Shown piece by piece: positions 1-64,000 of a DNA stretch of 64,000 nt. The notes under the pieces are model-generated. The model saw only the letters and a list, made by a program, of their open reading frames with translations, had not been told where the DNA came from and made no database searches. The stretch is from Escherichia phage mobillu. Positions within the stretch are counted from its first letter, which is position 1, and each line of letters begins with the position of its first letter. Made by a program: the position numbers and the translations under genes. The stretch lies in the sequence record MN850622.1. One strand, 5' to 3'.

Positions 1-54
1 GATATTGAATACGATTTTGATAACTTTGGAATTGTTTCTGGTGGTAAAGCTTAA
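1..54 (+). CDS. 3' end of an upstream CDS truncated by the window edge
   Basis: Open frame from position 1 ending at TAA 52-54 (..DIEYDFDNFGIVSGGKA*). Confidence 0.3.
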   Translation, partial: DIEYDFDNFGIVSGGKA

Positions 55-230
55 ATAATTCCTGTCTAATAAAGGGGAACGCAACCTCTCCTCATGAACG
101 TCGAGTCCTCTGAGTGATGTACCTTTTCCAACCTGTAATAAGGTCGAGCGCAATGCGGTAATGGGTTTACATAGCGAGTCGAAGGACCTAACATGTGCCA
201 CGGAATGGCCCAAACCTTAAGAGAAATAAT

Positions 231-770
231 ATGAGAACATTTTTAACTGGACCTTATCTATCCCTGATGAATGCTTTTACACACCATTCTGATGCTAGAG
301 TAGAAGAAATTTGTAAGAACGGTTATGTCCCACCGTTTGAAGACGTACTCAAGCAGTACTGTACACTTCGTTTAGACGGTGGCCGACAATCAGGTAAATC
401 AATTGCTGTGACTAACTTTGCTGCTAATTGGCTGTATGATGGTGGAACGGTTATTGTTCTTTCTAATACTTCAGCTTATGCTAAAATTTCTGCTGGCAAC
501 ATTGAAAAAGAATTTTCTCGTTATTCTAGCGACGATATTCGATTCCGTTTATTTACTGATTCTGTTCGTAGTTTTATTGGCAATGAAGGTTCTAAATTCC
601 GTGGATTAACGCTTTCTCGTATTCTGTATATAATTGACGAGCCTATTAAAGCTCCTGATATGGATAAGATTTACAATGTACATATTAAAACAGTCCAACA
701 CTGTTGCAAAAACAAATATTGCAACGGCGGTATTGCTCGTCCTCAATTTTTTGTGATTGGAATGCAATGA
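231..770 (+). CDS. hypothetical P-loop NTPase-like protein
   Basis: ORF 195..770; Walker A-like GGRQSGKS and hhhhDE (YIIDEP); start placed at ATG 231 (ATG 195 possible). Confidence 0.55.
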   Translation: MRTFLTGPYLSLMNAFTHHSDARVEEICKNGYVPPFEDVLKQYCTLRLDGGRQSGKSIAVTNFAANWLYDGGTVIVLSNTSAYAKISAGNIEKEFSRYSSDDIRFRLFTDSVRSFIGNEGSKFRGLTLSRILYIIDEPIKAPDMDKIYNVHIKTVQHCCKNKYCNGGIARPQFFVIGMQ

Positions 771-1075
771 TGACCACTATTGAAGTTTTTGAATATTGTT
801 ATAATAGCCCGGTATGCAATAAAAGGGCTCTTGTAGAAAATTATGAGATTTACCATTTTAAACCTAAACGATATCGTTTGACTAAAGGTCCGTTCGCAGG
901 TCAGCAGGTTCTTTGTACTGCTCCTAATGCACGGTTGATGACTAGTATTCCACATTTCAAAATGGAATTTATTGATGGGCCATTTAAGGGATTAATCACT
1001 CAAAGTTTAATGGCGTTTAATTCCAACCCATTTTTGATTAAAGAAAAAACTTGGATAAATTTATTTTCTAATTGA
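767..1075 (+). CDS. hypothetical protein
   Basis: ORF 704..1075; start moved to ATG 767 which overlaps upstream stop (ATGATGA coupling). Confidence 0.5.
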   Translation: MMTTIEVFEYCYNSPVCNKRALVENYEIYHFKPKRYRLTKGPFAGQQVLCTAPNARLMTSIPHFKMEFIDGPFKGLITQSLMAFNSNPFLIKEKTWINLFSN

Positions 1076-1081
1076 GGTTAT

Positions 1082-1444
1082 ATGAAAGCATATCAAATTC
1101 TTGAAGGCACACACAAAGGCACTATTTATTTTGAAGACGGTACTCAAGCCCGGATTATTGTCTCTAAGACTTTTAAAGAAGACGCTATTGTAGACCCAGA
1201 AATTTTCTACGGTTTGAATGCCCGTGAAATTGAAATTGAACATCAACCTAAAGTTAAAATTGAAGGTGGTCAACATCTGAACGTTAACGTTCTGCGTCGT
1301 GAAACTCTGGAAGATGCAGTTAAGCATCCGGAAAAATATCCGCAGCTGACCATCCGTGTATCCGGTTATGCAGTTCGCTTTAACTCTCTGACTCTGGAAC
1401 AGCAGCGTGACGTTATCGCTCGCACCTTTACTGAGAGTCTATAA
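1082..1444 (+). CDS. autonomous glycyl-radical cofactor (GrcA/YfiD-like; T4 Y06I-type)
   Basis: C-terminal 60 aa [58 protein letters not shown] matches enterobacterial GrcA as I recall it, including the RVSGY glycyl radical motif; RBS GAGG upstream. Confidence 0.85.
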
Positions 1445-1668
1445 TGGCTAAATTGATTATAGAAGGGTCTGAAGATGTTTTAAAATGTTTTGCCGCCTGG
1501 TTTAGTTGCTCAGGCGAGCAATCATTCATTGAATCATTTAGAATGGGTGATATTACTGGAAACTATCCGACAACTGATATCACTGTACGTGGATATGGTA
1601 TTAATGAGCCTATCCAATTGGTCGAATATGACCTTGCCGCCGATGAGGAAATTCCTTATGTCGATTGA
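1444..1668 (+). CDS. hypothetical protein
   Basis: ORF with TAATG start/stop overlap with GrcA-like gene. Confidence 0.5.
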   Translation: MAKLIIEGSEDVLKCFAAWFSCSGEQSFIESFRMGDITGNYPTTDITVRGYGINEPIQLVEYDLAADEEIPYVD

Positions 1669-1924
1669 AGATATTAAAGGCTACAAGCCACATACCGACG
1701 ATAAAATTGGTAAAGTGAACGCTATTAAAGATGCAGAAGTCCGTCTTGGATTGTTGTTTGATGCTCTGATTGAAGAAGCATATATCTTGAAAGAAAATGA
1801 AACAGAGCAACAAACCAAAGAAGATATGGATGCAGTACAGGCTCTTAAGTATGCTAAGCAACATCTAAAAGAAGCCAGCATGTGGGCCTGTCGTGCAGTA
1901 TTTCGACCTGAGGAAAAATACTAA
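1658..1924 (+). CDS. hypothetical protein
   Basis: ORF 1490..1924; start placed at ATG 1658 (MSIEDIK..) overlapping upstream stop. Confidence 0.45.
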
Positions 1925-2223
1925 TGGCTCAAATCCTATCAGGCTTTGGAACTCATTATGAAGCGTCTAGACGCATAACTGAAAGCAATCCTTTTGGCCT
2001 TGTTCCGAAGCACAAGAAAATTCAAAGCCTTGATGACTTTGAGAACCGCCTATGGGCCCTCTTTAATGAGTACAAGGCATATCTGAAAGAAGACGCTGAC
2101 GATTGTCTTGAAGAAGATGAGATTGCGTATTACGAACAACGCCTTGAACAGCTAAAGAACTTCCATCAGGTTCGTGACGAAGTATCTAAAGCAGTTAAAA
2201 AGTTAATTCCTTTCAAAGAGTAG
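1924..2223 (+). CDS. hypothetical protein
   Basis: ORF; TAATG overlap with upstream gene. Confidence 0.55.
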
Positions 2224-2270
2224 TTTACTTCTCCTCTAGTTGTGTTACTATAGACTTGTCAACTAGAGGA
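2223..2270 (+). promoter_or_regulatory. T4-type early promoter with embedded inverted repeat (PeSL-like)
   Basis: GTTTAC 2223-2228, TG-TTACTATAGA -10 region; 12-bp inverted repeat CTCCTCTAGTTG 2231-2242 / CAACTAGAGGAG 2259-2270 that includes the downstream SD. Confidence 0.55.
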
Positions 2271-2279
2271 GAAATCAAA

Positions 2280-2738
2280 ATGACTATCAATTCGGAAGTT
2301 TTTATCCGCCGTAATAAACTCCGTCGAATCTTTGAAACGGAGTTCCGCAAAATAAATGCCGGTATAAAAGATGCTGCAAAGTCTCTTGGACTACCAGGCT
2401 TTCATATCAAGTATTCTCAACATCTCTTAGATCGTGCCATCCAGAGAGAAATAGATGAGAATTACGTTTTTGAATTATTTCATAAAGTAAAAAATCACGT
2501 TAAAGAAGTTGCAGAATTTTTATCAATGCCGGCACGTCCGGATGTTGATGAAGATTTTGTCGAAGGTGTCGAATATCGCCCAGGCCGTTTAGAAATAACT
2601 GACGGAAATCTTTGGTTAGGACTTACAGTTTGTCGCGAAAATCCGGCATTCAAAATGAAGACTCTTCAATGCAGAATGGCTATTATTAACAGTAAACGAC
2701 TACCAGGAAAAGCTTCTAAAGCAGTGATTAAAATCTAG
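2280..2738 (+). CDS. regB: RegB endoribonuclease
   Basis: 152 aa; MTINSEVFIRRNKLRR...LKYSQHLLDRAIQREIDE...EYRPGRLEITDGNLWLG...LQCRMAIINSKRLPGKASKAVIK matches T4 RegB as I recall it; start at ATG 2280 after GAGGAG. Confidence 0.8.
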   Translation: MTINSEVFIRRNKLRRIFETEFRKINAGIKDAAKSLGLPGFHIKYSQHLLDRAIQREIDENYVFELFHKVKNHVKEVAEFLSMPARPDVDEDFVEGVEYRPGRLEITDGNLWLGLTVCRENPAFKMKTLQCRMAIINSKRLPGKASKAVIKI

Positions 2739-2746
2739 AGGTAAAC

Positions 2747-3289
2747 ATGAGAAAAGCACTACTCGCTGGTCTATTTGCTCTTTCATTATCAGCACATAGC
2801 TCCGAGCATACTTTTAGTAATGTCCAACTCGATAACTTGAATTATGCTTATCAGTTTGGGGAACAGTTTTCTAAGGACGGAAAATTTAAAACGCATGAAA
2901 ATATGCATAAGAAAGGGCTTGGATACATAATGGCCGCAATACTATGGCAGGAATCATCCGCCGGTATTAATTTTAAAGATAAGAAAGGTCACCATGCGTA
3001 TGGAATGTTCCAAAATTATCTACCAACAATGAGGGCAAGAATTAACCAGCTTGGTTATAATATGACTGATGCCCAAATTAAGAAAATGCTATCTAAGCGG
3101 TCTAATTCAGCCAGATGGGCTTATATCGAATTTTCTTATTGGTTAAATATACATAACGGGGATATAAGAAAAGCTATATCCTCATATAATGCGGGATGGA
3201 AGACAAGTGCTGGAAGTAAATATGCTTCTGAAGTCCTAGAAAAGGCTAATTACCTTAAATCAAATAAACTACTGGAAATAAAAGAATGA
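2747..3289 (+). CDS. secreted lytic transglycosylase-like protein (SLT-like)
   Basis: N-terminal signal peptide; ILWQESSAG motif resembling the SLT catalytic E-S segment. Confidence 0.55.
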   Translation: MRKALLAGLFALSLSAHSSEHTFSNVQLDNLNYAYQFGEQFSKDGKFKTHENMHKKGLGYIMAAILWQESSAGINFKDKKGHHAYGMFQNYLPTMRARINQLGYNMTDAQIKKMLSKRSNSARWAYIEFSYWLNIHNGDIRKAISSYNAGWKTSAGSKYASEVLEKANYLKSNKLLEIKE

Positions 3290-3633
3290 CCAAAATGTTG
3301 GCTTTAATAGTTAGCTTGGTTTCATTTAACGCTCTTGCTAATACTACATATACTGATGTAACGGAGTATACAAACAGAACGGCGTCTGATTATTGTGGTA
3401 AAAGTCAAGAGTGTAAAGTAGATTTTTCACAAAAATTGTTATACGCGTATAAAGACGGAGAAAAAGATGGGGCGTCTAGTAGGTTCAAGGCGTCTACCTT
3501 AATTAAAAGATACTATAAAAAATGGCAAATATTAGAATGCTCGGTGGCGGAACCTAAAGATAAGGCAGCATGCAATTCTATGGTGGACCGTCTAGTTGAC
3601 TCTTATAATAGAGGACTTGCAGCAAGTGATTAA
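3286..3633 (+). CDS. hypothetical secreted protein
   Basis: ORF with signal peptide (MTKMLALIVSLVSFNALA), 4 Cys. Confidence 0.55.
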   Translation: MTKMLALIVSLVSFNALANTTYTDVTEYTNRTASDYCGKSQECKVDFSQKLLYAYKDGEKDGASSRFKASTLIKRYYKKWQILECSVAEPKDKAACNSMVDRLVDSYNRGLAASD

Positions 3634-4093
3634 AAACTATATCAAGGGCGATATTGTCGCCCTGTTTTCTAAAGGTAATAATATTGCTCATGGGTGTAAT
3701 TGTTTTCATACAATGGGCGCCGGTGTAGCAGGACAATTAGCAAAGGCTTATCCAAAAATTCTTGAAGCAGATAAACTTCAAACCGAATTCGGAGACAAGT
3801 CTAAACTCGGGACTTATTCGGTTTATGAAAAATATTTTAAGACCCATAAAGCTTATTGCTTTAATCTTTATACACAGTTTGAGCCGGGACCTAATTTTGA
3901 GTACTCTGCTTTAATGAATTGTATAATAGAATTAAATGAATTCGGAAAGAATAAGATAACAAAGCCTGTAATTTATATGCCAAGAATTGGTGCAGGTATT
4001 GGTGGTGGAAACTGGGATGTCATCGAAGAGATTTTAGATACGTATTCTACTAAACTAGAAATTGTGATTGTTGATTGGGAACCGTTATTATGA
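3596..4093 (+). CDS. macro-domain protein (ADP-ribose binding/processing family)
   Basis: GDIV...N.AHGCN...GAGVAGQ and later GIGGG segments resemble macro-domain motifs; overlaps upstream ORF by 38 nt. Confidence 0.55.
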   Translation: MTLIIEDLQQVIKNYIKGDIVALFSKGNNIAHGCNCFHTMGAGVAGQLAKAYPKILEADKLQTEFGDKSKLGTYSVYEKYFKTHKAYCFNLYTQFEPGPNFEYSALMNCIIELNEFGKNKITKPVIYMPRIGAGIGGGNWDVIEEILDTYSTKLEIVIVDWEPLL

Positions 4094-4302
4094 ATATACA
4101 TTATCCACATCCATATGACCCAAAGAATAAGGCAGTAATTATTCGTCAATGGGAACGCATTTGTCGTACCAAATGTCCAATTAATAGTCCACATGATGTA
4201 GATAAAGACTACATCGGAACATTCGTTGAATATACCTTTATTGATAAGAAAGGCCGTAAACAACATGTAGAAGAATATTGCTTAAAGGTGACATGGCTAT
4301 GA
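4075..4302 (+). CDS. hypothetical protein
   Basis: ORF 75 aa. Confidence 0.45.
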   Translation: MGTVIMNIHYPHPYDPKNKAVIIRQWERICRTKCPINSPHDVDKDYIGTFVEYTFIDKKGRKQHVEEYCLKVTWL

Positions 4303-4505
4303 GTCAAACAAAAATTCTTACAGGTGCTAAATGCGAAAAATGCGAATGGCCTGTAGTTTTTGCTTTATGCAATGACGAAATGGCTTGTGATTTTGATTAT
4401 TGGTGTTACTGTTCGAACAAAGGTTGTAGCAATCATAAAGGTGAAGGGTTTTACTCAGGATTTTACCCTTACCCAGATTTCGTTAAAGAAGGTGAACCTA
4501 AATGA
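4293..4505 (+). CDS. hypothetical Cys-rich small protein
   Basis: ORF 4278..4505, start placed at ATG 4293; CEKCEW...C..C..C pattern. Confidence 0.45.
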   Translation: MAMSQTKILTGAKCEKCEWPVVFALCNDEMACDFDYWCYCSNKGCSNHKGEGFYSGFYPYPDFVKEGEPK

Positions 4506-4684
4506 AATTGACTAAAGAAGAGAAAACTAAACTGTTTGAACTTATCCATGACCTATTGGATGAGCAAGCAGCCACCAATGCGTATGATGAATATGCTCCT
4601 TTGACGGACGAAGAATATCAAGCATTGTTGGAATCATTTGACAGGAAAGAACAAGAACTCATTGACTACGTGAATTCACTATAA
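4502..4684 (+). CDS. hypothetical acidic protein
   Basis: ORF 60 aa, ATGA overlap with upstream stop. Confidence 0.45.
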   Translation: MKLTKEEKTKLFELIHDLLDEQAATNAYDEYAPLTDEEYQALLESFDRKEQELIDYVNSL

Positions 4685-4693
4685 GGGACTCTT

Positions 4694-5275
4694 ATGGCTA
4701 GTTTAATTTTTACCTATGCCGCTATGAACGCTGGTAAGTCTGCTTCATTACTTACTGCCGCACATAACTATAAAGAACGCGGCATGGGTGTATTAGTTCT
4801 TAAACCGGCTATTGATACTCGCGATTCAAAAGGTGAAATAGTCTCTCGTATTGGTATTCGTCAGGACGCCAATATAATTACAAAAGACATGGATATCTTT
4901 GAATTCTATAAATGGGCTGCAGCACAAAAGGATATTCACTGCGTATTTGTTGACGAAGCTCAGTTCTTAACTACTGAAAAGGTGTATCAACTTAGTCGTA
5001 TTGTTGACGTATACAATGTGCCGGTAATGGCATATGGACTACGAACAGATTTTAAAGGTAATCTATTTGAAGGTTCTCAAGCATTAATGGCTATTGCCGA
5101 TAAGCTTGTTGAACTTAAAGGTGTCTGTCATTGTGGTAAAAAGGCCACAATGGTAGCTAGAGTCACGGAAGACGGACTTCCAATTACAGATGGCAGTCAA
5201 ATTGAAATTGGTGATACCGATAGATATGTGTCATTATGCCGGAAGCATTGGAACGATTTGACAGGGTTGTTATAA
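4694..5275 (+). CDS. tk: thymidine kinase
   Basis: 193 aa; P-loop NAGKSASLL, VDEAQF, zinc ligand pattern CHCGKKAT...C; matches T4 Tk length and motifs. Confidence 0.9.
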   Translation: MASLIFTYAAMNAGKSASLLTAAHNYKERGMGVLVLKPAIDTRDSKGEIVSRIGIRQDANIITKDMDIFEFYKWAAAQKDIHCVFVDEAQFLTTEKVYQLSRIVDVYNVPVMAYGLRTDFKGNLFEGSQALMAIADKLVELKGVCHCGKKATMVARVTEDGLPITDGSQIEIGDTDRYVSLCRKHWNDLTGLL

Positions 5276-5278
5276 ATA
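5271..5278 (+). promoter_or_regulatory. candidate T4 late promoter (TATAAATA)
   Basis: Exact TATAAATA about 25 nt upstream of ATG 5303. Confidence 0.35.
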
Positions 5279-5302
5279 CTAATATCTAACCAAGAGGTAT
5301 AT

Positions 5303-5515
5303 ATGCAGCAATTAAACGAAAGACAACTTCGTAATCTTACTGTAACCCAATTGGATGAAATCCGAAGAGAATTAGGACATTCTATTTCTCATTTAAACGA
5401 GGATATCCGTCAAACTGGTTCTAAAGCTGATTATACACGCAAGCGCAAGCTGGAAAAATACCTCGCAGATGTTAAGGCCGTCCAAAGGCGAAAAATAAAT
5501 ACTGGCCAAAATTAA
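5303..5515 (+). CDS. hypothetical protein (rI.-1 position)
   Basis: ORF 70 aa with RBS AAGAGG. Confidence 0.5.
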
Positions 5516-5527
5516 CAGGAGGCCTAT

Positions 5528-5830
5528 ATGGCCTTAAGAGCGATAGCTGTCATAGCGATGCTGGGGTTTTTTGCAGCAACAACTCCTATCGTTGGTACTG
5601 CAAATATCGACCCATATTTTGATAACTTTATGGAATCAGGGATTAAAAACGTATATACTTTGTTTGAAATTCAAAATGTCGAGAATTCTGAAAAATTCTA
5701 TAAGTATATGGCAAAGCATTACAAAAATAGCCCCTGTGATGATGCATTTGAATGTCATGAACAAGGCATAAAAACTGCCAGACAATTTGCCGAGTTCATG
5801 AAAATAAAATTAGAGCCTACATCTATCTAA
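5528..5830 (+). CDS. rI: lysis-inhibition regulator RI (antiholin)
   Basis: 100 aa with N-terminal signal anchor; NIDPYFDNFMESGIKNVYTLFE...YKNSPC..FEC..G...FMKIKLE matches T4 RI as I recall it; synteny tk-rI. Confidence 0.7.
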   Translation: MALRAIAVIAMLGFFAATTPIVGTANIDPYFDNFMESGIKNVYTLFEIQNVENSEKFYKYMAKHYKNSPCDDAFECHEQGIKTARQFAEFMKIKLEPTSI

Positions 5831-5836
5831 TTTACT

Positions 5837-5865
5837 AGCCCCTTCCGAAAGGTTGGGGCTTTTTG
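5837..5865 (+). terminator. rho-independent terminator
   Basis: Stem AGCCCC/GGGGCT with inner CC-GAAA-GG, followed by TTTTT. Confidence 0.7.
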
Positions 5866-5875
5866 GCATCTATCA

Positions 5876-5927
5876 GTTTACTTCTCCTCAGGTTGTGTTA
5901 TAGTAAACCTTACTTACTAGAGGAGAA
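5876..5927 (+). promoter_or_regulatory. T4-type early promoter (PeSL-like)
   Basis: GTTTAC 5876-5881, TG-TTATAGTAA; inverted repeat TCTCCTC/GAGGAGA spanning the SD. Confidence 0.5.
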
Positions 5928-5931
5928 CGTT

Positions 5932-6111
5932 ATGTCACGTAAAGAAAAAATTTCTAAGTTAATGTTTTTGATTGAAGAGTACGCTAATGCGGTATCTGAT
6001 TGGGAAAATGCTCATGGTTGCGAAGATGGAGACATCGACATTAACAGAGCTATGAAAAAGATGGCTGACGCCCACACCGAATTGCAAATGTATGTTAACG
6101 AGATTATGTGA
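5932..6111 (+). CDS. hypothetical small protein
   Basis: ORF 5863..6111, start placed at ATG 5932 after GAGGAG. Confidence 0.5.
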   Translation: MSRKEKISKLMFLIEEYANAVSDWENAHGCEDGDIDINRAMKKMADAHTELQMYVNEIM

Positions 6112-6118
6112 GGATATT

Positions 6119-6325
6119 ATGCTTTACGATTATACTGGAAAATCTGAAGACGGTGTACTTGAGCTTTTACCTGAAAGCGCTGAAGATGATGATATGGTGG
6201 TGATGTTTTGTAAAAATGGACCTGGGGATAAGGGATGGATTTATCTTCGTCAAGAAAATGACTTAATTGTTTTGGACCCTAAACAAGTTGAAGAACTTTA
6301 TCAACATTTAAAACACAATCGGTAG
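6119..6325 (+). CDS. hypothetical acidic protein
   Basis: ORF 6092..6325, start placed at ATG 6119. Confidence 0.5.
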   Translation: MLYDYTGKSEDGVLELLPESAEDDDMVVMFCKNGPGDKGWIYLRQENDLIVLDPKQVEELYQHLKHNR

Positions 6326-6362
6326 TTTACATCTTGGTAGGACTATGTTATAGTAGTCCTAT
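6325..6362 (+). promoter_or_regulatory. T4-type early promoter (PeSL-like)
   Basis: GTTTAC 6325-6330, TG-TTATAGTAG; inverted repeat AGGACTA/TAGTCCT. Confidence 0.5.
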
Positions 6363-6382
6363 CAAAACAAACGGAGAACAAA

Positions 6383-6493
6383 ATGAAACTTTTGCTTATC
6401 GCTTATGTTGTAGTACAATACAATTATCCGATGTTTACTTATAACATGGTAAACGGCATAGTGAATCTTATTGAAACGAGTATGGTAAAATGA
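6383..6493 (+). CDS. hypothetical micro-ORF (36 aa, hydrophobic)
   Basis: ATG with RBS ACGGAG; below the ORF-track size cutoff. Confidence 0.25.
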   Translation: MKLLLIAYVVVQYNYPMFTYNMVNGIVNLIETSMVK

Positions 6494-6669
6494 CCCGTGA
6501 ACAAGCTAATAAATTGATGGACCTTATCCGTGACTTACGTGAAGCCGATTCAGATTTGAATGATGTAGCTTATCATGCGGTAAATGATAACGAAGACTTT
6601 TATGAAAATCAGGTTGATGCTTGTCTGAATGATTTGGTGAATTTTGTTGAAACTTTAATTGGTGAATAA
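6490..6669 (+). CDS. hypothetical acidic small protein (59 aa)
   Basis: ATGA overlap with preceding micro-ORF; below ORF-track cutoff. Confidence 0.35.
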   Translation: MTREQANKLMDLIRDLREADSDLNDVAYHAVNDNEDFYENQVDACLNDLVNFVETLIGE

Positions 6670-6670
6670 T

Positions 6671-7201
6671 ATGAAAACTGTAATTGAAACAACCGAGTTG
6701 TTTGGCGATTTATGTATCGAAAAACGTGGTTATGCTTACGTTCTGACACAAGAAGATGATGCTGTTACTATTCTTCCTATGGAACTGGACAAGATTTTGA
6801 AACTCAATCCGCCCGGCCATGCATCTGTAATTAACATTGATGAAGACCTTCAAGTTCGTTTTTATCACGGTCTTTATAGTGGGGTTAATATCGAAACAGA
6901 AGATGAATGCCTTTCTATCAATAATTGGAAAACATTCGTCACTAAGGTGAAAGAATTCATAGAATCTGAAACTGCCAAAAAGGCCAAACTTCAATGGGCT
7001 AAATGCCGTAATGCTTTTATTACAAATCAGGACCACCCTGACTATACAACAGTCCTAGGCGTTAATCCTTCTTATGAAGACGGTGATGTCGTAGTTATTC
7101 GCCAAATTGATGACCTTCGTCAGCATATCATTACATTAGACAAAGATGAAGCAGTTGCTCTTAAAGCTTATCTCGATTCTATTATCCCAACTTTGAAATA
7201 A
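6671..7201 (+). CDS. hypothetical protein
   Basis: ORF 6659..7201, start at ATG 6671. Confidence 0.55.
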   Translation: MKTVIETTELFGDLCIEKRGYAYVLTQEDDAVTILPMELDKILKLNPPGHASVINIDEDLQVRFYHGLYSGVNIETEDECLSINNWKTFVTKVKEFIESETAKKAKLQWAKCRNAFITNQDHPDYTTVLGVNPSYEDGDVVVIRQIDDLRQHIITLDKDEAVALKAYLDSIIPTLK

Positions 7202-7210
7202 GGAATTATT

Positions 7211-7684
7211 ATGATTATCAATGAAAACTCTTGGCACTTTAAAATTTATGCCGCGTTCAATAGTACATGGAATCGCCCGAAAACGTTGTGTGCTTATTTT
7301 TGGAAAACGTTAATCCCGGTATTGGCTGTTTCAATTATTGGATTTGCGATTTTAGCAGCAGTCACAATTATTGGCCAGGAAATTTTAACTAAATTCTTTG
7401 TTTTTAGCAGTCTATGGACATTAGTTCCGGCCTCAATTGGCGTAGGCATTTTAATGGTAGCAGTCATGGCTTTTATTGCTACCGGGTTGGTAATTGGTCC
7501 GTCTTGGTTGTTAGACAAATATAACGACAGAAAATATTATAAAGAAATTGAGTTCATTGCACAAAACCAAGAACGAATTAAAAATGGACTTGAACCTATT
7601 GAACGTAAGAAATCATTAATAGGTGAATACCTTAAAGCTCGTAAAGAAAAAGTCTGTCCTACTCTTGAATATAAGGCTAAATGA
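7211..7684 (+). CDS. hypothetical membrane protein
   Basis: Two to three hydrophobic helices (LIPVLAVSIIGFAILAAV.., LVPASIGVGILMVAVMAFIATGLVIG). Confidence 0.55.
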   Translation: MIINENSWHFKIYAAFNSTWNRPKTLCAYFWKTLIPVLAVSIIGFAILAAVTIIGQEILTKFFVFSSLWTLVPASIGVGILMVAVMAFIATGLVIGPSWLLDKYNDRKYYKEIEFIAQNQERIKNGLEPIERKKSLIGEYLKARKEKVCPTLEYKAK

Positions 7685-8670
7685 TGAAAACGATTGTTAA
7701 GGCTTACTTTGGTAGCCACCTTTATGGAACGTCTACTCCTGAATCTGACGTCGATTTTAAAGAAATTTATGTCCCTCATGCTCGTGATATCTTGACCGGT
7801 AACGTTAAAGAACACATGAGCAAGAACACGAATAACACATCTTCTAAGAACACAAAAGACGACGTGGACCATGAGTTGTATAGTCTCAAATATTTCTTTA
7901 AACTAGCTGCGGATGGTGAAACCGTCGCATTAGATATGCTTCACACTCCACAAAGTCTAGTAGTTAAATCTGATTTGCCTGATGTATGGAAGTATATTCA
8001 AGATAACAGGTCTCGTTTCTATACCACTAACATGAAATCTTATTTAGGGTATGTCCGTAAGCAAGCTTCTAAATACGGTGTCAAGGGTTCTCGACTGGCT
8101 GTTCTTCGTCAAGCCCTTAAACGTTCTAATGAATGGGGACAATACTTTGATAATGGTGCAGTAATTCGTTTATCACATATGAAGAATGTTCTGCCTGTAG
8201 GTGAATTTGCTTCATGGGTTGAAACCGAAAACGAGAAAACAGGTAAGCAAACATTCTATAATCTGTTAGACCGTAAATTCCAAGACACATTAACCAATAA
8301 AGAGTTCAATGCCATCCTGGTTAAACTGGAAGAGAACTATGGTGAACGTGCTCGTAAGGCAGAAGCCAACGAAGGTATTGACTGGAAAGCATTGAGTCAT
8401 GCATGTCGTGGTGGACTTCAACTATTGGAAATTTACAAAACCGGCGACCTGGTTTACCCACTTCAGGATGCTCCATTTATTCTCGATGTTAAGCTTGGTA
8501 AACATACGTTTAAAACTGTACAAGAATTCCTAGAAGATATCGTTGACCAAGTTGAACATGCGTCAGAACAAGCCGCTAAGAACGGTATGCAACAAAAAGT
8601 AGATATGAGTTTCTGGGATGATTTCCTTGAGCAAGTCTATCTCGAAAATCATAATTCTTACTATAAATAA
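7681..8670 (+). CDS. Pol-beta-superfamily nucleotidyltransferase-like protein
   Basis: N-terminal GS-x9-SDVD motif (YFGSHLYGTSTPESDVDF). Confidence 0.55.
   Translation: MMKTIVKAYFGSHLYGTSTPESDVDFKEIYVPHARDILTGNVKEHMSKNTNNTSSKNTKDDVDHELYSLKYFFKLAADGETVALDMLHTPQSLVVKSDLPDVWKYIQDNRSRFYTTNMKSYLGYVRKQASKYGVKGSRLAVLRQALKRSNEWGQYFDNGAVIRLSHMKNVLPVGEFASWVETENEKTGKQTFYNLLDRKFQDTLTNKEFNAILVKLEENYGERARKAEANEGIDWKALSHACRGGLQLLEIYKTGDLVYPLQDAPFILDVKLGKHTFKTVQEFLEDIVDQVEHASEQAAKNGMQQKVDMSFWDDFLEQVYLENHNSYYK
8663..8670 (+). promoter_or_regulatory. candidate T4 late promoter (TATAAATA)
   Basis: Exact TATAAATA about 32 nt upstream of ATG 8702. Confidence 0.35.
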
Positions 8671-8701
8671 ATAGATAAATAACCATTAACTTGAGGTAAA
8701 T

Positions 8702-8968
8702 ATGAAAAAATTAGTAATTGGTTTATTCGCTGTAATGATGGCATTCTCTGTTGGTGCTACCACGGGCGCAGGAGCTGATGGTAACCAGTCTTCTGGGCCT
8801 TCTAACGGTTCGGTAAATGCATCACATTCTCAGGGTATTGAGAATATCAAATCAAGCTATATTAATAGCACGGCCGGACAAGCAACTGAAGCATGGTCAA
8901 AGGGTCGAGTAGTTACTCGCTCTGTATTCTGTGATATGCCTAATTATGTTGCTAAGTGTGATAAGTAA
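8702..8968 (+). CDS. hypothetical secreted protein
   Basis: Signal peptide MKKLVIGLFAVMMAFSVGA; Gly/Ser-rich. Confidence 0.55.
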   Translation: MKKLVIGLFAVMMAFSVGATTGAGADGNQSSGPSNGSVNASHSQGIENIKSSYINSTAGQATEAWSKGRVVTRSVFCDMPNYVAKCDK

Positions 8969-8973
8969 ATGTG

Positions 8974-8993
8974 GGGACCTTCGGGTCCCTTTA
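8974..8993 (+). terminator. candidate rho-independent terminator
   Basis: GGGACC-TTCG-GGTCCC followed by TTT. Confidence 0.5.
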
Positions 8994-9019
8994 GGGGGTT
9001 AAAATATTTTTAAAAAGTA

Positions 9020-9056
9020 GTGTACATGCTTTTAGGATATGATACTATAGACCTAT
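9020..9056 (+). promoter_or_regulatory. candidate early promoter
   Basis: TGTACA -35-like, TACTATAGACC -10 region as in other cassettes. Confidence 0.35.
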
Positions 9057-9086
9057 CGAAACGAAATGAGTAAATTGGAGAATAAA

Positions 9087-10067
9087 ATGTTCAACGTTCA
9101 AATCAAAAAAGGTATCTATCGTAATAACGAAATCTCTGGTTCTTATGTTGCCACAAAGACCTGGTTCCCGGCAAAGCTTAATCCTGAATGTTCCCACTTA
9201 GGTGATGGTAAAATTTTCGTTATGATTGATGGATCTGAACGTGGAGTATGGGTCTTCAAATCAGACATCGTAATGGAAGGAGTTGAGACGTCACCAGTTG
9301 CAGTTGTTGAAAGCACTGAAGATATGAAAACTCGTATCAACAAACGCTTTAAAGTAATGAACATGATGACGAATGGCATTATCGATGGCAAAATTCGTTC
9401 ACTCATTATTTCAGGTGCAGCTGGTATTGGTAAGACGTATTCTCTGGATAAAGCACTTAATAATGCTAATGATAATGGTTTCATCAAATACAAAAGCATT
9501 AATGGTAAAATCTCTGGTATTGACCTTTACGAACAACTTTGGCTCAACCGTGATGCAGACAGCGTTCTCTTAATCGATGACGTTGACGTATTCTCAGATA
9601 TGGACATCCTGAACCTTCTTAAAGCAGCATTAGATACCGGAGATAAACGCAAAGTTTGTTGGAGCACTGCGTCATCTTATCTCGAGGATAAGGGTATTGA
9701 TAAAGAATTTGAGTTTGAAGGTACTATCGTTTTCATTACAAACGTTGATATCGATAAAGAGTTAGAACGGGGTTCGAAACTTGCTCCACACCTTCAAGCT
9801 TTAGTATCTCGTTCAGTGTATCTCGACCTTGGAGTACACTCTAATGAAGAGATTATGGTTCGAGTTGAAGATGTAATATTATCTACTGACATGATGCAGA
9901 AACGTGGTCTGACGGATGCAGAAACGTATAAAGCATTGTCCTGGATGAAGGCTAACGTATCTCGTCTTCGCAATGTATCATTACGTACGGCTCTTTATGT
10001 AGCAGATTTTATTTCAACTGATAAAGATGGTTGGGAAGAAATCTCGGAAGTTACTTTACTGAAATAA
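9087..10067 (+). CDS. AAA-type P-loop ATPase-like protein
   Basis: Walker A ISGAAGIGKTY, Walker B VLLIDDVD; start placed at ATG 9087 after GGAG (ATG 9066 possible). Confidence 0.6.
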   Translation: MFNVQIKKGIYRNNEISGSYVATKTWFPAKLNPECSHLGDGKIFVMIDGSERGVWVFKSDIVMEGVETSPVAVVESTEDMKTRINKRFKVMNMMTNGIIDGKIRSLIISGAAGIGKTYSLDKALNNANDNGFIKYKSINGKISGIDLYEQLWLNRDADSVLLIDDVDVFSDMDILNLLKAALDTGDKRKVCWSTASSYLEDKGIDKEFEFEGTIVFITNVDIDKELERGSKLAPHLQALVSRSVYLDLGVHSNEEIMVRVEDVILSTDMMQKRGLTDAETYKALSWMKANVSRLRNVSLRTALYVADFISTDKDGWEEISEVTLLK

Positions 10068-10205
10068 GCTTATAGGAAGTTCTGAGGTAACAAAAGCCAT
10101 AAAGATGAATAATCATATGGCTTACCTCAAAGAAGGACACCAGGAACCTACTGAGGGCATAGAAATATTTAAAAATAATGATGTACAAATCAAAGAGGAT
10201 ATGTT

Positions 10206-10493
10206 ATGGATTTTATGCAAAAAATTAAAGCCGCAGTCGAACTCTATGCTCATCGTATGGTTAGTTCTACAATGCAATATAGCGAGGAGGTTCGCCAGGA
10301 CTCTTCCTTGAAAGGAAAAACTAAAGCCTTAATTACCTTAGATCGTTTGCAAAAGAATGCCATAGAGATGCTCCAGTACGACAAGGGTGTATATAAGAAA
10401 GAACAGGAAGAGAAACTTAAATCTGAAAAATTAAAGAAAATCCCGAAGTCGGTTTGGTTCAGTGGAAAAAATACCGAAAAAAGTTTCTTTTAG
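10206..10493 (+). CDS. hypothetical protein
   Basis: ORF 95 aa with RBS AGAGGA. Confidence 0.5.
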   Translation: MDFMQKIKAAVELYAHRMVSSTMQYSEEVRQDSSLKGKTKALITLDRLQKNAIEMLQYDKGVYKKEQEEKLKSEKLKKIPKSVWFSGKNTEKSFF

Positions 10494-10495
10494 TT

Positions 10496-10533
10496 GTTTA
10501 CAAGGTCTATGGTTATGTTATTATAGACCTATC
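10496..10533 (+). promoter_or_regulatory. T4-type early promoter (PeSL-like)
   Basis: GTTTAC 10496-10501, TG-TTATTATAGACC; inverted repeat GGTCTAT/ATAGACC. Confidence 0.5.
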
Positions 10534-10551
10534 AACTACTGGAGGTAAAAC

Positions 10552-11079
10552 ATGAACGCTAAAGATATTTTCAACCTGGTGAATTATAACGACGGTAAAT
10601 TTAAATCTGAAGCACAAAGCAAGTTCTTTAATGACGTTGCTTATGGTAACGAGATTACCGTGGACGGAGGTCAGATTTTCAAATCTCGCTGGAATTGGAT
10701 TGTTATCATCGATTCAGTTGGAATTGTGGAAGTCTACAAAAACACTAACAAAAAACGTACATTATTCTGGTCTCGTGAAACTAACGAGCAGTACAAAAAG
10801 GATAAAGCATCTCGTTTATCCAAAGTAACCCAGGAAGATATCGAGTTTATCAAGAAAGATATCGAGATGTACGAAAATTTAATTGCTGAAGACCAGGCAG
10901 TACTCGATAAGTTTGATGAAATTAAAGCTTCTCGTGAAATCCCTGACTTCATGAAAGAAACAGTAAACGAACGATACGCTCTCACTTCAGAACGTATTGC
11001 AAACTATACAAAACAGAAAGCAGAACGTATTAGTACTCTTCGGAAATTTGAAGAACGTTTAAAGACGGTTCACGCATAA
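10552..11079 (+). CDS. hypothetical protein
   Basis: ORF 175 aa with RBS GGAGG. Confidence 0.55.
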   Translation: MNAKDIFNLVNYNDGKFKSEAQSKFFNDVAYGNEITVDGGQIFKSRWNWIVIIDSVGIVEVYKNTNKKRTLFWSRETNEQYKKDKASRLSKVTQEDIEFIKKDIEMYENLIAEDQAVLDKFDEIKASREIPDFMKETVNERYALTSERIANYTKQKAERISTLRKFEERLKTVHA

Positions 11080-11081
11080 AC

Positions 11082-11106
11082 GCTTTACCCAAGGACGGGT
11101 TATAAT
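11082..11106 (+). promoter_or_regulatory. candidate middle-type promoter
   Basis: GCTTTA (MotA-box-like) 12 nt upstream of TATAAT 11101-11106; contains CCAAGGACGG motif. Confidence 0.35.
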
Positions 11107-11141
11107 GGTTTTGAGTTCCAATTCAATCTGAGGAAATAGTT

Positions 11142-12137
11142 ATGAGCATTACATCTGATGCGGTAAAACATGAAATTAACGGTTTATGTGCTTCACAGAT
11201 TAAAGTGTGGTTTAAAGACCATAACGATCGCAGAGCACTTAATTATGAACAAATTGCTATCCAAGTTCATCAATTACTGGTTAGTAAATTTGATTTTCAT
11301 ATGCCGTCTGAAATCTATACTAATCTGCCGCGAGCACTTATTAAAGCGTGTAAAGGTTATGGAAAATCAATGGCTGATGGAATCTTCAGCGCGCTGAATA
11401 AACTTAACGTTCTGTCGATGATTAACTCTAACAACATCCTGCGTAATCTAGGACGTACTGATTTGTTCGGCCGTGAACAGTGTAAAATGCCTTTGAAATG
11501 GATTGTTGCTCATCTTAACGAGAACCAAACACGTTTTATGGCCGTAACAGCACGCTTACAAATGGGCCTAGATCGTCAGATGAACTTTAAAACTCATCCA
11601 CGTTATTCAGGTTCAACTGACTTTTATAAATGTGAGCTTCAAAAGGTCGGTGGCAAAACCGTCTTAGTAGTTCGTGTAACGTTTGAAGGACGACGTCAAG
11701 GATATTTTGACATAATCGGCTCTGGACTTAAACATTGTGGATTTATCGACGAAGTTGATATCAAGCGAGACGGCGTTGGATACCGTATTGGGTATGTTTG
11801 TACTCTTAAAGAAGAGATTTCAGGACCAGCTCCAGGACTAAAAGACGTTAGATATAAAGACGAGCTCGTTGAAGAAATAAAAGAAGTTGAATATGATATC
11901 AACCAAGAAGATGCTCTTAAAGACCTTATTGATGAACTGAACCAAGACGTTATTCCGGTTCAGAAATTTGAATCAAAACATGCTGAGCAAATCAAATACT
12001 TTGAAGCTTTGATTAACGAACTTAATGTAACTATTCAACAGACTGACGATGAAATCTCACGATTAGCAGGCTTAAACGGTAAAAATAAAACAGAACGAGC
12101 TAATCTTATTCAAGTAGTAAAACTTCTTAAGGAATGA
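11142..12137 (+). CDS. hypothetical protein with C-terminal coiled coil
   Basis: ORF 331 aa; C-terminal heptad-rich segment. Confidence 0.6.
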   Translation: MSITSDAVKHEINGLCASQIKVWFKDHNDRRALNYEQIAIQVHQLLVSKFDFHMPSEIYTNLPRALIKACKGYGKSMADGIFSALNKLNVLSMINSNNILRNLGRTDLFGREQCKMPLKWIVAHLNENQTRFMAVTARLQMGLDRQMNFKTHPRYSGSTDFYKCELQKVGGKTVLVVRVTFEGRRQGYFDIIGSGLKHCGFIDEVDIKRDGVGYRIGYVCTLKEEISGPAPGLKDVRYKDELVEEIKEVEYDINQEDALKDLIDELNQDVIPVQKFESKHAEQIKYFEALINELNVTIQQTDDEISRLAGLNGKNKTERANLIQVVKLLKE

Positions 12138-12166
12138 TGTACAACCAAGGATGGTTGGAGTATAAT
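12137..12166 (+). promoter_or_regulatory. early promoter cassette
   Basis: ATGTAC-AACCAAGGATGGTTGGAG-TATAAT. Confidence 0.5.
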
Positions 12167-12192
12167 AAATTTTTCAACATGAGGAATATAAA

Positions 12193-13152
12193 ATGGCTTT
12201 TATTACACGTAGAGAACTTATCAAAGAATTTACCTCGAACGCATATACTCCAGGACCTAATCCTATCCGTATGCCTGTAAAGACTCCTGAAGAGATTGAG
12301 GAAATCTGTTCATATTATGGGATTACTTCTCGTAAGTTTACTCAATTTGAATGCGTTACTAACACACCCGTTAAAGAGTTCATTAAAAATGGCGAGTTCA
12401 GCCGTTTATTGGCCAAACAGAAACTTCGTAATTTTTGTATTGGCGGTGAAGGACAATATTTCGCTAAGCAGTTCCGGAATAACCTTAACAATCTGATGGC
12501 CATTGCTTCTCGTATTCGTCCTCAAGCAATTAACATGAAACATTTGAAATATACTTACGATAAGTTGGAAATCATGGTTATCAGTGAGAACGAGTTCACT
12601 CTCACGTATAAACCTAAGAATGATAACGTTGCTCGTGTATTCCACCAAGCGTTGGAAGTGTTAGGTGATAATATTCACCAGATTAAAGCAATTTATTCTC
12701 GTGAGCTTAATATTATCAACCCTATCAAGAATAAGGGCCATATCGCTATCCAGGCTCGTGTATCTATTGGTAAAAAGGTTCCTGCGCCATGGTGGCACAA
12801 AGACTCCGAATATTATCAAAATCTTAAAAAGGAAAATGCATTGTTTGAAGCATCGCTTACTGGGACCCCAATTGAACAGGCCGAAGTCCTAAGTGCTTAT
12901 TCTACTTCGGGTAAATCAATGTTTAAAGGTTTGCCAAATGTGTGCAAACTGTCTGCAGTAAAACTAAATGTTTCTAATGACCTTCTTCCGGTCGAAGATT
13001 ACCATTACAATCAAATCAAGGCCACTATGGACCAACTGTCTGTTGAACTTGACAAAGCACAAGCTAAGCTTCGTGATGCTCAAAGTGTTGTAACGAATCT
13101 CCAGTTGCAGTATTCTAAACTTTTTAACGCAATGAATGCGTTAAAATCATAA
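12193..13152 (+). CDS. hypothetical protein with C-terminal coiled coil
   Basis: ORF 319 aa; C-terminal heptad-rich segment. Confidence 0.6.
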   Translation: MAFITRRELIKEFTSNAYTPGPNPIRMPVKTPEEIEEICSYYGITSRKFTQFECVTNTPVKEFIKNGEFSRLLAKQKLRNFCIGGEGQYFAKQFRNNLNNLMAIASRIRPQAINMKHLKYTYDKLEIMVISENEFTLTYKPKNDNVARVFHQALEVLGDNIHQIKAIYSRELNIINPIKNKGHIAIQARVSIGKKVPAPWWHKDSEYYQNLKKENALFEASLTGTPIEQAEVLSAYSTSGKSMFKGLPNVCKLSAVKLNVSNDLLPVEDYHYNQIKATMDQLSVELDKAQAKLRDAQSVVTNLQLQYSKLFNAMNALKS

Positions 13153-13156
13153 ATCA

Positions 13157-13186
13157 GTTTACAACCAAGGATGGTTGGAGTATAAT
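13157..13186 (+). promoter_or_regulatory. early promoter cassette
   Basis: GTTTAC-AACCAAGGATGGTTGGAG-TATAAT, identical 30-mer also at 55021. Confidence 0.55.
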
Positions 13187-13214
13187 GAATTTATCTTAAC
13201 GAGAGGAAAATATT

Positions 13215-14165
13215 ATGACACGTTCACATTACATTGAATACTTTGCAGGTCTTATCGCTAACGTTCATGCCCAACGTGCTTCTGGTGTACTAGGATTTGA
13301 TGTTCCACACCGAGATGTAGTAAGTGGTATTCTTCGAGATTTTGGTACATACGTAGGCCAAGAAAATCATATCTGTAAAGATACTCAAAATGCATATTCT
13401 CATTCATTAGGGACACTGCTTCAATGGTTCAAACGTTCTCGTTTATTATCTTCTACTGTAGCTCGCGATAACATTAAAAACTTTATGAAGCCGAGCTTTA
13501 TTAAATCTGTGACATCTAAAACCGATTTGGTTGAATTCACTATTGTTAATGATGTTAAAAAGACTCATTTGGCTGATTGGTTAACTACCATTCCTGAAAC
13601 TAAATTTGCCGATAAATTTGCTTGTGAATTCAATAACCAAGTGAATATGCTTTTTAAACATTCTCGTAAATTATTCACAGGCGGCGATTCTCGTACAAAT
13701 ACAGTTCATGCTAAAGATTGGGTTACTGCAGTGTTCAAACCAACCGGTAATGGTACCGCATCATTATCAATTGATATTCAGGTTCCTTATTATCACTCAC
13801 GTAATCTCGGCACCATGAAAGCTGAAGAAATTAAGAAGCACAATAAAACCATTCGTTCGCTGTCTTATAAACTTCGCATGATGTTAAGAATCATGGACGT
13901 GGTAGAAATGTATGATGAAACCGAAGATAATGGTTCAATGTTATACAGTTCTCGCATTCAAATTAAGTTGAAGAACCCTAACGAGTATAAGCCTAAGCCT
14001 ATTAAAGAGCCTAAAGCAGAAAAAGTTGATAACTTAAGAGAAGAACGCGAATATCTCAAATCTCGTCTGAAAGAAGTCGAAGCCCAGATTGCAGAACAAA
14101 CTAAATCGTTAAAAGCTCTGAATGCGAAAGCGGATGGTTTACGAAATGCCATTGAGGTGTTATAA
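13215..14165 (+). CDS. hypothetical protein with C-terminal coiled coil
   Basis: ORF 316 aa; C-terminal heptad-rich segment. Confidence 0.6.
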   Translation: MTRSHYIEYFAGLIANVHAQRASGVLGFDVPHRDVVSGILRDFGTYVGQENHICKDTQNAYSHSLGTLLQWFKRSRLLSSTVARDNIKNFMKPSFIKSVTSKTDLVEFTIVNDVKKTHLADWLTTIPETKFADKFACEFNNQVNMLFKHSRKLFTGGDSRTNTVHAKDWVTAVFKPTGNGTASLSIDIQVPYYHSRNLGTMKAEEIKKHNKTIRSLSYKLRMMLRIMDVVEMYDETEDNGSMLYSSRIQIKLKNPNEYKPKPIKEPKAEKVDNLREEREYLKSRLKEVEAQIAEQTKSLKALNAKADGLRNAIEVL

Positions 14166-14470
14166 TGAAACTACGTCTTTTAGAGGATATTGATATGAGC
14201 ACTAATCATGGCTTGGTTAAGTTTATTGACGATAGTTCAAAGATTGAATTTGTTCAGCGAGATAAAATCCACGGTGAAGAAGAGTTTGTTCCTCCGGCAT
14301 GGAACGAAATAATGAAAATGGTTGAACGACGTGAAAATGCTGCCAAATCGGCAGCAAAACATCCATGCCCGGAATGTGGAACTATCCAAGTCCAACTGGT
14401 TAACTGGACAACTGATAACTTGAAATTGAAATGCCGTAAATGCTTCCACAAATTTGAGAGAACATTATAA
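14165..14470 (+). CDS. hypothetical zinc-ribbon protein
   Basis: C-terminal CPEC-x17-CRKC; TAATG coupling. Confidence 0.5.
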   Translation: MKLRLLEDIDMSTNHGLVKFIDDSSKIEFVQRDKIHGEEEFVPPAWNEIMKMVERRENAAKSAAKHPCPECGTIQVQLVNWTTDNLKLKCRKCFHKFERTL

Positions 14471-14883
14471 TGAGATATAGCCTTCATTGTTTTATCGCAG
14501 CTTTAGTTTTTGCCATCATTCCATTCATTTGGAACAGCCAGAATACTTACATGGAAACTAAAGTAATTCCTGTGGAGGTAGTGGAATTAATCTCAGGTCA
14601 ATCTACAGGAAAATATTCTAAATTAGAATTTATTGCCGTCTATAAAGATGAGCAAGGACGAGTTTTTGACAGGCGTGTATCGCCATCGTTTTATACGCTT
14701 CTGAATAAAGGTGATACGATAGCTATAGAAATTCGTGAGATGGATATCAAACAAACTACTAAAGATAACTTGATTTGGTTCTTTGGTATGGTGTTGTTGG
14801 TTTCTATCTGTATCACAGGTTTTATTACATGTATTGTATTTGGCGTTGCATATTTAATCGATGAAAGGAAAAATAATGTTTAA
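14470..14883 (+). CDS. hypothetical membrane protein
   Basis: N- and C-terminal hydrophobic helices. Confidence 0.55.
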   Translation: MRYSLHCFIAALVFAIIPFIWNSQNTYMETKVIPVEVVELISGQSTGKYSKLEFIAVYKDEQGRVFDRRVSPSFYTLLNKGDTIAIEIREMDIKQTTKDNLIWFFGMVLLVSICITGFITCIVFGVAYLIDERKNNV

Positions 14884-15139
14884 AGTGTACGGGTATGACT
14901 CTACTATTCATAAATGCATTTATTGTGATAATGCGAAACGATTGCTGACTGTTAAGAAACAGCCATTCGAATTCATTAATGTTATGCCAGAAAAAGGTGT
15001 TTTTGATGATGAGAAAATTGCTGAGCTTCTGGTTAAGCTTGGACGTGAATCACAAGTCGGATTGACTATGCCTCAAGTGTTTGCTCCTGACGGAAGTCAC
15101 ATTGGTGGATTTGATCAACTGCGAGAATATTTTAAATGA
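14876..15139 (+). CDS. nrdC: thioredoxin (NrdC)
   Basis: 87 aa from ATG 14876; MFKVYGYDSTIHKCIYCDNAKRLL...GGFDQLREYFK matches T4 NrdC as I recall it (CxYC active site). Confidence 0.9.
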   Translation: MFKVYGYDSTIHKCIYCDNAKRLLTVKKQPFEFINVMPEKGVFDDEKIAELLVKLGRESQVGLTMPQVFAPDGSHIGGFDQLREYFK

Positions 15140-15351
15140 TGCTTGAAGGAACTGATTATATCCATGACTACCGTGGAAACGCGGTATATGTAGGTGATGA
15201 AGTTGCAGTTTACTATGGGTATGGAACTTTGATGACAGCCAAGGTTATTCAAATTAAAAATAATCGTGCTAAACTCGAAGTTTATTATTCTAATGGCGAA
15301 AAGTCTATTTCTAAATGGAAATACGGCGATTGCATGGTCAAACTGGGGTAA
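15136..15351 (+). CDS. hypothetical protein
   Basis: ORF 71 aa, ATGA overlap. Confidence 0.5.
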   Translation: MMLEGTDYIHDYRGNAVYVGDEVAVYYGYGTLMTAKVIQIKNNRAKLEVYYSNGEKSISKWKYGDCMVKLG

Positions 15352-15353
15352 AT

Positions 15354-15524
15354 ATGATTTACGATATTAGTGCAGCAAGAGCTCCATCAATGGTTACTAT
15401 TCCTGTTGAAGAATTAGATCGTCTTCAGAAAATTGAAGAGCTTCTTTGGGAAATTGAATCAGCTTTGCCGTCCGGACTAGAATCCTGGATTGATTATGAA
15501 GAGCTCAATAAACTCCGGGGTTAA
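15354..15524 (+). CDS. hypothetical small protein
   Basis: ORF 15315..15524, start placed at ATG 15354 after GGGG. Confidence 0.4.
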   Translation: MIYDISAARAPSMVTIPVEELDRLQKIEELLWEIESALPSGLESWIDYEELNKLRG

Positions 15525-15573
15525 ACCATGGTATTCGGCTCGATGGGAAACTGTCGAGCCAGACGTCGAAACA

Positions 15574-15603
15574 GTTTACAACGACGAAGAAACGTGTTAT
15601 GAT
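15574..15603 (+). promoter_or_regulatory. candidate early promoter
   Basis: GTTTAC 15574-15579 and TG-TTATGAT 18 nt downstream; preceded by hairpin GGCTCGA/TCGAGCC 15537-15560. Confidence 0.35.
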
Positions 15604-15652
15604 GAACCTACAGTAAACGATATGATTGATTTGGAAATGGGAAGAGATTATT

Positions 15653-15823
15653 ATGCAAGTTAAATTGTTATACCGTTTATTAAAAAGTGGCGAACACGAT
15701 TGGTATGTGTTGATTAAAACTGAACCAAATTTTTTCTCCGGACGACCATTTACGGTTCGACCAACTAAACGTCAGCTTCGCAAAGCGAAACGCACGCATC
15801 GCAACTTTTATAGAGGATATTGA
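15653..15823 (+). CDS. hypothetical basic small protein
   Basis: ORF 15626..15823, start placed at ATG 15653 after GGAAGAG. Confidence 0.4.
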   Translation: MQVKLLYRLLKSGEHDWYVLIKTEPNFFSGRPFTVRPTKRQLRKAKRTHRNFYRGY

Positions 15824-15824
15824 T

Positions 15825-16250
15825 ATGAATATTTCTGACACACGTGGTAAGTGGTTCAAGATTGTTAAAGATGACGAAGAACTCCAAGATAAGTTTCCTG
15901 AATTAAAGAAAGATACAATCATCAAGGTAATTGGTACTACGACCGAAGATGGTTATGGCGACCATGGCATTATTGAAGTGATGTTGAACACTGGTGAGAA
16001 ACTTTGCATCTATGACCGTGATACTTCTCTTTGGTGCTTCTGGGAATCACATTCAATAGATGAACTCGAAGAAATTGATTCGGCTGATATTGCGGATGTG
16101 CTAGGTAGTAAACTTGGTGAATTCGAAGGTGAACGAATTTCTTATGCATTAGCTAAATTAGCCGGACAAGAAAATAACGACGGCTATGAAGGTAACCTGA
16201 TGCAAGCAGCCGCAGAATACATTGAATATTTAGAAAGACGTTTAAGTTAA
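15825..16250 (+). CDS. hypothetical acidic protein (position of T4 pin)
   Basis: ORF 141 aa between nrdC and gene 49; no motif recognised. Confidence 0.55.
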   Translation: MNISDTRGKWFKIVKDDEELQDKFPELKKDTIIKVIGTTTEDGYGDHGIIEVMLNTGEKLCIYDRDTSLWCFWESHSIDELEEIDSADIADVLGSKLGEFEGERISYALAKLAGQENNDGYEGNLMQAAAEYIEYLERRLS

Positions 16251-16255
16251 TAAAT

Positions 16256-16284
16256 ACCCTTATCTATTTAAGGTAAGGGTTTAT
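16256..16284 (+). terminator. hairpin / weak terminator upstream of gene 49
   Basis: ACCCTTA-loop-TAAGGGT followed by TTAT. Confidence 0.4.
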
Positions 16285-16285
16285 C

Positions 16286-16759
16286 ATGTTATTATCAGGC
16301 GCAAAATATAAAGAAGAAAAACAAAAATTTTATGATGCACAGAATGGTAAGTGTCCTATTTGCCACCGTGAATTAGACCCTGATGTTCAAGGTAACCATC
16401 TTGACCACGACCACGAATTAAACGGGCCAAAAGCCGGTAGAGTTCGTGGATTACTCTGTAATCTGTGCAACGCAGCAGAAGGCCAAATGAAGCATAAGTT
16501 CAATCGTTCCGGTCTTAAAGGACGTGATGTTGACTACCTCGAATGGCTTGAAGCTCTTCTTGCTTATTTGAAACAAGATTATTCTGATAATAATATCCAT
16601 CCTAATTTTGTTCCAGACAAAACTAAAGAGTTCTCAAGACTAGGTAAAGAGGAAATGATGGCTGAGATGCTTCAAAGAGGATTTGAATATAATGAATCTG
16701 ACACCAAAACACAGTTAATAGCTTCATTTAAGAAGCAGCTTAGAAAGAGTTTAAAATGA
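16286..16759 (+). CDS. 49: endonuclease VII (Holliday junction resolvase)
   Basis: 157 aa; YKEEKQKFYDAQNGKCPIC..HLDHDHELNGPKAG.VRGLLCNLCN...GFEYNESDTKTQLIASFKKQLRKSLK matches T4 gp49 as I recall it. Confidence 0.9.
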   Translation: MLLSGAKYKEEKQKFYDAQNGKCPICHRELDPDVQGNHLDHDHELNGPKAGRVRGLLCNLCNAAEGQMKHKFNRSGLKGRDVDYLEWLEALLAYLKQDYSDNNIHPNFVPDKTKEFSRLGKEEMMAEMLQRGFEYNESDTKTQLIASFKKQLRKSLK

Positions 16760-18573
16760 CAATTGAAAAAGAAATTGAAGGATTGATTCATAAAACTAAT
16801 AAAGACCTTTTAAACGAGAATGCTAATAAAGATTCTCGTGTTTTTCCAACTCAACGGGACCTTATGGCCGGTATTGTGTCTAAACACATTGCCAAAAATA
16901 TGGTCCCGTCTTTTATTATGAAAGCGCATGAAAGCGGAATTATTCATTTCCACGATATTGATTATTCCCCTGCTCTTCCATTTACTAATTGCTGTTTAGT
17001 AGATTTAAAAGGAATGCTTGAAAACGGATTTAAGCTAGGTAATGCACAGATTGAAACTCCTAAATCAATTGGCGTTGCTACTGCAATTATGGCACAAATT
17101 ACTGCACAAGTTGCTTCCCATCAATACGGCGGAACGACTTTTGCTAATGTAGATAAAGTACTTTCTTCTTATGTTAAACGCACCTATGCAAAACATATTG
17201 AGGATGCAGAAAAATGGCAAATCGCTGATGCGTTGAATTATGCTCAATCTAAAACAGAAAAAGACGTATACGATGCATTCCAAGCTTATGAATATGAAGT
17301 AAATACTCTCTTTAGTTCAAACGGACAAACTCCTTTTGTAACAATTACATTTGGTACGGGAACTGACTGGACTGAACGAATGATTCAGAAAGCAATTCTG
17401 AAAAATCGTATTAAAGGTCTTGGTCGTGATGGAATAACTCCTATTTTCCCTAAGCTTGTTATGTTCGTTGAAGAAGGCGTTAATCTTTATAAAGACGATC
17501 CGAACTATGATATTAAGCAGCTTGCTCTAGAGTGTGCAAGCAAAAGAATGTATCCTGACATTATTTCGGTTAAGAATAATAAAGCTATTACCGGTTCTTC
17601 AGTTCCTGTTTCTCCAATGGGTTGCCGTAGTTTCTTGAGCGTATGGAAAGATTCAACCGGTAATGAAATTCTTGATGGTCGCAATAATCTTGGTGTTGTA
17701 ACATTGAATCTTCCTCGTATCGCGTTAGATTCTTATATTGGAACACAGTTCAATGAACAGAAATTTGTTGAGCTATTTAATGAACGAATGGATCTGTGTT
17801 TTGAAGCCTTGATGTGTAGAATTAGTTCCTTAAAAGGAGTTAAAGCAACTGTTGCTCCTATTCTTTACCAAGAAGGTGCATTAGGGGTTCGTCTTAAACC
17901 TGATGACGATATAATTGAGTTATTTAAAAACGGTAGAAGTTCAGTGTCTTTGGGATACATTGGTATTCACGAATTGAATATTCTTGTCGGTCGTGATATT
18001 GGGCAAGAAATTTTAACTAAAATGAATGCTCATCTTAAACAGTGGACTGAAAGAACCGGATTTGCTTTTAGTTTATATTCGACTCCTGCTGAAAACCTTT
18101 GTTATCGCTTCTGTAAACTTGATACAGAAAAATATGGAAGTGTAAAGGATGTCACTGATAAAGGCTGGTACACTAATAGTTTCCATGTTTCAGTAGAAGA
18201 AAATATTACTCCGTTTGAAAAGATTTCTCGTGAAGCGCCATATCATTTCATTGCGACAGGTGGTCACATTTCTTATGTTGAACTTCCTGATATGAAAAAT
18301 AACTTAAAGGGTCTTGAGGCCGTGTGGGATTATGCTGCACAACATTTAGATTATTTTGGTGTTAATATGCCAGTGGATAAATGTTTTACATGCGGAAGTA
18401 CTCATGAAATGACTCCCACTGAAAACGGATTTGTTTGTTCAGTTTGTGGAGAAAGTGATCCTAAAAAGATGAACACCATAAGAAGAACATGCGGTTATTT
18501 GGGAAATCCGAACGAACGAGGATTTAATCTCGGTAAAAATAAAGAAATCATGCATAGGGTTAAACACCAATGA
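16756..18573 (+). CDS. nrdD: anaerobic ribonucleoside-triphosphate reductase
   Basis: 605 aa; C-terminal zinc site C..C..C..C and glycyl-radical motif RRTCGYLG; uninterrupted reading frame. Confidence 0.95.
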   Translation: MTIEKEIEGLIHKTNKDLLNENANKDSRVFPTQRDLMAGIVSKHIAKNMVPSFIMKAHESGIIHFHDIDYSPALPFTNCCLVDLKGMLENGFKLGNAQIETPKSIGVATAIMAQITAQVASHQYGGTTFANVDKVLSSYVKRTYAKHIEDAEKWQIADALNYAQSKTEKDVYDAFQAYEYEVNTLFSSNGQTPFVTITFGTGTDWTERMIQKAILKNRIKGLGRDGITPIFPKLVMFVEEGVNLYKDDPNYDIKQLALECASKRMYPDIISVKNNKAITGSSVPVSPMGCRSFLSVWKDSTGNEILDGRNNLGVVTLNLPRIALDSYIGTQFNEQKFVELFNERMDLCFEALMCRISSLKGVKATVAPILYQEGALGVRLKPDDDIIELFKNGRSSVSLGYIGIHELNILVGRDIGQEILTKMNAHLKQWTERTGFAFSLYSTPAENLCYRFCKLDTEKYGSVKDVTDKGWYTNSFHVSVEENITPFEKISREAPYHFIATGGHISYVELPDMKNNLKGLEAVWDYAAQHLDYFGVNMPVDKCFTCGSTHEMTPTENGFVCSVCGESDPKKMNTIRRTCGYLGNPNERGFNLGKNKEIMHRVKHQ

Positions 18574-19040
18574 ATTATGATAGATTTTATCCTTGCGATT
18601 TTGTGAATGGCCCTGGTTGCAGGGTCGTTCTTTTCGTTACAGGTTGTTTGCATAAATGTGAAGGGTGTTATAATAAATCAACATGGAATGCTAGAAATGG
18701 TATTCCATTCACTGGTGAAACACTAGAACAATTAATTGAATGTTTGAATAATGATTATATAGAAGGATTGACTATAACCGGAGGAGACCCTCTCTATCCT
18801 GACAACCGAGATGTTATTCATTGCATTGCTCAAACAGTAAAAAATCTTTATCCCAATAAAAGCATTTGGTTGTGGACAGGATATAAGTTTGAAGATATTA
18901 AACAGCTAGAAATGCTTAAATATGTTGATGTTATTATTGATGGGAAGTATGAGAAAAATCTTCCGACCAAAAAACTGTGGCGAGGATCAGATAATCAGCG
19001 ACTTTGGTCAAATACCGATGGGGTGTGGAAACATGATTAA
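18570..19040 (+). CDS. nrdG: anaerobic RNR activating protein (radical SAM)
   Basis: 156 aa; CLHKCEGC radical-SAM cluster motif; ATGA coupling with nrdD. Confidence 0.9.
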   Translation: MNYDRFYPCDFVNGPGCRVVLFVTGCLHKCEGCYNKSTWNARNGIPFTGETLEQLIECLNNDYIEGLTITGGDPLYPDNRDVIHCIAQTVKNLYPNKSIWLWTGYKFEDIKQLEMLKYVDVIIDGKYEKNLPTKKLWRGSDNQRLWSNTDGVWKHD

Positions 19041-19150
19041 ATTGAATTACATTATGGATACTATAAATGATATGATTTTTCGTTTTGGTCCAGAATTTTA
19101 TTCGCAATATAGTTTAATGATTATCAATGCTTAGTTAATTAAGGGTAAAT

Positions 19151-19366
19151 ATGTACAAATTTCGTAAAGGTTTAGCTGATTTTCTTACAACTGTAACGTT
19201 CTTTTTGTTTATGGCAGTTGGAGCTATTTTTCTTATTCCTTTTACTGGTGTATTTTTCGTGATTAGTTTAATTTCTCCAGAAAAGGGTTTATCCTCCAGC
19301 GAATTCAATGAACGTTTGGACAAAATTACTAATAAACTGAATTCTGTTCTTGATAAAAAGGCTTAA
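19151..19366 (+). CDS. hypothetical membrane protein
   Basis: Two hydrophobic helices. Confidence 0.5.
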   Translation: MYKFRKGLADFLTTVTFFLFMAVGAIFLIPFTGVFFVISLISPEKGLSSSEFNERLDKITNKLNSVLDKKA

Positions 19367-19368
19367 TT

Positions 19369-19686
19369 ATGATTAGTTTTGAGCGGTATGTAGTAGAGAG
19401 TTGGAATGGTTTTGATATGTTCGGTAATGACTATTATTTCTATGAATGTAGTCTGAACCCAAGCTTCTGGGCTGGACGTGAACAAGACCTCGAAGAAATC
19501 AACGCTCGTGCCGATTTGTTAGGTGAACTGCCTACGGTTTATTTTACCTTTGATGAATCCGGCTTCGTTATCCAGGTTTATTTTCCTGAAGAAAACTCTG
19601 GTGAGGATTCTGTTAATCCTCCTTATTGGGCTTACCAAGGAATTATTTCTCGTGGAACAAAACTCGAACTTAAAGAACAAGATTGA
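19369..19686 (+). CDS. hypothetical acidic protein
   Basis: ORF 105 aa. Confidence 0.5.
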   Translation: MISFERYVVESWNGFDMFGNDYYFYECSLNPSFWAGREQDLEEINARADLLGELPTVYFTFDESGFVIQVYFPEENSGEDSVNPPYWAYQGIISRGTKLELKEQD

Positions 19687-19975
19687 AATTTATGGCATCC
19701 CTGAAGAAGTTGGACGTTGTCCAGGATGTTATACTGTTACAAAACTTTTAAAGGAGCTCAATGCTCCTTATACATTTTATAAAGTCCTCACTAATAATGG
19801 TAAGATTGAATATGACCGTCCTTTAATCGTATCTCTTGCTAAACGTGCAGGATTCACTTCACTTAATATTCGTTATCCTGTCATATTTTTAAATGATAAG
19901 AAACAAAAGAATATTGCAGAGTTTAAAAAGTCCTTGATTTCATTAGGATATGACTCTGATATCATAGAAGATTGA
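19652..19975 (+). CDS. nrdH: glutaredoxin-like protein (NrdH-like)
   Basis: Glutaredoxin fold signature KIEIYG...CPGC; no in-frame ATG near the domain, so start tentatively at GTG 19652; ORF-track 19523 start would overlap upstream gene by 164 nt. Confidence 0.55.
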   Translation: MEQNSNLKNKIEIYGIPEEVGRCPGCYTVTKLLKELNAPYTFYKVLTNNGKIEYDRPLIVSLAKRAGFTSLNIRYPVIFLNDKKQKNIAEFKKSLISLGYDSDIIED

Positions 19976-20084
19976 CCAGGTGCCGCCTGGTCTTCTTTAT
20001 CTCATTTCTAATATAATCCATTGGAATCTTCACTTCACTATCTCCTTGTGCCCCTCTCAAATCAAAAAATATTTTCATAAAACA

Positions 20085-20115
20085 GTTTACATCCTCAATA
20101 AATGTGTTAAGATTA
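20085..20115 (+). promoter_or_regulatory. candidate early promoter
   Basis: GTTTAC 20085-20090, TG-TTAAGAT 16 nt downstream. Confidence 0.4.
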
Positions 20116-20141
20116 AACCATCTACTATAGAGGAAAATAAA

Positions 20142-20324
20142 ATGACAATTGAAGATAAAGAAATTAAGGTTGACCAGTACTATTCTGTCAATGGTAATGC
20201 AGTACAGATAACCAGAGTTTCAAGCCTGGATGTTTGGTACCGTTCAATCAAATATCCAGAAATTGGCGAAATGCTTTGTGACCGTGGTATCTTCTGTTCA
20301 ATTGCGAAGGAAATTAAGCTATGA
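20142..20324 (+). CDS. hypothetical small protein
   Basis: ORF 19980..20324, start placed at ATG 20142 after AGAGGAAAA. Confidence 0.5.
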   Translation: MTIEDKEIKVDQYYSVNGNAVQITRVSSLDVWYRSIKYPEIGEMLCDRGIFCSIAKEIKL

Positions 20325-20569
20325 TTAGTTTAGATTCAAAGAAAGTTGTTCTAACCCTTAAAGTTAATGACGAGCGACCGGTATTCGTTACCATTTCCGA
20401 TTTGCATGTTGAAATTGCTAATGGCGTCCGTACTTATCAAACGTCTAAAACACATTGGGACTATATCCCGATGTTGACGCTTACTCAGCGTTTAGAATCA
20501 ATCGGTCTTAAAGACCTTTCAGTAAGTGAAGTGAATTTTATCAAACGCATTGTATCAATCAACCTCTGA
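20321..20569 (+). CDS. hypothetical protein
   Basis: ORF 82 aa, ATGA overlap. Confidence 0.5.
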   Translation: MISLDSKKVVLTLKVNDERPVFVTISDLHVEIANGVRTYQTSKTHWDYIPMLTLTQRLESIGLKDLSVSEVNFIKRIVSINL

Positions 20570-20576
20570 GGTACTT

Positions 20577-20870
20577 ATGGGTAAAACGTATCGTCGTAAA
20601 GATTTGAAAGTTCGTGATTATGACTATTTTGGTAAACGTAAAGCTCCTGACGGTGTTAGCCACAAAGACATGGTTGAAAACATTTTCCGCTCAGATAAAT
20701 GGAAACGTATGAAAGGCGTTGATTCCGAAGTCAAGAATGAAATGAATCGACAACTCCGCAAAGAAGTTCGTAAGTTGAAAAAAGATGTTTACAGTAAAGA
20801 AGATTATGATTATAATACTTCTCATACTGAAGCCAAACGTAAAGCTAACGAATGTTATCGTTACAGTTGA
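20577..20870 (+). CDS. hypothetical basic protein
   Basis: ORF 20550..20870, start at ATG 20577 after GAGG. Confidence 0.5.
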   Translation: MGKTYRRKDLKVRDYDYFGKRKAPDGVSHKDMVENIFRSDKWKRMKGVDSEVKNEMNRQLRKEVRKLKKDVYSKEDYDYNTSHTEAKRKANECYRYS

Positions 20871-20877
20871 GGAAATT

Positions 20878-21012
20878 ATGAATATCAAACGAATGCTTTT
20901 TAAGCAGGGATTATATACTTTAAATGTTAATCCAAAGGGTGATACAACTAAATGGTCCGTAAATGACTGGATTAAGTTCATCGATGAAAATGGGGCCTGG
21001 AACACAAAATGA
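20878..21012 (+). CDS. hypothetical small protein (44 aa)
   Basis: ORF 20785..21012, start at ATG 20878 after GAGGAAA. Confidence 0.35.
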   Translation: MNIKRMLFKQGLYTLNVNPKGDTTKWSVNDWIKFIDENGAWNTK

Positions 21013-21209
21013 ATCCTGAATCTATGTTATCGCAAAAGCTTCGTGAAGAACGTGCCGAATTCTTTGCCAATATGAAACTCAACGGCGTTGAGGATGAAGA
21101 CTTCTTACGCTGGTTCTGGATTTACAAATACAAAGAATGCCAGCACGCTGTACTACTGACTTGTGCAGTTATGTACGAAGGCTGGAAAGGCGCTAAAAAG
21201 TTCGGTTAA
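21009..21209 (+). CDS. hypothetical protein
   Basis: ORF 66 aa, ATGA overlap. Confidence 0.5.
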   Translation: MNPESMLSQKLREERAEFFANMKLNGVEDEDFLRWFWIYKYKECQHAVLLTCAVMYEGWKGAKKFG

Positions 21210-21272
21210 TAATGTACAACGATAGGAAGACATGTTATTATCTTCCTATCGTCTTAAAATGAGGAAAATATC

Positions 21273-21512
21273 ATGGCCCAAGAATTAGATTTTATCAAAT
21301 TCAAAAAACACCTCGACGTTAAAATTGGGGATTCAATTGTTAGGATTGAGTATGACATTTTAACAGATGCTATTACTATTAGTTGTGATGGAAATAGTTT
21401 CAGCTTCGATACAACCGAAAACAAATACCCAATCTATAAAGGCATCTTTGATATGGGTGTTGATATTACTCCACGTGATACAAATTACTTACTTTTCATG
21501 CTTAAAAAATAG
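21273..21512 (+). CDS. hypothetical protein
   Basis: ORF 79 aa with RBS GAGGAAAA. Confidence 0.5.
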   Translation: MAQELDFIKFKKHLDVKIGDSIVRIEYDILTDAITISCDGNSFSFDTTENKYPIYKGIFDMGVDITPRDTNYLLFMLKK

Positions 21513-21578
21513 TATACAAACTCTTGAGAGATGAGTATAATTCTCTCGTTGGATAATAAAATAACCGAGGAAAATAAT

Positions 21579-21911
21579 ATGTCTACTAAAATCAAAAACG
21601 TAGTTAATTCTTTCGCTTTCGATAAAGTTGTTGCTCTTCTGGAATCTGGCAATATTGTTACTCCTCAAGTTCTTGACGCATGGGAATTCCGTCTTTATGA
21701 AATCATGCAAAAACACAACCAGAAAATTGGACGTAATTCTATTCGTGAAATTCTAGTGCAATATATTCTTTCTGAATTTGACGTTGCTGCGTTTGGTGTT
21801 GAATCTAAAGCTTATCAGAAACATGAAATCTCTGAAAAGACTATCCGTCGTATGAAAAATCAACGTAAGAAAAAATTCGTTGACCTGAAAATTGTTAAGG
21901 CGGCAAAATGA
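21579..21911 (+). CDS. hypothetical protein
   Basis: ORF 21531..21911, start at ATG 21579 after GAGGAAAA. Confidence 0.5.
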   Translation: MSTKIKNVVNSFAFDKVVALLESGNIVTPQVLDAWEFRLYEIMQKHNQKIGRNSIREILVQYILSEFDVAAFGVESKAYQKHEISEKTIRRMKNQRKKKFVDLKIVKAAK

Positions 21912-22135
21912 GTGTATTAACAGAAACTTTGATTAATGACCTGCGTCTAGCTGGTTACGAAGTTGGTACAAATAGCCTAGGTCTTCCTCAGATTGAAGGT
22001 CCTGGATTTATTCTAGAATACGAATTCAAACAATGGTGGTTATATGCTACGGTTGACGATGCGTTGAATATTGATTTCGTTGACCAATTTGATTCGCTGG
22101 ATGCTGCTCTTGAAGCAGCAAAGGAACTAGAATGA
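21908..22135 (+). CDS. hypothetical acidic protein
   Basis: ORF 75 aa, ATGA overlap. Confidence 0.5.
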   Translation: MSVLTETLINDLRLAGYEVGTNSLGLPQIEGPGFILEYEFKQWWLYATVDDALNIDFVDQFDSLDAALEAAKELE

Positions 22136-22401
22136 AATTAACTCGAATCAGTATAACTGAAGAAAAGCTGGGCGAATTTTATGTTGACGAATACATGAAA
22201 GTCACGTATTTTCCATTCGTTAAAGGTGTTGGTTTTTGGGAAACTCATGTATCTCAATTAAACGAAGGCGACTATAACGAAACACATGAGAACTTTTTAG
22301 ATTTTCTTTATAATGCCGGTCTTACTGAGCTTTATATCGATATCCATGAGTTCAAACGTTTAATGGAAAAAGTGTTTCAGGCTTATTGTTTGCTCCGATA
22401 G
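22132..22401 (+). CDS. hypothetical protein
   Basis: ORF 89 aa, ATGA overlap. Confidence 0.5.
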   Translation: MKLTRISITEEKLGEFYVDEYMKVTYFPFVKGVGFWETHVSQLNEGDYNETHENFLDFLYNAGLTELYIDIHEFKRLMEKVFQAYCLLR

Positions 22402-22409
22402 TATCTCGT

Positions 22410-22452
22410 GCTTTAAGATAGGTCTCTAAATATTATGATATAATAGACCTAT
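22410..22452 (+). promoter_or_regulatory. candidate promoter with inverted repeat upstream of gene 55
   Basis: GCTTTAA, TATAAT 22439-22444; inverted repeat AGGTCT/AGACCT. Confidence 0.4.
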
Positions 22453-22473
22453 GAATTGAGCCAAGAGGTACTT

Positions 22474-23031
22474 ATGACTGAACAAAAACCTAAAAATAAC
22501 TATGTGAATAATAAAGAGCTTCTCGCCGCTATAATCGAGTGGAAAAAGGAGCTCTTAAATAATAAAGACCCAAACAAAATTATTCGTCAGAATGATACCA
22601 TCGGTTTAGCAATTATGCTTATCGCCGAAGGCCTGTCCAAACGTTTCAACTTTTCAGGATATACCCAGTCTTGGAAGCAGGAGATGATTGCAGATGGGAT
22701 TGAAGCCTCTATTAAGGGACTTCATAATTTCGACGAAACTAAGTACAATAACCCACATGCATACATAACTCGAGCTTGTTTTAATGCTTTTGTCCAACGT
22801 ATCAAAAAAGAACGTAAGGAAGTTGCAAAGAAATATAGTTACTTCGTTCATAATGTCTACGACAGTCATGACGATGATATGGTAGCGTTGGTAGATGAAA
22901 CGTTTATTCAAGACATCTACGATAAAATGACGCATTATGAAGAATCCGCTTATAAAGCTCCTGGGGCTGAAAAGAAGGAAGTTGTTAGCGATTCGCCTAG
23001 TTTGGATTTTTTATATGAGGATGACAATTGA
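22474..23031 (+). CDS. 55: late-transcription sigma factor gp55
   Basis: 185 aa from ATG 22474; ..[13 protein letters not shown]...[53 protein letters not shown] matches T4 gp55 as I recall it. Confidence 0.9.
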
Positions 23032-23230
23032 CATCTCTAACTACTTAGAAGAACCTTTTGACGAAGCAATCCCTTATTTGGTAAAACTGTTGGGTCGAGA
23101 ATTTAAAATTAATTTTGACATCGACCCTTTGAACCCACATGACGTGTCATTTTCGATAAATGGGACCCCAGTTGAATATGAGTTCTGTATTGAAGAGGAT
23201 GGGCGTTTTTATTTTAATTTAATGAGATAA
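23021..23230 (+). CDS. hypothetical small protein
   Basis: ORF 22937..23230, start placed at ATG 23021 (or 23015), overlapping gene 55 end. Confidence 0.4.
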
Positions 23231-23231
23231 T

Positions 23232-23555
23232 ATGACTACCGAGATTATTGAAAATAAAGAAGCAGAAGATGCAGTAGCTAAAATGCTACAAGAAATCCAA
23301 AAGAAAAATGAAGCTGAAGCACGTAAAAAATCTGAAAAGATTCTTAAAAAGAATCGTTTTGAACTAAACCGTCTTTATGCTCATGCTCAAGAAGCAGCAA
23401 TTCAAAACAACTTCGAAGCTTATGAATATGCTATTAAGAAATCTCGGGATATTCTACGACAACCATATAATGACAAGTTAATTAAAATCCAGTGGATTAC
23501 TACTCGTCAGGCTATTGAGGACATCATTAATGGCGCTAGTTCAAACAAAGTTTAA
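23232..23555 (+). CDS. hypothetical protein (coiled-coil, Lys/Glu-rich)
   Basis: ORF 107 aa. Confidence 0.5.
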   Translation: MTTEIIENKEAEDAVAKMLQEIQKKNEAEARKKSEKILKKNRFELNRLYAHAQEAAIQNNFEAYEYAIKKSRDILRQPYNDKLIKIQWITTRQAIEDIINGASSNKV

Positions 23556-23736
23556 ACGTCTGAAGCTGAACGCAGGGTTCACCATTAAATTGGGTGGTCC
23601 TCTTTGTGTTAAAATTTCCGAAAAGGAATATCACGACGGTTCTATTACAGAAATTTGTCCGCCTATTGTAAAGGCAGACCCAAAACAACTCGTGTGGGTT
23701 GATTCATTCCAAGTTAAGAAATGGTGGAAACGATGA
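23530..23736 (+). CDS. hypothetical small protein
   Basis: ORF 23515..23736, start placed at ATG 23530. Confidence 0.35.
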   Translation: MALVQTKFKRLKLNAGFTIKLGGPLCVKISEKEYHDGSITEICPPIVKADPKQLVWVDSFQVKKWWKR

Positions 23737-23775
23737 GAGAAATCGATTTAGGCATTTTCTGAGAGGTGCTTATGC

Positions 23776-23949
23776 ATGACGAACATCCCGACTTCTGAAA
23801 ATTTTGATAAAATCCGTAAAGGCAAAGCAGAAAGAATGAGACGTTTTAAAGAGTCTTATGATAAAGCTAAAGCCGAAGGAACTATTACGTACAAGCCCAT
23901 TCGATTTAAAAGTTCAAATGAGCCTCTGTACGGTGTACTATGTGGATAG
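23776..23949 (+). CDS. hypothetical basic small protein (57 aa)
   Basis: ATG 23776 with GAGAGG upstream; ends immediately before the terminator; below ORF-track cutoff. Confidence 0.4.
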   Translation: MTNIPTSENFDKIRKGKAERMRRFKESYDKAKAEGTITYKPIRFKSSNEPLYGVLCG

Positions 23950-23972
23950 GAACTCTTCGGAGTTCCTTTTTT
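23949..23972 (+). terminator. rho-independent terminator
   Basis: GGAACTC-TTCG-GAGTTCC followed by TTTTTT. Confidence 0.7.
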
Positions 23973-24018
23973 GCTTTATAAACGGATGATAGAATGAATT
24001 AACTAATGAGGAAATAAT

Positions 24019-25038
24019 ATGAAAATTTTGCACTTAGGCGACTTCCATATCGGAGTCAAACAAGACGACCCATGGGTTCAAGATATTCAACGTGATGGTA
24101 TTCAACAAGCAATTGAATACTCTAAGAAACACGGGATTAAAACTTGGATTCAGTACGGTGATTGGTTTGACGTCCGTAAAGCAATAACACATCGTACAAT
24201 GGAATTCAATCGTGAAATCGTTGATATGATTTCTAAAGCAGGCATTCACGTTCATGTCACGATAGGAAACCATGACATGGCGTTTAAGAATACAATAACA
24301 CCTAACACTGTTTCTGAATTGTTAACTCAATTTGAAAACTTTACTATTTACGAACATCCAACTACTGTAGATTTTGACGGATGTCTGATTGATATCGTTC
24401 CATGGATGTGTGAAGAAAATACAGGTGAAATCTTAGAGCACATCAAGACTTCTTCCGCCGCGTATTGTGTTGGGCACTGGGAATTAAATGGCTTTTATTT
24501 CTATAAAGGAATGAAGTCTCATGGGCTTGAACCTGATTTCTTAAAGACCTATAAACAAGTCTGGTCTGGCCACTTCCACACAATCTCTGAAGCTGCTAAC
24601 GTCAAATATATTGGGACACCATGGACCCTTACTGCAGGCGATGAGAACGACCCGCGCGGATTCTGGGTATTTGACACTGATGTTGAACGTATGGAATTTA
24701 TTCCTAATGAAACAACATGGCATCGACGAATCACTTATCCGTTTAAAGGCAAAATTAATTATTCTGATTATACTAATCTAGCCGTACGTGTTATAGTATC
24801 AGAAATTGATTCAGAGTTGACTAAGTTTGAATCTGAACTTGAAAAAGTAGTTCACTCTCTTCGTATGGTTTCTAAAGTTGATAACAGTGTTGAATCTGAT
24901 GACGACCAGGAAATCGAGATTAAATCACTTCAAGATATCATTAAAGAATATATTGACGCGATTCCAGATATCTCAGACGAAGACAGAGAAGCGCTGGTCA
25001 AATATTCCAACGAACTTTATATTGAGGCAACACAATGA
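24019..25038 (+). CDS. 47: recombination nuclease subunit gp47 (Mre11-like)
   Basis: 339 aa; phosphoesterase motifs LHLGDFH, GDWFD, GNHD, GHWE, GHFH; matches T4 gp47 as I recall it. Confidence 0.9.
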   Translation: MKILHLGDFHIGVKQDDPWVQDIQRDGIQQAIEYSKKHGIKTWIQYGDWFDVRKAITHRTMEFNREIVDMISKAGIHVHVTIGNHDMAFKNTITPNTVSELLTQFENFTIYEHPTTVDFDGCLIDIVPWMCEENTGEILEHIKTSSAAYCVGHWELNGFYFYKGMKSHGLEPDFLKTYKQVWSGHFHTISEAANVKYIGTPWTLTAGDENDPRGFWVFDTDVERMEFIPNETTWHRRITYPFKGKINYSDYTNLAVRVIVSEIDSELTKFESELEKVVHSLRMVSKVDNSVESDDDQEIEIKSLQDIIKEYIDAIPDISDEDREALVKYSNELYIEATQ

Positions 25039-25292
25039 CTTTAGATGAATTTAACAATGCTGGTCTCAGGCTTGAAGTTGAAATGGACGTTAAAGACGAT
25101 GATGGATTCGAGGACACTATCAAGTATTGGATTGAGCCATTACGCGTTGAAGGCAATGAAGTTAAAGCAGTTCATGTCTGCACCGACTGGGCTATTGAAT
25201 TTAGCTTTAATATAATGGACAACGATACTCCCGGCTCTATTCTTAAAATGGCTGAAGCGTGTATTGAGGATGCGTATAATGACGAAGACTGA
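25035..25292 (+). CDS. hypothetical acidic protein
   Basis: ORF 85 aa, ATGA overlap with gene 47. Confidence 0.5.
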   Translation: MTLDEFNNAGLRLEVEMDVKDDDGFEDTIKYWIEPLRVEGNEVKAVHVCTDWAIEFSFNIMDNDTPGSILKMAEACIEDAYNDED

Positions 25293-25518
25293 TTATGAAA
25301 TCCATCGTCATGAATTTAGTATTGGTGACGGTTATATTGGTATCGTTGAATGGACTGAGAATTACGAGGAATCAACTCCTCGTTTCTTTGGAACAATGTA
25401 TGTTACCTGTGAGTACGCACCAGGTGTTGTTATGTATGCAGAACTAGATGAATATTTTGCTGATAGAGATGGCATGTTAAAATATGTAGAGGACTTCATT
25501 CGAAGAGAATACATATGA
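25279..25518 (+). CDS. hypothetical protein
   Basis: ORF 25264..25518 begins with TTG in the track; ATG 25279 (or 25270) preferred. Confidence 0.45.
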   Translation: MTKTDYEIHRHEFSIGDGYIGIVEWTENYEESTPRFFGTMYVTCEYAPGVVMYAELDEYFADRDGMLKYVEDFIRREYI

Positions 25519-27203
25519 AATCATTTAAATTAAATCGTGTTCGTTATCAAAACATCATGTCTGTAGGTGGGAATCCTATTGATATCCAATTAGATAAAGT
25601 CCAAAAGACCTTAATCACCGGTAAAAATGGCGGTGGTAAATCTACGATGTTAGAAGCCATTACTTTCGGACTTTTCGGTAAACCATTTCGTGATGTTAAG
25701 AAAGGACAAATCATTAATAGCACGAACAAGAAAGAGCTCTTAGTTGAGCTTTGGATGGAATTCGATGATAAAAAATACTTCATTAAACGTGGCCAAAAGC
25801 CCAATATTTTCGAAATCTCCGTTGACGGTGTTCGTCTCGATGAATCTGCCAGCAGTCGTGACTTCCAAGAAGAATTTGAACGTAGCATCGGAATGTCATA
25901 CGCGTCTTTTAAACAGATCGTTGTGCTTGGGACGGCAGGGTATACCCCTTTCATGGCTCTTAGCACCCCTGCTCGTAGAAAACTTGTCGAAGACCTTTTA
26001 GAAGTCGGCACACTCGCTGAAATGGATAAAATCAATAAGTCTCAAGTTCGAGAACTTAATTCCCAGGGACAAGTTCTCGATGCCAAGAAAGATGGTATTA
26101 TCCAACAAATTAAGATTTATAACGAGAATATCGAACGTCAAAAGAAATTATCTGGTGATAATGTAGCGCGTCTACAGAATATGTATGACGACCTAGCCAA
26201 AGAAGCTCGTTCATTAAAAGCAGAAATCGAAGAAGCTAATGAGCGACTACTTAATATCGTTCTTGATGAAGACCCTACTGAGGCATTCAACAAGATAGGA
26301 CAAGAAGCATTCTTGATTAAATCTAAAATCGACTCATATAACAAAGTTATTAAGATGTATCATGATGGCGGTACATGTCCTACTTGTGCATCACAGTTGC
26401 ACCAGGGTGATCCTATTGTCTCTAAGATTACCGATAAGCTTCATGAATGTAATCACTCATTCGAGCAACTTACATGTCACAGAGATAATCTGAGTGTCCT
26501 AGTGGACGAATATAGAGCTAATGTTAAGACTAAACAGGACCTTGCATCTGATATTCGTACCAAGAAACAAGCAATGATTGCCACTATTGATAAAGCTAAG
26601 AAAGTTAAAGCTGCAATAGAGCAAGCCTCAGCAGAATTTATCGACCATGCCGATGAGATAGCTTTGCTTCAAAAAGAACTTGATAAAATCATTAAAACAA
26701 AATCAGATATCGTTCTTGAAAAATACCATCGTGGTATTATCACAGATATGTTAAAAGATTCTGGTATTAAAGGTGCTATCATTAAAAAATATGTGCCTCT
26801 GTTCAACAAGCAGATTAACCATTATCTTAAAATCATGGAAGCTGATTACGTGTTTTCTATTGACGAAGAATTCAATGAATCTATAAAATCACGTGGTCGT
26901 GAAGATTTTAGTTATGCTTCATTTAGTCAAGGTGAAAAGGCACGTATCGATATCGCATTGTTGTTTACATGGCGAGATATTGCTGAAAAGGTCTCTGGTG
27001 TTAAAATCAACACTCTGATTCTTGATGAGGTTTTTGATGGTGCTGTTGATTCTGAGGCTGTTAAGGCTATAGATACCATTCTTGGAAGTTTACAAAATAC
27101 TAATGTGTTCATTATCTCTCATCGAGACCATGACCCTCAACGTTATGGACAACATCTTCAAATGAGCAAAGTTGGACGATTTACGGTAATGACTGTTTCA
27201 TAA
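25515..27203 (+). CDS. 46: recombination nuclease subunit gp46 (Rad50/SbcC-like ATPase)
   Basis: 562 aa; Walker A GKNGGGKST, central coiled coil with CPTC zinc hook, signature FSQGEKARI, Walker B LILDEVFD. Confidence 0.9.
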   Translation: MKSFKLNRVRYQNIMSVGGNPIDIQLDKVQKTLITGKNGGGKSTMLEAITFGLFGKPFRDVKKGQIINSTNKKELLVELWMEFDDKKYFIKRGQKPNIFEISVDGVRLDESASSRDFQEEFERSIGMSYASFKQIVVLGTAGYTPFMALSTPARRKLVEDLLEVGTLAEMDKINKSQVRELNSQGQVLDAKKDGIIQQIKIYNENIERQKKLSGDNVARLQNMYDDLAKEARSLKAEIEEANERLLNIVLDEDPTEAFNKIGQEAFLIKSKIDSYNKVIKMYHDGGTCPTCASQLHQGDPIVSKITDKLHECNHSFEQLTCHRDNLSVLVDEYRANVKTKQDLASDIRTKKQAMIATIDKAKKVKAAIEQASAEFIDHADEIALLQKELDKIIKTKSDIVLEKYHRGIITDMLKDSGIKGAIIKKYVPLFNKQINHYLKIMEADYVFSIDEEFNESIKSRGREDFSYASFSQGEKARIDIALLFTWRDIAEKVSGVKINTLILDEVFDGAVDSEAVKAIDTILGSLQNTNVFIISHRDHDPQRYGQHLQMSKVGRFTVMTVS

Positions 27204-27257
27204 ACGCTTTAACACGATGTGGTTATAATGACCACATCAAATTAAATGGAGAACAAC

Positions 27258-27446
27258 ATGGAGTATTCAACTGGCCAACATCTTCTCGTTGTCCCTGAAA
27301 TTAAAAAATATGTTTTGACCAATACGTTTTCAGGTGAAGAACATATTGTTACTGAACAAATGCTCAAATCTGCTTTTAAAGATGAGTATAATAAAATAAT
27401 GTCTAATCGCAATTCCGCATGGACAGTTACCGACTTCTACGAATAA
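27258..27446 (+). CDS. hypothetical small protein (45.2 position)
   Basis: ORF 27246..27446, start placed at ATG 27258 after GGAGAA. Confidence 0.5.
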   Translation: MEYSTGQHLLVVPEIKKYVLTNTFSGEEHIVTEQMLKSAFKDEYNKIMSNRNSAWTVTDFYE

Positions 27447-27458
27447 GAGAGAAATAAT

Positions 27459-27875
27459 ATGTTTACTACTGCTAAAGGTTTTACCGCTGCTGATCTGAAA
27501 GTTACTTCTATCCGTACTGACGCTAACCCGCATAACCATAATCGTGTTCGTAAAGCATGGGTCCTGCATTGTGATGACGCAAGTGCTAAAAAACTCCAAT
27601 CTTTGCCACAAGAAACTCGTTTTATGATTTATGGTTTTATTGATAACGATGTATCTGATATGTGGATTCATCTGATGCGTAAGCACTATAAAGATTCTAT
27701 CGAAGCAGGTGCTAAAATCGTTCTTGATAAAGACGGTTCTGAACGCCTTGAAGATTTTTACTGTGTTGATGCCGACGAACAACTAATTGCAGCTGGCGAA
27801 ATTGTTGCTTCTAAAATTCCAGAATATATTGAATCACTGCCTGAAGCTATTAAAAAGCAGATGGTTGCTGCATAA
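27459..27875 (+). CDS. rpbA: RNA polymerase-binding protein RpbA (by position and size)
   Basis: 138 aa ORF between gene 46 and gene 45; assignment by synteny. Confidence 0.6.
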   Translation: MFTTAKGFTAADLKVTSIRTDANPHNHNRVRKAWVLHCDDASAKKLQSLPQETRFMIYGFIDNDVSDMWIHLMRKHYKDSIEAGAKIVLDKDGSERLEDFYCVDADEQLIAAGEIVASKIPEYIESLPEAIKKQMVAA

Positions 27876-27917
27876 TAAATTTGTTATAAACTTTGAATTG
27901 TCTTGAAAGGAAATAAA

Positions 27918-28604
27918 ATGAAACTGTCTAAAGATACTATCGCTATTCTGAAAAACTTTGCCTCTATTAACTCTGGCATTCTGCTGAGTCAAGGTAAATT
28001 TATTATGACTCGTGCAGTTAATGGCACCACTTATGCGGAAGCAAATATCTCTGATGAAATTGATTTTGACGTAGCACTTTATGATTTGAATAGCTTCTTA
28101 AGCATTTTGAGTCTAGTGTCTGATGATGCCGAAATTTCAATGCATACTGATGGCAATATTAAAATTGCAGATACACGTTCCACAGTTTATTGGCCTGCTG
28201 CCGACAAGAGCACCATTGTTTTTCCTAATAAGCCAATTCAATTCCCAGTGGCTTCTGTGATTACTGAAATTAAAGCTGAAGACCTTCAACAATTGCTTCG
28301 AGTTTCACGTGGTCTTCAGATTGATACAATTGCTATTACAAATAAAGACGGTAAAATTGTTATCAATGGCTATAATAAAGTTGAAGATTCAGGACTAACT
28401 CGTCCTAAGTATTCTTTGACTCTTACTGATTATGACGGTTCTAATAACTTTAACTTCGTAATCAATATGGCTAATATGAAAATCCAGCCAGGTAACTATA
28501 AAGTAATGTTGTGGGGAGCTGGTGATAAAGTTGCAGCCAAGTTTGAAAGCTCTCAAGTAAGTTATGTTATTGCGATGGAAGCCGATTCTACCCACGACTT
28601 CTAA
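27918..28604 (+). CDS. 45: sliding clamp gp45
   Basis: 228 aa from ATG 27918; MKLSKDT.A.LKNFA.INSGI...AEDLQQLLRVSRGLQIDTIAIT...EADSTHDF matches T4 gp45 as I recall it. Confidence 0.9.
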   Translation: MKLSKDTIAILKNFASINSGILLSQGKFIMTRAVNGTTYAEANISDEIDFDVALYDLNSFLSILSLVSDDAEISMHTDGNIKIADTRSTVYWPAADKSTIVFPNKPIQFPVASVITEIKAEDLQQLLRVSRGLQIDTIAITNKDGKIVINGYNKVEDSGLTRPKYSLTLTDYDGSNNFNFVINMANMKIQPGNYKVMLWGAGDKVAAKFESSQVSYVIAMEADSTHDF

Positions 28605-28679
28605 GTCAAAGCTTTACGTTTATTGTGATACGATTATGGAGGAGAAATCCTCCAGTTTAATGATAATGAGGAAAATTAC

Positions 28680-29642
28680 ATGATTACTATCAATTCCAAA
28701 GAACACATTCTAGAACAGAAATATCGTCCTTCTTCCATTGACGAATGTATTCTGCCTGCGTATGACCATGAAACATTCAAGTCTTTAGTATCTAAAGGAA
28801 AACTTCCTCATATTATTTTACACTCTCCATCTCCTGGTACCGGTAAAACAACCGTAGCAAAAGCATTATGTAATGATATCAATGCCGAAATGATGTTCGT
28901 CAACGGTTCTGATTGTAAGATTGATTTTGTGCGTGGTCCATTAACTGCATTCGCTCGTTCAGTCTCAATGGAAGGCAAGCCTAAAGTTATTGTTATTGAT
29001 GAATTTGACCGTAGTGGCCTCGCTGAATCACAACGTCACCTTCGTACATTCATGGAAGAATTCTCTAGTAACTGTTCTATTATTATTACTGCCAACAACA
29101 TCGATGGAATTATCGAACCGTTACGTAGTCGTTGTCGAGTTATCGAATTCGGACGTCCAACCGAAGAAGATAAAATCTCAATGATGAAGAAAATGATTCA
29201 TCGCATGGTTGAAATCTGTAAGAACGAAAATATCGAAATCGCTGATATGAAAGTTGTTGCAGCTCTGGTTAAAAAGAACTTCCCGGACTTTCGACGTACA
29301 ATTGGTCAATTAGACCAGTACTCATCTAAAGGTGTTCTTGATGCAGGTATTTTGTCGATTGTAACCAATGATCGTGGCACGGTAGATGATGTCATAGAAG
29401 CAATGAAAAATAAAGATATCAAACAGCTTCGTGCGTTAGCTCCAAAATATGCCGCTGATTATTCATGGTTCATCGATAAATTAGTTTCTGAGTGTTATGA
29501 CAAAGTTGCACCAGGTAAAAGTATTATTTCGCTTTATGAAATTGCAGGCGAAAATAATAAGTTTCATGGATTAGCAAGTAATATTGAATTACATGTTATG
29601 TATATGCTTCTTCAACTGACCTGCGAACTGACTTGGAAATAA
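28680..29642 (+). CDS. 44: clamp loader large subunit gp44 (AAA+)
   Basis: 320 aa; Walker [11 protein letters not shown], Walker [12 protein letters not shown] motif LRSRC. Confidence 0.9.
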
Positions 29643-29643
29643 T

Positions 29644-30207
29644 ATGAACTTATTTGATGATGCCGTCCAACTTAACGAGCACCAAATTGCATGGAAGTCT
29701 AACGACGCTGATGCGATTCAAAAATGTGCTGACATGTTTAAAGAAAAACCTGAGAATGAATTCTTTAAAATCATTAATGCTATTAATGAAAAGAAATCTA
29801 TGTCAATTGCTCAGGTCGACTACTCAAAATTTATGGTTGAGAACTCATTATCCCAGTTCCCAGAATGTATGCCAGCTGTTTACATGATGAACTTAGTCGG
29901 TTCTGAATTAAGTGATGAAGCGCACTTCAACTATATGATGGCAGCAATTCCGCGTGGTCGTCGATTCTCTAAATGGGCTAAACTAGTCGAAGACACTTCA
30001 GAGTTACTAGTTATCAAACTGTTGATGAAACGTTACACAATCAACATGAATGATGCTACCGAGTATAAGCGGCTCCTTGAAAAAAATAACAAGTTGCCAA
30101 TAGTCCTTAAAGAACTGAAGGCCATGGTCACTGATGAGTTTCTCAAAGAAGTTACAAAAAATGTGAAAGAACAAAAACAATTTAAAAAATTAGCATTGGA
30201 ATGGTAA
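29644..30207 (+). CDS. 62: clamp loader small subunit gp62
   Basis: 187 aa, immediately downstream of gene 44; synteny and size. Confidence 0.8.
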
Positions 30208-30209
30208 AA

Positions 30210-30578
30210 ATGATTGAAATTAAATTGAAGAACCCTGAAGATTTTCTGAAAGTCAAAGAGACTTTGACCCGTATGGGCATCGCTAATAACAAGGATAAAG
30301 TTCTTTATCAGTCCTGTCATATCCTCCAAAAGCAAGGTAAATACTACATCGTCCACTTTAAAGAAATGTTGCGTATGGATGGACGTCAGGTTGATATTGA
30401 TGGTGAAGACTATCAGCGACGTGATTCGATTGCTCAGTTGCTTGAAGACTGGGGATTGATTGTTATTGAAGACTCTGCTCGTGAAGATCTGTTTGGCCTT
30501 ACTAATAACTTCCGTGTTATCTCTTTTAAACAGAAAGATGACTGGACTTTGAAAGCAAAATATACAATTGGTAATTAA
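30210..30578 (+). CDS. regA: translational repressor RegA
   Basis: 122 aa from ATG 30210; MIEIKLKNPEDFLKVKETLTRMGIANNKDKVLYQSCHILQK.G.YYIVHFKEMLRMDGRQV...NNFRVISFKQK matches T4 RegA as I recall it. Confidence 0.9.
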   Translation: MIEIKLKNPEDFLKVKETLTRMGIANNKDKVLYQSCHILQKQGKYYIVHFKEMLRMDGRQVDIDGEDYQRRDSIAQLLEDWGLIVIEDSAREDLFGLTNNFRVISFKQKDDWTLKAKYTIGN

Positions 30579-30582
30579 AGCA

Positions 30583-30612
30583 ATGGGACTTCGGTCCCAT
30601 TTGGAGTATAAT
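30583..30612 (+). promoter_or_regulatory. hairpin plus -10 element upstream of gene 43
   Basis: ATGGGAC-TTCG-GTCCCAT hairpin 30583-30600 followed by TATAAT 30607-30612. Confidence 0.4.
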
Positions 30613-30659
30613 AAGTTCATCAACAAACAAAAGACAATAACTCGTCTAAAGGAAATTAA

Positions 30660-33371
30660 ATGAAAGAATTTTACTTAACGGTTGAACAGATTGGTGATTC
30701 AATTTTTGAACGTTACATCGATTCTAATGGCCGTGAACGTACTCGCGAAGTAGAATATAAACCATCACTGTTTGCTCATTGTCCAGAAAGTCAGGCTACG
30801 AAATATTTCGATATCTACGGTAAGCCGTGTACTCGTAAATTGTTCGCTAATATGCGTGATGCCTCCCAATGGATTAAACGCATGGAAGATATCGGACTTG
30901 AAGCACTTGGCATGGACGATTTCAAATTGGCGTATTTGTCTGACACTTATAACTATGAAATCAAATACGACCATACAAAAATTCGTGTGGCTAACTTCGA
31001 CATCGAAGTAACATCTCCGGACGGGTTCCCTGAGCCGTCACAAGCAAAACATCCGATTGATGCTATCACCCATTATGACTCAATTGACGACAGGTTCTAC
31101 GTATTTGATCTATTGAATTCTCCATATGGTAATGTGGAAGAATGGTCTATCGAAATTGCGGCTAAGCTTCAAGAACAAGGCGGTGATGAAGTTCCATCCG
31201 AAATTATCGATAAAATCATTTATATGCCGTTTGATAATGAAAAAGAATTATTGATGGAATATCTCAACTTCTGGCAACAGAAAACTCCTGTCATTTTGAC
31301 TGGATGGAACGTTGAGTCATTTGATATTCCATATGTGTATAACCGAATCAAGAATATTTTTGGCGAATCTACTGCGAAACGTTTATCGCCACATCGTAAA
31401 ACTCGTGTTAAAGTTATCGAAAACATGTATGGTTCTCGTGAAATCATTACATTGTTCGGTATCTCTGTTCTTGATTACATTGACCTTTACAAAAAATTCT
31501 CTTTTACCAATCAACCGTCGTATTCTCTGGATTACATTTCAGAATTTGAATTGAACGTTGGTAAACTGAAATATGACGGCCCTATTTCTAAGCTTCGTGA
31601 AAGCAATCACCAACGATATATTTCTTATAACATTATCGACGTGTATCGTGTATTGCAAATTGATTCTAAGCGTCAGTTCATCAACTTGAGCTTGGACATG
31701 GGTTATTATGCTAAAATTCAGATTCAATCTGTGTTTAGCCCAATTAAAACATGGGATGCTATTATTTTTAATAGCCTTAAAGAGCAGAACAAGGTGATTC
31801 CACAAGGTCGTTCTCACCCGGTTCAACCTTATCCTGGCGCTTTTGTTAAGGAACCTATTCCAAATCGATACAAATATGTAATGAGTTTCGACCTTACATC
31901 TCTGTATCCAAGTATTATTCGCCAAGTGAATATTAGCCCTGAAACAATAGCAGGAACGTTTAAAGTAGCTCCACTGCATGATTATATTAACGCAATCGCT
32001 GAACGTCCTTCAGATGTGTACAGTTGTTCTCCTAACGGCATGATGTATTATAAAGACCGTGATGGTGTAGTTCCAACTGAAATCACTAAGGTCTTTAATC
32101 AACGTAAAGAACATAAAGGTTATATGCTTGCAGCTCAACGTAATGGTGAAATAATTAAAGAGGCATTGCATAATCCTAATCTTTCTGTTGACGAACCATT
32201 AGATGTTGATTATCGTTTTGACTTCACTGACGAGATTAAAGAAAAGATTAAAAAGTTGTCTGCTAAATCTCTTAATGAAATGTTGTTTAGAGCTCAACGT
32301 ACTGAAGTTGCAGGTATGACTGCACAAATTAACCGTAAATTGCTTATCAACTCACTTTATGGTGCACTTGGCAACGTTTGGTTCCGTTATTATGATTTGC
32401 GTAATGCTACTGCAATCACAACATTCGGGCAAATGGCTTTACAGTGGATTGAACGTAAAGTTAATGAATATCTGAATGAAGTTTGTGGTACAGAAGGTGA
32501 AGCTTTCGTTCTTTATGGTGATACAGACTCTATTTACGTATCTGCTGATAAAATTATCGATAAGGTTGGTGAATCTAAATTCCGCGATACTAACCATTGG
32601 GTAGACTTCTTAGATAAGTTTGCACGTGAACGTATGGAACCAGCTATTGATAGAGGTTTCCGTGAAATGTGTGAATACATGAACAATAAACAACACTTAA
32701 TGTTCATGGACCGAGAAGCTATCGCTGGTCCTCCGCTCGGTTCTAAAGGTATTGGTGGATTCTGGACTGGCAAGAAACGTTATGCATTAAACGTGTGGGA
32801 TATGGAAGGCACTCGTTACGCCGAGCCTAAACTCAAAATCATGGGTCTAGAGACTCAGAAATCTTCGACCCCTAAAGCAGTACAGAAAGCTCTTAAAGAA
32901 TGTATTCGTCGTATGCTTCAAGAAGGTGAAGAATCATTACAAGAATATTTTAAAGAGTTTGAAAAAGAATTCCGTCAATTGAATTATATTAGCATCGCGT
33001 CGGTATCTTCTGCGAATAACATTGCTAAATATGACGTAGGTGGATTCCCGGGTCCTAAATGCCCGTTCCATATTCGTGGAATTCTGACGTATAACCGAGC
33101 TATCAAAGGTAATATTGATGCACCACAAGTTGTAGAAGGTGAAAAAGTATATGTTCTGCCTTTACGTGAAGGAAACCCATTCGGTGATAAATGTATCGCA
33201 TGGCCTTCTGGTACTGAAATCACAGATTTAATTAAAGACGATGTACTTCATTGGATGGACTACACTGTTCTCCTTGAGAAGACATTTATTAAACCGCTTG
33301 AAGGATTCACATCAGCAGCTAAACTCGATTACGAGAAGAAAGCATCTCTGTTCGATATGTTTGATTTTTGA
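30660..33371 (+). CDS. 43: DNA polymerase (family B) gp43
   Basis: 903 aa; exonuclease motif FDIEV, polymerase motifs DxxSLYPS, KxxxNSLYG, YGDTDS; N-terminus matches the RB69-type polymerase as I recall it. Confidence 0.97.
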   Translation: MKEFYLTVEQIGDSIFERYIDSNGRERTREVEYKPSLFAHCPESQATKYFDIYGKPCTRKLFANMRDASQWIKRMEDIGLEALGMDDFKLAYLSDTYNYEIKYDHTKIRVANFDIEVTSPDGFPEPSQAKHPIDAITHYDSIDDRFYVFDLLNSPYGNVEEWSIEIAAKLQEQGGDEVPSEIIDKIIYMPFDNEKELLMEYLNFWQQKTPVILTGWNVESFDIPYVYNRIKNIFGESTAKRLSPHRKTRVKVIENMYGSREIITLFGISVLDYIDLYKKFSFTNQPSYSLDYISEFELNVGKLKYDGPISKLRESNHQRYISYNIIDVYRVLQIDSKRQFINLSLDMGYYAKIQIQSVFSPIKTWDAIIFNSLKEQNKVIPQGRSHPVQPYPGAFVKEPIPNRYKYVMSFDLTSLYPSIIRQVNISPETIAGTFKVAPLHDYINAIAERPSDVYSCSPNGMMYYKDRDGVVPTEITKVFNQRKEHKGYMLAAQRNGEIIKEALHNPNLSVDEPLDVDYRFDFTDEIKEKIKKLSAKSLNEMLFRAQRTEVAGMTAQINRKLLINSLYGALGNVWFRYYDLRNATAITTFGQMALQWIERKVNEYLNEVCGTEGEAFVLYGDTDSIYVSADKIIDKVGESKFRDTNHWVDFLDKFARERMEPAIDRGFREMCEYMNNKQHLMFMDREAIAGPPLGSKGIGGFWTGKKRYALNVWDMEGTRYAEPKLKIMGLETQKSSTPKAVQKALKECIRRMLQEGEESLQEYFKEFEKEFRQLNYISIASVSSANNIAKYDVGGFPGPKCPFHIRGILTYNRAIKGNIDAPQVVEGEKVYVLPLREGNPFGDKCIAWPSGTEITDLIKDDVLHWMDYTVLLEKTFIKPLEGFTSAAKLDYEKKASLFDMFDF

Positions 33372-33411
33372 TATAATGCCAAGGACGGCCAACTAATTAA
33401 ATGAGAGAAAT

Positions 33412-34047
33412 ATGAAAACTACACCAATCACTATCGCTATTGACGCAATCGTAAAACAAGCTTCATCTCTTGCCACTATGGCTAAAGTAATTAGTCAAAA
33501 CCCTGCTCGGTATAATGCTATTCTTGAAACTCTTCGTCGCCCTGGACTGAGTAATTATGAAAGTCGTGTAATTATTACAGGTGTTGGTAAGAACGCTAAT
33601 ATCGCAACTAAAGCTTCCGAGACTTTTGCTTCACTAGGTATTCCTAGCATGTATTTGAACACTGGGCATTATTCTCATGGTGACGCAGGATTTATTGCAC
33701 CTAATGATGTATTAGTTCACATCAGCCGTTCTGGTAAGACTGAAGAAATGATAGGTGTTGCTAAACATCTTCGTATGATTCGTCCTCAGGTTAAACAGAT
33801 TCTGTTACATTGTAACCCTGACATTCCACAAGAATACGAAGCCCTTTTTGATTACTCTTTCTGTACAGGCATCGCGGTAGAGGTTGATGAGAATTCTCTG
33901 GCTCCGACCATGTCCACTACATTGTTGTTAGCGCTTATCGATACGTTTGCTATCAACCTTTCGTCTGAACGTGGATTTACCTCTAATGATTTCCTTAAGT
34001 TCCATCCAGGCGGTGCACTAGGTGCCATGTTACGAGGCGAACAATGA
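33412..34047 (+). CDS. SIS-domain sugar-phosphate isomerase (GmhA/KdsD-like)
   Basis: 211 aa; SIS signature VIITGVGKNANIA...HISRSGKTEE; single-domain size similar to phosphoheptose isomerase. Confidence 0.75.
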   Translation: MKTTPITIAIDAIVKQASSLATMAKVISQNPARYNAILETLRRPGLSNYESRVIITGVGKNANIATKASETFASLGIPSMYLNTGHYSHGDAGFIAPNDVLVHISRSGKTEEMIGVAKHLRMIRPQVKQILLHCNPDIPQEYEALFDYSFCTGIAVEVDENSLAPTMSTTLLLALIDTFAINLSSERGFTSNDFLKFHPGGALGAMLRGEQ

Positions 34048-34187
34048 AAGCAATAACAATAGGACTTTTACTATTGATGCTTGTCATGACTATCTACTGG
34101 AGCTTAACGGCTCCGGTAATGATTCCAACACTTGTAATTGGATGGATTATGATTGGTCTACAGGCAAAGTATGAATGCTTTAACTAG
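34044..34187 (+). CDS. hypothetical small membrane protein (47 aa)
   Basis: ATGA coupling with SIS gene stop; two hydrophobic segments; below ORF-track cutoff. Confidence 0.4.
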   Translation: MKAITIGLLLLMLVMTIYWSLTAPVMIPTLVIGWIMIGLQAKYECFN

Positions 34188-34228
34188 AATAGTGTACAAT
34201 ACTCCTACTTACCAATGAGGACTTCAAC

Positions 34229-35914
34229 ATGAAAAAAGCTGTTATTCTTGGTGCTGGATTGGCAACTCGTTTGTATCCAATAACGCATCATATTCCTAAG
34301 GTGCTTGTTAACTATAAACAAGACACTATTCTGAGCAATTTGTATACAATTTATTCTGACCTTGGCGCAGATGAAATTATTGTAGTAGTTCATTCAAAAT
34401 TTGCTGAAACTGTTCGAGCTTATTGTGAGCAAGAAGGGTTCAATGTGACTATTCGTACAGTTGATGAAGCGTATGGTTCTGCTTATGCTCTTGCTAAATT
34501 ACACAAAGATTTAGACGGCCATAATGTAATTGTTAACTGGTGTGATATTATTCCCGATTTTGGTTCATGGTCTTGGAATGTTAACGCAATCTATGTTAAG
34601 GGTGACGAATGTCGATATAATTTCGACGGTGAAAATATCACTAACGTAGGTTCAACAGGTGGTAATGTTGTAGGAATTTATCAGTTCAAAGACTGGGAAT
34701 TCTATATGGGTTCTACTGATGAGGAAATTCATGAATACTGCAAAGGACGTGATTTCGTAGAATTCCTTTACGGCAGCGCATTCAATAAATCAGAGCTTAT
34801 GAATATAATTGATTTAGGTGATATGCCTAAACTTGAAAAGGCTCATGAAGTTCGTGAACTTAATCGTAGTTTTAATGCAGTTGAAATTGGTGAAGAAACT
34901 GTAACTAAATTCGCATTAACCGAACAGGGACGAGCTCTTCAGAAAGATGAGATTTCGTGGTATTTGAAAGTGAAATCAGATTCAGTTCCTCAGTTAGTTT
35001 CTGTTAATGAAAATAACTTTGAAATGGAACGCATTAAAGGTAAGCCGGCATTTGAATATATTAAATCAAAATCAAGTCTTGCTCGTCCACAAATTATTGA
35101 TGCAATTTTAGATGCACTGAAATTCAGCACAGACACTTATTTTGTAAGTCCTGAAACTGTTCGTCGTGATTTCACTAAAGAATTCTATACGAAAGTTATT
35201 GATCGTTGTGAAAGCATTCAACCATTGATTGATTCATTTGGTAAAATCACACATGTGAACTACACTAAGATTGGACGTCTGAAGCCAATGCTGAAACAAG
35301 CTTTAGAACACCTTATTCGTTATCATAACCGTTCTCAGGGACAGTACTCTGTTATTCATGGTGACCCGAACTTCAGTAATACTATGATTACTGATAACGG
35401 CGAAGTCAAGTTTATCGACCCTCGTGGATATTTTGGCGAAACCAAGATTTACGGGCCAAAATTGTATGATGAAGCTAAAGTGCTTTATGCTGTTTCAGGT
35501 TATGATGAATTCAATGCTAATCCGACCTGGGGACAGTTTACTATTGATGAAACAACTTGTAATGTGACTATTAACATCAATCCATTAGTTTACAAATATG
35601 GAAAGATGAGTTCGTTTAACGAGTATCATCATTTGGCTGTAGCAATTATCTGGATTGCATTAGGTGGTTATTTCAAGAATAATCCACTTAAAGCGGTAGC
35701 CGCATATTATAAAGGTATGGAACTTCTGACTAAGCAATTACGTAACATGGGCCGTGTACTTCAAGACGGCTCTATTAGTTATGACGTAGCAGAACCTGTA
35801 ACGGCTACTCTGATTACAAAAAATCCTGGTAAATGGGTACTAACTGATAAAGAAACTGGTGTTTCCTATCGTCCAATCGGTGGCGATATCACTCATCAAT
35901 GGGAACGAATCTAA
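34229..35914 (+). CDS. bifunctional sugar-1-phosphate nucleotidyltransferase / sugar kinase (APH-choline kinase fold)
   Basis: 561 aa; N-terminal NTP-transferase signature AVILGAGLATRLYPIT..PK; C-terminal kinase motifs VIHGDPNFSNTMI and FIDPRGYFGE. Confidence 0.75.
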   Translation: MKKAVILGAGLATRLYPITHHIPKVLVNYKQDTILSNLYTIYSDLGADEIIVVVHSKFAETVRAYCEQEGFNVTIRTVDEAYGSAYALAKLHKDLDGHNVIVNWCDIIPDFGSWSWNVNAIYVKGDECRYNFDGENITNVGSTGGNVVGIYQFKDWEFYMGSTDEEIHEYCKGRDFVEFLYGSAFNKSELMNIIDLGDMPKLEKAHEVRELNRSFNAVEIGEETVTKFALTEQGRALQKDEISWYLKVKSDSVPQLVSVNENNFEMERIKGKPAFEYIKSKSSLARPQIIDAILDALKFSTDTYFVSPETVRRDFTKEFYTKVIDRCESIQPLIDSFGKITHVNYTKIGRLKPMLKQALEHLIRYHNRSQGQYSVIHGDPNFSNTMITDNGEVKFIDPRGYFGETKIYGPKLYDEAKVLYAVSGYDEFNANPTWGQFTIDETTCNVTININPLVYKYGKMSSFNEYHHLAVAIIWIALGGYFKNNPLKAVAAYYKGMELLTKQLRNMGRVLQDGSISYDVAEPVTATLITKNPGKWVLTDKETGVSYRPIGGDITHQWERI

Positions 35915-36300
35915 TGCACCGTGTAGAAAACATGCTTAATCTTTGTTTTGATGTCGATGATTGTATAACAGAGTGGAATAACAATCGTGATTACGTGAAC
36001 TTCAAACCAGACGTCGAAATGGTGTCTGCCATTAATGCCCTGTATGATGCAGGGCATACCATAACGCTTTACACTGCTCGCGGTATGAAGTCAGTAGGTC
36101 CTGGTCGTATAGCAATTGACATTCTCCCAAGTCTGATTCAGAACTTGGCAAACATTGGCTTGAAGTACCATAATTTGCTAACACATAAACCAGTATATGA
36201 TTGGATTATCGACGACAAAGCTATGCGTCCTGACGAATTCAAAGCTCTTATGAATAAAGGCGAATTCGAAACATTTAAATCATATAAACCAAATCTATAA
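35914..36300 (+). CDS. HAD-superfamily phosphatase
   Basis: 128 aa from ATG 35914 (TAATG coupling); HAD motif I FDVDDCIT near N-terminus; C-terminal WIIDDKA. Confidence 0.65.
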   Translation: MHRVENMLNLCFDVDDCITEWNNNRDYVNFKPDVEMVSAINALYDAGHTITLYTARGMKSVGPGRIAIDILPSLIQNLANIGLKYHNLLTHKPVYDWIIDDKAMRPDEFKALMNKGEFETFKSYKPNL

Positions 36301-36357
36301 TAATTTAAGTAAGACCTGCAAAAACCATCGCATCAATTAACGTGAGATGCAAAAAAA

Positions 36358-37518
36358 ATGAATACTTTTAAAATCGGAACGAATTTTGATTTAGCTCTTC
36401 TTGATAAAATCGTAGAGCTCAATAAAACTTATCCTAATAGCTTGATAAACGAAGTATACGGCTCTACAAGAGAAATGGCTTTTGTAGCAGCCAGACCTGA
36501 TTTTAGGCTTCCTGACGTTGACAAAAAGATGTTAGAAGATTACGTTAAACGTTGTAACGAATTAGGTATTTGCTTTAACTATACACTCAACACGATAAAT
36601 CCTGGTTCAAAAAGAGAACTAGTTGAGTGGAAGAAGAAAGCTATTCAGGATTATGTTCAGTATCTTTGGTCAATAGGCGTATGGCGTATTACTATCGCTA
36701 ACCCTGTTGTTATGGAAATTGTTCGTGAAGTCAATAAAGACATTGAGATTGAAGTTTCAACAATTCTACATGTCGATGCTGTAACTCAAATCAAATACTT
36801 GCATGACCAGTATAATATCAAAAAGGTCTGCTGTGGAATTCATAAGAACCGTTCAGTTTCTTTCCTGAAGCGTGCAGCAGAGTTTTGCAATAAGAACAAT
36901 ATAATATTTGAAGTTCTTGTAAATGAGTTCTGTTCTAATGCTGGTAAAGGGTATACAACACATTGTAGCTATCGTGACTCTTGCTATATTTTCCATAGTA
37001 CTGATGTTACAGCTGATGATGCTAAATCCTTAAACGGATATCCTATGCAGCACTGTATTAAAGCTCGTGATACAGACCCATTTAACTGGTTGAGAACTCG
37101 TTTTGTTCGTCCTCAAGATTTGAAACTTTATAATGATATTGGTATCACTCAATTCAAAGTTTCAGGACGTACAGGTAGCACAGACTACATTTTGAAAGTT
37201 CTTGAAGCATACGCTTCTGAAAAGTTTGAAGGTAATTTGTTAGAACTGTGGAAGCCTTTAGAGACTATTTTCACTCTTGAAAATGAGACCGAGTTTTCAC
37301 ATACGGTAAATATTGAAACCTCTTTGTTAGATGGCTTTTTAGAAAAAAGGTGGTTCAGACATCCAGATTTCGATTGTGCTAATGAAATCTGCGGGACGAC
37401 GTGTACATATTGTGAAAGATATTATAAACGTCAGTTATCTAAAAATGGGTTATCAGAAAATTCTATATCTATTATTGATATAACTAACTCTGATGACGCT
37501 TTGAGGTACCCAGAATGA
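36358..37518 (+). CDS. U32-family-like Cys-rich protein (tentative)
   Basis: 386 aa; layout YTLNTIN ... EVSTILHV ... IFEVLVNEFCSNAGKGYTTHCSY resembles U32 (PrtC/RlhA/UbiU) family; C-terminal cluster C-x4-C-x4-C-x2-C. Confidence 0.55.
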   Translation: MNTFKIGTNFDLALLDKIVELNKTYPNSLINEVYGSTREMAFVAARPDFRLPDVDKKMLEDYVKRCNELGICFNYTLNTINPGSKRELVEWKKKAIQDYVQYLWSIGVWRITIANPVVMEIVREVNKDIEIEVSTILHVDAVTQIKYLHDQYNIKKVCCGIHKNRSVSFLKRAAEFCNKNNIIFEVLVNEFCSNAGKGYTTHCSYRDSCYIFHSTDVTADDAKSLNGYPMQHCIKARDTDPFNWLRTRFVRPQDLKLYNDIGITQFKVSGRTGSTDYILKVLEAYASEKFEGNLLELWKPLETIFTLENETEFSHTVNIETSLLDGFLEKRWFRHPDFDCANEICGTTCTYCERYYKRQLSKNGLSENSISIIDITNSDDALRYPE

Positions 37519-37754
37519 TTTCTAGAAAAACTTTTAACCACCAACTTAATGAAGAGATTTTGACTATGAAAATTAACAGCAACGAACAAATTCTTAAAAA
37601 GGCCCTTATGGGCCTGTTTGAAACTAAAGCGGCTAAAGTGATTAAAGGACCTGTTCAATTGGAATACTACGCTGATGCATTTCTTCATAGTGTTCTTGGA
37701 AGTATCGATGCTGAAGCTTTACGTTATATCAACATTGTCAAGAAATTCAAATAA
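37515..37754 (+). CDS. hypothetical protein
   Basis: ORF 79 aa, ATGA overlap. Confidence 0.5.
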   Translation: MISRKTFNHQLNEEILTMKINSNEQILKKALMGLFETKAAKVIKGPVQLEYYADAFLHSVLGSIDAEALRYINIVKKFK

Positions 37755-37796
37755 GCTTTACGAATTGAGTATATAATAAATTGTATTGAGGTAAAC

Positions 37797-38513
37797 ATGG
37801 GAAAACATAACACAATGAAATATATCAAAGCCGCAGATTTTCAAACCGCATTTAAAGCAGTCAATCGTGAAATTTTAGAAAACCCGGAATTCGTAACTGA
37901 TTCTCGTATTGGACGTTGTAATGAAATTGGGTCTATGACAGTAGTTGTTGACACTCCATCATCATTCAAAATGACCGACCCACGTATTAACCGCATCTCT
38001 TATGAATACGCCGAAGATTTCTGGAAGTTTATGATTTCTGGTGGTACCAACGCAGAAGAAGCGTTTAAGGCATATCCTAATGTCGCTAAATTTATTTCTA
38101 AACCAAAATCAGATGTTTTGCCGGCGAACTTCAACACTTTCTACGGTCCTCGCATTGCGGCCCAATTACCAGCTCTTCTAAAAGAACTTAAAGAGAAGCC
38201 TAACTCCCGAAGAGTTGTGTTCCAAATTCTAGAAAGTTCTGATCAGGCTTTGCTTGATTCAGACGAAACGCTTGAATATCCATGTACTGACTCAGTGACT
38301 TATTATATTCGTGATGGTAAGCTTTATACCCACTGTCATATGCGTTCTCAGAACTGTGCTGTTGTTATGCAGTTGGATTTTTATCTCCAAGGAAAATTAC
38401 TTCATTATATCGCTAACGAATGTGGTGTAGAAGTTGGTGATTATACTCATACCATGGTAAGTGCCCATGTGTTTGAACGTGATTTTGATTATGTTAAAGG
38501 ATTCCTTGACTAA
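37797..38513 (+). CDS. 42: dCMP hydroxymethylase gp42 (thymidylate synthase family)
   Basis: 238 aa; PCTDSVTYYIRD ... HMRSQN segments correspond to T4 gp42 active-site region as I recall it. Confidence 0.8.
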   Translation: MGKHNTMKYIKAADFQTAFKAVNREILENPEFVTDSRIGRCNEIGSMTVVVDTPSSFKMTDPRINRISYEYAEDFWKFMISGGTNAEEAFKAYPNVAKFISKPKSDVLPANFNTFYGPRIAAQLPALLKELKEKPNSRRVVFQILESSDQALLDSDETLEYPCTDSVTYYIRDGKLYTHCHMRSQNCAVVMQLDFYLQGKLLHYIANECGVEVGDYTHTMVSAHVFERDFDYVKGFLD

Positions 38514-39412
38514 TGGCTATTTTCCGCGTACCAATCTTGAGTATGCGGTCTTATGAAACTGGACAGTATGCTATCCTTAAGGATGGCAACTTCCAACTTC
38601 ATTTGCACCGTGCTAATCCAGGTGATGTGATTACATATCCACGTAATGCATCTGATATTAAAGAATGCGAACGTCTTTTCCCAGAATTTAAGTTTGTTCC
38701 ATTATGGTATAAAGATAACGCGTATAACACTCGTAAATATTTCTGGTCTGAAAATGAATTTGTGGTTGATTCATTAATTGCTTATTATGATTGTGATTTT
38801 CTAATCACAGATATCACCGGATATGACGGTGCTTTTGATGTAGAATTCAATTTCAATATCACTGCAGACCCTAATAAACCACGTTTTTATATTGACGAAT
38901 TCTTAAAAACCGACATGTTGTCGGTTAATCGTTCACTTCAAACTACTGTGTTGAACGAACGTCAAAAAGAAGTGCTGGTTAACGCAGGTGCAGATGGTAA
39001 TAAGATTATCGTAACGCAGAAAGTTATACGTCCTTCCATCATGCAGCGTCTTGTAGGTGATTTGGCTCCTATTCATCTAGATGGTATTTTTCATCCATTT
39101 CGAATTAGCGACCCGTGCTATCGTTTTGAACAAGTGGTTGAATGTGCAATTCAATTAGGCCAACCGCTTTATATAACCGATCCAAATAATAGCTTCGACA
39201 GAAATAAGTATCCTGAAGAAGCGCTGATTCGAATTTTTAAACCAACTAAAACTGAGTACTATCAAATTCTTAAAGGACGTCCGAAAATTCAATATTTCGA
39301 AAATCCTGAAGAAGTATTCCATCCAGGTCTTGGTGAGTTCATCTACTTTAATGCTTTAATTTCTTCGCCGTATAATATACCTAAATATGAAGATGTCGTA
39401 ATCGAGGAATAA
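38513..39412 (+). CDS. hypothetical protein occupying the beta-glucosyltransferase locus
   Basis: 299 aa; no similarity to T4 beta-gt recognised; TAATG coupling with gene 42. Confidence 0.6.
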   Translation: MAIFRVPILSMRSYETGQYAILKDGNFQLHLHRANPGDVITYPRNASDIKECERLFPEFKFVPLWYKDNAYNTRKYFWSENEFVVDSLIAYYDCDFLITDITGYDGAFDVEFNFNITADPNKPRFYIDEFLKTDMLSVNRSLQTTVLNERQKEVLVNAGADGNKIIVTQKVIRPSIMQRLVGDLAPIHLDGIFHPFRISDPCYRFEQVVECAIQLGQPLYITDPNNSFDRNKYPEEALIRIFKPTKTEYYQILKGRPKIQYFENPEEVFHPGLGEFIYFNALISSPYNIPKYEDVVIEE

Positions 39413-39413
39413 A

Positions 39414-39962
39414 ATGGCTAAAATTATTTTAGTAGATGGCCCAGATAATGCTGGTAAAACAACTTTCATTAATGACATAATGGAAATTAGTGAAAGATAT
39501 GTAAAGATTGATTTCCCTAAACGAACAGTTGATGGGCGTTTCGATGTTAAGTCTCGAAATGAAGTTGGCTGCTTCGAAACGATGTTGAATTATTTAGACC
39601 CTACTAAGATTTATCTGTTAGACCGTGGATATATTAGTAACTGGGTTTATGGACGTATTCGACAAGATGCGGACTCGGTTCTTGACGTTTATGAACAGGA
39701 TTATGTTCGTCTTTGCCAAAACCATGATGTGTTCACAATTATTTTAACACGTAACGAAATGACTGAAAGTTTTGAAGACGACCTTATTACTTTGTCTTCA
39801 TTCGGTTTTAATACAGTCATTTCACATTTTGAAGAGTTTGCAATTCATAACAAAATCCAAACGTATCAATTACTTAATCATGATGGTGCTAACAAAGTTA
39901 TAGGATTTAATGCAAGCGAACGTAATTATTTGATTACAGAAATTATCAAATGGGCTCGTTAA
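39414..39962 (+). CDS. P-loop nucleoside/nucleotide kinase-like protein
   Basis: 182 aa; Walker A VDGPDNAGKTT; LDRGYIS resembling dNK/TMK family. Confidence 0.65.
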   Translation: MAKIILVDGPDNAGKTTFINDIMEISERYVKIDFPKRTVDGRFDVKSRNEVGCFETMLNYLDPTKIYLLDRGYISNWVYGRIRQDADSVLDVYEQDYVRLCQNHDVFTIILTRNEMTESFEDDLITLSSFGFNTVISHFEEFAIHNKIQTYQLLNHDGANKVIGFNASERNYLITEIIKWAR

Positions 39963-40060
39963 GAGCCATTTAAAGTTTTAAATGCTGTATAACCCTTAGT
40001 ATATAATCATCTTATCTTTTAAACATGAGTAAAATATAATGATGCCTATGGAAAAATACA

Positions 40061-41233
40061 ATGTCTGATTTAAAATCTCGTTTGATTAAAGCTTCTACTT
40101 CTAAAATGACTGCAGACTTGACTAAGTCTAAGCTGTTTAATAATCGCGATGAAGTCCCTACTCGTATTCCAATGTTGAATATTGCACTAGGTGGTGCACT
40201 GAATGCCGGGTTGCAATCAGGCTTGACTATTTTTGCTGCTCCTTCTAAACACTTTAAAACGTTGTTTGGACTGACCATGGTTGCAGCATATATGAAGAAA
40301 TATAAAGATGCAATCTGTTTGTTTTATGACTCAGAATTCGGTGCTTCGGAATCTTATTTTCGTTCAATGGGTGTTGATTTAGACCGTGTAGTTCATACTC
40401 CGATTCAATCGGTCGAACAACTTAAGGTTGATATGACTAATCAGCTTGACGCGATTGAACGCGGTGATAAAGTTATTATCTTTATTGACTCGATTGGTAA
40501 TACTGCATCTAAGAAAGAAACCGAAGATGCATTGAACGAGAAAGTTGTAGGTGATATGTCTCGTGCTAAGGCACTTAAATCTCTGTTCCGCATTGTGACC
40601 CCGTATCTGACTATTAAAGATATTCCGTGTGTTGCAATTAACCATACAGCAATGGAAATCGGCGGATTGTATCCTAAAGAGATTATGGGCGGTGGTACAG
40701 GTATTCTTTATTCTGCCAACACGGTATTTTTTATCTCTAAACGTCAGGTTAAAGAAGGTACAGAATTGACCGGTTATGACTTCACGTTGAAAGCAGAAAA
40801 ATCTCGCACAGTTAAAGAGAAATCTACTTTCCCGATCACGGTTAATTTTGATGGCGGTATTGACCCATTCAGTGGCTTGTTAGAAATGGCAACTGAAATT
40901 GGTTTTGTAGTTAAGCCTAAAGCTGGTTGGTATGCTCGTGAATTCCTTGACGAAGAAACAGGTGAAATGATTCGTGAAGAAAAATCATGGCGTGCTAAAG
41001 CTACTGATTGTGTAGAATTCTGGGGACCTTTGTTTAAACACAAACCTTTCCGAGATGCAATTGAAACTAAATATAAACTAGGTGCTATCTCTTCTATTAA
41101 AGAAGTTGATGACGCTGTTAACGACCTTATTAATTGCAAAGCAACAACTAAAGTTCCGGTTAAAACTTCTGATGCTCCATCTGCAGCAGATATAGAAAAC
41201 GACCTTGACGAAATGGAAGATTTCGATGAATAA
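40061..41233 (+). CDS. uvsX: recombinase UvsX (RecA-like)
   Basis: 390 aa; Walker A-like AAPSKHFKT, RecA core; matches T4 UvsX size and position. Confidence 0.9.
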   Translation: MSDLKSRLIKASTSKMTADLTKSKLFNNRDEVPTRIPMLNIALGGALNAGLQSGLTIFAAPSKHFKTLFGLTMVAAYMKKYKDAICLFYDSEFGASESYFRSMGVDLDRVVHTPIQSVEQLKVDMTNQLDAIERGDKVIIFIDSIGNTASKKETEDALNEKVVGDMSRAKALKSLFRIVTPYLTIKDIPCVAINHTAMEIGGLYPKEIMGGGTGILYSANTVFFISKRQVKEGTELTGYDFTLKAEKSRTVKEKSTFPITVNFDGGIDPFSGLLEMATEIGFVVKPKAGWYAREFLDEETGEMIREEKSWRAKATDCVEFWGPLFKHKPFRDAIETKYKLGAISSIKEVDDAVNDLINCKATTKVPVKTSDAPSAADIENDLDEMEDFDE

Positions 41234-41567
41234 TCTCGATGATTTAAATCTAGAAATCGTTGATGAATCCCCTTCTTCGGAAGGGGAAGACATTCGCAAA
41301 GAACGAGTGTTTAATGAATCTCTTAAAATTGTCCGTTCAGCAATGGAAAATGTCATTCAAGAGATTCTGATTACACTTGAAGACGGTTCCCATCATATAG
41401 TCTATATTACAAAACTAGACTGGGTTGATGGTAAAATCGTAATGGACTTTGCAGTTCTTGACCAGGACAGAAAAGCAGAACTTGCACCGCACGTTGAAAA
41501 ATGTGTTACAATGCAAGTACAACAAGCTTTTAATGAACGAACCAAGAAAAAATTTAAATTCTTTTAA
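41226..41567 (+). CDS. 40: gp40-like protein (head vertex assembly chaperone position)
   Basis: ORF 41205..41567, start placed at ATG 41226 overlapping uvsX stop; synteny uvsX-40-41. Confidence 0.55.
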   Translation: MNNLDDLNLEIVDESPSSEGEDIRKERVFNESLKIVRSAMENVIQEILITLEDGSHHIVYITKLDWVDGKIVMDFAVLDQDRKAELAPHVEKCVTMQVQQAFNERTKKKFKFF

Positions 41568-41576
41568 GGAGTTATC

Positions 41577-43019
41577 GTGGTAGAAATTATTTTGTCTCAT
41601 CTAGTATATGACCAGGCTTATTTTTCTAAGGTCTGGCCTTATATGGATTCTGAGTATTTTGAGCGTGGACCGGCAAAAAATGTCTTTAAAATTATAAAGA
41701 GCCACGTTAACGAATATAATGCAATGCCATCTATCAATGCGTTAAAGGTGGCTTTAGATAACAGTTCTTTAACTGAAGCCGAATATAAAGGAACTTCAGA
41801 CCTAATTGAAAAATTGGCTGATACTCCTGAAGACCATGAATGGTTGGTTAAAGAAACTGAGAAATATGTCCAGCAAAAAGCGATGTATAATGCTACATCC
41901 AAAATCATTGAGATTCAGTCTAATGCTGAACTACCTCCAGAACAACGTAACAAGAAAATGCCTGACGTAGGAGCTATTCCTGATATTATGCGTCAAGCAC
42001 TTTCAATTTCGTTTGATAGTTATGTTGGTCATGACTGGATGGAAGACTACGAAGCACGCTGGCTTTCTTATCTAAATAAAGCACGTAAGGTCCCGTTCAA
42101 ATTAAACATTTTGAATAAAATCACTAAAGGTGGTGCTGAAACAGGTACACTAAACGTTTTAATGGCCGGTGTTAACGTTGGTAAATCTTTAGGCCTTTGT
42201 TCACTTGCTGCAGATTATCTTCAAACAGGTCATAACGTTCTTTATATTTCTATGGAAATGGCTGAAGAAGTTTGTGCTAAGCGTATAGATGCAAACATGC
42301 TTGACGTATCACTCGATGATATCGATGATGGTAACGTATCTTATGCTGAATATAAAGCCAAGATGGAAAAATGGCGTTCAAAAACAACATTAGGACGTTT
42401 AGTAGTTAAACAGTATCCCACTGGTGGAGCTAATGCTAATACATTTCGTGCATTGCTTAATGAGTTAAAACTTAAGAAGAACTTTGTGCCATCTGTAATC
42501 ATGGTTGATTACTTAGGTATTTGTGGGTCTTGTCGTATCAGAGTTTACACTGAAAATAGCTACACATTAGTTAAAGCTATCGCAGAAGAACTTCGTGCAT
42601 TAGCAGTAGAATCTGAAACAGTTCTATGGACTGCAGCTCAAGTAGGACGGGCAGCATGGGATGCTTCGGATATGAACATGAGCGATATTGCAGAATCAGC
42701 AGGTTTACCAGCAACGGCAGATTTCATGTTGGCCGTAATTGAAACCGAAGAACTTGCACAAGCTGAACAACAACTTATCAAACAAATCAAATCACGATAC
42801 GGCGATAAGAATAAGTGGAATAAATTCCTGATGGGTGTACGTAAAGGCAACCAGAAATGGATTGAGATTGAGCAAGAAGGCATGAACACACCTAACACAG
42901 TAAATGAAAACGCAGGTGCTCAGATGCGTCAGGCAGAGGTGAATCGTACGGAACGCGTAGGTAAAGCCAAAGCAACACGTGCTGACCTAGATAGCTTAGC
43001 CAATGAGTTAAAATTTTAA
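41577..43019 (+). CDS. 41: replicative DNA helicase gp41 (DnaB-like)
   Basis: 480 aa; GTG start 41577 with RBS TAAGGAG; Walker A GVNVGKS; N-terminus MVEIILSHL.YDQAYFSKVWPYMDSEYFE matches T4 gp41 as I recall it. Confidence 0.9.
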   Translation: MVEIILSHLVYDQAYFSKVWPYMDSEYFERGPAKNVFKIIKSHVNEYNAMPSINALKVALDNSSLTEAEYKGTSDLIEKLADTPEDHEWLVKETEKYVQQKAMYNATSKIIEIQSNAELPPEQRNKKMPDVGAIPDIMRQALSISFDSYVGHDWMEDYEARWLSYLNKARKVPFKLNILNKITKGGAETGTLNVLMAGVNVGKSLGLCSLAADYLQTGHNVLYISMEMAEEVCAKRIDANMLDVSLDDIDDGNVSYAEYKAKMEKWRSKTTLGRLVVKQYPTGGANANTFRALLNELKLKKNFVPSVIMVDYLGICGSCRIRVYTENSYTLVKAIAEELRALAVESETVLWTAAQVGRAAWDASDMNMSDIAESAGLPATADFMLAVIETEELAQAEQQLIKQIKSRYGDKNKWNKFLMGVRKGNQKWIEIEQEGMNTPNTVNENAGAQMRQAEVNRTERVGKAKATRADLDSLANELKF

Positions 43020-43025
43020 TAAAAA

Positions 43026-43044
43026 GGAGACTTCGGTCTCCTTT
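43026..43044 (+). terminator. rho-independent terminator
   Basis: GGAGAC-TTCG-GTCTCC followed by TTT. Confidence 0.6.
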
Positions 43045-43048
43045 CGGG

Positions 43049-43078
43049 GTTTACATCTTCCTCTAGGCATGATATGAT
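43049..43078 (+). promoter_or_regulatory. candidate early promoter
   Basis: GTTTAC 43049-43054 and TATGAT 18 nt downstream. Confidence 0.4.
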
Positions 43079-43107
43079 GTACTTACACCAACCAAGAGGA
43101 AAACATT

Positions 43108-43482
43108 ATGAATATGTCTCAAGCAATTTTTACTGTAATCACCGAAAACACAACTGTTGAAGTAGTTTCTCCACTGGCAACCTACGTTATTCTTGCTCCT
43201 AAAACTATTGTATCTCGTATGGAAAACATGGGCAAACGTATCGTACAAATAGTTGGAGCCGGAAATCAAAAACTTGATTATCTACGAACCATCAAAGCTT
43301 ATGAACATTTCCAACTCGAAAAAGGTTCTCCTATCCAGGTAGAACTCGTAAATGGTGATATCGTTCGAGCAATGTTCCATCATTTCTATGCATTGAATGA
43401 CCCATCTAAAGCGGTTCGTTTAATTGCATACGACGCAAACCAAAACGAAATCAACGCAGATGTATCTAAATTACGTTTTTAA
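43108..43482 (+). CDS. hypothetical protein
   Basis: ORF 124 aa with RBS AAGAGGAAA. Confidence 0.55.
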   Translation: MNMSQAIFTVITENTTVEVVSPLATYVILAPKTIVSRMENMGKRIVQIVGAGNQKLDYLRTIKAYEHFQLEKGSPIQVELVNGDIVRAMFHHFYALNDPSKAVRLIAYDANQNEINADVSKLRF

Positions 43483-43531
43483 GTTTACTTCTCCAGTAGT
43501 TGTGTTATTATAGATCTATCAACTACTGGAG
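43483..43531 (+). promoter_or_regulatory. T4-type early promoter (PeSL-like)
   Basis: GTTTAC 43483-43488, TG-TTATTATAGA; 12-bp inverted repeat CTCCAGTAGTTG/CAACTACTGGAG. Confidence 0.55.
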
Positions 43532-43537
43532 AACAAA

Positions 43538-43855
43538 ATGAAAACCATCGATTGTAAAGCAGAATTTAAGATTTTTTATCACGGTTCAAGTAGTTCAGCT
43601 AACATCGAAAACATGCTTTGTCCTCCTGAAGAAACAGGAGTTCTGTCTGAAACTGGACGTAAGAAAAACTTGGATCGTGTATTCTTTACTGAAGATATCG
43701 GTTTAGCAAAGATTTATGCAGGACGAGCAGCACGCTCTTATGGAGGTGAACCACGTCTCTATCGAGTAATTTCTCCGGTAGATGTAGTTCAAATGAATGA
43801 TACTAAAGGCGCTACAGTTTATCACGCTGAATGGGCATTTTGCGAGGAAATATGA
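43538..43855 (+). CDS. hypothetical protein
   Basis: ORF 105 aa immediately upstream of and coupled to dmd. Confidence 0.55.
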   Translation: MKTIDCKAEFKIFYHGSSSSANIENMLCPPEETGVLSETGRKKNLDRVFFTEDIGLAKIYAGRAARSYGGEPRLYRVISPVDVVQMNDTKGATVYHAEWAFCEEI

Positions 43856-44040
43856 GCAAATTAACTAAAGTTACTTTTATCGGTTGGTTTAAAAGCGGTG
43901 AGATGTTCACTAAAGATATCATGTTATCAGGTGATCGCGAAGAAATCGAGTGGGTTACGGTACAACTTGCTGAAGTGAACAAAGCATTAGTTAAAGCATT
44001 TGTTAATGACGAGAAAGTTTTCGAAGCAGATTTTCGATAA
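43852..44040 (+). CDS. dmd: Dmd (discriminator of mRNA degradation; antitoxin against RnlA/LsoA)
   Basis: 62 aa from ATG 43852; ..KVTFIGWFK..EMFTK...AEVNKALVKAF..D.KV.E.D matches T4 Dmd as I recall it. Confidence 0.7.
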   Translation: MSKLTKVTFIGWFKSGEMFTKDIMLSGDREEIEWVTVQLAEVNKALVKAFVNDEKVFEADFR

Positions 44041-44052
44041 TTTTAAATAGCT

Positions 44053-44086
44053 GTTTACAAGCCCCACATACTGTGTTACTATCTTT
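44053..44086 (+). promoter_or_regulatory. candidate early promoter
   Basis: GTTTAC 44053-44058, TG-TTACTAT. Confidence 0.4.
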
Positions 44087-44110
44087 CTATCAACTACAGA
44101 GGAAATTGAA

Positions 44111-44479
44111 ATGAAAAAATTAATCGCTTTAGCAATGGTATTTGGATTAACCGGATGTGGTGCCCATGGCTTTATCCCTAATAATGTTGGCCAACTGATT
44201 TATAATCCGAATGTTAAACAGTACGACCAACCTAAAGTTGAAGTGGAAGACCCGGTTACTGTAGGTAATCGAATGATTCAAGCTGATGCCCATGCTCAAC
44301 GTTATCGTGACTCTGATACTGTAGCATTGTCAAAAGAACAGCGCGTTAAAGAACATTGCTTACAGGCTACTGAAATCGCATTCATTCGCTATGTTGAAAC
44401 AACCGGTAAAGAGCCTACCCAGAAACAAATCGCGAATAACTACGTCCAGTGTATTGAACGTTTAAACAAATTTAATTAA
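44111..44479 (+). CDS. hypothetical lipoprotein
   Basis: Signal peptide with lipobox LTGC. Confidence 0.55.
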   Translation: MKKLIALAMVFGLTGCGAHGFIPNNVGQLIYNPNVKQYDQPKVEVEDPVTVGNRMIQADAHAQRYRDSDTVALSKEQRVKEHCLQATEIAFIRYVETTGKEPTQKQIANNYVQCIERLNKFN

Positions 44480-44482
44480 TTG

Positions 44483-44516
44483 GTTTACACCAAAGTTAAA
44501 ATAAGATACTATAAAC
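44483..44516 (+). promoter_or_regulatory. candidate early promoter
   Basis: GTTTAC 44483-44488, TACTATAAAC downstream. Confidence 0.35.
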
Positions 44517-44540
44517 ATAACAAATCAAGAGGAAATTAAC

Positions 44541-44789
44541 ATGGAATTATTCGTAGCTAGTTCAGTAGCAGTTTTAATCGCAGGTATTGGTTCAATCATC
44601 ATTTACATGTTGCCTTGGGTAATCGCACTTATTCGTGGCACAAAAAGCACAACAGCAATCTTCTTTGTATCTTTACTCTTTAACTGGACGATGGTTGGTT
44701 GGATTGGAACTTTAATTTGGTCTATCATTGCCGAAAAGAAATCGGCTCAGCAGCCTCAACAAGTAATTATTATTCGCGAAAAAGAATAA
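44541..44789 (+). CDS. hypothetical membrane protein
   Basis: Two hydrophobic helices; 82 aa. Confidence 0.55.
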   Translation: MELFVASSVAVLIAGIGSIIIYMLPWVIALIRGTKSTTAIFFVSLLFNWTMVGWIGTLIWSIIAEKKSAQQPQQVIIIREKE

Positions 44790-44793
44790 ACTT

Positions 44794-44830
44794 GTTTACA
44801 TTATAGATGGACTATAGTATAGTAGTCCTA
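44794..44830 (+). promoter_or_regulatory. T4-type early promoter (PeSL-like)
   Basis: GTTTAC 44794-44799; inverted repeat GGACTA/TAGTCC. Confidence 0.5.
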
Positions 44831-44852
44831 TCAAATCAACTAAGGAGTTAAA

Positions 44853-45146
44853 ATGAAAAAGTTATCATTGGCAGCAATCTTACTTGCAGTATCATGTGCA
44901 CCGGCTCCAGTTACGGCAGGTTATGATAAAGACCTCTGTGAGTGGTCAATGACTGCAAATCAAGAAGATGTTGAACAACAAATCTTCTCTGATATCATGA
45001 ACATCACTAAACGAGACCGTCCTAATATGGTTAATAAAGTTGTTGAACAACTTAAGTCTGGCGGTATCATGCAGTACAACTATGTTTTGTATTGTGACCC
45101 TAATTTCGATAACAAAGATATCGTAACCGAAATCACAGGTGAATAA
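44853..45146 (+). CDS. sp: Spackle-like periplasmic protein (tentative)
   Basis: 97 aa with signal peptide; AGYDKDLCEWSMTA...YNYVLYCD resembles T4 Sp as I recall it. Confidence 0.5.
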   Translation: MKKLSLAAILLAVSCAPAPVTAGYDKDLCEWSMTANQEDVEQQIFSDIMNITKRDRPNMVNKVVEQLKSGGIMQYNYVLYCDPNFDNKDIVTEITGE

Positions 45147-45798
45147 TATGATTTATTATATGCACAAAAATGCGCCATTTAAATATGGTAAATTTCCTAA
45201 TGCACAATGTTATAATATAACGCCGAATGAAAATAATAACGGATACCATCTCGGTGTAATTTTTGTAATTGTTAAAGATAACGAAATAGTTGCCTGGGCA
45301 GATTTTAAAGGTACAACATATGATGTTAATCCTGTGCCTTTCACATATTACAATATAATGGATTTGGCATATGATTATAATTGGTTTAATCATGACACGT
45401 TGGCTCATATTGAAGGTGTAGGATTTGACATCTCTTATTCTAGCTATTCATTATGTCCTATGAGCCGAGCTCACGGTAAAGATGTATCATATCTTTCAAT
45501 TCGGAAACGTGTAAACTTCAAACGTAGTACAGAGTATGTTGGTGGACTCTTTGTTAAAGATAATAAAATAACCCGTATTAGTTATCCTCTAAGTGTAGGC
45601 CAAAAAGATGTTGATGTTGATTTGGACTTAACTGAAAATAACATTAATCGTATTGCTTCTGTATATTTTGATATCGATGAAAAAATTGTAGTGTGTGGAT
45701 ACGAATTACCACCTGAAGAAAAGGCCGAAGCAATTGAAGTCGAATTAGAAATTTCTGTTGATGACCAAATATTTAATGCATTTATGAATCGAGGTTAA
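45139..45798 (+). CDS. hypothetical protein
   Basis: ORF 219 aa. Confidence 0.55.
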   Translation: MNNMIYYMHKNAPFKYGKFPNAQCYNITPNENNNGYHLGVIFVIVKDNEIVAWADFKGTTYDVNPVPFTYYNIMDLAYDYNWFNHDTLAHIEGVGFDISYSSYSLCPMSRAHGKDVSYLSIRKRVNFKRSTEYVGGLFVKDNKITRISYPLSVGQKDVDVDLDLTENNINRIASVYFDIDEKIVVCGYELPPEEKAEAIEVELEISVDDQIFNAFMNRG

Positions 45799-45799
45799 A

Positions 45800-45997
45800 A
45801 TGACTACTGCAATTTGCACTGGTTCTAAAATTAGTGTTTTTACAAGTTTTGAAGATTATGAAGTTGTTTCAAAACACCAATGCCATATTAGCGTAAAAGC
45901 TAATGATGGTGTAATTTGGAATATTCCACAGTATGAAGGCACTACATATGAAGTCACAGATATAAATGGTGACAAAGCAATCTTTGTAATTGATTAA
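45800..45997 (+). CDS. hypothetical protein
   Basis: ORF 65 aa. Confidence 0.5.
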   Translation: MTTAICTGSKISVFTSFEDYEVVSKHQCHISVKANDGVIWNIPQYEGTTYEVTDINGDKAIFVID

Positions 45998-46016
45998 ATA
46001 TACTCAGGAGGTACCT

Positions 46017-46484
46017 ATGGGTATTATTAACACTGCAATAGATTCTGTTTATGCATATAAGTTTATTCGACTAATGCAAAAACCTTTTACTGAATGGAAA
46101 GCATACGAAGCCAAAATCATCGATGAACGTGGAAGTGTTCTTAAACGCCCTTCCACTCCTGAAGAGAAAGCGGCTTATACACCTTTTCATGCTTCAGTTC
46201 GTTCAATGAAGCGAATGATGAGCACTGTTCCAGGTCTTAATGGAATGGCCTCAATGATGTCTGCCTGGAGTGCTGTAGCTTCACGCTATAACATTACGGA
46301 AGAACAACAGAAAGAAATATTTAAAGAACTCCCTTTATTTGAGGATATGGTTGCTGGTGATTCAGGCGACAGTCCTCAAGCTATTGCATCAGGAACAACT
46401 ACAGGTGCAGTCGTAAATAAAGGTCCAGAACAAATTCCTTCCAAGAAAAGAAAGCGAATTAAAGTAAATATTAATAAGTTGTGA
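46017..46484 (+). CDS. hypothetical protein
   Basis: ORF 45990..46484, start placed at ATG 46017 after AGGAGG. Confidence 0.5.
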   Translation: MGIINTAIDSVYAYKFIRLMQKPFTEWKAYEAKIIDERGSVLKRPSTPEEKAAYTPFHASVRSMKRMMSTVPGLNGMASMMSAWSAVASRYNITEEQQKEIFKELPLFEDMVAGDSGDSPQAIASGTTTGAVVNKGPEQIPSKKRKRIKVNINKL

Positions 46485-46523
46485 TATGATGGCCTTATTA
46501 ATTTAAGGCCTCTGGAGAATACT

Positions 46524-47546
46524 ATGGCTGAATGGATAGATAATGAATTTGCTTATCGTGCGTTTTCTCACCTACCTCGTTTTAGACAAATCAATAATTC
46601 AAGCACATTTAAATTAACATTTCGATGTCCAGTTTGTGGCGACTCTCAGACAGATGCAATGAAAGCTCGCGGTTGGTATTATGGCGGTACTCCTGGTAAT
46701 GTACATTGCTATAACTGTCAATACCACAATACAATTTCCGGATACTTAAAGGAGTATGATGAAGAGCTTTATCGCGAATATCTAATGGAAGTTCGTAAAG
46801 AAAAAGCTAGAATGGAACCAAAGATTGAAAAGGTTCCTGAAGCTAAGCCAGAGCCAGAGAAAAAGACTATAAATTCTTTGCCGTCTTGTTCTCGTCTGGA
46901 CAAGTTGCCTGAAGAGCATCCTATTGTGAAATATGTTAAGTCTCGGTGTATTCCTAAAGAATCATGGAACAGATTATGGTTCACATTAGAATGGCCCAAA
47001 TTGGTCAACAAGATTCAACCTGGTACGTATAAGAAAGAGATTCCCGAACCACGTTTAGTGATTCCTATTTTTAATAAAGATGGTAAGGCCGAGTCATTCC
47101 AAGGACGTGCACTTCGTAAAGATGCTCCTCAGAAATATATCACTATTAAAGCGTTTGAGTCTGCAACAAAAATTTATGGTGTTGAACGTGTTAAGGAAGG
47201 GGACGTCTGGGTAATGGAAGGCCCTATTGATAGTTTATTCATACCCAATGCAATCGCTATTACAGGCGGCTCAATAGATTTAGATGTGGTACCATTTAAA
47301 GAACGTCGGGTATGGGTAATGGATAATGAACCTAGGCATCCGGATACTATAGCTCGCATGAAGCGATTAGTTGATGCAGGCGAACGTGTCATGTTCTGGG
47401 ATCGAGCTCCATGGAGATCAAAGGATGTGAATGATATGGTAATGAAAGAAAATGCAACACCACAAGAAATTTTAGAATATATGAAACAGAATATTTCAAG
47501 TGGGTTGCATGCTAAAATGAGATTATCTCGTTATTCGAAGATTTAA
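46524..47546 (+). CDS. 61: DNA primase gp61
   Basis: 340 aa; N-terminal zinc ribbon CPVCGDS...CYNC, TOPRIM segment VMEGPIDS...D.E. Confidence 0.85.
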   Translation: MAEWIDNEFAYRAFSHLPRFRQINNSSTFKLTFRCPVCGDSQTDAMKARGWYYGGTPGNVHCYNCQYHNTISGYLKEYDEELYREYLMEVRKEKARMEPKIEKVPEAKPEPEKKTINSLPSCSRLDKLPEEHPIVKYVKSRCIPKESWNRLWFTLEWPKLVNKIQPGTYKKEIPEPRLVIPIFNKDGKAESFQGRALRKDAPQKYITIKAFESATKIYGVERVKEGDVWVMEGPIDSLFIPNAIAITGGSIDLDVVPFKERRVWVMDNEPRHPDTIARMKRLVDAGERVMFWDRAPWRSKDVNDMVMKENATPQEILEYMKQNISSGLHAKMRLSRYSKI

Positions 47547-47740
47547 ACAAGCCCTATAATAGCAAAGGCCAAATCAACTACAGTATCCAATGGAACAGAA
47601 GGAACCATAACACCATGGGCAACTAACAATGGTGCAATCCCGAAGTTCCATGAAATAATGCCACCTACAACTATTGCAGCGATAGCAGTTTTCTTTTTAT
47701 TGCCTTTAATAGCGTTGATTAACGATGGAAGTTTAAACAT
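47543..47740 (-). CDS. hypothetical small membrane protein (minus strand)
   Basis: 65 aa; strong RBS TAAGGAG 5 nt upstream of ATG on minus strand; lies in a gap with no + strand ORF; two hydrophobic helices. Confidence 0.55.
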   Translation of the reverse strand: MFKLPSLINAIKGNKKKTAIAAIVVGGIISWNFGIAPLLVAHGVMVPSVPLDTVVDLAFAIIGLV

Positions 47741-47828
47741 GATATCTCCTTAGTTACCTATTATTTATTACGCTTTATAAAATTAATGTTAGAATTAACT
47801 CTCTTATACTGAATTGAAAGGAAAAATA

Positions 47829-48350
47829 ATGGCACACTTTAACGAATGTTCACAACTTATTTCTGGTGTTGATAAAGCAGAAGAAGCTTATTTTAATGCT
47901 CTGATTCACGAAGATAAAGACCCACTGCAGGTAATGCTTGATATGCAGAAATCTTTACAGGTTCGTCTGGCAAATGACAAGCCTGAACATAACAAACATC
48001 CTGATGAATTGGCCACTGCTGGCGATGTTGTTGATTGGCTGCGTAATCAGAAAGATTATATTGATGATGAATTTCGTGAACTGCTGACTTCACTTGGTGG
48101 TATGTCCAACGGTGAAAAAGCTGCCAGCTCTGTGTGGAAGCCATGGAAAGCACAACATGCTGAATATCGTAATCGTCGTATTGATGAACTGTCTCCTGAA
48201 GACCAGCTCGAAATTAAATTCGAAATGATTGATATTCTGCACTTCGTTCTGAACATGTTCCAAGGTCTGGGTCTTTCTGCCGAAGAAATCTTTAAACTGT
48301 ATTATCTGAAGAATGCTGAAAACTTTGCTCGTCAAGACCGAGGTTATTAA
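47829..48350 (+). CDS. 56: dCTP pyrophosphatase gp56 (MazG-like)
   Basis: 173 aa from ATG 47829; MAHFNEC...DPLQVMLDMQ...ETAGDVV.W...IDDEFRELLTSLG...SPEDQLEIKFE..DI.HFVLNMF.GLG...EEIFKLYYLKN.ENFARQDRGY matches T4 gp56 as I recall it. Confidence 0.85.
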   Translation: MAHFNECSQLISGVDKAEEAYFNALIHEDKDPLQVMLDMQKSLQVRLANDKPEHNKHPDELATAGDVVDWLRNQKDYIDDEFRELLTSLGGMSNGEKAASSVWKPWKAQHAEYRNRRIDELSPEDQLEIKFEMIDILHFVLNMFQGLGLSAEEIFKLYYLKNAENFARQDRGY

Positions 48351-48523
48351 TGGCTCGTTTAAATAAACGTCAGCTTAAGAAAGCTCATAAGAAACGTATT
48401 GACCAACTATTTAAAAATGATAACAGTGAGCTTATTTGTAAGCTCCTGTCTAATCAGCTTCAGCATGTTAGTCAATTATCAGACCATCTACATATGGTTG
48501 ATTGGGTTGCAAATGAAACTTGA
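48350..48523 (+). CDS. hypothetical basic small protein (57 aa)
   Basis: TAATG coupling with gene 56 stop; below ORF-track cutoff. Confidence 0.4.
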   Translation: MARLNKRQLKKAHKKRIDQLFKNDNSELICKLLSNQLQHVSQLSDHLHMVDWVANET

Positions 48524-48737
48524 TTTTTATGCATGGCAAAAAGCCGGGAGACCGGCTAATAAAGCATTCGGCTCTGATGGATATAATACTAGACTCCACT
48601 GGAAATTTAATACTCCAGATGATTATTCTCCGGTAATAATTAACGGTGATGTTGTTATATTAGCTAAATTCGGATATTTTATTGTACCGAAGAAATTCAT
48701 TATAAATACACCTGTAACTAAACAACAAAGGAGTTAA
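48513..48737 (+). CDS. hypothetical small protein
   Basis: ORF 48399..48737 in other frame; start placed at ATG 48513; alternative longer form would have hydrophobic N-terminus. Confidence 0.35.
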   Translation: MKLDFYAWQKAGRPANKAFGSDGYNTRLHWKFNTPDDYSPVIINGDVVILAKFGYFIVPKKFIINTPVTKQQRS

Positions 48738-48739
48738 TT

Positions 48740-48976
48740 ATGGGTGGTTATGTAAACATCAAAACCTTTACGCATCCTGCTGGTGAAGGTAAAGAAGTTA
48801 AAGGTATGGAAGTTTCTGTGCCGTTTGAGATTTATTCAAACGAACATCGGATTGCAGATTCTCATTACCAAATCTTTCCATCAGAAAAGGCAGCTTATTC
48901 TACTGTAGTTTCTGATGCAGCTGACTGGAAAACTAAGAACGCTGCAATGTTTACCCCTACACCAGTAAGTGGTTAA
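48740..48976 (+). CDS. soc: small outer capsid protein Soc
   Basis: 78 aa; GYVNIKTF...HYQ.FPSEKAAYSTV matches T4 Soc as I recall it. Confidence 0.75.
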   Translation: MGGYVNIKTFTHPAGEGKEVKGMEVSVPFEIYSNEHRIADSHYQIFPSEKAAYSTVVSDAADWKTKNAAMFTPTPVSG

Positions 48977-48984
48977 ATAATTTA

Positions 48985-49010
48985 AGGAATCCTTCGGGAT
49001 TCCTTTTTTT
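48985..49010 (+). terminator. rho-independent terminator
   Basis: AGGAATCC-TTCG-GGATTCCT followed by TTTTTTT. Confidence 0.8.
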
Positions 49011-49019
49011 GTTTCTACA

Positions 49020-49052
49020 GTTTACAACAACTAAAAACTGTGTTAAGATATT
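49020..49052 (+). promoter_or_regulatory. candidate early promoter
   Basis: GTTTAC 49020-49025, TG-TTAAGAT. Confidence 0.4.
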
Positions 49053-49077
49053 TTTACTTACTCAAGAGGAGAACAAT

Positions 49078-49305
49078 ATGTTAAATCGTTGGATTAAACC
49101 TAATAACACATTAGGTGCTTTGATTGCTCAAGAAGTTTCGTTGAAATACGGTCTTGGATATTACGATGATGTAGTCGTACACTCATTCATGATGGATGGT
49201 GAAGACGTCAAATTTAATGTCGAAATCCGTTGGGATGATGGTGGTGTTCGTTTTGTTCGAGGAACAATTAATGCTTACGATACTGAAGAAGTTGTTTGCT
49301 GTTAA
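49078..49305 (+). CDS. hypothetical protein
   Basis: ORF 49009..49305, start placed at ATG 49078 after GAGGAG. Confidence 0.5.
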   Translation: MLNRWIKPNNTLGALIAQEVSLKYGLGYYDDVVVHSFMMDGEDVKFNVEIRWDDGGVRFVRGTINAYDTEEVVCC

Positions 49306-49318
49306 GCCAGGCGAAGGT

Positions 49319-49519
49319 ATGATGCCTATTCCTGATACACACGAAAAAAGTTGGGAATATATCGGTGACGGCATGATGGAAGAAGTTGTTCGTCCAAAAA
49401 CAAAACATGTTAATGCTTCAAGCTCTTCAAGTTATAATCATTCATACGTATCGTCTTGGCCTGGTGATTCTGGGTCAAGTTATTCTGATTGTGGTTCAAG
49501 CTCAGGGAGCTGCGAATGA
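49319..49519 (+). CDS. hypothetical Ser-rich small protein
   Basis: ORF 49196..49519, start placed at ATG 49319; low-complexity Ser/Gly C-terminus. Confidence 0.35.
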   Translation: MMPIPDTHEKSWEYIGDGMMEEVVRPKTKHVNASSSSSYNHSYVSSWPGDSGSSYSDCGSSSGSCE

Positions 49520-49695
49520 ACAAGATAGTTAAATGGTTTAAAAGCTGGGACGATGGTGTCGGTCCGGAAGATTGGCTGGATGTTCTTGAAGAGAATATGG
49601 CTAAAGAATTCCAGAAACATGAAGAAAAGCTCGTCGAAGATGAAGGCGAACGTATTGTAAAACTTTATATGGGTGAACCATCGAGGAAATTATAA
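49516..49695 (+). CDS. hypothetical small protein
   Basis: ORF 49489..49695, start placed at ATG 49516 (ATGA coupling). Confidence 0.4.
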   Translation: MNKIVKWFKSWDDGVGPEDWLDVLEENMAKEFQKHEEKLVEDEGERIVKLYMGEPSRKL

Positions 49696-50159
49696 TGGAT
49701 GCTATGCTATTTAAAATGTATTTGCTTGAAGCCAAGTCATTTAAACATATACCAGTGGAAGATAAGACTCCACTAGAAATAGCTATTCTCATTAACAAAA
49801 GTCTAAATAATCCGCAATATATCGTAGAAGAATTCTGCAAATTGCAGATTCCTAAAGGTTACAAAATTCGTGTAGAGCGAGTTGGAGCTATTACTCGTTC
49901 TAAAAATTCTCCGTTTAGTCTTGAAGAAGGCATAAAGGACTTAGGTTATGAATCTACGGAAAATGCCGTTTATGCGAATCCTGAAAAGCGTTTAGACTTG
50001 TTTGAAAAGCGAGACCACAAGTATTTTGCCAAAAAATACTTTATTACATCATTAGCAGATTTAATCCATTTGCAACGAGCTATTTGGAAATTTTTTAAGA
50101 CAAAAGGTGTAGCGCTAGAAACATTCTCCGAGCAGCCTAGTTTTTATTTAGGTGAATAA
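49695..50159 (+). CDS. hypothetical protein
   Basis: ORF 154 aa. Confidence 0.55.
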   Translation: MDAMLFKMYLLEAKSFKHIPVEDKTPLEIAILINKSLNNPQYIVEEFCKLQIPKGYKIRVERVGAITRSKNSPFSLEEGIKDLGYESTENAVYANPEKRLDLFEKRDHKYFAKKYFITSLADLIHLQRAIWKFFKTKGVALETFSEQPSFYLGE

Positions 50160-50160
50160 T

Positions 50161-50340
50161 ATGGACCTTATGAGTATGTTTGACGAGCCTGAAGTTGAGG
50201 CTCCTAAAGTGCATCGTAGTGAACTTGTTGATGAACTAGATAGTATTATACAGCGTCATGGCTTTAGTTTACCATTAGATGTCCTGAAAGACCTCGCCTC
50301 TTATTATGATGACCCTCCACCATGGAGTCCATGGAAATGA
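50161..50340 (+). CDS. hypothetical acidic small protein
   Basis: ORF 50152..50340 starts with GTG in track; ATG 50161 preferred. Confidence 0.45.
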   Translation: MDLMSMFDEPEVEAPKVHRSELVDELDSIIQRHGFSLPLDVLKDLASYYDDPPPWSPWK

Positions 50341-50501
50341 AAGAGAAATTGAAAGAGAAATTCTTACTAGAAATCAAGGAAAAAGACTTTGAGACATGGT
50401 ATCGAATGGTGAAAGGGTTGACATTGCTTTTTAAAGCATCCTTATTCATGTTAGAACAACCTGGCCCTGATGGACCTTTAGTAGGAAAGCTTAAAAAGTA
50501 G
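50337..50501 (+). CDS. hypothetical small protein (54 aa)
   Basis: ATGA coupling with upstream stop; below ORF-track cutoff. Confidence 0.35.
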   Translation: MKEKLKEKFLLEIKEKDFETWYRMVKGLTLLFKASLFMLEQPGPDGPLVGKLKK

Positions 50502-50535
50502 TTTACATTCCCTCCTCTCGTGTTATGATAGGCTT
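50501..50535 (+). promoter_or_regulatory. candidate early promoter
   Basis: GTTTAC 50501-50506, TG-TTATGATAGG. Confidence 0.45.
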
Positions 50536-50556
50536 ATCTTTAAATGGAGGTCTATC

Positions 50557-51138
50557 ATGACATGTCAATCTGAACTTCAAGAACGTGAATACCTAACAAA
50601 TCTGATTGATAGCAAATTCACCCACCAAGAACAAAACATTCTCTGGGCTTGCACCGATTCTAAGGAAGACCCGGATTTCCACTATGAATTAGACCATCTT
50701 GTTCGTAAGCATATGACTTCTACAGTACCAGTAGAACTCTACCGTGGTGTAACTCCAGAAGAAGTAGAACGTCTTTCACTTCTTTCTGTTGGTTGCCATT
50801 GGTCTCCTGGACGAGTAACATCGTTCACAACTGATTTCAGTACAGCTCGTCAATTCTCCGGGAGATGGGAATATCAGACGTACACTATTCTTAGTCTCAG
50901 GAATGCTCCATTCATTTTTGATTACTACCAAAACATGATTAACATTGTACTCGCCGGAAAGAACCCTAAGCATGTTATGGAAGAAACGCGTGTTGACGTC
51001 CTAGATATGATTGAATCTGAACAAGAGTACATGGTCTCAGGTATCTCTAGATTTGAGATTGTGGAAATTGAAGACTTAGAATATGACCCTTTATCTCGAT
51101 TATACAAAATCATTCATTTGAAAATGTTGAATTTTTAG
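50557..51138 (+). CDS. modB: ADP-ribosyltransferase (ModB-like)
   Basis: 193 aa; R-S-E triad: LYRG, TSFTT (STS-type), EQEYMV; tandem with second ART. Confidence 0.65.
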   Translation: MTCQSELQEREYLTNLIDSKFTHQEQNILWACTDSKEDPDFHYELDHLVRKHMTSTVPVELYRGVTPEEVERLSLLSVGCHWSPGRVTSFTTDFSTARQFSGRWEYQTYTILSLRNAPFIFDYYQNMINIVLAGKNPKHVMEETRVDVLDMIESEQEYMVSGISRFEIVEIEDLEYDPLSRLYKIIHLKMLNF

Positions 51139-51196
51139 TGTACAAACTCTTCCAATGATGATACTATTACCTTTATCAACCACAGGAGAAACCTAA

Positions 51197-51805
51197 ATGT
51201 TTATGCCGTATAACGAGTGTGAAATTGAAGAAATTGTTCGTCGTGCTCAAAACCCCGAATATCAAGATGTATTGCAGTACGAAATTGATAGTCAATTCAG
51301 CGACATTGAACAAAGTGTACTGTGGCAGTGTATGGAAAACAAGCCAGACTGTATTCAACAGGAGTTAAGTTCAATCGTTCGTAGAAATTGGACGTCTTCT
51401 GTTCCTGAGACAATGTATCGTGGAATCTCTAAGAAAACTATGGCCGCACTCGATGATAAAGGCATTGGTAGTATTATTAAATTTGACAGAGTAATGAGCT
51501 TCAGCCCAGTGTTCGGTGTAGCACGTAACTTTGCTTCGTATAATTTTTACGGAACATTTAATATGTTCTGCATCAAAGATGCACCATTTGCTTTCAACTT
51601 CCGTGAACATATGCTTAACATGATTCTGGCTGCGCCATCTTGTGAGTTCAATGGAGCTTTCCCTGAAGCGACAAGACGGTCTAATGCTAGACTTATATCC
51701 GACGAATGTGAATTTATGCTCCCTATAGGGACTACACTGCGTGTAGATTCTATTATTCAAGATGGACGTTATACAATCTGGAATCTGTCTATTGTCAGTT
51801 ACTGA
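51197..51805 (+). CDS. modA: ADP-ribosyltransferase (ModA-like)
   Basis: 202 aa; MYRG, MSFSP, DECEFML triad elements. Confidence 0.65.
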   Translation: MFMPYNECEIEEIVRRAQNPEYQDVLQYEIDSQFSDIEQSVLWQCMENKPDCIQQELSSIVRRNWTSSVPETMYRGISKKTMAALDDKGIGSIIKFDRVMSFSPVFGVARNFASYNFYGTFNMFCIKDAPFAFNFREHMLNMILAAPSCEFNGAFPEATRRSNARLISDECEFMLPIGTTLRVDSIIQDGRYTIWNLSIVSY

Positions 51806-51957
51806 CTGAATTGGAATAACCGGATGGAACTCAGAACCATTATAACACATAAAAAATTAAAGCATTTTACGAAAAAAGAGTGTACACTACCTGAGGGCAT
51901 GATATTATAAGCTTATCAGCTAAATGACTTAACGTCCGTAAGACAGAGGAAAATATT

Positions 51958-52704
51958 ATGTTATCAAATAATAAAATTAACAAAATCAATCGTCGTCTTG
52001 ACCACACCAGAGCTTCTGCGAAGAGACGCTCTAAGGATTTTAACTTAGACTTTAATTACCTTAAAAACATTCTTGATCAAAAGGTCTGCGCTTACTCAGG
52101 TGAATCTTTCAATAACTCTGTTGAAGGTGAGAAATTATCCTTAGAACGTTTTAATAACGATATCGGCTACATTAAAGGTAATGTTATCCCGGTTAAGAAA
52201 AAATATAACACGGCTCGTTCTGATTTAACATTAGAAGAACTTATTGAGAAACGTGACGCTGTTGCAAGACGTATCGCTAATCCTTCTGCCCGTAAAGTAG
52301 AGAAACTTAATCTCGACGAGAAGAAATGGGCCCAAATTAAAAAGGTTTATGATACTATTTTAAAAATCCGAGCAAAACGTGAAAATCGTGTTAAGCATAT
52401 GGCGAACATGATGAAAAATCAACCTTTATCTAACGAATCTAAACTTAGAATTGTTGCTTTGAAAGCACGCATTAATGGCTCACATCAAGCAGAAGGCCAT
52501 GAACTTACTAAACTCAACGTTCTTCTTAAAGGCTCTGACTGGAAAACTAAAACTAAATTAACTGACGCTGAATCGCTTTTCGATACATATGATAAAGTTA
52601 TCCAAGGTCTGCAACGCTTTGAAAAGATTGGTTTCATTGGTAAATTAAAATTGAAACGTGGCTTACCACTTAGCGCATCATTATTCCAACTGATTAAAGG
52701 TTAA
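51958..52704 (+). CDS. hypothetical basic protein (srd position)
   Basis: 248 aa; position corresponds to T4 srd between modA and dda. Confidence 0.5.
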   Translation: MLSNNKINKINRRLDHTRASAKRRSKDFNLDFNYLKNILDQKVCAYSGESFNNSVEGEKLSLERFNNDIGYIKGNVIPVKKKYNTARSDLTLEELIEKRDAVARRIANPSARKVEKLNLDEKKWAQIKKVYDTILKIRAKRENRVKHMANMMKNQPLSNESKLRIVALKARINGSHQAEGHELTKLNVLLKGSDWKTKTKLTDAESLFDTYDKVIQGLQRFEKIGFIGKLKLKRGLPLSASLFQLIKG

Positions 52705-52706
52705 TT

Positions 52707-53018
52707 ATGGTTTATGTATATGCAATAGTTTATCGAGATATGGAAGGATTTACCGTCCCGGTTCCACTTGATGAGCATCGTCCTGCAGTATTTTTTAGAA
52801 AGGATATTGCAGATAAAGTTTTCGATACTTTGAAAACACAGTATAAAACAGATTTAAAAATGGGAGTTCTAAGAATGGTCGAAACTCCGCGTAAGTTCTG
52901 GTTTAATAAGCTTGAAATGAAACACGTTAAACTAGATGCGGAGACGCAAAGATTGTATCAACGAATCCTGGACACAGGCCGTATTGTTAGTATTCCAATT
53001 GCAGGGACTTTACGATGA
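52707..53018 (+). CDS. hypothetical protein (dda.1 position)
   Basis: ORF 103 aa. Confidence 0.5.
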   Translation: MVYVYAIVYRDMEGFTVPVPLDEHRPAVFFRKDIADKVFDTLKTQYKTDLKMGVLRMVETPRKFWFNKLEMKHVKLDAETQRLYQRILDTGRIVSIPIAGTLR

Positions 53019-54328
53019 CATTTGATGATTTGACTGAAGGCCAGAAAAACGCCTTCAACGTTGTTATGGAAGCTATTAAAGAAAAGAAACATCACGTAAC
53101 TATTAATGGGCCTGCTGGTACAGGTAAAACAACCCTTACTAGATTTATTGTTGAAGCTCTTATTTCTTCAGGAGAATCAGGTATTATTTTAGCAGCCCCT
53201 ACACATGCTGCTAAAAAGGTTCTAAGCAAACTTGCGGGTCAAGAAGCATCGACTATTCATAGCATTCTTAAAATCAACCCAACTACATACGAAGAAAACG
53301 TATTGTTTGAACAGAAAAAGGTTCCCGACTTAGCCTTGTGCCGTGTACTGTTATTTGATGAAGCGTCAATGTGTGACCGTTCTCTGTTTAAAATAATGTT
53401 AGCTAGTATCCCTAAATGGTGTACAGTAATTGGAATTGGTGACCGATGCCAGATTCGTCCAGTAGACCCAGGTGAATCAACTGCGTATCTAAGTCCTTTC
53501 TTCACTCACAAAGACTTTGTGCAATGCAACCTTACAGAAGTTAAACGTAGCAATGCACCAATTATTGATGTTGCGACTGATATTCGTAATGGCAAATGGA
53601 TTTACGATAAAGTAGTTGATGGACACGGTGTTCATGGATATACAGACCTTAAATCGTATATGATGAACTATTTTAACGTTGTTAAAACTCCTGAAGACCT
53701 TTTCGAAAATCGAATGATGGCATTCACAAATAAGTCGGTGGACAAGTTAAATTCAATTATTCGCCGAAAACTTCTTGAAACAGAAAAACCATTTATTAAA
53801 GACGAAGTCATTGTTCTACAAGAGCCATTTACTAAGACATATAAGCTAGATGGTAAAAATATGACCGAAATGCTTTTCAATAACGGGCAATTCGTTCGTA
53901 TTCGAGATGCTGTAGAAACGTCTACATTCGTTAAAGCACGTGGTGTTTCAGGCGAATATATGATACGATACTGGAATCTTACAGTAGAAACATATGGGGA
54001 TGATGAAGAATACATCCGCGAAGATATAAAGGTTATTTCTTCTGAAGAAGAGCTTTATAAATTCAATTTGTTTTTGGCTAAGACCGCAGAAACATACAAA
54101 TTTTGGAATAAAGGTGGTAAAGCCCCATGGAGCGAATTCTGGGATGCTAAACGCATGTTCACTAAGGTGAAGGCACTACCTGTATCAACCTTCCATAAGG
54201 CCCAGGGTATATCTGTTGACACGGCCTTTGTTTATACACCGTGTATCCATTATGCCGATTCAGAATTAGCCAAACAATTACTATATGTCGGCACGACTCG
54301 TGGTCGTTTTGACGTCCATTTTATTTGA
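53015..54328 (+). CDS. dda: SF1 DNA helicase Dda
   Basis: 437 aa; Walker A GPAGTGKTT, Walker B LLFDEASM; N-terminus MTFDDLTEGQKNAFN matches T4 Dda as I recall it. Confidence 0.9.
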   Translation: MTFDDLTEGQKNAFNVVMEAIKEKKHHVTINGPAGTGKTTLTRFIVEALISSGESGIILAAPTHAAKKVLSKLAGQEASTIHSILKINPTTYEENVLFEQKKVPDLALCRVLLFDEASMCDRSLFKIMLASIPKWCTVIGIGDRCQIRPVDPGESTAYLSPFFTHKDFVQCNLTEVKRSNAPIIDVATDIRNGKWIYDKVVDGHGVHGYTDLKSYMMNYFNVVKTPEDLFENRMMAFTNKSVDKLNSIIRRKLLETEKPFIKDEVIVLQEPFTKTYKLDGKNMTEMLFNNGQFVRIRDAVETSTFVKARGVSGEYMIRYWNLTVETYGDDEEYIREDIKVISSEEELYKFNLFLAKTAETYKFWNKGGKAPWSEFWDAKRMFTKVKALPVSTFHKAQGISVDTAFVYTPCIHYADSELAKQLLYVGTTRGRFDVHFI

Positions 54329-54337
54329 GAGAAAATT

Positions 54338-55015
54338 ATGAGCACTGATGTTATTATAGATTTTGAAACATTCGGCAATACATCAAAAGCGGCTGTTATT
54401 GACCTTGCGGTTATTGCATATAATTCCGACCCTGAAGTTGTTGAATCATTTGAAGAACTTGTTCAACGAGGTAAGCGAATTAAATTTAATTTAGCTTCTC
54501 AGAAAGGGAAGCGAGTTTTCGCTAAATCCACTATGAAATGGTGGAAAGAGCAATCGGCTGAAGCACGTAAAAACTTGGCCCCGTCTGAAGACGATGTCAC
54601 TACGCTTGAAGGCATTAAAATCTTTTTAGATTATTGTCGAGCTAATAAAGTTGACCAATGGAAATCACAGATGTGGTGCCGTGGTATGAGCTTTGACTTC
54701 CCGATCTTGGTCGATTTGATTCGTGACCTCTATCGTGATGAAGGTGTTCTTGAACCAGATATTGATACTGATAAATTAGAACCGGTTAAATTCTGGGCTC
54801 AACGTGATATTCGTACGGCAATCGAAGCTTACTCGTTGACACGAGGATTAAGTATGTGTCCATTACCGATGGGTACGCTAAAAGGATTCGTTGCCCATGA
54901 TAGTATTCATGATTGTGCTAAAGATATTTTGATGTTAAAATATGCTCAGCGTTATGCGCTTGGCCTTGAAGATGTCCCTGAGAATCCTGACCCATTAAGT
55001 GTAAAACAGCGATAA
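54338..55015 (+). CDS. dexA: exonuclease A (DEDD family)
   Basis: 225 aa; N-terminal IIDFETFG (DEDD motif I); synteny downstream of dda. Confidence 0.75.
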   Translation: MSTDVIIDFETFGNTSKAAVIDLAVIAYNSDPEVVESFEELVQRGKRIKFNLASQKGKRVFAKSTMKWWKEQSAEARKNLAPSEDDVTTLEGIKIFLDYCRANKVDQWKSQMWCRGMSFDFPILVDLIRDLYRDEGVLEPDIDTDKLEPVKFWAQRDIRTAIEAYSLTRGLSMCPLPMGTLKGFVAHDSIHDCAKDILMLKYAQRYALGLEDVPENPDPLSVKQR

Positions 55016-55020
55016 AACCG

Positions 55021-55050
55021 GTTTACAACCAAGGATGGTTGGAGTATAAT
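55021..55050 (+). promoter_or_regulatory. early promoter cassette
   Basis: GTTTAC-AACCAAGGATGGTTGGAG-TATAAT, identical to 13157-13186. Confidence 0.55.
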
Positions 55051-55081
55051 CTTTCTATCTTAACCAAACAGGAAAAACATT

Positions 55082-55576
55082 ATGAATATCAATACTACGG
55101 CTACTTACATCCTGAAAGACGAAAAACAAATCAACTGGTACGGTGCTTCAGTGCGAGCTTATGAAAAGTTTTGTGAAATTTTAGGTGCCACTCAAGGTAA
55201 TAGTTTCACTATTGTTAACTTCATCAAACAAGCTGAAGGCCCTTGGTTATTCTTAGAAATTAAAAATTCATACGGTACAATTTCTACTGCCGCCCTTCCA
55301 AGCACCGACTTTGAACTGTTGATTGAAGAAGTAGAACCTGTTAAAGACATCTGTATTGATATGGATATCGCTTGTATGTACGGTACTCTGATTAAGCCTA
55401 TTGAGCCTACTGATTTGTTGTGTAAATATGTTTCAATTCGACGACCGTTCGCTGGTCCAGTAAATGGCTGGGTGTCTGACCAGTGGATTGAAGAAGGTGT
55501 TGAACTTCTGAACGTTGTTCATGCAGGTGATTTTAGTGTAGTTCCACGTAGTGCTGTGGTTAATATCCTTAATTAA
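55082..55576 (+). CDS. hypothetical protein, paralog family member A
   Basis: 164 aa; C-terminal GWVSDQWIEEGVELLNVVHAGDFSVV shared with next two ORFs. Confidence 0.6.
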   Translation: MNINTTATYILKDEKQINWYGASVRAYEKFCEILGATQGNSFTIVNFIKQAEGPWLFLEIKNSYGTISTAALPSTDFELLIEEVEPVKDICIDMDIACMYGTLIKPIEPTDLLCKYVSIRRPFAGPVNGWVSDQWIEEGVELLNVVHAGDFSVVPRSAVVNILN

Positions 55577-55578
55577 TG

Positions 55579-55608
55579 TTGTACATCCAAGGATGGATGG
55601 AGTATAGT
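55579..55608 (+). promoter_or_regulatory. early promoter cassette variant
   Basis: TTGTAC-ATCCAAGGATGGATGGAG-TATAGT. Confidence 0.5.
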
Positions 55609-55638
55609 GAATTCAATTTAAACAAAGAGAGAGAAATT

Positions 55639-56094
55639 ATGATTGCTATTGGTGAAATTAAGCGTGTATCGTCTGCATCTCGTTCTAAAGCTGCAGGTCG
55701 TCTAGTTGAAGTGGTAGGACTTCGTACTAATGGTACTGGTCGTGTTAAAGAAGTTAAAGTTCGAATCATTCCTAGTTCTGGAAAAACTGAAACTCAGTAC
55801 GCTTACGTAAGTCCTAAATTTTTGGAAACTCATGTGAGCGCTCATTTTGCTTCTACTGAACCTAATGCACAGTTCAAATGGGCCCTTTGCAAAGGTGTTG
55901 AATTCCAGACTGATAAAGAATTTGACTTCATCGATGAATATGGTTATCCAAGCAAAACTGATACTATGTGTGGCTTCATTAGTGACCAATGGGTTGAAGA
56001 TGGTGAAAAGTTATACAATATCGTATTCTTAGGTGACTTCCGAGTTGTTAAAGAATCTGAAATCACTCGCTATGTGTCTCCTCGTAAAGCTTAA
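55639..56094 (+). CDS. hypothetical protein, paralog family member B
   Basis: ORF 55576..56094 begins inside the promoter; start placed at ATG 55639 after GAGAGAG; shares N- and C-terminal motifs with 56104 ORF. Confidence 0.6.
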   Translation: MIAIGEIKRVSSASRSKAAGRLVEVVGLRTNGTGRVKEVKVRIIPSSGKTETQYAYVSPKFLETHVSAHFASTEPNAQFKWALCKGVEFQTDKEFDFIDEYGYPSKTDTMCGFISDQWVEDGEKLYNIVFLGDFRVVKESEITRYVSPRKA

Positions 56095-56103
56095 GGAATT
56101 ATT

Positions 56104-56523
56104 ATGAATATTGTAAATCTCTCTACAGGTGATTACGTATATGTATCCGTTGCTTCTCGCTCTAAAGTTGCCGGGAAGTTGGTTGAAGTTCTTTCTGTGA
56201 GTGATCCGGTTTTTGGACGTAACGAAGTTAAAGTTCGTGACGCTGATGGTAACATTGGTTATGTCTCAAGCCAATTCATTGAACCAGAAGAAAAAGCGTT
56301 CAAATGGGGACTATGCAGATCAGTTTCTGTTGAAAAAGACCATGAATTCACTATTGCTGCGGCAACTGATGGAACACCGTGGAAAACTAAGCAAATCGCC
56401 GGATTTATTAGCGACCGTTGGGTAGAAGATGGTGTTAAGCTTTATAACATCGTTTTCGCTGGACAGTTCATGGTAGTTCCTGAATTCCAAATTAAAAAAT
56501 ATAGCCCAGCTGCTTTTGCATAA
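56104..56523 (+). CDS. hypothetical protein, paralog family member C
   Basis: 139 aa; SRSK.AG.LVEV and GFISD.WVEDG..LYNIVF.G.F.VV shared with member B. Confidence 0.6.
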   Translation: MNIVNLSTGDYVYVSVASRSKVAGKLVEVLSVSDPVFGRNEVKVRDADGNIGYVSSQFIEPEEKAFKWGLCRSVSVEKDHEFTIAAATDGTPWKTKQIAGFISDRWVEDGVKLYNIVFAGQFMVVPEFQIKKYSPAAFA

Positions 56524-56527
56524 AGTT

Positions 56528-56576
56528 GTTTACTTCTCCTCTGGTTTTGATATTATAACCATATCAACCAGAGGAG
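56528..56576 (+). promoter_or_regulatory. T4-type early promoter (PeSL-like)
   Basis: GTTTAC 56528-56533; 11-bp inverted repeat CTCCTCTGGTT/AACCAGAGGAG. Confidence 0.55.
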
Positions 56577-56582
56577 AATAAT

Positions 56583-57107
56583 ATGTTAGTTTACCGCGTA
56601 GAACGTAGTTTTTGTACTCAACGTGAATCATTACCAGGAATTGCTATCGAAGACGGTAAAGCCGTCAGAATTTGGGAAACCTCTTGGAATAAAGAACCTC
56701 GCTCGCCGTACGGTTGGTCGGGCACCGACAACTCTGAAGAAACATGGGAGTTCCTTGATAAACACGGAATACTCTCAGGTAACTTCTACCATCACGGCGA
56801 CAACTATAATGTCCCTAATCGTCCTACAGTAAATGAAGACAAACTCCTTGAACAAAATATCTTAAGATACCATAGAATTGAGTACACATTTGAATTGAGT
56901 GAAGATTGGGCTCAAGGGTTCTATTTTGGATTTGAAAGTGTTGACGCGGTTTATGCATGGTTTGATGACCAGGTGGATGTTGAACTCTTGAAAGCTAAAG
57001 GATACTACATCGCGGTCTATGAAGCACCTGATTTCATCCTCGGAAGTTGTCAATTAATGTTCAGACGTTCATTGGCAGAACAAGTTGATTTTATTTTGCT
57101 AAAATGA
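56583..57107 (+). CDS. hypothetical protein
   Basis: ORF 174 aa. Confidence 0.55.
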   Translation: MLVYRVERSFCTQRESLPGIAIEDGKAVRIWETSWNKEPRSPYGWSGTDNSEETWEFLDKHGILSGNFYHHGDNYNVPNRPTVNEDKLLEQNILRYHRIEYTFELSEDWAQGFYFGFESVDAVYAWFDDQVDVELLKAKGYYIAVYEAPDFILGSCQLMFRRSLAEQVDFILLK

Positions 57108-57141
57108 TGTACAACAACTATGGTCTATGATACTATAGACC
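57108..57141 (+). promoter_or_regulatory. candidate early promoter (PeSL-like)
   Basis: TGTACA, TACTATAGACC; inverted repeat GGTCTAT/ATAGACC. Confidence 0.45.
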
Positions 57142-57164
57142 TATCAAAACAAGAGGAGAATATT

Positions 57165-57392
57165 ATGAAACGTCAAATCATTAAAAACGTAACTACTGAT
57201 TCAAACATCGATGAGTTTGAAGATGTTCTGTTTAATCCTGATTTAGTTGTTGTACAGAAAAACTGGACTGAATTTTTATGCTACACTGAAGTGGTTTACG
57301 TTTACGAAAAACTCGGCGATGAAATGCCTATCTATGGTATCTTCCGTGAAATCACTGAAAATGGTACAACTTATTGGAAGGAAACTTACTAA
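57165..57392 (+). CDS. hypothetical protein
   Basis: ORF 57120..57392, start placed at ATG 57165 after GAGGAG. Confidence 0.5.
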
Positions 57393-57805
57393 TGGCTAAT
57401 AAATTCCGCGTTAACTCATGGTACCAATTTAAAGATAAACGTGCCCAAGAAGAGTTTATTAAAGACCACACTGATAATGGGATTTATGCACGACGTCTTG
57501 GCATGGAACCATTTAAAGTATTAGATGTTGACCATCTTGGTCGTCCTACTAAAATTGTGACATCTACTGGCACGGTTGGATACGCAACAGGCGGTGATAT
57601 CCTTGATGAAAACTTTATCTGGCTCTCCACGAATGAAGCAGAATTCTTTGACGAAGTTGGAAATCCATATCAAGCGTCCGAAGAGCAAGATTCTGGTGAA
57701 CTTGATGAATTGTCTGAATTTCCGGTGATGACGATTACTATCGAAAATAACGACCAGGCATGGTCTTTGTATCAAATGTTGAAAGCTCACTTTAAGGAAC
57801 AATAA
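57392..57805 (+). CDS. hypothetical protein
   Basis: ORF 57374..57805, start at ATG 57392 (TAATG coupling). Confidence 0.5.
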
Positions 57806-57984
57806 TGCCGTTATACGACTATAAATGTCAATCTGAAGATTGTGGTCATGAATATGAAAAAATTAAAAGAATTTCTGAACGAGAAAACGATGTTTGCCTT
57901 GAATGTCATCGTCTGTCTACTCGTCGGGTTTCTGCTCCTAAACATGTGAACGGTGGTTTTTACGACTTACTTAAGAAGGGTTAA
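57805..57984 (+). CDS. hypothetical zinc-ribbon small protein (59 aa)
   Basis: C-x4-C ... C-x2-H pattern (YKCQSEDCGH...CLECH); TAATG coupling; below ORF-track cutoff. Confidence 0.45.
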   Translation: MPLYDYKCQSEDCGHEYEKIKRISERENDVCLECHRLSTRRVSAPKHVNGGFYDLLKKG

Positions 57985-57986
57985 TT

Positions 57987-58409
57987 ATGGCTTTTAAAGG
58001 TTTTGAAGTTGGTAAGAAATATCGTATTATCAAAGGACAGGAAGATAATTTCTTGAGAATTCTTAATACGACTGGTAAACGTCTTAACACTACTCTGCAT
58101 ACAGTTTTATTATCAAGAGATTTTATTGTAGAAGAGATGATTGGTTATGGTGTTTCAATGATTGCCGCTGAAACCGATGGACCTGGACGTACAATCATTA
58201 GTATGCAAGGTGATATTCTAATTTACGGTGCAGAATTTAAATTCTTTGAAGAAGTTCCTGAATCAGATACAGCCGTAGATTTCAAAAAAGGCTCTATAGA
58301 ATTTGTTGATGGTTCGGTGATCGTATCAGGTGATGTGGTCATTACAGTTAAAAGTGAACAAGGGCGTTTGGCTGCAATTGATGCACTTCAGAAAATTAAA
58401 TTTAAATAA
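57987..58409 (+). CDS. hypothetical protein
   Basis: ORF 140 aa, followed by terminator. Confidence 0.55.
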   Translation: MAFKGFEVGKKYRIIKGQEDNFLRILNTTGKRLNTTLHTVLLSRDFIVEEMIGYGVSMIAAETDGPGRTIISMQGDILIYGAEFKFFEEVPESDTAVDFKKGSIEFVDGSVIVSGDVVITVKSEQGRLAAIDALQKIKFK

Positions 58410-58427
58410 GGGCTTCGGCCCTTTTTG
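58408..58427 (+). terminator. rho-independent terminator
   Basis: AAGGGC-TTCG-GCCCTT followed by TTT. Confidence 0.75.
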
Positions 58428-58472
58428 CTTTAGATTTCGGATGATAGAATACCTTCATAACGAGGAGACAAC

Positions 58473-60290
58473 ATGATTAAAAATGAAATTAAGGTATTGT
58501 CAGATGTAGAACATATTAAGAAACGTAGTGGTATGTATATTGGTTCTTCGGCTAAAGAAGCCCACGAGCGTTTTTTGTTTGGTAAATATCAACAAGTTGA
58601 ATATGTTCCTGGTCTGGTTAAATTAATCGATGAGATTATTGACAACTCGGTTGATGAAGCTATTCGTACATCATTTAAGTTTGCAAATAAAATTGATGTG
58701 CAAATTAAAAATAATCAAGTTTCGGTGGAAGATAACGGACGTGGTATTCCTCAAGGTTTAGTTACCGACCAAACAGGTGAACAAATTCCTGGACCTGTAG
58801 CAGCCTGGACTATTCCAAAGGCCGGTGGTAACTTTGGTGATGACTCTGAACGCAAGACTGGTGGTATGAACGGCGTCGGGAGTAGTTTAACTAATATCTT
58901 CTCTACGTTGTTTACAGGCATCACGTCAGATGGCGAAAACGAAATCACTGTTAACTGTTCAAACGGAATGGAAAACAAATCATGGTCTTCTAAGAAATCT
59001 AAAGGTAAAGGCACTAAAGTAATCTTCACTCCTGATTTCTCTTCATTTGAAGAGCATAATTTATCTCAAATTTATTTAGATATTACTTTAGACCGACTTC
59101 AAACATTGGCAGTCGTTTATCCTGATATCAAGTTCACATTTAATGGTAAAAAGGTTGATGGTAATTTTAAACGATTTGCTAAACAATTTGGCGAAGATAA
59201 CATCATTCAAGAAAATGATAAAGTCTCTATAGCATTCACAACATCACCAGATGGCTTCCGTCATTTAACTTATGTGAATAACATCCATACTAAAAATGGT
59301 GGTCATCATGTTGAATGTGTAATGGATGATATCTGTGAACATCTTTTGCCTGGTATTAAAAAGAAATATAAGGGTATTGAAGTCACTAAAGCTCGTGTTA
59401 AAGAATGTCTCACAATGTTGATGTTTATTAGAGACATGAGCAACATGCGTTTTGATTCTCAGACTAAAGAACGTTTAACGTCAACGTATGGTGATATTCG
59501 TAATCATATCCAATTAGATGCTAAGAAAATTGCTCAGGCACTTCTTAAAAACGAAGCCTTGATTATGCCTATTGTTGAAGCAGCATTAGCTCGTAAATTG
59601 GCAGCAGAAAAGGCTGCAGAAACTAAAGCAGCTAAAAAGGCAACTAAAGCTAAGGTTCATAAGCATATTAAAGCTAACCAATGTGGTAAAGATGCAGATA
59701 CGACATTGTTTTTAACAGAAGGTGATTCGGCAATTGGTTATCTCATTGATGTTCGTGACCGTGAACTACACGGCGGATTCCCATTACGTGGTAAGGTGAT
59801 GAATAGCTGGGGTATGTCATATGCTGATATGATGAAGAACAAAGAGCTCTTTGATATCTGTGCTATCACGGGTCTTATTCTTGGTGAAAAGGCAGAGAAT
59901 ACGAACTATCGTAATATTGCAATTATGACCGATGCCGATCATGACGGTCTTGGAAGTATTTATCCGGCTTTGCTTGCTTTCTTTAGTAATTGGCCTGAAT
60001 TGTTTGAACAAGGACGTATTCGCTTTGTTAAAACGCCTGTAATTATTGCACAAATTGGCAAAACTCAAAAATGGTTTTATACTGTAGCTGAGTATGAAGA
60101 AGTTAAAGATACACTGCCTAAGCATAGTATTAGATACATCAAGGGATTAGGCTCCCTTGAAAAGTCAGAATATCGTGAAATGATTCAGAACCCTGTGTAC
60201 GACGTAGTTAAACTTCCTGAAAATTGGAAAGAACTCTTTGAAATGTTGATGGGTGATGATTCAGAACTTCGTAAAGAATGGATGTCCTAA
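58473..60290 (+). CDS. 39: DNA topoisomerase II large subunit, fused gp39/gp60 form (GyrB-like ATPase + TOPRIM)
   Basis: 605 aa; GHKL ATPase motifs (DNSVDE, DNGRGIP, GGMNGVGSS) plus TOPRIM LFLTEGDSA and DADHDG in one continuous frame. Confidence 0.9.
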   Translation: MIKNEIKVLSDVEHIKKRSGMYIGSSAKEAHERFLFGKYQQVEYVPGLVKLIDEIIDNSVDEAIRTSFKFANKIDVQIKNNQVSVEDNGRGIPQGLVTDQTGEQIPGPVAAWTIPKAGGNFGDDSERKTGGMNGVGSSLTNIFSTLFTGITSDGENEITVNCSNGMENKSWSSKKSKGKGTKVIFTPDFSSFEEHNLSQIYLDITLDRLQTLAVVYPDIKFTFNGKKVDGNFKRFAKQFGEDNIIQENDKVSIAFTTSPDGFRHLTYVNNIHTKNGGHHVECVMDDICEHLLPGIKKKYKGIEVTKARVKECLTMLMFIRDMSNMRFDSQTKERLTSTYGDIRNHIQLDAKKIAQALLKNEALIMPIVEAALARKLAAEKAAETKAAKKATKAKVHKHIKANQCGKDADTTLFLTEGDSAIGYLIDVRDRELHGGFPLRGKVMNSWGMSYADMMKNKELFDICAITGLILGEKAENTNYRNIAIMTDADHDGLGSIYPALLAFFSNWPELFEQGRIRFVKTPVIIAQIGKTQKWFYTVAEYEEVKDTLPKHSIRYIKGLGSLEKSEYREMIQNPVYDVVKLPENWKELFEMLMGDDSELRKEWMS

Positions 60291-60312
60291 GCTCCTTCGG
60301 GAGCTTCATTTT
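60290..60312 (+). terminator. candidate rho-independent terminator
   Basis: AGCTCC-TTCG-GGAGCT followed by TCATTTT. Confidence 0.55.
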
Positions 60313-60332
60313 AATTTTAATAAGGCTTAATT

Positions 60333-61433
60333 ATGAAAGTTATGTTTATCCCATCTCGCGCAGTCCCATTTAACCCAGAACGTGTACAAGGTGGTCTTGA
60401 AGCAGTACATTTAAATGTGTTGAAATATCTTGTGTCCATCGGTGCTGATATTGATTATATCGGCTTTGATAATGACACGTTTGGTGACTGGAAGGTTAAT
60501 CATCATCCTGTTGGTCATCTGACTAAATTCAGTCTAGGTATGAGTTATACTATGGCTCGTAAGATTGTTGAACTAGCCGGCATTAATGAGTACGATTTCG
60601 TTGTTACAATGGAACCGACCAAACTAACCGTTCAGGCAATTAAAGACGCAGGTCTCTCTAAAGTTCATAAGAATTTTATGGCAACACCATTTGAACCAGT
60701 ATCTCGTGGCATTGTTCAAATTTGGGACCAGACTATTCAAATTCATAAGAACGGTGGTAAGAGTTATGCTCCTACTAAAGCCTTCCGTGAATTTGAACGC
60801 AAATATTGTTATATGACTTCAGGTCTGACTGACAAAATTGATTATGATTATTGGCGAGCAAATCCGTTGTTTGAAGCCGAAGATTATCCGGTTATTTGTT
60901 TGAATGATAAACCTGAAGTTCTTCCGGCGACTGATCTGATTATTAGTGCACAACGTTATGACACTAAAATGCGTCGTACTGATGTTGCTCTTGAAGCGAT
61001 TAAAGCACTAGGCGAAAATGGTGCAGGATACTGTCCTAGTAAATGGGCACCACCAGCTAAATATCCTGTTATTATTGATGCTCCACACAGTGAAATCATG
61101 GAACGTCTTAAAATGGCTAAAGCACTTATTAATACGTGTCCTGACACAGGTACGGTAGAGAATAGTTCTATTGAAGCCATCTCTAAAGGTGTCCCTGTAA
61201 TCCAGTTAGTTTTTAAGGATTATCCTCATGCGACATTCGAATACGACCCGGATACTGTGCGTGTAGAAATTGATTCCTCTACTCCTAAGAAAGAAGTAGT
61301 TGCGCTTTACACAAAAGCTGTATTAGAATTCACTGACACATACGAAGCTCGAGTTAAACGTGCTGAAGCAGTATGGAAGAAATATAATCGAGATGCAGTT
61401 GTTGCGATGTGGGATAAAATCTTCACAGCGTAA
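60333..61433 (+). CDS. GT-B fold glycosyltransferase (GT4-like); candidate DNA (hmC) sugar transferase
   Basis: 366 aa; N-terminal MKVMFIPSRA..GGLEAVHLNVLKYL and C-terminal ENSSIEAISKGVPVI resemble GT4 signature regions. Confidence 0.65.
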   Translation: MKVMFIPSRAVPFNPERVQGGLEAVHLNVLKYLVSIGADIDYIGFDNDTFGDWKVNHHPVGHLTKFSLGMSYTMARKIVELAGINEYDFVVTMEPTKLTVQAIKDAGLSKVHKNFMATPFEPVSRGIVQIWDQTIQIHKNGGKSYAPTKAFREFERKYCYMTSGLTDKIDYDYWRANPLFEAEDYPVICLNDKPEVLPATDLIISAQRYDTKMRRTDVALEAIKALGENGAGYCPSKWAPPAKYPVIIDAPHSEIMERLKMAKALINTCPDTGTVENSSIEAISKGVPVIQLVFKDYPHATFEYDPDTVRVEIDSSTPKKEVVALYTKAVLEFTDTYEARVKRAEAVWKKYNRDAVVAMWDKIFTA

Positions 61434-61525
61434 ATCCTGAATAGCCTGAGGCACTATTACACATAAGATGATAGATTATATGGTCTTTAGTAATAGTGCC
61501 CTAGGAATCTACTGAAGAGAATATT

Positions 61526-61726
61526 ATGAGAACATATAACGTGGACTTGGAACTTTTTGATAAAGCAGTGCTCCGGGAATTCCGGCTTATCCAAAGATTT
61601 TTTGATATCGAATCAGCAGAGTCCTTTAAAGAACGCTTTAAAGAAATTCGATATAAAATACAAACCGATACAGCTACTAAAGAAGAACTTCTTGAAGTAG
61701 CAGAAATTTTTAAACGTAACTTGTGA
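61526..61726 (+). CDS. hypothetical protein (rIIA.1 position)
   Basis: ORF 66 aa upstream of rIIA. Confidence 0.5.
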   Translation: MRTYNVDLELFDKAVLREFRLIQRFFDIESAESFKERFKEIRYKIQTDTATKEELLEVAEIFKRNL

Positions 61727-61738
61727 TGAGAGAAAAAT

Positions 61739-63952
61739 ATGATTATTGAAACGGCTAAAGAAACGATTATTGGTTCTGGTGGTAAAAGCACAGCATTTAC
61801 TATTCAAGGCAATAGCAAAGTTTATAAGATTTTGTCTAATGACCTTTATACAAACAAAGAATTGGCTTGTGTACGTGAATTAATCACAAACTGTATTGAT
61901 GGGCAAATTCTTAATGGTTGCACTGATAAGTTTATTGTTCAGGCACCAGGTCGTTTAGACCCACGTTTTGTAGTTCGAGACTTTGGTCCTGGTATGAGTG
62001 ATTTCACCATTCGAGGTAATGACGAAGAGCCAGGAATTTATAACTCATATTTTGCTTCAACTAAAACATCGAGTAACGATTTCATTGGTGGATTCGGACT
62101 CGGCTCTAAAGCTCCATTAGCATATACCGATACGTTTAACCTTACGTCTTATCACAACGGCGAAGTTCGTGGTTACGTAATCTACCAAGATGACACGGGT
62201 CCACAAATTAAGCCGACCTTTGTAGATAAGATGGGTCCTGATGACCGTACTGGTGTAGAAGTAGTCGTACCGGTTAACCCGGAAGATTTTGAAAAGTTTG
62301 CATCCGAAATTGCGTATGTTATGCGTCCTCTAGGTGATATTGCAGAAGTTCGTGGTGTTAAAGATATTAAATACTTCCCTGAATTTGACGATGTATATTT
62401 GGCCAAGGAAGCTCCATGGGGTGAACGCGGTAATATCATGGCTGTTTACGGTGGTATTGTATATCCAATCGGAAGTGTTATTAAAGAACAAACATGGATG
62501 ATGACGCGATGCACTACAGCTTATATTAAATTCCCTATGGGTGAACTAGATGTAGCTCCGTCTCGTGAAGCATTGTCATTTGATAAACGTACGGTAGCAA
62601 ATATCCATAAACGCGTTGCAGAAATCGATGCTAAATTGTTCGCTGAAGATTCTAAGAAATGGATTGATTGTAAATACCCACGTCATGTGTTCCGTGAAAT
62701 TGATTCTCTTGGCTATACCGCTCGTAAATACATGGAAAAGGCTGGGTCTAATATTGAATCACTGAAATACTCTAAAGAACAACTAACTTATTCTGAGTTG
62801 TACAAACGTTTTAAAATGGGGCCTGAGTGGTGTAATCTTGGCGTCGTATATGATATCGTTGAATCCCCTCGTCTTCGTCGTATTCGTGAAAGTGGTAGCT
62901 CAACGGCAACCATTTCAATTAACAGTCTGATTGGCATTAACATTAAAAACGTTGAAATTGTTATTGACGACGTTAAGGGACGCGTTCCATTAATGCGAGC
63001 TCTTAATTCAATTGAAATGTCTAAAGACGAGGTTAAATTAACTGGTAAAGTTCCACGCGGTTTTGGTAAAAGCGTACTATTCGTTGACCCTACAGACGAA
63101 GATGCAATGAAACTTCTGGAACGCCTTAAAGTTATCTTTGTTGGCGACAACATTAACATGTACAAGACTTCAGAGCTTTTACAAATCGTTAAGCCATGGA
63201 TTGAAGTCAGGAAACGAACTAATGAGCCTCGTCCTAAATCGCCAAGTGCTCATCGATTCTTTAAGAATGAAAACGATGTTTGGGTATCAGAAGACCTCTT
63301 TATTCCGGCAAGTGAAGCAGATGAAATCCAAGGTTATGCTATAGTTCGTAATCGTTCTAATGCTGAATGTCTTGATGCAGATAAAGGTTGGTTGAACTAT
63401 GACTCTAATTTCTTGACCCGTATTGCTGATTTGTCAGATATTAAAGAGTTCACTGTAGTCCGTCCACAGATTGCTAAGAAAGTTCGTAAACTTGGTGAAG
63501 TAGAATGCTTGTTCGAAAAATCAATTAATGACTATATTACGCTAATCGATAAAGTAGATTATGATGAGTATGTATCACCAAGTCGTAGAGCACAGCCCTA
63601 TCTAAACCATATTACTCGTAATGAAGAGCTTAACTTCCTTAGTAAGTATTTTAGCTCTAAGAACAAAGAAATCAGTAAAGATTTTGCAAAACTCTCCACA
63701 GTAAATAATCGCTGGGGATGGAATCGATTCGCAGGTGCTACTAATACAGACCTGAATAAGAAGTTAGAATTGTGTGCTAAAATTTTCGATAAGCTTAAAG
63801 ATAATGCTTACGATAATGATGATAAAATGGTTATTGAATTCGAAACCAATTATCATATTGTGACAGAATACATGGGACGACGTGGTACTCTTTCAAAAGA
63901 ACAGGTCGCTCAAATCGTTAAATTCATGAAGGCCGTGGAAGCGGCCAAATAA
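61739..63952 (+). CDS. rIIA: rIIA membrane-associated protein
   Basis: 737 aa; followed directly by rIIB start; N-terminal GHKL-like region; size and synteny. Confidence 0.85.
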   Translation: MIIETAKETIIGSGGKSTAFTIQGNSKVYKILSNDLYTNKELACVRELITNCIDGQILNGCTDKFIVQAPGRLDPRFVVRDFGPGMSDFTIRGNDEEPGIYNSYFASTKTSSNDFIGGFGLGSKAPLAYTDTFNLTSYHNGEVRGYVIYQDDTGPQIKPTFVDKMGPDDRTGVEVVVPVNPEDFEKFASEIAYVMRPLGDIAEVRGVKDIKYFPEFDDVYLAKEAPWGERGNIMAVYGGIVYPIGSVIKEQTWMMTRCTTAYIKFPMGELDVAPSREALSFDKRTVANIHKRVAEIDAKLFAEDSKKWIDCKYPRHVFREIDSLGYTARKYMEKAGSNIESLKYSKEQLTYSELYKRFKMGPEWCNLGVVYDIVESPRLRRIRESGSSTATISINSLIGINIKNVEIVIDDVKGRVPLMRALNSIEMSKDEVKLTGKVPRGFGKSVLFVDPTDEDAMKLLERLKVIFVGDNINMYKTSELLQIVKPWIEVRKRTNEPRPKSPSAHRFFKNENDVWVSEDLFIPASEADEIQGYAIVRNRSNAECLDADKGWLNYDSNFLTRIADLSDIKEFTVVRPQIAKKVRKLGEVECLFEKSINDYITLIDKVDYDEYVSPSRRAQPYLNHITRNEELNFLSKYFSSKNKEISKDFAKLSTVNNRWGWNRFAGATNTDLNKKLELCAKIFDKLKDNAYDNDDKMVIEFETNYHIVTEYMGRRGTLSKEQVAQIVKFMKAVEAAK

Positions 63953-63960
63953 GGAAACAT

Positions 63961-64000
63961 TATGTACAATATCAAATGCTTGTCCCAAGAAGAACAGTTA
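63961..64000 (+). CDS. rIIB: rIIB (5' end, truncated by window)
   Basis: MYNIKCLSQEEQL matches the T4 RIIB N-terminus MYNIKCL as I recall it. Confidence 0.6.

Follow-up and report, generated by a model that had tools for sequence, protein, structure and literature searches.

The 30-mer repeated at distant loci of Escherichia phage mobillu (MN850622.1) very likely represents a sub-family of the promoter-early stem-loop (PeSL) type of promoter cassettes of T4-type phages, and its recurring CCAAGGAYGG core is the apex of a short stem-loop, a feature unreported in the PeSL papers. This hairpin is probably a selected structure of the sense RNA, and its conserved loop corresponds to the CsrA/RsmE binding consensus, which suggests a candidate site for host CsrA. 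The window, i.e. the whole stretch of 64,000 nucleotides analysed here, corresponds to the early region of a T-even coliphage of the RB69 type (Mosigvirus); RB69 is 97–98% identical to the window phage.

Promoter cassettes of the nrdC and motB regions

The repeat described in the earlier note was recovered in full. The 30-mer GTTTACAACCAAGGATGGTTGGAGTATAAT occurs exactly at positions 13157–13186 and 55021–55050, with two mismatches at 12137–12166 and with five at 55579–55608, for which the term 'close variant' was generous but fair; shuffled window sequences contained no match to the 30-mer. BLAST searches with the 30-mer found 3–4 places per Mosigvirus genome, and thus the four cassette copies of the window are the whole set. 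Their interpretation as promoter cassettes also held, as a -35 element (TTTACA or TGTACA), a 17-bp spacer, and a -10 element (TATAAT or TATAGT) are followed by a Shine-Dalgarno sequence (SD) and an ATG, and the 30-mer has the GTTTACA-N17-TATAAT pattern of sigma-70 early promoters. About 25 similar early promoters with SD and ATG are present in the window.

All four copies are on the + strand and have 17-bp spacers, inside the 16–18 bp range of sigma-70 promoters, whose -35 is close to TTGACA/GTTTAC and whose -10 is close to TATAAT. The copy at 12138–12166 is located between nrdC.6 (stop at 12135–12137) and nrdC.5 (ATG at 12193); its -35 TGTACA (12138–12143) and -10 TATAAT (12161–12166) match the sigma-70 consensus at 10 of 12 positions, and its spacer hairpin CAACC-AAGGAT-GGTTG (12142–12157), followed by GAG, is present in the minimum-energy fold. 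The copy at 13157–13186, between nrdC.5 (stop at 13150–13152) and nrdC.3 (ATG at 13215), has a -35 TTTACA at 13158–13163 and a -10 at 13181–13186 (11/12) and a hairpin at 13162–13177 with the hexaloop AAGGAU at 13167–13172 (-6.9 kcal/mol; z of -2.3 for the 30-mer). Between dexA (stop at 55013–55015) and motB.1 (ATG at 55082; gene names from the RB69 annotation), the copy at 55021–55050 has its -35 at 55022–55027, its -10 at 55045–55050 (11/12), and its hairpin at 55026–55041. The diverged copy at 55579–55608 separates motB.1 (stop at 55574–55576) from motB (ATG at 55639), with -35 TGTACA (55580–55585), -10 TATAGT (55603–55608; 9/12), and the hairpin CATCC-AAGGAT-GGATG (55584–55599), in which two of the five changes relative to the 30-mer are a compensatory A:T to T:A swap within the stem. 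Cassette promoters start 1–8 nt and hairpins 4–10 nt past the upstream stop codon, and the SD and ATG of the next gene follow 29–49 nt beyond the loop GGA. The GTTTAC(A/T) -35, the 17-bp spacer, the TAnnAT -10, and extra 'uber' promoter positions are shared with T4 early promoters (Hinton 2010 review, PMC2988021). Most of the latter, however, have an extended -10 (TGn), which promoter scans did not find in the 30-mer copies, where GAG precedes the -10; it is present in the T4-type copies, TGTGGTATAAT.

Two further sites carry the hairpin in other settings. At 11082–11106 (+ strand), between nrdC.8 (stop at 11077–11079) and nrdC.6 (ATG at 11142), GCTTTA (11082–11087), a 13-nt spacer, and a -10 TATAAT (11101–11106) form the pattern of a MotA-dependent middle promoter, with C rather than T ahead of GCTTTA in the box and with the hairpin ACCC-AAGGAC-GGGT (11087–11100) in the spacer. 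The MotA box of such promoters, (a/t)(a/t)(a/t)TGCTTtA, is centred at -30 and precedes a sigma-70 -10 by 11–13 bp. In position and sequence, this site is orthologous to PnrdC.7, a mapped T4 middle promoter whose start site, 53325 (PMC2988021, Table 1), lies 7 nt beyond the -10 of the orthologous T4 element; the spacing between MotA box and -10 is 12 nt in T4. MotA/AsiA is relevant to this copy only. The second site (33372–33389, + strand) is a half-cassette directly 3' of the gene 43 stop codon (33369–33371), consisting of TATAAT (33372–33377) and the hairpin GCC-AAGGAC-GGC (33378–33389) with no convincing -35 or MotA box, and is followed by an arabinose-5-phosphate-isomerase-like gene (ATG at 33412). 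Its RB69 counterpart is GUC-AUGGAC-GGU, in which pairing is maintained via two G·U pairs, and the RB69 nrdA/nrdB gap has a comparable layout of TATAAT, hairpin, and SD.

The core CCAAGGAYGG occurs six times in the window, only on the + strand (11089, 12145, 13165, 33379, 55029, and 55587), compared with an expectation of 0.08 and a maximum of one in any of 100 shuffles. The core sites of the earlier note are thus real, although its positions 11090 and 33381 were off by one to two bases. Coding DNA accounts for about 92% of the window and contains none of the six, which are all intergenic; a similar frequency inside coding regions, which the note had named as evidence of chance, was therefore not found. 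The genome-wide count that it had proposed, made in RB69, likewise gave six cores, every one intergenic and on the early-gene strand.

PeSLs are defined as sigma-70-like promoters with an adjacent or embedded stem-loop and comprise five positional subclasses, one of them between -35 and -10 (PMC2839356). The window cassettes have the placement expected of the class, being intergenic between a stop codon and the SD and ATG of the next gene, in nrdC.x and motB regions that vary in gene content and order among T4, RB14, RB69, and IME08. They resemble the published PeSLs and PmSLs (Arbiol et al. 2010, PMC2839356; Comeau et al. 2014, PMC4122927) in the succession of early promoter straight after the stop, stem-loop, and SD and ATG, in their genome-wide repetition in hyperplastic early regions, in their association with gene insertions, deletions, and swaps between relatives, and in the existence of a MotA-box version, as at 11089. 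The published stem-loops are either G/C-rich terminators (RB49/phi1) or stems of the 'AGNA-loop-TCNT' type (PST/T4). In the window sub-family, by contrast, the stem is short and weak and lacks a U-tract, and the apex is a strictly conserved CANGGANG, which goes unmentioned in those papers, whose analyses did not include RB69-type phages.

Comparison among relatives was consistent with the view of the cassette as a repeated, recombination-prone module. One and the same cassette precedes nrdC.3 in RB69, nrdC.4 in IME08, and motB.1, and the flanks of the RB69 nrdC.3 cassette match the motB.1 copy. T4 nrdC.4 is flanked by two hairpin elements, and RB69, which lacks nrdC.4, has one cassette left; the motB.2 module is at different positions in T4 and RB69. 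In RB69, the family has further members ahead of alc, alt.-3, nrdB, and an ORF near 72.5 kb. At alc and alt.-3, T4 has a cassette whose spacer pairs with the SD and RB69 has the GGA hairpin; cassette types at orthologous genes differ among T4, RB69, and JS98-like phages, a pattern consistent with recombination at the cassette level. The proposal that the duplicated gene sets are exactly what the sites mark, and that the cassettes were copied along with them, found no support. Identical cassettes precede unrelated genes, the two exact copies being ahead of nrdC.3 and motB.1, and no cassette accompanies the third motB paralog (56104). The genes nrdC.6, nrdC.5, and nrdC.3 (11142, 12193, and 13215) had no detectable similarity in pairwise comparison (BLASTP E values of at least 0.25) and were assigned to three different PHROGs. 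The copies at 55021 and 13157 share patchy identity over about 50 nt (88%). Common descent of a shuffled module and purifying selection at almost every position, with a probable contribution of occasional conversion between cassette copies, account for the near-identity of distant copies; duplication of the flanking genes does not.

Probable conservation of the hairpin as RNA

A 5–6 bp stem forms within the 17-bp spacer and is part of the minimum-energy fold of three of the four intergenic RNAs and of the 30-mer. It is weak (about -7 kcal/mol), and folds of whole intergenic regions were no better than those of shuffled sequences. We aligned 18 distinct hairpin copies from the window, RB69, T4, a Mosigvirus metagenome contig, and Serratia phage Muldoon; in JS98-like phages the hairpin is identical to that at 55579. 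Stem cells are paired in 92% of cases in the 18 copies (shuffles, 60%; slid controls, no more than 53%), a statistic that is partly ascertainment, since some copies came from a stem-requiring scan, and for which the enrichment and strand tests partly correct. Four of the five stem pairs show double changes, and pairs 6–17 and 7–16 are never unpaired despite four to five pair types each. By our reading of the alignment, the sense strand has five G·U pairs, compared with a single peripheral A·C. The string C-A-n-G-G-A-n-G is invariant, with only the two N positions varying among the apex columns; the Y position of the core flips between T and C independently at every site in different genomes, and among three variants of the 30-mer with a single mismatch, two have this same T/C change. 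In the window, CANGGANG is flanked by a stem of 3 bp or more at six of six intergenic but only two of 14 coding occurrences. Eleven RB69 hairpins are on the early strand and two on the other (simulated mean 1.4, maximum 4), and the T4 counts are four and zero. The hairpin is retained ahead of T4/RB14 nrdC.3, where the -35 is absent and the -10 is drifting, and also, without a full promoter, downstream of gene 43. The motif is absent in more distant T4-like phages, and an Rfam search of the whole window gave no match at the gathering score, with only chance-level matches (E up to 10) around the nrdC sites.

These patterns bear on what the element is recognized as. The suggestion that the core is a regulator-binding site is plausible, though as an RNA-level site matching CsrA rather than as the DNA operator that the earlier note had in mind, i.e. 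a sequence in the spacer at which a phage or host protein would modulate some early promoters. The motif does lie between -35 and -10 in a fixed orientation relative to the promoter, and a protein bound there would obstruct RNA polymerase; how T4 early promoters are shut off is described as unknown (PMC2988021). Yet the arms covary instead of being conserved, wobble G·T is tolerated on the sense strand only, which is an RNA signature, and copies of the motif are found 3' of the -10 (33379; RB69 nrdA/nrdB) and without a promoter (T4 nrdC.3), making an operator very unlikely. The DNA palindrome in the promoter spacer could also have a role for RNA polymerase or in recombination.

A possible explanation, though one that we doubt, is that the cassettes are plain PeSLs, with a stem-loop that acts merely as attenuator and/or homology patch for recombination and a loop inherited from one ancestor without a factor-specific role. 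Stem-loops between -35 and -10 have been described as terminators or attenuators and recombination sites (PMC2839356), gene-order differences among T4, RB69, and IME08 map to the cassettes, and most copies within a genome share the stem (three of four here and both full T4 promoter copies), as would be expected after recent copying or conversion. However, the stem has only 5–6 bp and lacks a U-tract, whereas intrinsic terminators have a G+C-rich stem followed by a T-run, and the + strand terminator scan reported none at the cassette sites. Divergence of four of the five stem pairs around six invariant loop and closing positions in the 18 copies is not what descent alone would predict. The hairpin also persists where the promoter has decayed.

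As an RNA element, the hairpin might instead be a processing site at which the phage endoribonuclease RegB cuts GGAG or GGAU of early intergenic RNA. As in RegB sites (GGAG/U; PMC3014915), which are known cut sites between early genes, the GGA is unpaired and the fourth base constrained; the loop reads GGAU in 12 of the 18 copies, and in the four cassette copies of the window a GGAG followed by AU-rich sequence is directly 3' of the hairpin. The fourth base is, however, never G (0/18); it is C or A in six copies, and each of the seven Mosigviruses examined has C at the PnrdC.7-like site. No RegB consensus (GGAGRAYARAA) includes the invariant C, the first A of the loop, or the closing G, and the adjacent GGAG-UAUAAU matches only a portion of the A-rich 3' part (RAYARAA). 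This GGAG is moreover absent in the T4 copies and lost in phage ECCR664 (GTAG), where the hairpin is intact, and RegB processing is thus an unlikely basis of the conservation. Extremely unlikely is a ribosome stand-by or decoy site, in which the loop would pair with the 16S anti-SD and recruit or stall 30S subunits on read-through RNA: AAGGA is SD-like and located 39–49 nt before the next start in most copies (29–31 nt at two sites), but the first variable position is A or U, with AUGGA in four copies reducing anti-SD pairing to GGA, no start codon is at a usable distance, and the invariant closing C-G and first loop A go unexplained.

Correspondence of the loop to CsrA sites

The structural CsrA/RsmE consensus is (A/U)CANGGANG(U/A) (quoted in PMC6849547), and the SELEX consensus of CsrA is RUACARGGAUGU (PMC7652899), with ACA and GGA as the best-conserved parts. 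All 18 copies match CANGGANG at 8/8 positions, with variation confined, within the motif, to its two N positions. The T4 copies, ACAAGGAUGU, match 10 of 12 SELEX positions, including ACA, GGA, and GU; RB69-type copies have CCA in place of ACA. The sites resemble known CsrA/RsmE sites, including the CsrB repeats and the glgC leader hairpin, in that a short hairpin presents GGA in its loop, within an A-N-G-G-A-N hexaloop with C-G closure and free N positions, and U is preferred after GGA; both a CAAGGAUG hairpin and ACACC-AGGAU-GGUGU are found in E. coli CsrB. At nine of 14 sites the downstream SD provides a second GGA at +29 to +39, within the 10–63 nt bridging range of CsrA; this GGA is absent at 33379, 55579, T4 PnrdC.7, T4 nrdC.3, and RB69 nrdA/nrdB. 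In contrast to known sites, the window hairpins are in a phage intergenic promoter spacer and not in a host 5' UTR or sRNA, occur singly per intergenic region rather than in arrays, and would be excluded from the locally initiated mRNA. The CsrB-type 7-mer CAGGAHG was not enriched, and GGA hairpin sites number only 4–10 per genome, far below a CsrB-type sponge. Literature searches found no link of CsrA to T4 or T-even early RNA; within the literature searched, this putative phage-host link, which is one of motif resemblance, is undescribed.

Putative control of read-through transcripts

The hairpin is placed ahead of the predicted local transcription start or spans it, and read-through RNA alone would thus carry it: mRNA from the cassette's own promoter would be free of the hairpin and RNA from upstream promoters would bear it. 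The hairpin would accordingly act in RNA, on polycistronic early transcripts, where its A-N-G-G-A-N hexaloop, closed by C-G, would serve as the high-affinity recognition element of host CsrA. Bound CsrA may bridge to the GGA-containing SD 29–39 nt downstream and would repress, or otherwise mark, the downstream gene in read-through RNA only. Synthesis of the hairpin RNA, its binding by CsrA in vivo, and the outcome of that binding are inferred, as is read-through across the cassettes, the last only from the lack of predicted terminators.

In the T4 genes e, soc, 49, and I-TevI, hairpins sequester the ribosome-binding site in read-through RNA, and an internal promoter yields open mRNA. There, too, two mRNA populations are told apart by transcription of a 5' arm or element, and this is exactly the logic of the window's other cassette sub-families, in which the spacer pairs with the SD (-21 to -25 kcal/mol, z of -3.8 to -6). 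The GGA hairpin differs in that it does not pair with the SD, and repression would need a trans-acting protein; it may be the trans-acting counterpart of the cis anti-SD/SD stems in the sister sub-families.

For the whole chain from PeSL cassette through RNA hairpin to predicted CsrA binding and regulation on read-through RNA, we put the chance at somewhat below even. Only tentatively do we propose that T-even coliphages and their Klebsiella and Serratia relatives have mobile early and middle promoter cassettes with a predicted high-affinity CsrA hairpin on read-through RNA alone, for control by host CsrA or for its titration. If so, CsrA would set the translation or stability of transcripts of accessory early genes (nrdC.x, motB, alc, alt.-3, nrdB, and rIIA.1) according to the carbon and growth state of the host or, alternatively, abundant early RNA would titrate CsrA. 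Either would constitute a previously unrecognised post-transcriptional link between phage and host.

The 30-mer as a promoter cassette

The window is 97–99% identical to RB69-like coliphages (Mosigvirus: vB_Eco_mar005P1, JK45, RB69) and covers the early region, whose early genes lie on the plus strand. Gene order was assigned by comparison with RB69 and T4 records and comprises nrdC.8 (10552), nrdC.6 (11142), nrdC.5 (12193), nrdC.3 (13215), nrdD (16756), gene 43 (30660–33371), dexA (54338), motB.1 (55082), motB (55639), a motB-like ORF (56104), motB.2 (56583) and rIIA (61739). In the window motB.1 is a single 164-codon ORF (55082–55576); the RB69 record (L001 4062–4558) has a 132-codon gene and the 29-codon ORF012c, which is due to a frameshift difference or to an old error in the RB69 sequence.

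The 30-mer GTTTACAACCAAGGATGGTTGGAGTATAAT is present in two exact copies (13157–13186 and 55021–55050), with two mismatches at 12137–12166 and with five at 55579–55608, and had no match in shuffled versions of the window. Its core, CCAAGGAYGG, occurs six times against 0.08 expected, always on the plus strand (11089, 12145, 13165, 33379, 55029 and 55587) and always between genes, although coding sequence makes up about 92% of the window. The repeat described in the earlier note is thus real and non-random, and the chance origin it had considered, with cores similarly frequent in coding DNA, does not agree with six intergenic cores of six. Two core sites that it had placed at 11090 and 33381 exist, one to two bases away, at 11089 and 33379.

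The 30-mer is a sigma-70 promoter (TTTACA or TGTACA, 17-bp spacer, TATAAT or TATAGT) whose four copies score 11/12, 11/12, 10/12 and 9/12 against the consensus, which bears out its description as a promoter cassette. Cassettes start 1–8 nt, and their hairpins 4–10 nt, past the stop codon of the upstream gene, and the Shine-Dalgarno sequence (SD) and ATG of the next gene lie within 29–49 nt of the hairpin loop. The plus strand of the window has about 25 promoters built in this way; CTATCAAC, just after the −10, is common to most early promoters there and is probably the start region. Promoter-early stem-loop (PeSL) cassettes of T4-type phages consist of a strong sigma-70 promoter, a stem-loop that can sit between −35 and −10, an SD and an ATG; they recur across the hyperplastic regions of these genomes and have been implicated in modular shuffling (PMC2839356). 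Later work (PMC4122927) widened the concept to include MotA-box versions and the pair T4/PST, for which the promoter reads TTTACW-N17-TAYWAT. Because its architecture and the roughly 25 similar promoters match this published design, the 30-mer is very probably a PeSL-type promoter cassette.

Two core copies have a different promoter context. The 11089 copy belongs to a MotA-box middle promoter (GCTTTA-N13-TATAAT), not an early one. In T4 the orthologous element (GCTTTA-N12-TATAAT) lies downstream of nrdC.8, and the published PnrdC.7 start, position 53325, is 7 nt past its end. The 33379 copy lies 6 nt past the gene 43 stop and just after a TATAAT; neither a convincing −35 nor a convincing MotA box is present, and the best reading is a half-cassette that sits at the junction to the RB69-specific sugar-modification genes. 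Window 33360–33415 looks homologous to the nrdA/nrdB junction of RB69 (140880–140925, minus strand), with which it shares the layout TATAAT, ANGGAN hairpin, (c)aa(c)taa.taa.tgaga.aaatat.ATG; at the RB69 junction a MotA-box-like GCTTTA stands 11 nt upstream of TATAAT, which would place the hairpin across the start site of a middle transcript.

Cassettes, gene duplication and gene exchange

According to the earlier note, the cassettes precede exactly the duplicated gene sets, which suggested that they were copied with, or drove, those duplications. Neither statement holds. No pairwise similarity is detectable among nrdC.6, nrdC.5 and nrdC.3 (BLASTP E at least 0.25), which belong to three PHROGs. 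While motB and the motB-like ORF share 44% identity and motB.1 is related to them through a common C-terminal segment, the motB-like ORF, the third motB paralog, has no cassette. Both exact 30-mer copies stand before unrelated genes. Across the whole RB69 genome, the hairpin family is also represented before alc, alt.-3, nrdB and an ORF near 72.5 kb. Gene duplication is therefore rejected as the source of the repeat, which is a property of the cassette itself and not a relic of duplicated genes.

That near-identical promoter/stem-loop cassettes are scattered over the variable early regions of T4-type phages, where they are thought to mediate gene shuffling, is already known. T4 has the order nrdC.5, a cassette (TTTACT..CCACAAGGATGTGG TATAAT), nrdC.4, a second element (AGCCAAGGATGGCT cGGAGTATAAAT, no −35) and nrdC.3; RB69 and the window have nrdC.5, one cassette (−35 and GGAGTATAAT) and nrdC.3. 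The absence of nrdC.4 with one remaining cassette is suggestive of the remnant expected from exchange between two hairpin elements. In Dhakavirus IME08 the RB69-type cassette (stem CATCC) stands before nrdC.4. In phage ACG-C40, a Tequatrovirus (L008 4230–4640), a deletion that ends within coding sequence and not at cassettes has removed nrdC.4 and both hairpin elements; what remains of nrdC.5 is an N-terminal piece of 72 codons, and of nrdC.3 the last ~46 codons.

Other loci show similar rearrangements. The motB.2 gene, which has its own, different cassette, precedes motB.1 in T4 but follows the motB genes in RB69. A near-identical T4 pair, before nrdC.4 and rIIA.1, is separated by 48 kb, and a cassette of this type occurs near motB/cef in Klebsiella KPV15-like phages. 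At alc and alt.-3 the cassette type differs between T4 and RB69, with GGA-hairpin cassettes at both orthologous positions in RB69; the T4 promoters before these genes (L211 136275–136340 and 123032–123065, minus strand) are a near-identical pair 13 kb apart reading ..GTCCCTCGTGTTGTGTTATAGTAGTCTTACT.ACATAACATGAGGA... At three flanking places the RB69 nrdC.3 cassette differs from those of other Mosigviruses and in each case resembles the RB69 motB.1 cassette instead; the two share 44 identical bases, suggesting conversion between these copies 42 kb apart. As far as sequence comparison of related phages goes, the patterns at nrdC.4, motB.2 and alc/alt.-3 are suggestive of cassettes as recombination joints, short of proof.

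The spacer hairpin and its loop

The core forms the apex of a hairpin in the promoter spacer, CAACC-AAGGAU-GGUUG in three copies and, with a compensatory change, CAUCC-AAGGAU-GGAUG at 55584; JS98-like phages have the same hairpin as window 55579. Across 18 distinct copies from the window, RB69, T4, a Mosigvirus metagenome contig (L009), a metagenomic variant (L087) and Serratia phage Muldoon, some of them obtained by a stem-requiring scan, 92% of stem cells are paired, compared with 60% in shuffles and at most 53% with slid partners. Double changes occur at four of the five stem pairs. Each of the two inner variable pairs takes four to five forms and is paired in every copy. Support independent of the stem-requiring scan comes from enrichment: CANGGANG with a stem of at least 3 bp was found at 6/6 intergenic versus 2/14 coding occurrences in the window, on the early versus the other strand 11 times (nine promoter-associated) versus twice in RB69 (simulation 1.4, maximum 4), and four times versus none in T4.

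Non-Watson-Crick stem cells are G·U on the sense strand (RB69 after gene 43, with GUC/GGU versus GCC/GGC in the window; T4 nrdC.4 versus rIIA.1; L087; alt.-3), apart from a lone A·C in the outermost column. This pattern favours a structure in sense RNA over one in duplex DNA or antisense RNA, and a DNA operator at the core is hard to reconcile with the covariation and G·U tolerance. An antisense-strand hairpin, first hinted at by an A·C at the loop-closing position, was ruled out, as that position is a loop N and every stem wobble is a sense-strand G·U. The hairpin is also kept without a promoter, both after gene 43 and before nrdC.3 of T4/RB14, where it is unchanged while the −10 region drifts (TATAAAT, TATAAAC, CATAAAT). 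We consider it likely that the hairpin is a selected sense-RNA structure.

Several other readings were discarded. The cassettes lack a T-run and a terminator scan gave no match, which rejects an intrinsic terminator; a mini-ORF from the ATG within the loop was rejected by inspection (four codons, no SD spacing, ATG lost in C variants); and a long-range fold of AAGGAUGG with downstream CUAUCUU exists at 55021 only. An Rfam search returned no family match.

The six apex columns C, A, G, G, A and G are invariant in 18/18 copies, giving C-A-n-G-G-A-n-G, in which only the two n positions vary (A/U; U/C/A). This is the core of both the RsmE/CsrA structural consensus, (A/U)CANGGANG(U/A) as quoted in PMC6849547, and the CsrA SELEX consensus RUACARGGAUGU; among the SELEX RNAs ACA and GGA are invariant, GGA lies in a short-hairpin loop and most loops have six nucleotides and an AC/GU closure (PMC7652899). 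Salmonella CLIP likewise recovered A/C-UGGA in apical loops (PMC5207318). T4 copies read ACAAGGAUGU and match 10/12 SELEX positions; E. coli CsrB contains GUC-AAGGAU-GAG at nt 283–290, and CsrB hairpins such as ACACC-AGGAU-GGUGU resemble RB69 CACC-AAGGAU-GGUG. Neither the window nor RB69 or T4 is enriched in hairpins with the CsrB-type 7-mer CAGGAHG, and candidate hairpin sites are few per genome. The first loop A is invariant even where its would-be partner changes, which fits a recognised rather than a paired base.

The Y of the core (window positions 12152, 13172, 55036, 55594, 11096 and 33386) is the second loop N. Among Mosigvirus and Dhakavirus genomes (loci L001, L009, L016, L070, L074, L215 and L217) it flips between T and C independently per site, with the surrounding ~30 nt fixed, and two of three single-mismatch 30-mer variants in the phage collection are Y changes. 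We read Y as the apparently free N of the ANGGAN loop; alternatively, recurrent conversion between copies or deamination of unpaired hydroxymethyl-C could produce the flips.

Besides the reading as a CsrA-type loop, a plain PeSL attenuator or recombination patch would leave an invariant loop on diverged stems unexplained, and a 30S stand-by site the closing C-G and the first A. Processing by RegB, which cleaves GGAG/U and prefers GGA to be unpaired and its fourth base constrained (PMC3014915), fits the exposed GGA, but the fourth base is never G here, and one copy in three has C or A instead; T4 copies lack the adjacent GGAG, and ECCR664 has lost it. The guess in the earlier note that the core binds a phage or host regulator is, from its sequence features, plausible for an RNA hairpin with a CsrA recognition loop, not in the form proposed there.

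The CsrA-type apex is kept across Tequatro-, Mosig-, Dhaka- and Jiaodaviruses and, as a UGGA variant, in the Serratia phage. At 50 dexA loci of more distant T4-like phages ANGGAN hairpins are not enriched (11 on the plus, 8 on the minus strand), and the motif is thus clade-restricted, occurring only among close T-even relatives with enterobacterial hosts. A TTAA-AAGGAG-TTAA hairpin inside nrdD (window 17830–17847) recurs in RB69, T4, RB14 and ACG-C40, all T-even genomes examined, and its conservation may simply be that of the protein. A metagenome scan with TACANNNNAGGANNNNTGGAGTATA yielded mainly unrelated coding matches and an unrelated promoter-like repeat; the only new variant of use was L087, which has a G·U pair. 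In IMG/VR the pattern matched only 13 stretches, each already represented. The promoter-like repeat, TACA(A/T)TTTAGGACG(G/A)ATGGAGTATA, is conserved on environmental contigs (JGI 'Ga' metagenomes; L093, L101, L123, L125, L142, L150, L156, L163, L197 and others) that have no relation to T-even phages, often with GTGAAATG..AAA before it and sometimes twice per contig, and contains no inverted repeat.

Read-through RNA and a possible role of CsrA

In every copy the hairpin lies upstream of, or straddles, the expected local promoter start, known for T4 PnrdC.7 from the mapped start. Locally initiated mRNA would thus lack the hairpin and read-through RNA would carry it; no terminators are predicted between upstream promoters and the cassettes. 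Masking of an SD in read-through RNA by an anti-SD spacer is a known trick. A second, near-identical cassette family in the window (2224–2286, 5877–5935, 43484–43545 and 56529–56590; GTTTACTTCTCC(TC)..GTTGTGTTA) has such a spacer, which pairs with the downstream SD CAACTAGAGGAGAA in read-through RNA (−21 to −24 kcal/mol, z −3.8 to −6). The T4 alc cassette has the same geometry (−21 to −25 kcal/mol and z −3.8 to −6 together with window sub-families, e.g. 2224, 43484 and 56529), and in all of these the −10 and start lie within the loop. In a third family (6326–6389, 27215–27264, 44795–44858 and 57108–57171) a stem encloses the −10, e.g. AGGACTAT..ATAGTCCT.

Folds of GGA-hairpin cassettes revealed no anti-SD/SD pairing, yet these cassettes in RB69 hold positions orthologous to anti-SD cassettes in T4 (alc, alt.-3). 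On these grounds we propose that the hairpin may recruit CsrA to read-through RNA. The bound CsrA dimer would bridge to the GGA of the SD, 29–39 nt from the hairpin at 9/14 sites (published bridging range 10–63 nt), and would repress translation of the downstream gene or, alternatively, alter RNA stability. We put forward this full chain tentatively, as somewhat less likely than not.

Our literature searches found no link between CsrA and T-even early RNA, and a full-text search with the core sequence returned only primers and unrelated matches. In a CRISPRi screen, csrA knock-down caused broad, probably pleiotropic, phage resistance (PMC7553319). As far as we could find, a cassette sub-family with a CsrA-type apex and a sense-RNA signature is absent from the PeSL literature and is new. 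If CsrA binds, a global host regulator of carbon metabolism and growth would be tied to the expression of T-even accessory genes, promoters inside hairpins would have a rationale in telling read-through from locally initiated mRNA, and the freezing of the 30-mer at all positions but one would be explained.

Follow-up and report, generated by a model that had tools for sequence, protein, structure and literature searches.

Within the 64,000-nt stretch of Escherichia phage mobillu DNA analyzed here (MN850622.1, hereafter the window), three consecutive genes encode proteins of nearly the same length, all of which end in a similar helical segment. Are these unrelated effectors that acquired a common tail, or copies of one gene, and what might they do for the phage? 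Our analysis indicates that they are most likely tandem paralogues of one superfamily of T4-like phages (Straboviridae). We consider it probable that they belong to a tandemly expanded, fast-diverging family of candidate early anti-defence proteins with a conserved, putatively oligomerizing tail.

Three diverged counterparts of T4 NrdC proteins

The three genes are as follows.

11142..12137, + strand: gene A, 331 aa; diverged homologue of T4 NrdC.6; Pfam PF26899 (Phage_T4_Y05B), PHROG 2257
12193..13152, + strand: gene B, 319 aa; member of Pfam DUF7235 (PF23882); diverged homologue of T4 NrdC.5
13215..14165, + strand: gene C, 316 aa; counterpart of T4 NrdC.3 and paralogue of NrdC.4; PHROG 1435

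As a preliminary description had stated, the ORFs are near-equal in length and each is preceded by a GAGGA ribosome-binding site (11130–11134, 12181–12185 and 13203–13207 for A, B and C, respectively), in every case 7 nt 5' of the ATG.

Gene A matched PHROG 2257 with an E-value of 2e-127, and the cluster P0001, which is 99% identical to A, was already annotated as PF26899. In BLASTP, A aligned with full-length, 295-aa NrdC.6 alleles at 32% identity (E = 1e-32, 345 aligned positions); such alleles do not have the ~40-aa acidic linker insertion that A carries. For DUF7235, membership was defined as a full-length HMM match above the gathering score (30 bits). B matched with 415.8 bits (E = 1.6e-124; residues 15–318, profile positions 1–307 of 307), T4 NrdC.5 itself with 420.6 bits (E = 5e-126), and the NrdC.5-type protein of the Dhakavirus phage VR5 matches as well. 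Compared directly by BLASTP, B and T4 NrdC.5 share 25% identity over 304 aa (E = 1e-10). C is 55% identical to T4 NrdC.3 over 316 aa (E = 1e-119), matches PHROG 1435 (E = 1e-104), and is matched over its full length by NrdC.4-type proteins (E = 1e-8). Identities to the T4 counterparts are 29% for A, 25% for B and 55% for C, against 89–99% for the flanking gp49, NrdC and NrdD. The gene order relative to nrdC.8 and nrdC.2 matches that of T4, and T4 NrdC.4 (PF26897) has no counterpart within the window. Phage Bas47 (AlbertHofmann) carries this allele set too and is 98.5% identical to the window in this region. An NCBIfam search returned no matches, and sequence-profile searches of the PDB gave no match and no known fold.

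Homology extends far upstream of the tail

The preliminary description held the N-terminal domains to be unrelated. Several facts would suit the corresponding scenario, in which domain shuffling joined three unrelated N-terminal effector domains to a common coiled-coil module: no pair among A, B and C gave a significant BLASTP match, PHROGs and Pfam place the three in separate families, and the tail is the best-conserved part. Profile-profile comparison, however, revealed homology that begins at residue ~60–80 and continues to the C-terminal end. The families of A, B and C are linked in these comparisons by a single-copy family from other T4-like phages, here called X. With hhalign, X scored 98.9% against A (E = 2e-17) and 97.4% against B (E = 1e-11). 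A profile of NrdC.3 and NrdC.4 scored 96.5–97% against A+B+X (E about 1e-9 to 1e-10) and 94% against X over 214 columns, tail included, and NrdC.3 against NrdC.4 gave 97.7%. Reversed-sequence and unrelated-neighbour controls gave P = 0.04–0.5.

Two proteins were considered as further members and rejected, and both served as negative controls: NrdC.8, which has a helical, heptad-like tail too and shows no hhalign signal to the family (P = 0.04–0.4), and family Y, a 256-aa upstream protein of Kanagawavirus-type phages.

Profile-to-sequence searches with HMMER, in a database of 639 ORFs, agree for A and B: the X profile matched every A-family ORF (19 of 19) and every B-family ORF (18 of 18) at E ≤ 1e-8, and no unrelated ORF did better than E = 0.75. 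Its match to NrdC.4 was marginal (E = 6e-5, HMMER), and HMMER profile-to-sequence scores for C were not significant, so that only profiles connect C with A and B (HH-suite, 94–97%). The depth of the alignments mattered. In the first hhalign runs, which used small family alignments, A scored only P = 0.02–0.06 against the others, and its link emerged only after a full-library HMM search had supplied intermediates. A search with the joint B/C/D alignment collected NrdC.4-type and B-type proteins and no NrdC.3-type or T4 NrdC.5-type clusters; the multiple alignment of B is therefore shallow.

Structure models were compared for A and B. The AlphaFold2 model of A (pLDDT 71) retrieved the X proteins of phages IME523 and PM2 in Foldseek (E = 1e-7), and the secondary-structure elements follow an identical order in the models of A and B, the latter being poor (pLDDT 49.8); with this poor B model, Foldseek found only RB69 NrdC.5, a protein of B's own family, a result that carries no weight against a common fold.

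The alignments argue against shuffling. They are colinear far upstream of the tail (X 102–345 with B 61–319; A 82–331 with B 60–319), residues 60–244 of C align with 72–213 of A, that is, upstream of the tail, the supposed N-domain of every family contains the motif ...ARLxxGxxR..., and the A and B models agree in the order of their elements. We thus regard domain shuffling as highly improbable. Profile comparisons establish that, at the level of sequence, A, B and C are diverged paralogues of one gene; the conserved tail beside faster-diverging N-terminal and central parts is a product of divergence and not of shuffling. In sum, the preliminary description rightly saw that the hyperplastic region holds a diversified family whose members share a C-terminal module; its picture of unrelated N-domains fused to a common coiled coil is not supported.

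T4 itself has four members of the superfamily (NrdC.3, NrdC.4, NrdC.5 and NrdC.6), which stand as separate families in the libraries searched and are linked here. Distant T4-like phages have a single copy adjoining nrdC.2, and T-even coliphages two to four copies that have diverged past BLAST detection. All copies follow one layout. A helical region at the N-terminus is followed by a conserved basic helix (...A-R-L-x-x-G-D/N-x-R...) and a small alpha/beta unit. Next comes a variable linker, probably disordered, and the protein closes with an amphipathic helix or hairpin that is conserved. B, C, NrdC.3, NrdC.5 and NrdC.6 have a pI of 9.1–9.5 and a positively charged conserved core, and an acidic stretch is present in the linker of A only. 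An acidic DNA-mimic role was rejected for B and C, whose pI is about 9.4. The basic pI of most members suits nucleic-acid binding as well as protein-inhibitor models.

The C-terminal tails

The tails comprise the following segments.

11973..12134, + strand: tail of A, aa 278–331; predicted helical hairpin ending in ...TERANLIQVVKLLKE (heptad score, AlphaFold2)
12988..13149, + strand: tail of B, aa 266–319; predicted single long helix ending in ...LQYSKLFNAMNALKS (heptad score, AlphaFold2)
14004..14162, + strand: tail of C, aa 264–316; heptad-patterned, ending in ...AKADGLRNAIEVL (heptad score)

The claim of heptad-rich tails was borne out by an a/d-heptad score, itself crude and ad hoc, which ranked C, B and A second, third and fourth among the 72 + strand ORFs of at least 100 aa in the window. 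The signal is restricted to the last 45–55 residues. AlphaFold2 places helices at 281–307 and 313–330 of A (pLDDT about 80–88), modelled as a hairpin in a tail with a conserved Gly break, and one helix at 266–318 of B (pLDDT 60–82). A richness in Lys, Glu and Gln, also claimed, holds for A (32% of the tail versus 18% elsewhere) and C (37% versus 15%), but not for B (22% versus 21%).

Could the tails look alike only as an artefact of composition, as generic coiled-coil-like sequences may, and the genes be of similar length by chance? In favour of this are weak Pfam cross-matches to unrelated coiled-coil families such as Mer2, CENP-F and APC_N_CC. Nevertheless, the pattern exceeds composition, since shuffles of the last 60 residues reached the observed score in just 7, 0 and 4 of 2000 cases. 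Furthermore, the tail alignment contains a position-specific motif at the extreme C-terminus that is common to the families, [QE][RY]x[KG]Lxxx[AV]xxxL[KR], and neither reversed sequences nor NrdC.8, despite its own heptad-like tail, gave any hhalign signal. Such an artefact is, in our view, extremely improbable. We take the conserved module to be real because, in each family, no segment is better conserved than the tail. The tail of A is 96%, 60% and 53% identical to those of other alleles, compared with 69%, 32% and 28% for the whole protein.

Promoter cassettes and the gain or loss of B

The elements upstream of the three genes are listed below.

11084..11106, + strand: degenerate cassette 5' of A; TTTACC, 11 nt, TATAAT; not a canonical promoter
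12138..12166, + strand: early-promoter cassette of B; TGTACA, 17 nt, TATAAT; contains the 26-nt repeat
13157..13186, + strand: early-promoter cassette of C; GTTTAC, 18 nt, TATAAT; contains the 26-nt repeat

A promoter cassette had been described before each gene. An exact copy indeed precedes B and C, but A has only a shortened relative. The exact 26-nt cassette, ACAACCAAGGATGGTTGGAGTATAAT, occurs at 12141–12166 (B), 13161–13186 (C) and 55025–55050; exact repeats of 26 to 30 nt stand before B, before C and at 55021–55050, where none is expected by chance. The promoter scan made no call on the TTTACC/TATAAT element upstream of A, and since its 11-nt spacer is wrong for sigma-70, we do not treat it as a canonical promoter. 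A may have a promoter of its own or may be transcribed by readthrough from the nrdC.8 promoter at 10497–10524.

These repeats bear on the variable presence of B. In phage ESCO47, which lacks B, the spacer between A and C is a hybrid of the upstream-of-B and upstream-of-C spacers of the window. Judging from this hybrid spacer, recombination within the repeated cassette explains why some close relatives have B and others do not. Promoter-early stem-loop (PeSL) cassettes are known to mediate modular shuffling in T4-type phages (Arbiol et al. 2010, PMC2839356; Comeau et al. 2014, PMC4122927). Like these, the cassette of the window is repeated in the hyperplastic region, flanks variable ORFs and fits the T4/PST-type early-promoter consensus, TTTACW-N17-TAYWAT (PMC4122927), and the hybrid spacer of the B-less relative is consistent with recombination between cassettes. 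It differs from PeSLs in two respects. First, among the three genes only B and C have the exact cassette. Second, a scan of the three spacers found no terminator-like stem-loop on the + strand, the only palindrome inside the promoter spacer being one of 5 bp (AACCA/TGGTT).

A putative role against host defences

The 'effector' role suggested by the preliminary description receives indirect support, in that B shares DUF7235 with T4 NrdC.5. The latter is reported to counteract Dsr1, a defence-associated sirtuin of E. coli ECOR17, and to allow infection again of cells that carry Dsr1 (Srikant et al. 2022, PMC9391042); a literature search for later work on how NrdC.5 acts gave no result. B resembles T4 NrdC.5 in its full-length DUF7235 match, its position in the gene block, its length class, its tail motif and its early promoter. 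Its identity to this sole characterized member is, however, about 25%, so the target of B need not be Dsr1.

The neighbourhood provides further support. Immediately upstream of A lies the following gene.

10552..11079, + strand: counterpart of NrdC.8, 83% identical to T4 NrdC.8; context only, outside the family

In phage Bas37, the gene at the position of this counterpart, bas37_0203, is a reported Druantia III inhibitor; nrdC.1 is a published anti-Septu gene, and gp49.2 has been published as acting against OLD. The arrangement recalls the T4 'anti-TA island' (dmd, tifA and adfA) and anti-CRISPR loci, which also hold clustered, non-essential, small-to-medium early genes that vary highly between close relatives, and several neighbours of A, B and C have published anti-defence activity. 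Here, unlike in those loci, the members are mutual paralogues and not unrelated genes, and at about 320 aa they are large for inhibitors. Like the genes of those loci, nrdC.3 to nrdC.6 are dispensable in laboratory hosts. Taken together, A, B and C are good candidates for anti-defence proteins.

Having raised this possibility, we would note that the three could be paralogous early accessory proteins with no anti-defence role, such as nucleic-acid-binding, host-takeover or host-physiology-adapting factors. The basic pI and positive core of five members would suit such functions, and an anti-defence phenotype is on record for one family member only. In addition, the HIDEN-SEQ entries consulted show no significant conditional phenotype for nrdC.3 to nrdC.6. 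On the other hand, the published anti-Dsr1 phenotype belongs to a DUF7235 member (PMC9391042), the block holds at least three other published anti-defence genes, and the extreme allelic divergence, with presence/absence variation in near-identical phages, is typical of arms-race genes. We therefore consider a purely accessory role unlikely, if still to be reckoned with.

For the anti-defence role that we favour, homology has been established, and function and mechanism are what we infer. The proteins would be made immediately after infection, and each paralogue would neutralize a separate host defence, just as T4 NrdC.5 is reported to counteract Dsr1. They would most likely act by direct binding through their fast-diverging N-terminal and central parts, and the conserved tail may serve homo- or hetero-oligomerization or docking to a shared partner. 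A bolder and more tentative proposal, which we put forward as possible but doubtful, is that NrdC.3–NrdC.6 and their relatives constitute a previously unrecognized, modular anti-defence superfamily, in which the variable region would recognize distinct immune proteins, one paralogue per defence system, the tail would be an oligomerization or docking handle, and the array would be an inhibitor library recombining via its promoter cassettes.

T-even phages are the main model of the phage-host arms race, yet functions have still to be assigned to most genes of the nrdC block. If the reading given here is true, four families of 'hypothetical proteins' would become one superfamily, one member of which has an anti-Dsr1 phenotype, and each paralogue and allele would be worth screening against panels of defence systems. 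The conserved tail offers a target for mutation or for use as bait, and the hybrid promoter cassette illustrates clearly how members are gained and lost in such arrays.

Relatedness of A, B and C

The array consists of three consecutive genes, whose near-equal length, as first described, was borne out:

11142-12137 (+), A, 331 aa, counterpart of NrdC.6
12193-13152 (+), B, 319 aa, counterpart of NrdC.5
13215-14165 (+), C, 316 aa, counterpart of NrdC.3

The preliminary description held their N-terminal domains to be unrelated, and pairwise BLASTP among the three detects no similarity. The claim was not sustained by profile-profile comparison, which links A and B each to X, a family of single-copy relatives in other T4-like phages, and NrdC.3/NrdC.4 to A, B and X together. 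Family X (P0181, P0182, P0184 and P0186; distant relatives at E=3e-8 to 1e-4) was obtained by searching an A/NrdC.6 profile HMM against 1.84 billion representative proteins. In metagenomic T4-like contigs its genes sit at the same genomic position, and further members lie directly 5' of nrdC.2 in Kanagawavirus (IME523, PEi20) and Mosugukvirus (PM2). With hhalign, the profile of X scores 98.9% against A (E=2e-17) and 97.4% against B (E=1e-11; X 102-345 on B 61-319). NrdC.3 and NrdC.4 are homologous over their full length (BLASTP E=1e-8; hhalign 97.7%), and their enriched joint profile scores 96.5-97% against the pooled A+B+X alignment (E about 1e-9 to 1e-10) and 94% against X alone, the latter over 214 columns that include the C-terminus. 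The hhalign controls were flat: P=0.09-0.35 for a reversed alignment, 0.05-0.5 for the unrelated neighbouring family Y, and 0.04-0.4 for NrdC.8, which has a helical tail of its own.

Run with HMMER against a database of 639 ORFs, the X profile recovered 19/19 A-family and 18/18 B-family ORFs at E<=1e-8 and NrdC.4 at E=6e-5, the best unrelated ORF scoring E=0.75; C was not significant in this search, HMMER being less sensitive than hhalign. As independent evidence, the IME523 X protein clears the DUF7235 threshold through its C-terminal tail, and P0181 matches both DUF7235 and PF26899 weakly. Foldseek with the A model retrieved the IME523 and PM2 proteins (E=1e-7), as well as 300-335-aa proteins of Acinetobacter, Klebsiella, Serratia and Aeromonas T4-like phages (E=1e-6 to 1e-3). 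Given these profile, HMMER and Foldseek matches and the flat controls, A and B are almost certainly paralogues, and C very probably belongs to the same superfamily.

Identity to the T4 counterparts is 29% for A, 25% for B and 55% for C; for flanking genes it is 77-99%. B is a full-length member of DUF7235 (Pfam), which T4 NrdC.5 itself matches, and A is a diverged homologue of NrdC.6 (PF26899), with 32% identity to its full-length alleles at E=1e-32. None of the three families occurs outside enterobacterial phages of the T-even type, and their alleles fall into sharply distinct classes (for C, 99% and about 92, 75 and 55% identity). T4 nrdC.6 in GenBank (AF158101, 9997-10894, minus) ends prematurely at 275 aa from a 1-nt frameshift, its conserved tail (ISIQQYDDEIFRLSGLSSKAKSEREKLIKIVDLLKS) being intact in the next frame; NrdC.6 has 295-296 aa in other T-evens and in the T4 annotation of the HIDEN-SEQ study. 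In many GenBank records the entire block from nrdC.1 to nrdC.11, A, B and C included, bears the name 'thioredoxin'. The label is an annotation artefact inherited from gene names; A, B and C contain no thioredoxin domain.

Architecture and the conserved tail

The AlphaFold2 model of A (mean pLDDT 71) contains the following elements:

residues 3-141, seven helices, confident
residues 162-221, beta-beta-alpha-beta-beta unit
residues 225-277, acidic linker, low-confidence
residues 281-307 and 313-330, C-terminal helical hairpin

The B model is poor (pLDDT 50), with the elements in the same order and one long final helix (266-318). The best-conserved internal motif is a helix, NQRRLLALGARLAxGxDKQMxFK in A and X, which can still be recognised in B (NNLMAIASRIRPQAINMKHLK) and in C (NMLFKHSRKLFTGGDSRTNTV).

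In every family the most conserved segment is the tail, and A and B are modelled with long helices there. The tails share an extreme C-terminal motif, [QE][RY]x[KG]Lxxx[AV]xxxL[KR], exemplified by the ends of B (LQYSKLFNAMNALKS), PM2 (EQYDKLFAALSALK) and P0181 (AQRDKLMKALKVLKS). C-termini rich in heptads and in Lys/Glu/Gln had been described for all three proteins; the heptads are present in each, and the compositional excess holds for A and C, not for B. On a crude heptad score, C, B and A rank second to fourth among 72 ORFs, behind ORF 25515-27203. The signal is confined to the last ~50 residues, and the observed score was reached by 7, 0 and 4 of 2000 tail-only shuffles.

Genomic setting and promoter cassettes

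Many T-even coliphages, such as vB_Eco_mar005P1, KAW3E185 and AlbertHofmann/Bas47 (Mosigvirus), share 97-99% identity with the region, which is oriented in reverse of the T4 map. The genes flanking the array have clear T4 counterparts:

9066-10067, NrdC.10 counterpart, 77% identical to T4
10552-11079, NrdC.8 counterpart, 83%
14165-14470, NrdC.2 counterpart, 51%
14861-15139, NrdC counterpart, 92%
16286-16759, endonuclease VII counterpart, 89%, with NrdD next

Counterparts of nrdC.1 and nrdC.4 are absent from the window. Despite a heptad-like tail of its own, the NrdC.8 counterpart shows no relationship to the array genes by hhalign. The NrdC.10 counterpart, an uncharacterised putative NTPase kept across T4-like phages and adjoining the variable array, weakly matches AAA_22 and nSTAND3 (AAA/STAND-type P-loop NTPase) and HTH_37. 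A gene for a NrdC.7-like membrane protein (14470-14883, 42% identical to T4 NrdC.7) separates nrdC from the nrdC.2-like gene; T4 has its nrdC.7 on the opposite side of the array.

Each gene has GAGGA 7 nt 5' of its ATG, confirming the proposed ribosome-binding sites. The promoter cassette said to precede all three is present as an exact 26-nt copy (ACAACCAAGGATGGTTGGAGTATAAT) 5' of B and C; in front of A lies only a shortened relative, whose spacer is 11 nt and which is not a canonical promoter. Three exact copies occur in the 64 kb (5' of B, 5' of C and at 55025), and shuffled sequence yields none. The cassette and its -35 hexamer agree with a T4-type early promoter. A perfect promoter-like site, GTTTAC-N18-TATAAT (14137-14166), also lies within the last codons of C, directly 5' of the nrdC.2-like gene.

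The third exact copy extends to 30 nt (55021-55050), and a further one with 3 mismatches lies at 55583-55608. After the exact copy come three successive ORFs (55082-55576, 55576-56094 and 56104-56523) with a common C-terminal motif, SDQW[IV]E[ED]G..L.N[IV]V..G.F.VV. The stretch 55021-56523, downstream of dda- and dexA-like genes, looks like a further tandem paralogue set.

Gain and loss in the array

The array holds one copy in Kanagawavirus, Mosugukvirus and the metagenomic relatives, two in ESCO47, three in Dhakavirus and in the window, and four in T4. Deletion scars are found in ACG-C40 and Pinarejo: the former (L017 4730-5140) retains 71 codons of nrdC.5 and a 3' remnant of nrdC.3, the latter (L016 4936-5149) only a 3' remnant of nrdC.6. 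ESCO47 lacks B, and its A-C spacer (L015 5950-6045) is hybrid, the 5' half matching the window spacer before B and the 3' half that before C, with the junction within the shared promoter cassette. This is the trace expected from recombination between repeated cassettes, as described for the PeSLs of T4-type phages (PMC2839356, PMC4122927). A scan detected no terminator stem-loop here, an element that belongs to the definition of a PeSL.

Possible function

A circumstantial case can be made for A, B and C as candidate anti-defence proteins. T4 NrdC.5, of B's Pfam family, allows a T4 deletion mutant to plate again on cells that carry Dsr1 from ECOR17 (PMC9391042). Among the neighbours, T4 nrdC.1 is a reported Septu inhibitor and bas37_0203, a 528-nt gene, a reported Druantia III inhibitor (preprint 10.1101/2025.11.20.689424); the latter sits at the NrdC.8 position and therefore corresponds to 10552-11079. 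OLD is inhibited by T6 gp49.2 (PMC13096335). The case draws further on the non-essentiality of nrdC.3 to nrdC.6 on laboratory hosts, the early promoters that B and C possess, and, for all three genes, presence/absence variation and divergence much faster than that of their neighbours. Most likely, the variable region would bind host immune proteins stoichiometrically, and the conserved tail would provide oligomerisation or common docking. Since the proteins are basic, they might alternatively bind nucleic acid and thereby mask a trigger.

These genes are already known as hypothetical proteins, often mislabelled 'thioredoxin', and a phenotype has been published for one family. In PHROGs and Pfam the NrdC.3, NrdC.4, NrdC.5 and NrdC.6 families stand apart; relative to the queried libraries, two points appear to be new: the grouping of these families in a single superfamily, tandemly expanded and bearing a conserved C-terminal motif, and the gain or loss of B through the cassettes. 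They amount to a testable and useful refinement, not to a novel type of system.

Follow-up and report, generated by a model that had tools for sequence, protein, structure and literature searches.

The gene 55–47 region of Escherichia phage mobillu: a conserved Mosigvirus locus with an empty alpha-glucosyltransferase slot, in a phage with the RB69-type genes for arabinosylated 5-hydroxycytosine

The stretch of DNA that was analysed, here called the window, covers 64,000 nucleotides of Escherichia phage mobillu (MN850622.1), which belongs to the RB69-like T-even phages of the genus Mosigvirus, with vB_EcoM_NBG1 (NBG1) being about 98-99% identical. Megablast with positions 22400-25100 gave 98.9% identity over 100% of the query to NBG1 and JK42, and 146 records covered at least 80% of the query at one collinear place. 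Compared with the whole window, NBG1 was collinear at 96.7-98.1% identity, except for two small variable spots. Between the end of gene 55 (23031) and the start of gene 47 (24019) there is an interval of 987 bp with four tightly packed ORFs on the + strand and no ORF near 400 aa. An earlier reading made from the sequence only had given ORF sizes of 57-107 aa for 23032-24018, which is correct for all four. The features of the region are as follows.

22474..23031, + strand: gene 55, late-transcription sigma factor, left border; 90.7% identical to T4 gp55 over 182 aa (tblastn)
23015 or 23021..23230, + strand: a-gt.5 ortholog (DUF5491); 46.6% identical to T4 a-gt.5 over the full length (tblastn), 100% to RB69 a-gt.5
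23232..23555, + strand: a-gt.4 ortholog (DUF2654), 107 aa; 57.7% identical to T4 a-gt.4 (tblastn)
23530..23736, + strand: a-gt.3 ortholog, 68 aa; 70.8% identical to T4 a-gt.3 (tblastn)
23776..23949, + strand: a-gt.2 ortholog (DUF5486), 57 aa; 75.9% identical to T4 a-gt.2 (tblastn)
23948..23972, + strand: intrinsic-terminator-like hairpin, from consensus scan and folding; annotated as terminator in NBG1
23969..23995, + strand: predicted MotA-dependent middle promoter for gene 47, T4 P47 ortholog, from consensus match and collinearity with mapped T4 promoters
24019..25038, + strand: gene 47, SbcD/Mre11-like recombination nuclease subunit, right border; 75.8% identical to T4 gp47 over 339 aa

Gene 55 is annotated as such in NBG1, mar005P1 and RB69. 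The a-gt.5 ortholog overlaps the end of gene 55; its length is 71 aa if the ATG at 23015 is the start and 69 aa if translation begins at the ATG of position 23021. The a-gt.3 ortholog shares its first 26 nt with the end of a-gt.4. Pfam matches were obtained for a-gt.5 (DUF5491, E=5e-13), a-gt.4 (DUF2654, E=1.6e-27) and a-gt.2 (DUF5486, E=4.5e-28), with 49.5, 95.9 and 97.3 bits, respectively, at cut-offs of 25-27. The a-gt.3 ortholog is without Pfam family and matched phrog_1648 (E=4.9e-34), while a-gt.5, a-gt.4 and a-gt.2 matched phrog_1169 (E=2.5e-23), phrog_951 (E=6e-37) and phrog_2140 (E=3e-33). These curated-family matches were above cut-off and the order was the same as in T4. In comparisons of the four ORFs with their orthologs pN was lower than pS each time (12/12), and for a-gt.3 dN/dS was 0.08 versus T4. 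Judged by the curated-family matches and by pN < pS, the four ORFs are real genes; they form a single compact block of small pre-replicative genes behind gene 55. The a-gt.x gene names are also found in the records of RB69, mar005P1, SP18, JS98 and Mineola, and the same genes are present in RB27.

The a-gt.4 protein was predicted to be all-helical, with four helices, by single-sequence AlphaFold2 (pLDDT 76.5), and a Foldseek comparison of this model with the PDB gave no significant fold match (all E at least 2.9). The single-sequence AlphaFold2 model of a-gt.3 was unusable (pLDDT 42.8). With all four small proteins as queries, phmmer gave nothing below E=0.65 among PDB sequences, and on a-gt.2 to a-gt.5 and the DUF names we found no literature beyond comparative genomics.

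From the a-gt.2 stop (23949) to the gene 47 start (24019) there is a spacer of 69 bp that holds only the hairpin and the promoter. The stop codon TAG of a-gt.2 (23947-23949) runs into the terminator stem, which consists of GGAACTC/GAGTTCC (23949-23955 / 23960-23966) and an additional A23948-T23967 pair, 8 bp in all, with a TTCG loop (UUCG in RNA) and a run of six T at 23967-72. The G+C-rich hairpin and U-tract of a Rho-independent terminator are thus both found at 23948-23972. The structure has a folding energy of -13.9 kcal/mol (z between -3.5 and -3.7 versus shuffles), and the strong terminator that the sequence-only reading had placed at 23949-23972 was borne out at exactly that place. A generic terminator scan was not enriched in the region (2 found versus 1.7 expected). 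The hairpin recurs in the orthologous place in eight genera, at 10 orthologous sites with differing stem sequences, and the orthologous hairpins fold in SP18, JS98, RB27/T4 (twice), Mineola (twice), UFV01, a Tegunavirus and a Krischvirus. It would be expected to end the gene 55 / a-gt.x transcription unit. Rfam, run on the whole window at the gathering threshold, gave no family, and a minus-strand terminator-like site inside a-gt.3 (23679-23657) was within chance expectation.

The predicted promoter consists of a MotA box, TTTTGCTTTA (23969-23978), an 11-nt spacer and the -10 element TAGAAT (23990-23995), with a predicted start site at about 24001-24002, before a GAGG ribosome-binding site. 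The MotA consensus is (a/t)(a/t)(a/t)TGCTTtA at 12+/-1 bp from the -10 element (Hinton 2010), and the site at 23969-23995 was its sole match within 22400-24100. No late promoter (TATAAATA) was found in 22400-24100, and a sigma-70 scan gave no + strand promoter at 23950-24018. The module of hairpin and MotA box is collinear with T4 modules that have experimentally mapped starts (P47 at 36576 and PmobB at 38682) and also with those of JS98 and SP18. MotA is annotated in the NBG1 genome, and the genes for MotA and AsiA lie outside the window. These matches suggest that MotA-dependent initiation takes place at 23969-23995 in vivo, and a MotA/AsiA-dependent middle promoter, placed after the terminator, would then drive genes 47 and 46.

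The gene order in T4 is 55, a-gt.5, a-gt.4, a-gt.3, a-gt.2, mobB, a-gt, 47.1, 47, and RB27 has the same order without mobB. It had been stated that T4 encodes its a-gt between genes 55 and 47, and a 400-aa a-gt is indeed carried there. The proteins gp55, a-gt.5, a-gt.4, a-gt.3, a-gt.2 and gp47 of T4 are orthologous to those of the window at 47-91% identity, and in both phages a-gt.2 is followed by a hairpin and then a MotA-box promoter (in T4 PmobB = Palpha-gt.1). T4 has about 2.2 kb more, with mobB, a-gt, a second hairpin/promoter module and 47.1, whereas the window goes straight to gene 47 and has no gene between a-gt.2 and 47.1/47. Missing in comparison to T4 are only mobB, a-gt and 47.1. 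In T4, RB27 and Mineola there is a hairpin/MotA module on each side of a-gt, whereas the window, RB69, JS98 and SP18 have a single module and no a-gt. As the module occurs twice around the (mobB)-a-gt cassette of T4 and once here, we interpret the site as an empty cassette slot. The a-gt site is a clean slot bounded by terminator/middle-promoter modules: T4-type phages and Jiaodavirus carry a single-gene a-gt cassette at the hairpin/MotA joint, which in T4 lies together with the homing-endonuclease gene mobB, and in the window the slot stands empty, with one module and no a-gt, and with the small membrane-protein gene 47.1 missing too.

Compared with RB69 (NC_004928, RB69p067-p070) the order, the 69-bp spacer between a-gt.2 and gene 47, the hairpin and the MotA box are the same. 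The a-gt.5 to a-gt.2 proteins of RB69 are 94.7-100% identical to those of the window, and apart from a one-base difference in the -10 element (TAAAAT in RB69, TAGAAT here) there is essentially no difference. Positions 23032-24018 are an ordinary conserved gene 55–47 region of Mosigvirus, and the findings, among them that mosigviruses lack a-gt and b-gt and make arabinosylated 5-hydroxycytosine, have already been published with the RB69 GenBank record and by Thomas 2018 and Lee 2026.

The search for glucosyltransferases by tblastn that the sequence-only reading had proposed gave no homolog, either across the window or in the whole genome of NBG1; the latter, 96.7-98.1% identical across the window, was standing in for the source genome in the test for whole-genome absence. 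With T4 a-gt nothing better than E=2.5 was obtained in the window, and the best E with the a-gt proteins of T4, RB27 and Mineola was 0.21 in the window and 0.038 in NBG1 (69 aa, 27.5% identity). The best tblastn matches of b-gt were at E=1.6 in the window and 2.6 in the NBG1 genome, and that of the RB27/T2-type ba-gt was at E=0.85 in the NBG1 genome. A 3-sequence a-gt HMM run against all stop-to-stop ORFs gave E values of at least 0.8. Likewise, RB69 has no a-gt/b-gt homolog by BlastP (Thomas 2018).

The window does contain a different set of genes for cytosine modification, all with close RB69 orthologs.

33412..37518, + strand: sugar-nucleotide gene cluster, orthologs of RB69 gp55, gp52:53, gp51 and gp50, 97-99.7% identical to the RB69 proteins, with the following four genes
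33412-34047, + strand: putative SIS-domain arabinose-5-P isomerase (Pfam SIS; role proposed in Lee 2026)
34229-35914, + strand: putative NTP-transferase plus kinase (Pfam NTP_transferase; role proposed in Lee 2026)
35899-36300, + strand: 133-aa putative phosphatase (role proposed in Lee 2026)
36358-37518, + strand: U32-like protein (Pfam Peptidase_U32; role proposed in Lee 2026)
37797..38513, + strand: thymidylate-synthase-family enzyme, ortholog of RB69 gp48 (5-hydroxy-dCMP synthase); Pfam Thymidylat_synt E=2e-15, 99.2% identical to RB69 gp48
38513..39412, + strand: 299-aa ortholog of RB69 gp46:47, putative DNA arabinosyltransferase 1; 99-100% identical to RB69 ORF046 and ORF047
39414..39962, + strand: 182-aa ortholog of RB69 gp45, thymidylate-kinase-like nucleotide kinase; 98.9% identical to RB69 gp45, role from Lee 2026 Table 1
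60333..61433, + strand: 366-aa ortholog of RB69 ORF003c/gp3, putative DNA arabinosyltransferase 2 (GT-B fold), flanked by rIIA.1 and gene 39

Protein identity to RB69 gp3, gp45, gp46:47, gp48, gp49, gp50, gp51, gp52:53 and gp55 was 97-100%, and the 5hodCMP synthase, the two putative arabinosyltransferases and the putative UDP-arabinose genes are all present in RB69 order. Measured against the RB69/DLP3 arabinosyl-5-hydroxycytosine system (Lee 2026), with its orthologs at 97-100% identity in the window, no sequence-level difference was detected; RB69 ORF46/47 and ORF52/53 are single ORFs in the window, as inferred by Lee 2026 and Thomas 2018. The gene at 37797..38513 occupies the place of T4 gene 42 with an identity of only 24.8% to T4 gp42, and the production of 5hodCMP by RB69 gp48 has been shown experimentally (Lee 2026). 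The 299-aa protein gave no Pfam match; its RB69 counterpart gp46:47 has a glycosyltransferase-like fold and was proposed to be an arabinosyltransferase (Lee 2026). Arabinosylated 5-hydroxycytosine was measured in virion DNA of RB69 (Lee 2026) and of Mosigvirus NP, the RB69 modification having been described earlier as arabinosyl-hmC (Thomas 2018).

DNA glycosylation was not merely given up in this lineage, which has a different, published chemistry, arabinosylated 5-hydroxycytosine. The absence of a-gt is explained by such phages decorating their DNA with arabinose and not with glucose: with a 5-hydroxy-dCMP synthase in place of an enzyme making hydroxymethylcytosine, an hmC glucosyltransferase would have no substrate and would not be needed. 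Given the RB69 NDP-arabinose (putatively UDP-arabinose) genes and the two putative arabinosyltransferases, the DNA of the isolate itself should carry arabinosylated 5-hydroxycytosine. The sugar on T-even cytosines affects exposure to host defences, e.g. the type IV restriction enzymes GmrSD/BrxU, and also the ease of engineering these phages. Taken as a whole, the locus is very probably a conserved Mosigvirus region in which the a-gt slot is empty, in a phage that uses the arabinosyl-5-hydroxycytosine chemistry instead.

Other explanations for the missing a-gt were weighed. The sequence-only reading had proposed that the a-gt locus was replaced by small ORFs, which would be novel or lineage-specific, and small ORFs without a 400-aa ORF are what is seen between genes 55 and 47. 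However, T4 itself has these four genes, in an identical order, ahead of mobB and a-gt, they are also present in RB27, Mineola, SP18, JS98 and RB69, and the ORFs belong to the curated DUF5491, DUF2654, phrog_1648 and DUF5486 families. In addition, the true a-gt position is empty, with a-gt.2 being followed by the terminator/promoter module and then by gene 47. The claim of a replacement is hence contradicted and we consider it next to impossible; the a-gt.x genes are conserved neighbours of a-gt and not its replacements. It is also highly unlikely that a glucosyltransferase was retained in a moved or diverged form, such that the 299-aa protein or the 366-aa gp3 homolog still glucosylates DNA. 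The former is located exactly at the b-gt position of T4, judged relative to gene 42 and uvsX, and HHpred links RB69 ORF003c to T4 a-gt as a distant GT-B relative (E=1.9e-24 to PDB 1XV5, with about 10% identity, by way of phage G gp306; Thomas 2018). Yet neither protein resembles a-gt, b-gt or ba-gt in sequence, the His residues with which a-gt contacts glucose are not retained in ORF003c (Thomas 2018), the T4-type dCMP hydroxymethylase is absent, the phage enzyme sharing so little with gp42, and the DNA of RB69 and Mosigvirus NP carries arabinose-modified 5-hydroxycytosine and not glucose. Comparison by hhalign of the a-gt alignment (3 sequences) or the single b-gt with the 366-aa/299-aa candidates gave probabilities of 0.1-0.2%, but the positive control of a-gt versus b-gt, two known GT-B enzymes, was equally low, so that these values speak neither for nor against a relationship.

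The sequence-only reading had further concluded that both glucosyltransferases were lost. Their absence was confirmed in the window and the NBG1 genome, but the word lost was not, as gain and loss are inseparable here. Of the genera sampled, only Tequatrovirus and Jiaodavirus gave an a-gt, and the arrangement usually seen is gene 55, small ORFs and gene 47 (Mosig-, Dhaka-, Gapriver-, Karam-, Teguna- and Krischvirus). We lean slightly, at about an even chance, towards the empty slot being older in the clade, with a-gt having entered the hmC phages as a cassette, over a deletion. A true loss, in which a-gt was present in the common ancestor of Tequatrovirus and Mosigvirus and was deleted in the Mosigvirus lineage, is a serious alternative to which we give somewhat less than an even chance; one route would be recombination between the two hairpin/MotA modules on either side of the cassette, both containing GCTTTATA, after the switch to 5-hydroxycytosine had left a-gt without substrate. 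In its favour, a-gt is located at the same site with the same kind of modules in two non-sister genera, Tequatrovirus and Jiaodavirus, and the identity between T4 and Mineola of 66.8% for a-gt is close to that of the flanking gp46 (67.0%) and gp47 (70.5%), which fits an old, vertically inherited a-gt. Furthermore, 47.1 is absent at the joint in Mosigvirus and kept in T4, RB27, JS98 and SP18, and since it is missing in Mosigvirus alone the locus did change in this lineage. In a comparison that rests on about 25-40 aligned bases, the window module was closer to the T4 left module upstream of GCTTTATA (32/39) and to the right module downstream (22/24), the residue expected of a deletion between two repeats. 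However, JS98 and SP18 have the same "hybrid" module, which therefore does not point to a Mosigvirus-specific event. Moreover, a loss would require at least 3 independent events on the gp55+gp47+gp46 tree (Mosig, Dhaka+Gapriver and Karam), and the 5hodCMP synthases of Mosigvirus and Dhakavirus are 79.7% identical, at or above the core-gene level, which suggests that 5hoC is old in the clade. T4 and RB27 share 98.5-100% identity in the flanking genes but 91.2% in a-gt and 89.5% in a-gt.2. With such a mosaic genome and a cassette that moves independently of its flanks, parsimony on a flanking-gene tree cannot decide between gain and loss, and only a proper phylogenetic test would justify taking absence for loss.

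Composite terminator/promoter motifs, the promoter-early stem-loops (PeSLs), have been put forward as mediators of indels in the genomes of T4-like phages (Arbiol 2010; Comeau 2014). The module after a-gt.2 is similar in being a short intergenic composite of stem-loop and promoter that is repeated around a variable gene, a-gt, and that matches presence/absence differences. It differs in having a predicted MotA-dependent middle promoter, the MotA box replacing the -35 hexamer, where PeSLs have an early sigma-70 -35/-10 promoter, and in its location among conserved replication/recombination genes and not in a classical hyperplastic region. We therefore only tentatively suggest, and hold it to be rather doubtful, that the module is a PeSL-like recombination joint built on a middle promoter, at which T-even phages would gain, lose and swap anti-restriction or DNA-modification cassettes (a-gt, mobB, 47.1) independently of the flanking core genes. 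If so, the window would show the empty joint, the PeSL idea would extend to middle promoters inside the replication/recombination block, and there would be a concrete route for reshuffling cytosine-modification repertoires among the Tevenvirinae.

As to the role of the four small genes, one could speculate, with low confidence, that they encode small host-takeover proteins made early in infection. The proteins are kept in glucosyl-hmC phages, in arabinosyl-5hoC phages and in SP18, for which no cytosine-modification enzyme was found in the gene 43-uvsX interval. As they persist whatever the DNA chemistry, they are not accessory factors of a-gt, although they are named after it.

The gap from the gene 55 stop codon to the start of gene 47 is exactly 23032-24018, a region in which four forward-strand ORFs show tight, operon-like packing. 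In T4 the gene order is 55, a-gt.5, a-gt.4, a-gt.3, a-gt.2, mobB, a-gt (the alpha-glucosyltransferase gene), 47.1, 47, and with tblastn the four a-gt.x proteins mapped one-to-one onto the window ORFs, with their order kept.

Features of the gene 55-47 region
22474-23031, forward strand: gene 55, late sigma factor, 90.7% identical to T4 gp55
23015/23021-23230, forward strand: a-gt.5 ortholog, 71 or 69 aa, start overlapping the end of gene 55; T4 a-gt.5 46.6%, E=1e-14 (tblastn)
23232-23555, forward strand: a-gt.4 ortholog, 107 aa, one base after the a-gt.5 stop; T4 a-gt.4 57.7%, E=4e-32 (tblastn)
23530-23736, forward strand: a-gt.3 ortholog, 68 aa, 26-nt overlap with a-gt.4; T4 a-gt.3 70.8%, E=2e-29 (tblastn)
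23776-23949, forward strand: a-gt.2 ortholog, 57 aa; T4 a-gt.2 75.9%, E=3e-24 (tblastn)
23948-23972, forward strand: terminator-like hairpin, 8-bp stem, UUCG loop, six T; -13.9 kcal/mol, z=-3.7 against dinucleotide shuffles
24019-25038, forward strand: gene 47, 75.8% identical to T4 gp47

The sequence-only reading had described this interval as small ORFs of 57-107 aa followed by a strong terminator, which was right in every detail. It was wrong in taking the ORFs as replacements of a-gt; this is ruled out by tblastn orthology and by the gene order of T4, which has a-gt.5, a-gt.4, a-gt.3 and a-gt.2 in the same succession. The sole genes missing relative to T4 are mobB, a-gt and 47.1, none of which gave a tblastn match in the window. 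The RB69 reference record of 2003 names a-gt.5 to a-gt.2 in the same order, adjoining gene 47, and the proteins are 94.7-100% identical to these counterparts. The small ORFs pass the Pfam cut-offs for DUF5491, DUF2654 and DUF5486 and match PHROGs 1169, 951, 1648 and 2140 (E=2.5e-23 to 6e-37), all annotated as 'unknown function'. In every comparison with the T4, JS98 and Mineola orthologs pN was lower than pS (pN 0.16-0.46; pS 0.46-0.81, with synonymous sites often saturated). By these measures of conservation the four ORFs are real genes under constraint.

Megablast with 22400-25100 found 716 phage records, with Escherichia phage vB_EcoM_NBG1 and Shigella phage JK42 as the best matches (98.9% over 100% of the query). 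The query was spanned to at least 80%, as one collinear place, by 146 records, and all those inspected were Mosigvirus, the RB69 group. We searched the window and the reassembled complete NBG1 genome (168,869 bp) with T4 a-gt and b-gt (beta-glucosyltransferase), RB27 a-gt and ba-gt (beta-glucosyl-HMC-alpha-glucosyltransferase) and Mineola a-gt. No match to a-gt, b-gt or ba-gt better than E=0.038 was detected in either, and the match with that value covered 69 aa (27.5%) of a 200-aa ORF that is unrelated. Run against all 976 stop-to-stop ORFs, a small HMM of a-gt returned nothing under E=0.8, and BlastP was likewise negative for a glucosyltransferase in RB69 (Thomas et al. 2018). The absence of both enzymes was thus borne out at the sequence level, no homolog having been found elsewhere in the window or in the complete NBG1 genome. 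The product of 60333-61433 is 98.6% identical to RB69 ORF003c, which profile and fold methods place as a distant GT-B relative of a-gt (Thomas 2018) and which has been proposed as an arabinosyltransferase, not a glucosyltransferase (Thomas 2018; Lee 2026).

The DNA chemistry of this group is a different one. At the T4 gene 42 position the window encodes (37797-38513) an enzyme 24.8% identical to T4 dCMP hydroxymethylase (gp42) and 99.2% identical to RB69 gp48, a flavin-dependent 5-hydroxy-dCMP synthase shown experimentally to make 5-hydroxy-dCMP (Lee et al. 2026). In many GenBank entries for related phages the enzyme is still called hydroxymethylase or thymidylate synthase. Where T4 has b-gt, the window encodes a 299-aa ortholog of RB69 gp46:47 (putative arabinosyltransferase 1) and a gp45 ortholog, a kinase of 182 aa, and the gap between genes 43 and 42 encodes a SIS isomerase, an NTP-transferase/kinase fusion, a putative phosphatase and a U32-like protein, 97-99.7% identical to RB69 gp55, gp52:53, gp51 and gp50. 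Mono- and poly-arabinosylated 5-hydroxycytosine (5hoC) is found in the DNA of RB69 and Mosigvirus NP (Lee 2026 for RB69). As no hydroxymethylcytosine (hmC) is made, a-gt and b-gt would lack a substrate, and the arabinosyl-5hoC pathway, already published, is the real functional 'replacement'. Two ORFs that are single in the window, of 299 aa (38513-39412) and 561 aa (34229-35914), are each split in two in the RB69 record (ORF046/047 and ORF052/053), in keeping with published work that attributes the RB69 splits to sequencing errors.

The four small genes are kept together with glucosyl-hmC (T4, Mineola), with arabinosyl-5hoC (window phage, RB69) and in SP18. Between gene 43 and uvsX of SP18 (positions 23044-24096 of extract L018) there is only imm and two small ORFs, with no thymidylate-synthase-like dCMP-modifying enzyme and no glycosyltransferase; neither type of enzyme was found by tblastn in the first 28.5 kb of SP18. 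SP18 retains the gp56 dCTPase. Because the genes are retained whatever the DNA chemistry, we infer that, whatever their names imply, their products are not a-gt accessory factors. A location behind gene 55 and ahead of a terminator points to small pre-replicative proteins, and the T4 middle promoter Palpha-gt.4 was mapped inside a-gt.5 (Hinton 2010). No solved relatives were found for the a-gt.2 to a-gt.5 proteins; the predicted model of a-gt.4 has four helices and no significant fold neighbours, and that of a-gt.3 was unusable. A role in host takeover would be a guess of low confidence.

The 69-bp spacer between a-gt.2 and gene 47 consists of the hairpin, a T-run, TTTTGCTTTA, 11 nt, TAGAAT, about 12 nt, GAGG and ATG. 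The MotA-box consensus of middle promoters is (a/t)(a/t)(a/t)TGCTTtA, placed 12+/-1 bp from a TAtaaT -10 element (Hinton 2010); the combination in the spacer is the only one in 22400-24100, a region without a late promoter. The same architecture follows a-gt.2 in RB69, SP18, JS98, RB27 and T4. T4 and RB27 have a second copy after a-gt, with the hairpin GGGCTTCGGCCC, then AGCTTTATA, then TATAAT, and Mineola has a hairpin on either side of a-gt. The two T4 modules coincide with the experimentally mapped middle-promoter start sites PmobB (= Palpha-gt.1; 38682) and P47 (36576) (Hinton 2010 Table 1), a coordinate check placing the -10 elements at -11..-6 and -12..-7. By this comparison the window has one terminator/middle-promoter module, orthologous to T4 P47, which is predicted to close off the gene 55/a-gt.x unit and to initiate, at about 24001, MotA-dependent transcription of genes 47 and 46. 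The hairpins at all ten orthologous sites, drawn from eight genera, fold stably (-10.2 to -17.1 kcal/mol) despite different stem sequences, which argues that the structure is under selection. The T4 P47 start lies 8 nt inside the annotated 47.1 ORF (extract L003, 6577-6585), whose ATG overlaps the -10 element, so that 47.1 cannot be translated from the P47 transcript. The annotated Mineola a-gt start (3447; extract L009, 3432-3501) falls inside the hairpin/MotA-box module after a-gt.2, and the protein resembles T4 a-gt from 3501 onward; the CDS as annotated is probably over-extended at its N-terminus.

Content between a-gt.2 (or the last small ORF) and gene 47 in other genera
Jiaodavirus (Mineola): a-gt present, 66.8% identical to that of T4
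Dhakavirus (JS98): 47.1 only, without a-gt
Gaprivervirus (SP18): 47.1, unannotated, without a-gt
Karamvirus (UFV01): small ORFs only, without a-gt
Tegunavirus: small ORFs only, without a-gt
Krischvirus: small ORFs only, without a-gt

In a phage collection T4 a-gt matched 657 records: one group with at least 90% identity, Tequatrovirus to judge from the rows listed, one at about 66%, mainly Klebsiella and Raoultella phages, and a few below 60%. On the neighbour-joining tree of gp55+gp47+gp46, ((((Mosig,T4)100,(Dhaka,Gapriver)100)98,(Karam,Jiaoda)68),Teguna),Krisch, the presence of a-gt in T4 and Jiaodavirus takes one gain and three losses, or two gains or transfers. Deletion of a-gt in the Mosigvirus lineage, which we hold only tentatively, would fit the divergence of the T4 and Mineola a-gt (66.8%), which equals that of the flanking gp46 (67.0%) and gp47 (70.5%), and the fact that Mosigvirus alone is without 47.1 at the same joint. 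That a-gt has never been present since T4 and Mosigvirus split seems to us about evenly balanced between right and wrong: the 5-hydroxy-dCMP synthase is common to Mosigvirus and Dhakavirus (79.7% identity) and its family occurs in 345 phage records, including Acinetobacter phages (about 69%), so the 5hoC chemistry looks old in the clade. We conclude from these comparisons that the sequence-only reading of a lineage that lost both glucosyltransferases held for their absence; loss itself is not established by tree or survey, which both gain and loss fit. Gene 47.1, coding for a small membrane protein, occurs in T4, RB27, JS98 (extract L016, 4754-4897) and, unannotated, SP18 (extract L010, about 3862-4003, MELFLGYVVLFMAF...), and is precisely absent from the window (23996-24018) and RB69; the promoter leader before 47.1 in JS98 and SP18 is directly before gene 47 in the window.

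The a-gt gene may be regarded as a single-gene cassette between two copies of the terminator/middle-promoter module, the core common to both being GCTTTATA. If the two copies recombined, the cassette would be cut out precisely and the left hairpin would remain with the right -10 element and leader; one module of this composition is seen in the window, RB69, JS98 and SP18. The T4 state would arise if a promoter-gene-terminator unit entered a single module, and the module data fit either direction. The locus resembles the composite stem-loop/early-promoter motifs (PeSL) put forward as mediators of indels in T4-like genomes (Arbiol 2010; Comeau 2014), but its promoter is of the middle class and so falls outside the published definition. 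This cassette-slot reading of the hairpin/P47 module is only a mildly new angle, the rest having been described for RB69 and Mosigvirus. Between T4 and RB27, gp55, a-gt.5, a-gt.4, a-gt.3, 47.1 and gp47 are 98.5-100% identical, whereas a-gt (91.2%) and a-gt.2 (89.5%) are not, and the a-gt segment thus seems to move independently of its flanking genes. The divergent patch surrounds the T4 mobB homing-endonuclease gene; co-conversion during homing, or cassette exchange, would fit.

Relationships across the genome are mosaic. For uvsX and gp43, T4 shares 81.9 and 75.2% identity with Mineola against 68.0 and 61.8% with the window, and gp55, gp47 and gp46 show the opposite pattern, so the replication/modification block and the 55-46 block differ in history. 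The window gp55, gp47 and gp46 (22474-27203) are closest to T4 (76-89%); its gp43 (30660-33371) and uvsX (40061-41233) reach only 62-68% identity with T4 and resemble those of Gaprivervirus SP18 more (75 and 73%).

The entire 64-kb window, which in T4 terms starts upstream of the tk/vs region and takes in nrdD, 55, 47, 46, 45, 44, 62, regA, 43, the gene 42 region, uvsX, 41, 61, 56, dda, dexA and 39 as far as rIIA, is collinear with NBG1 from 64098 down to 1, with an identity of 96.7-98.1% except at two small variable spots. At 15139-16250 there are an indel (15139-15388) and, near pin (protease inhibitor), sequence with only 88% identity to NBG1, against 97-98% over the rest of the window. A segment at 48313-48700 (about 390 bp, between the gene 56 dCTPase and soc) has two small ORFs, one of 57 aa and the other annotated 'soc.2' in phage moha; it is missing from NBG1 and has about 99% identity in the Mosigviruses moha, p000y and AV110.
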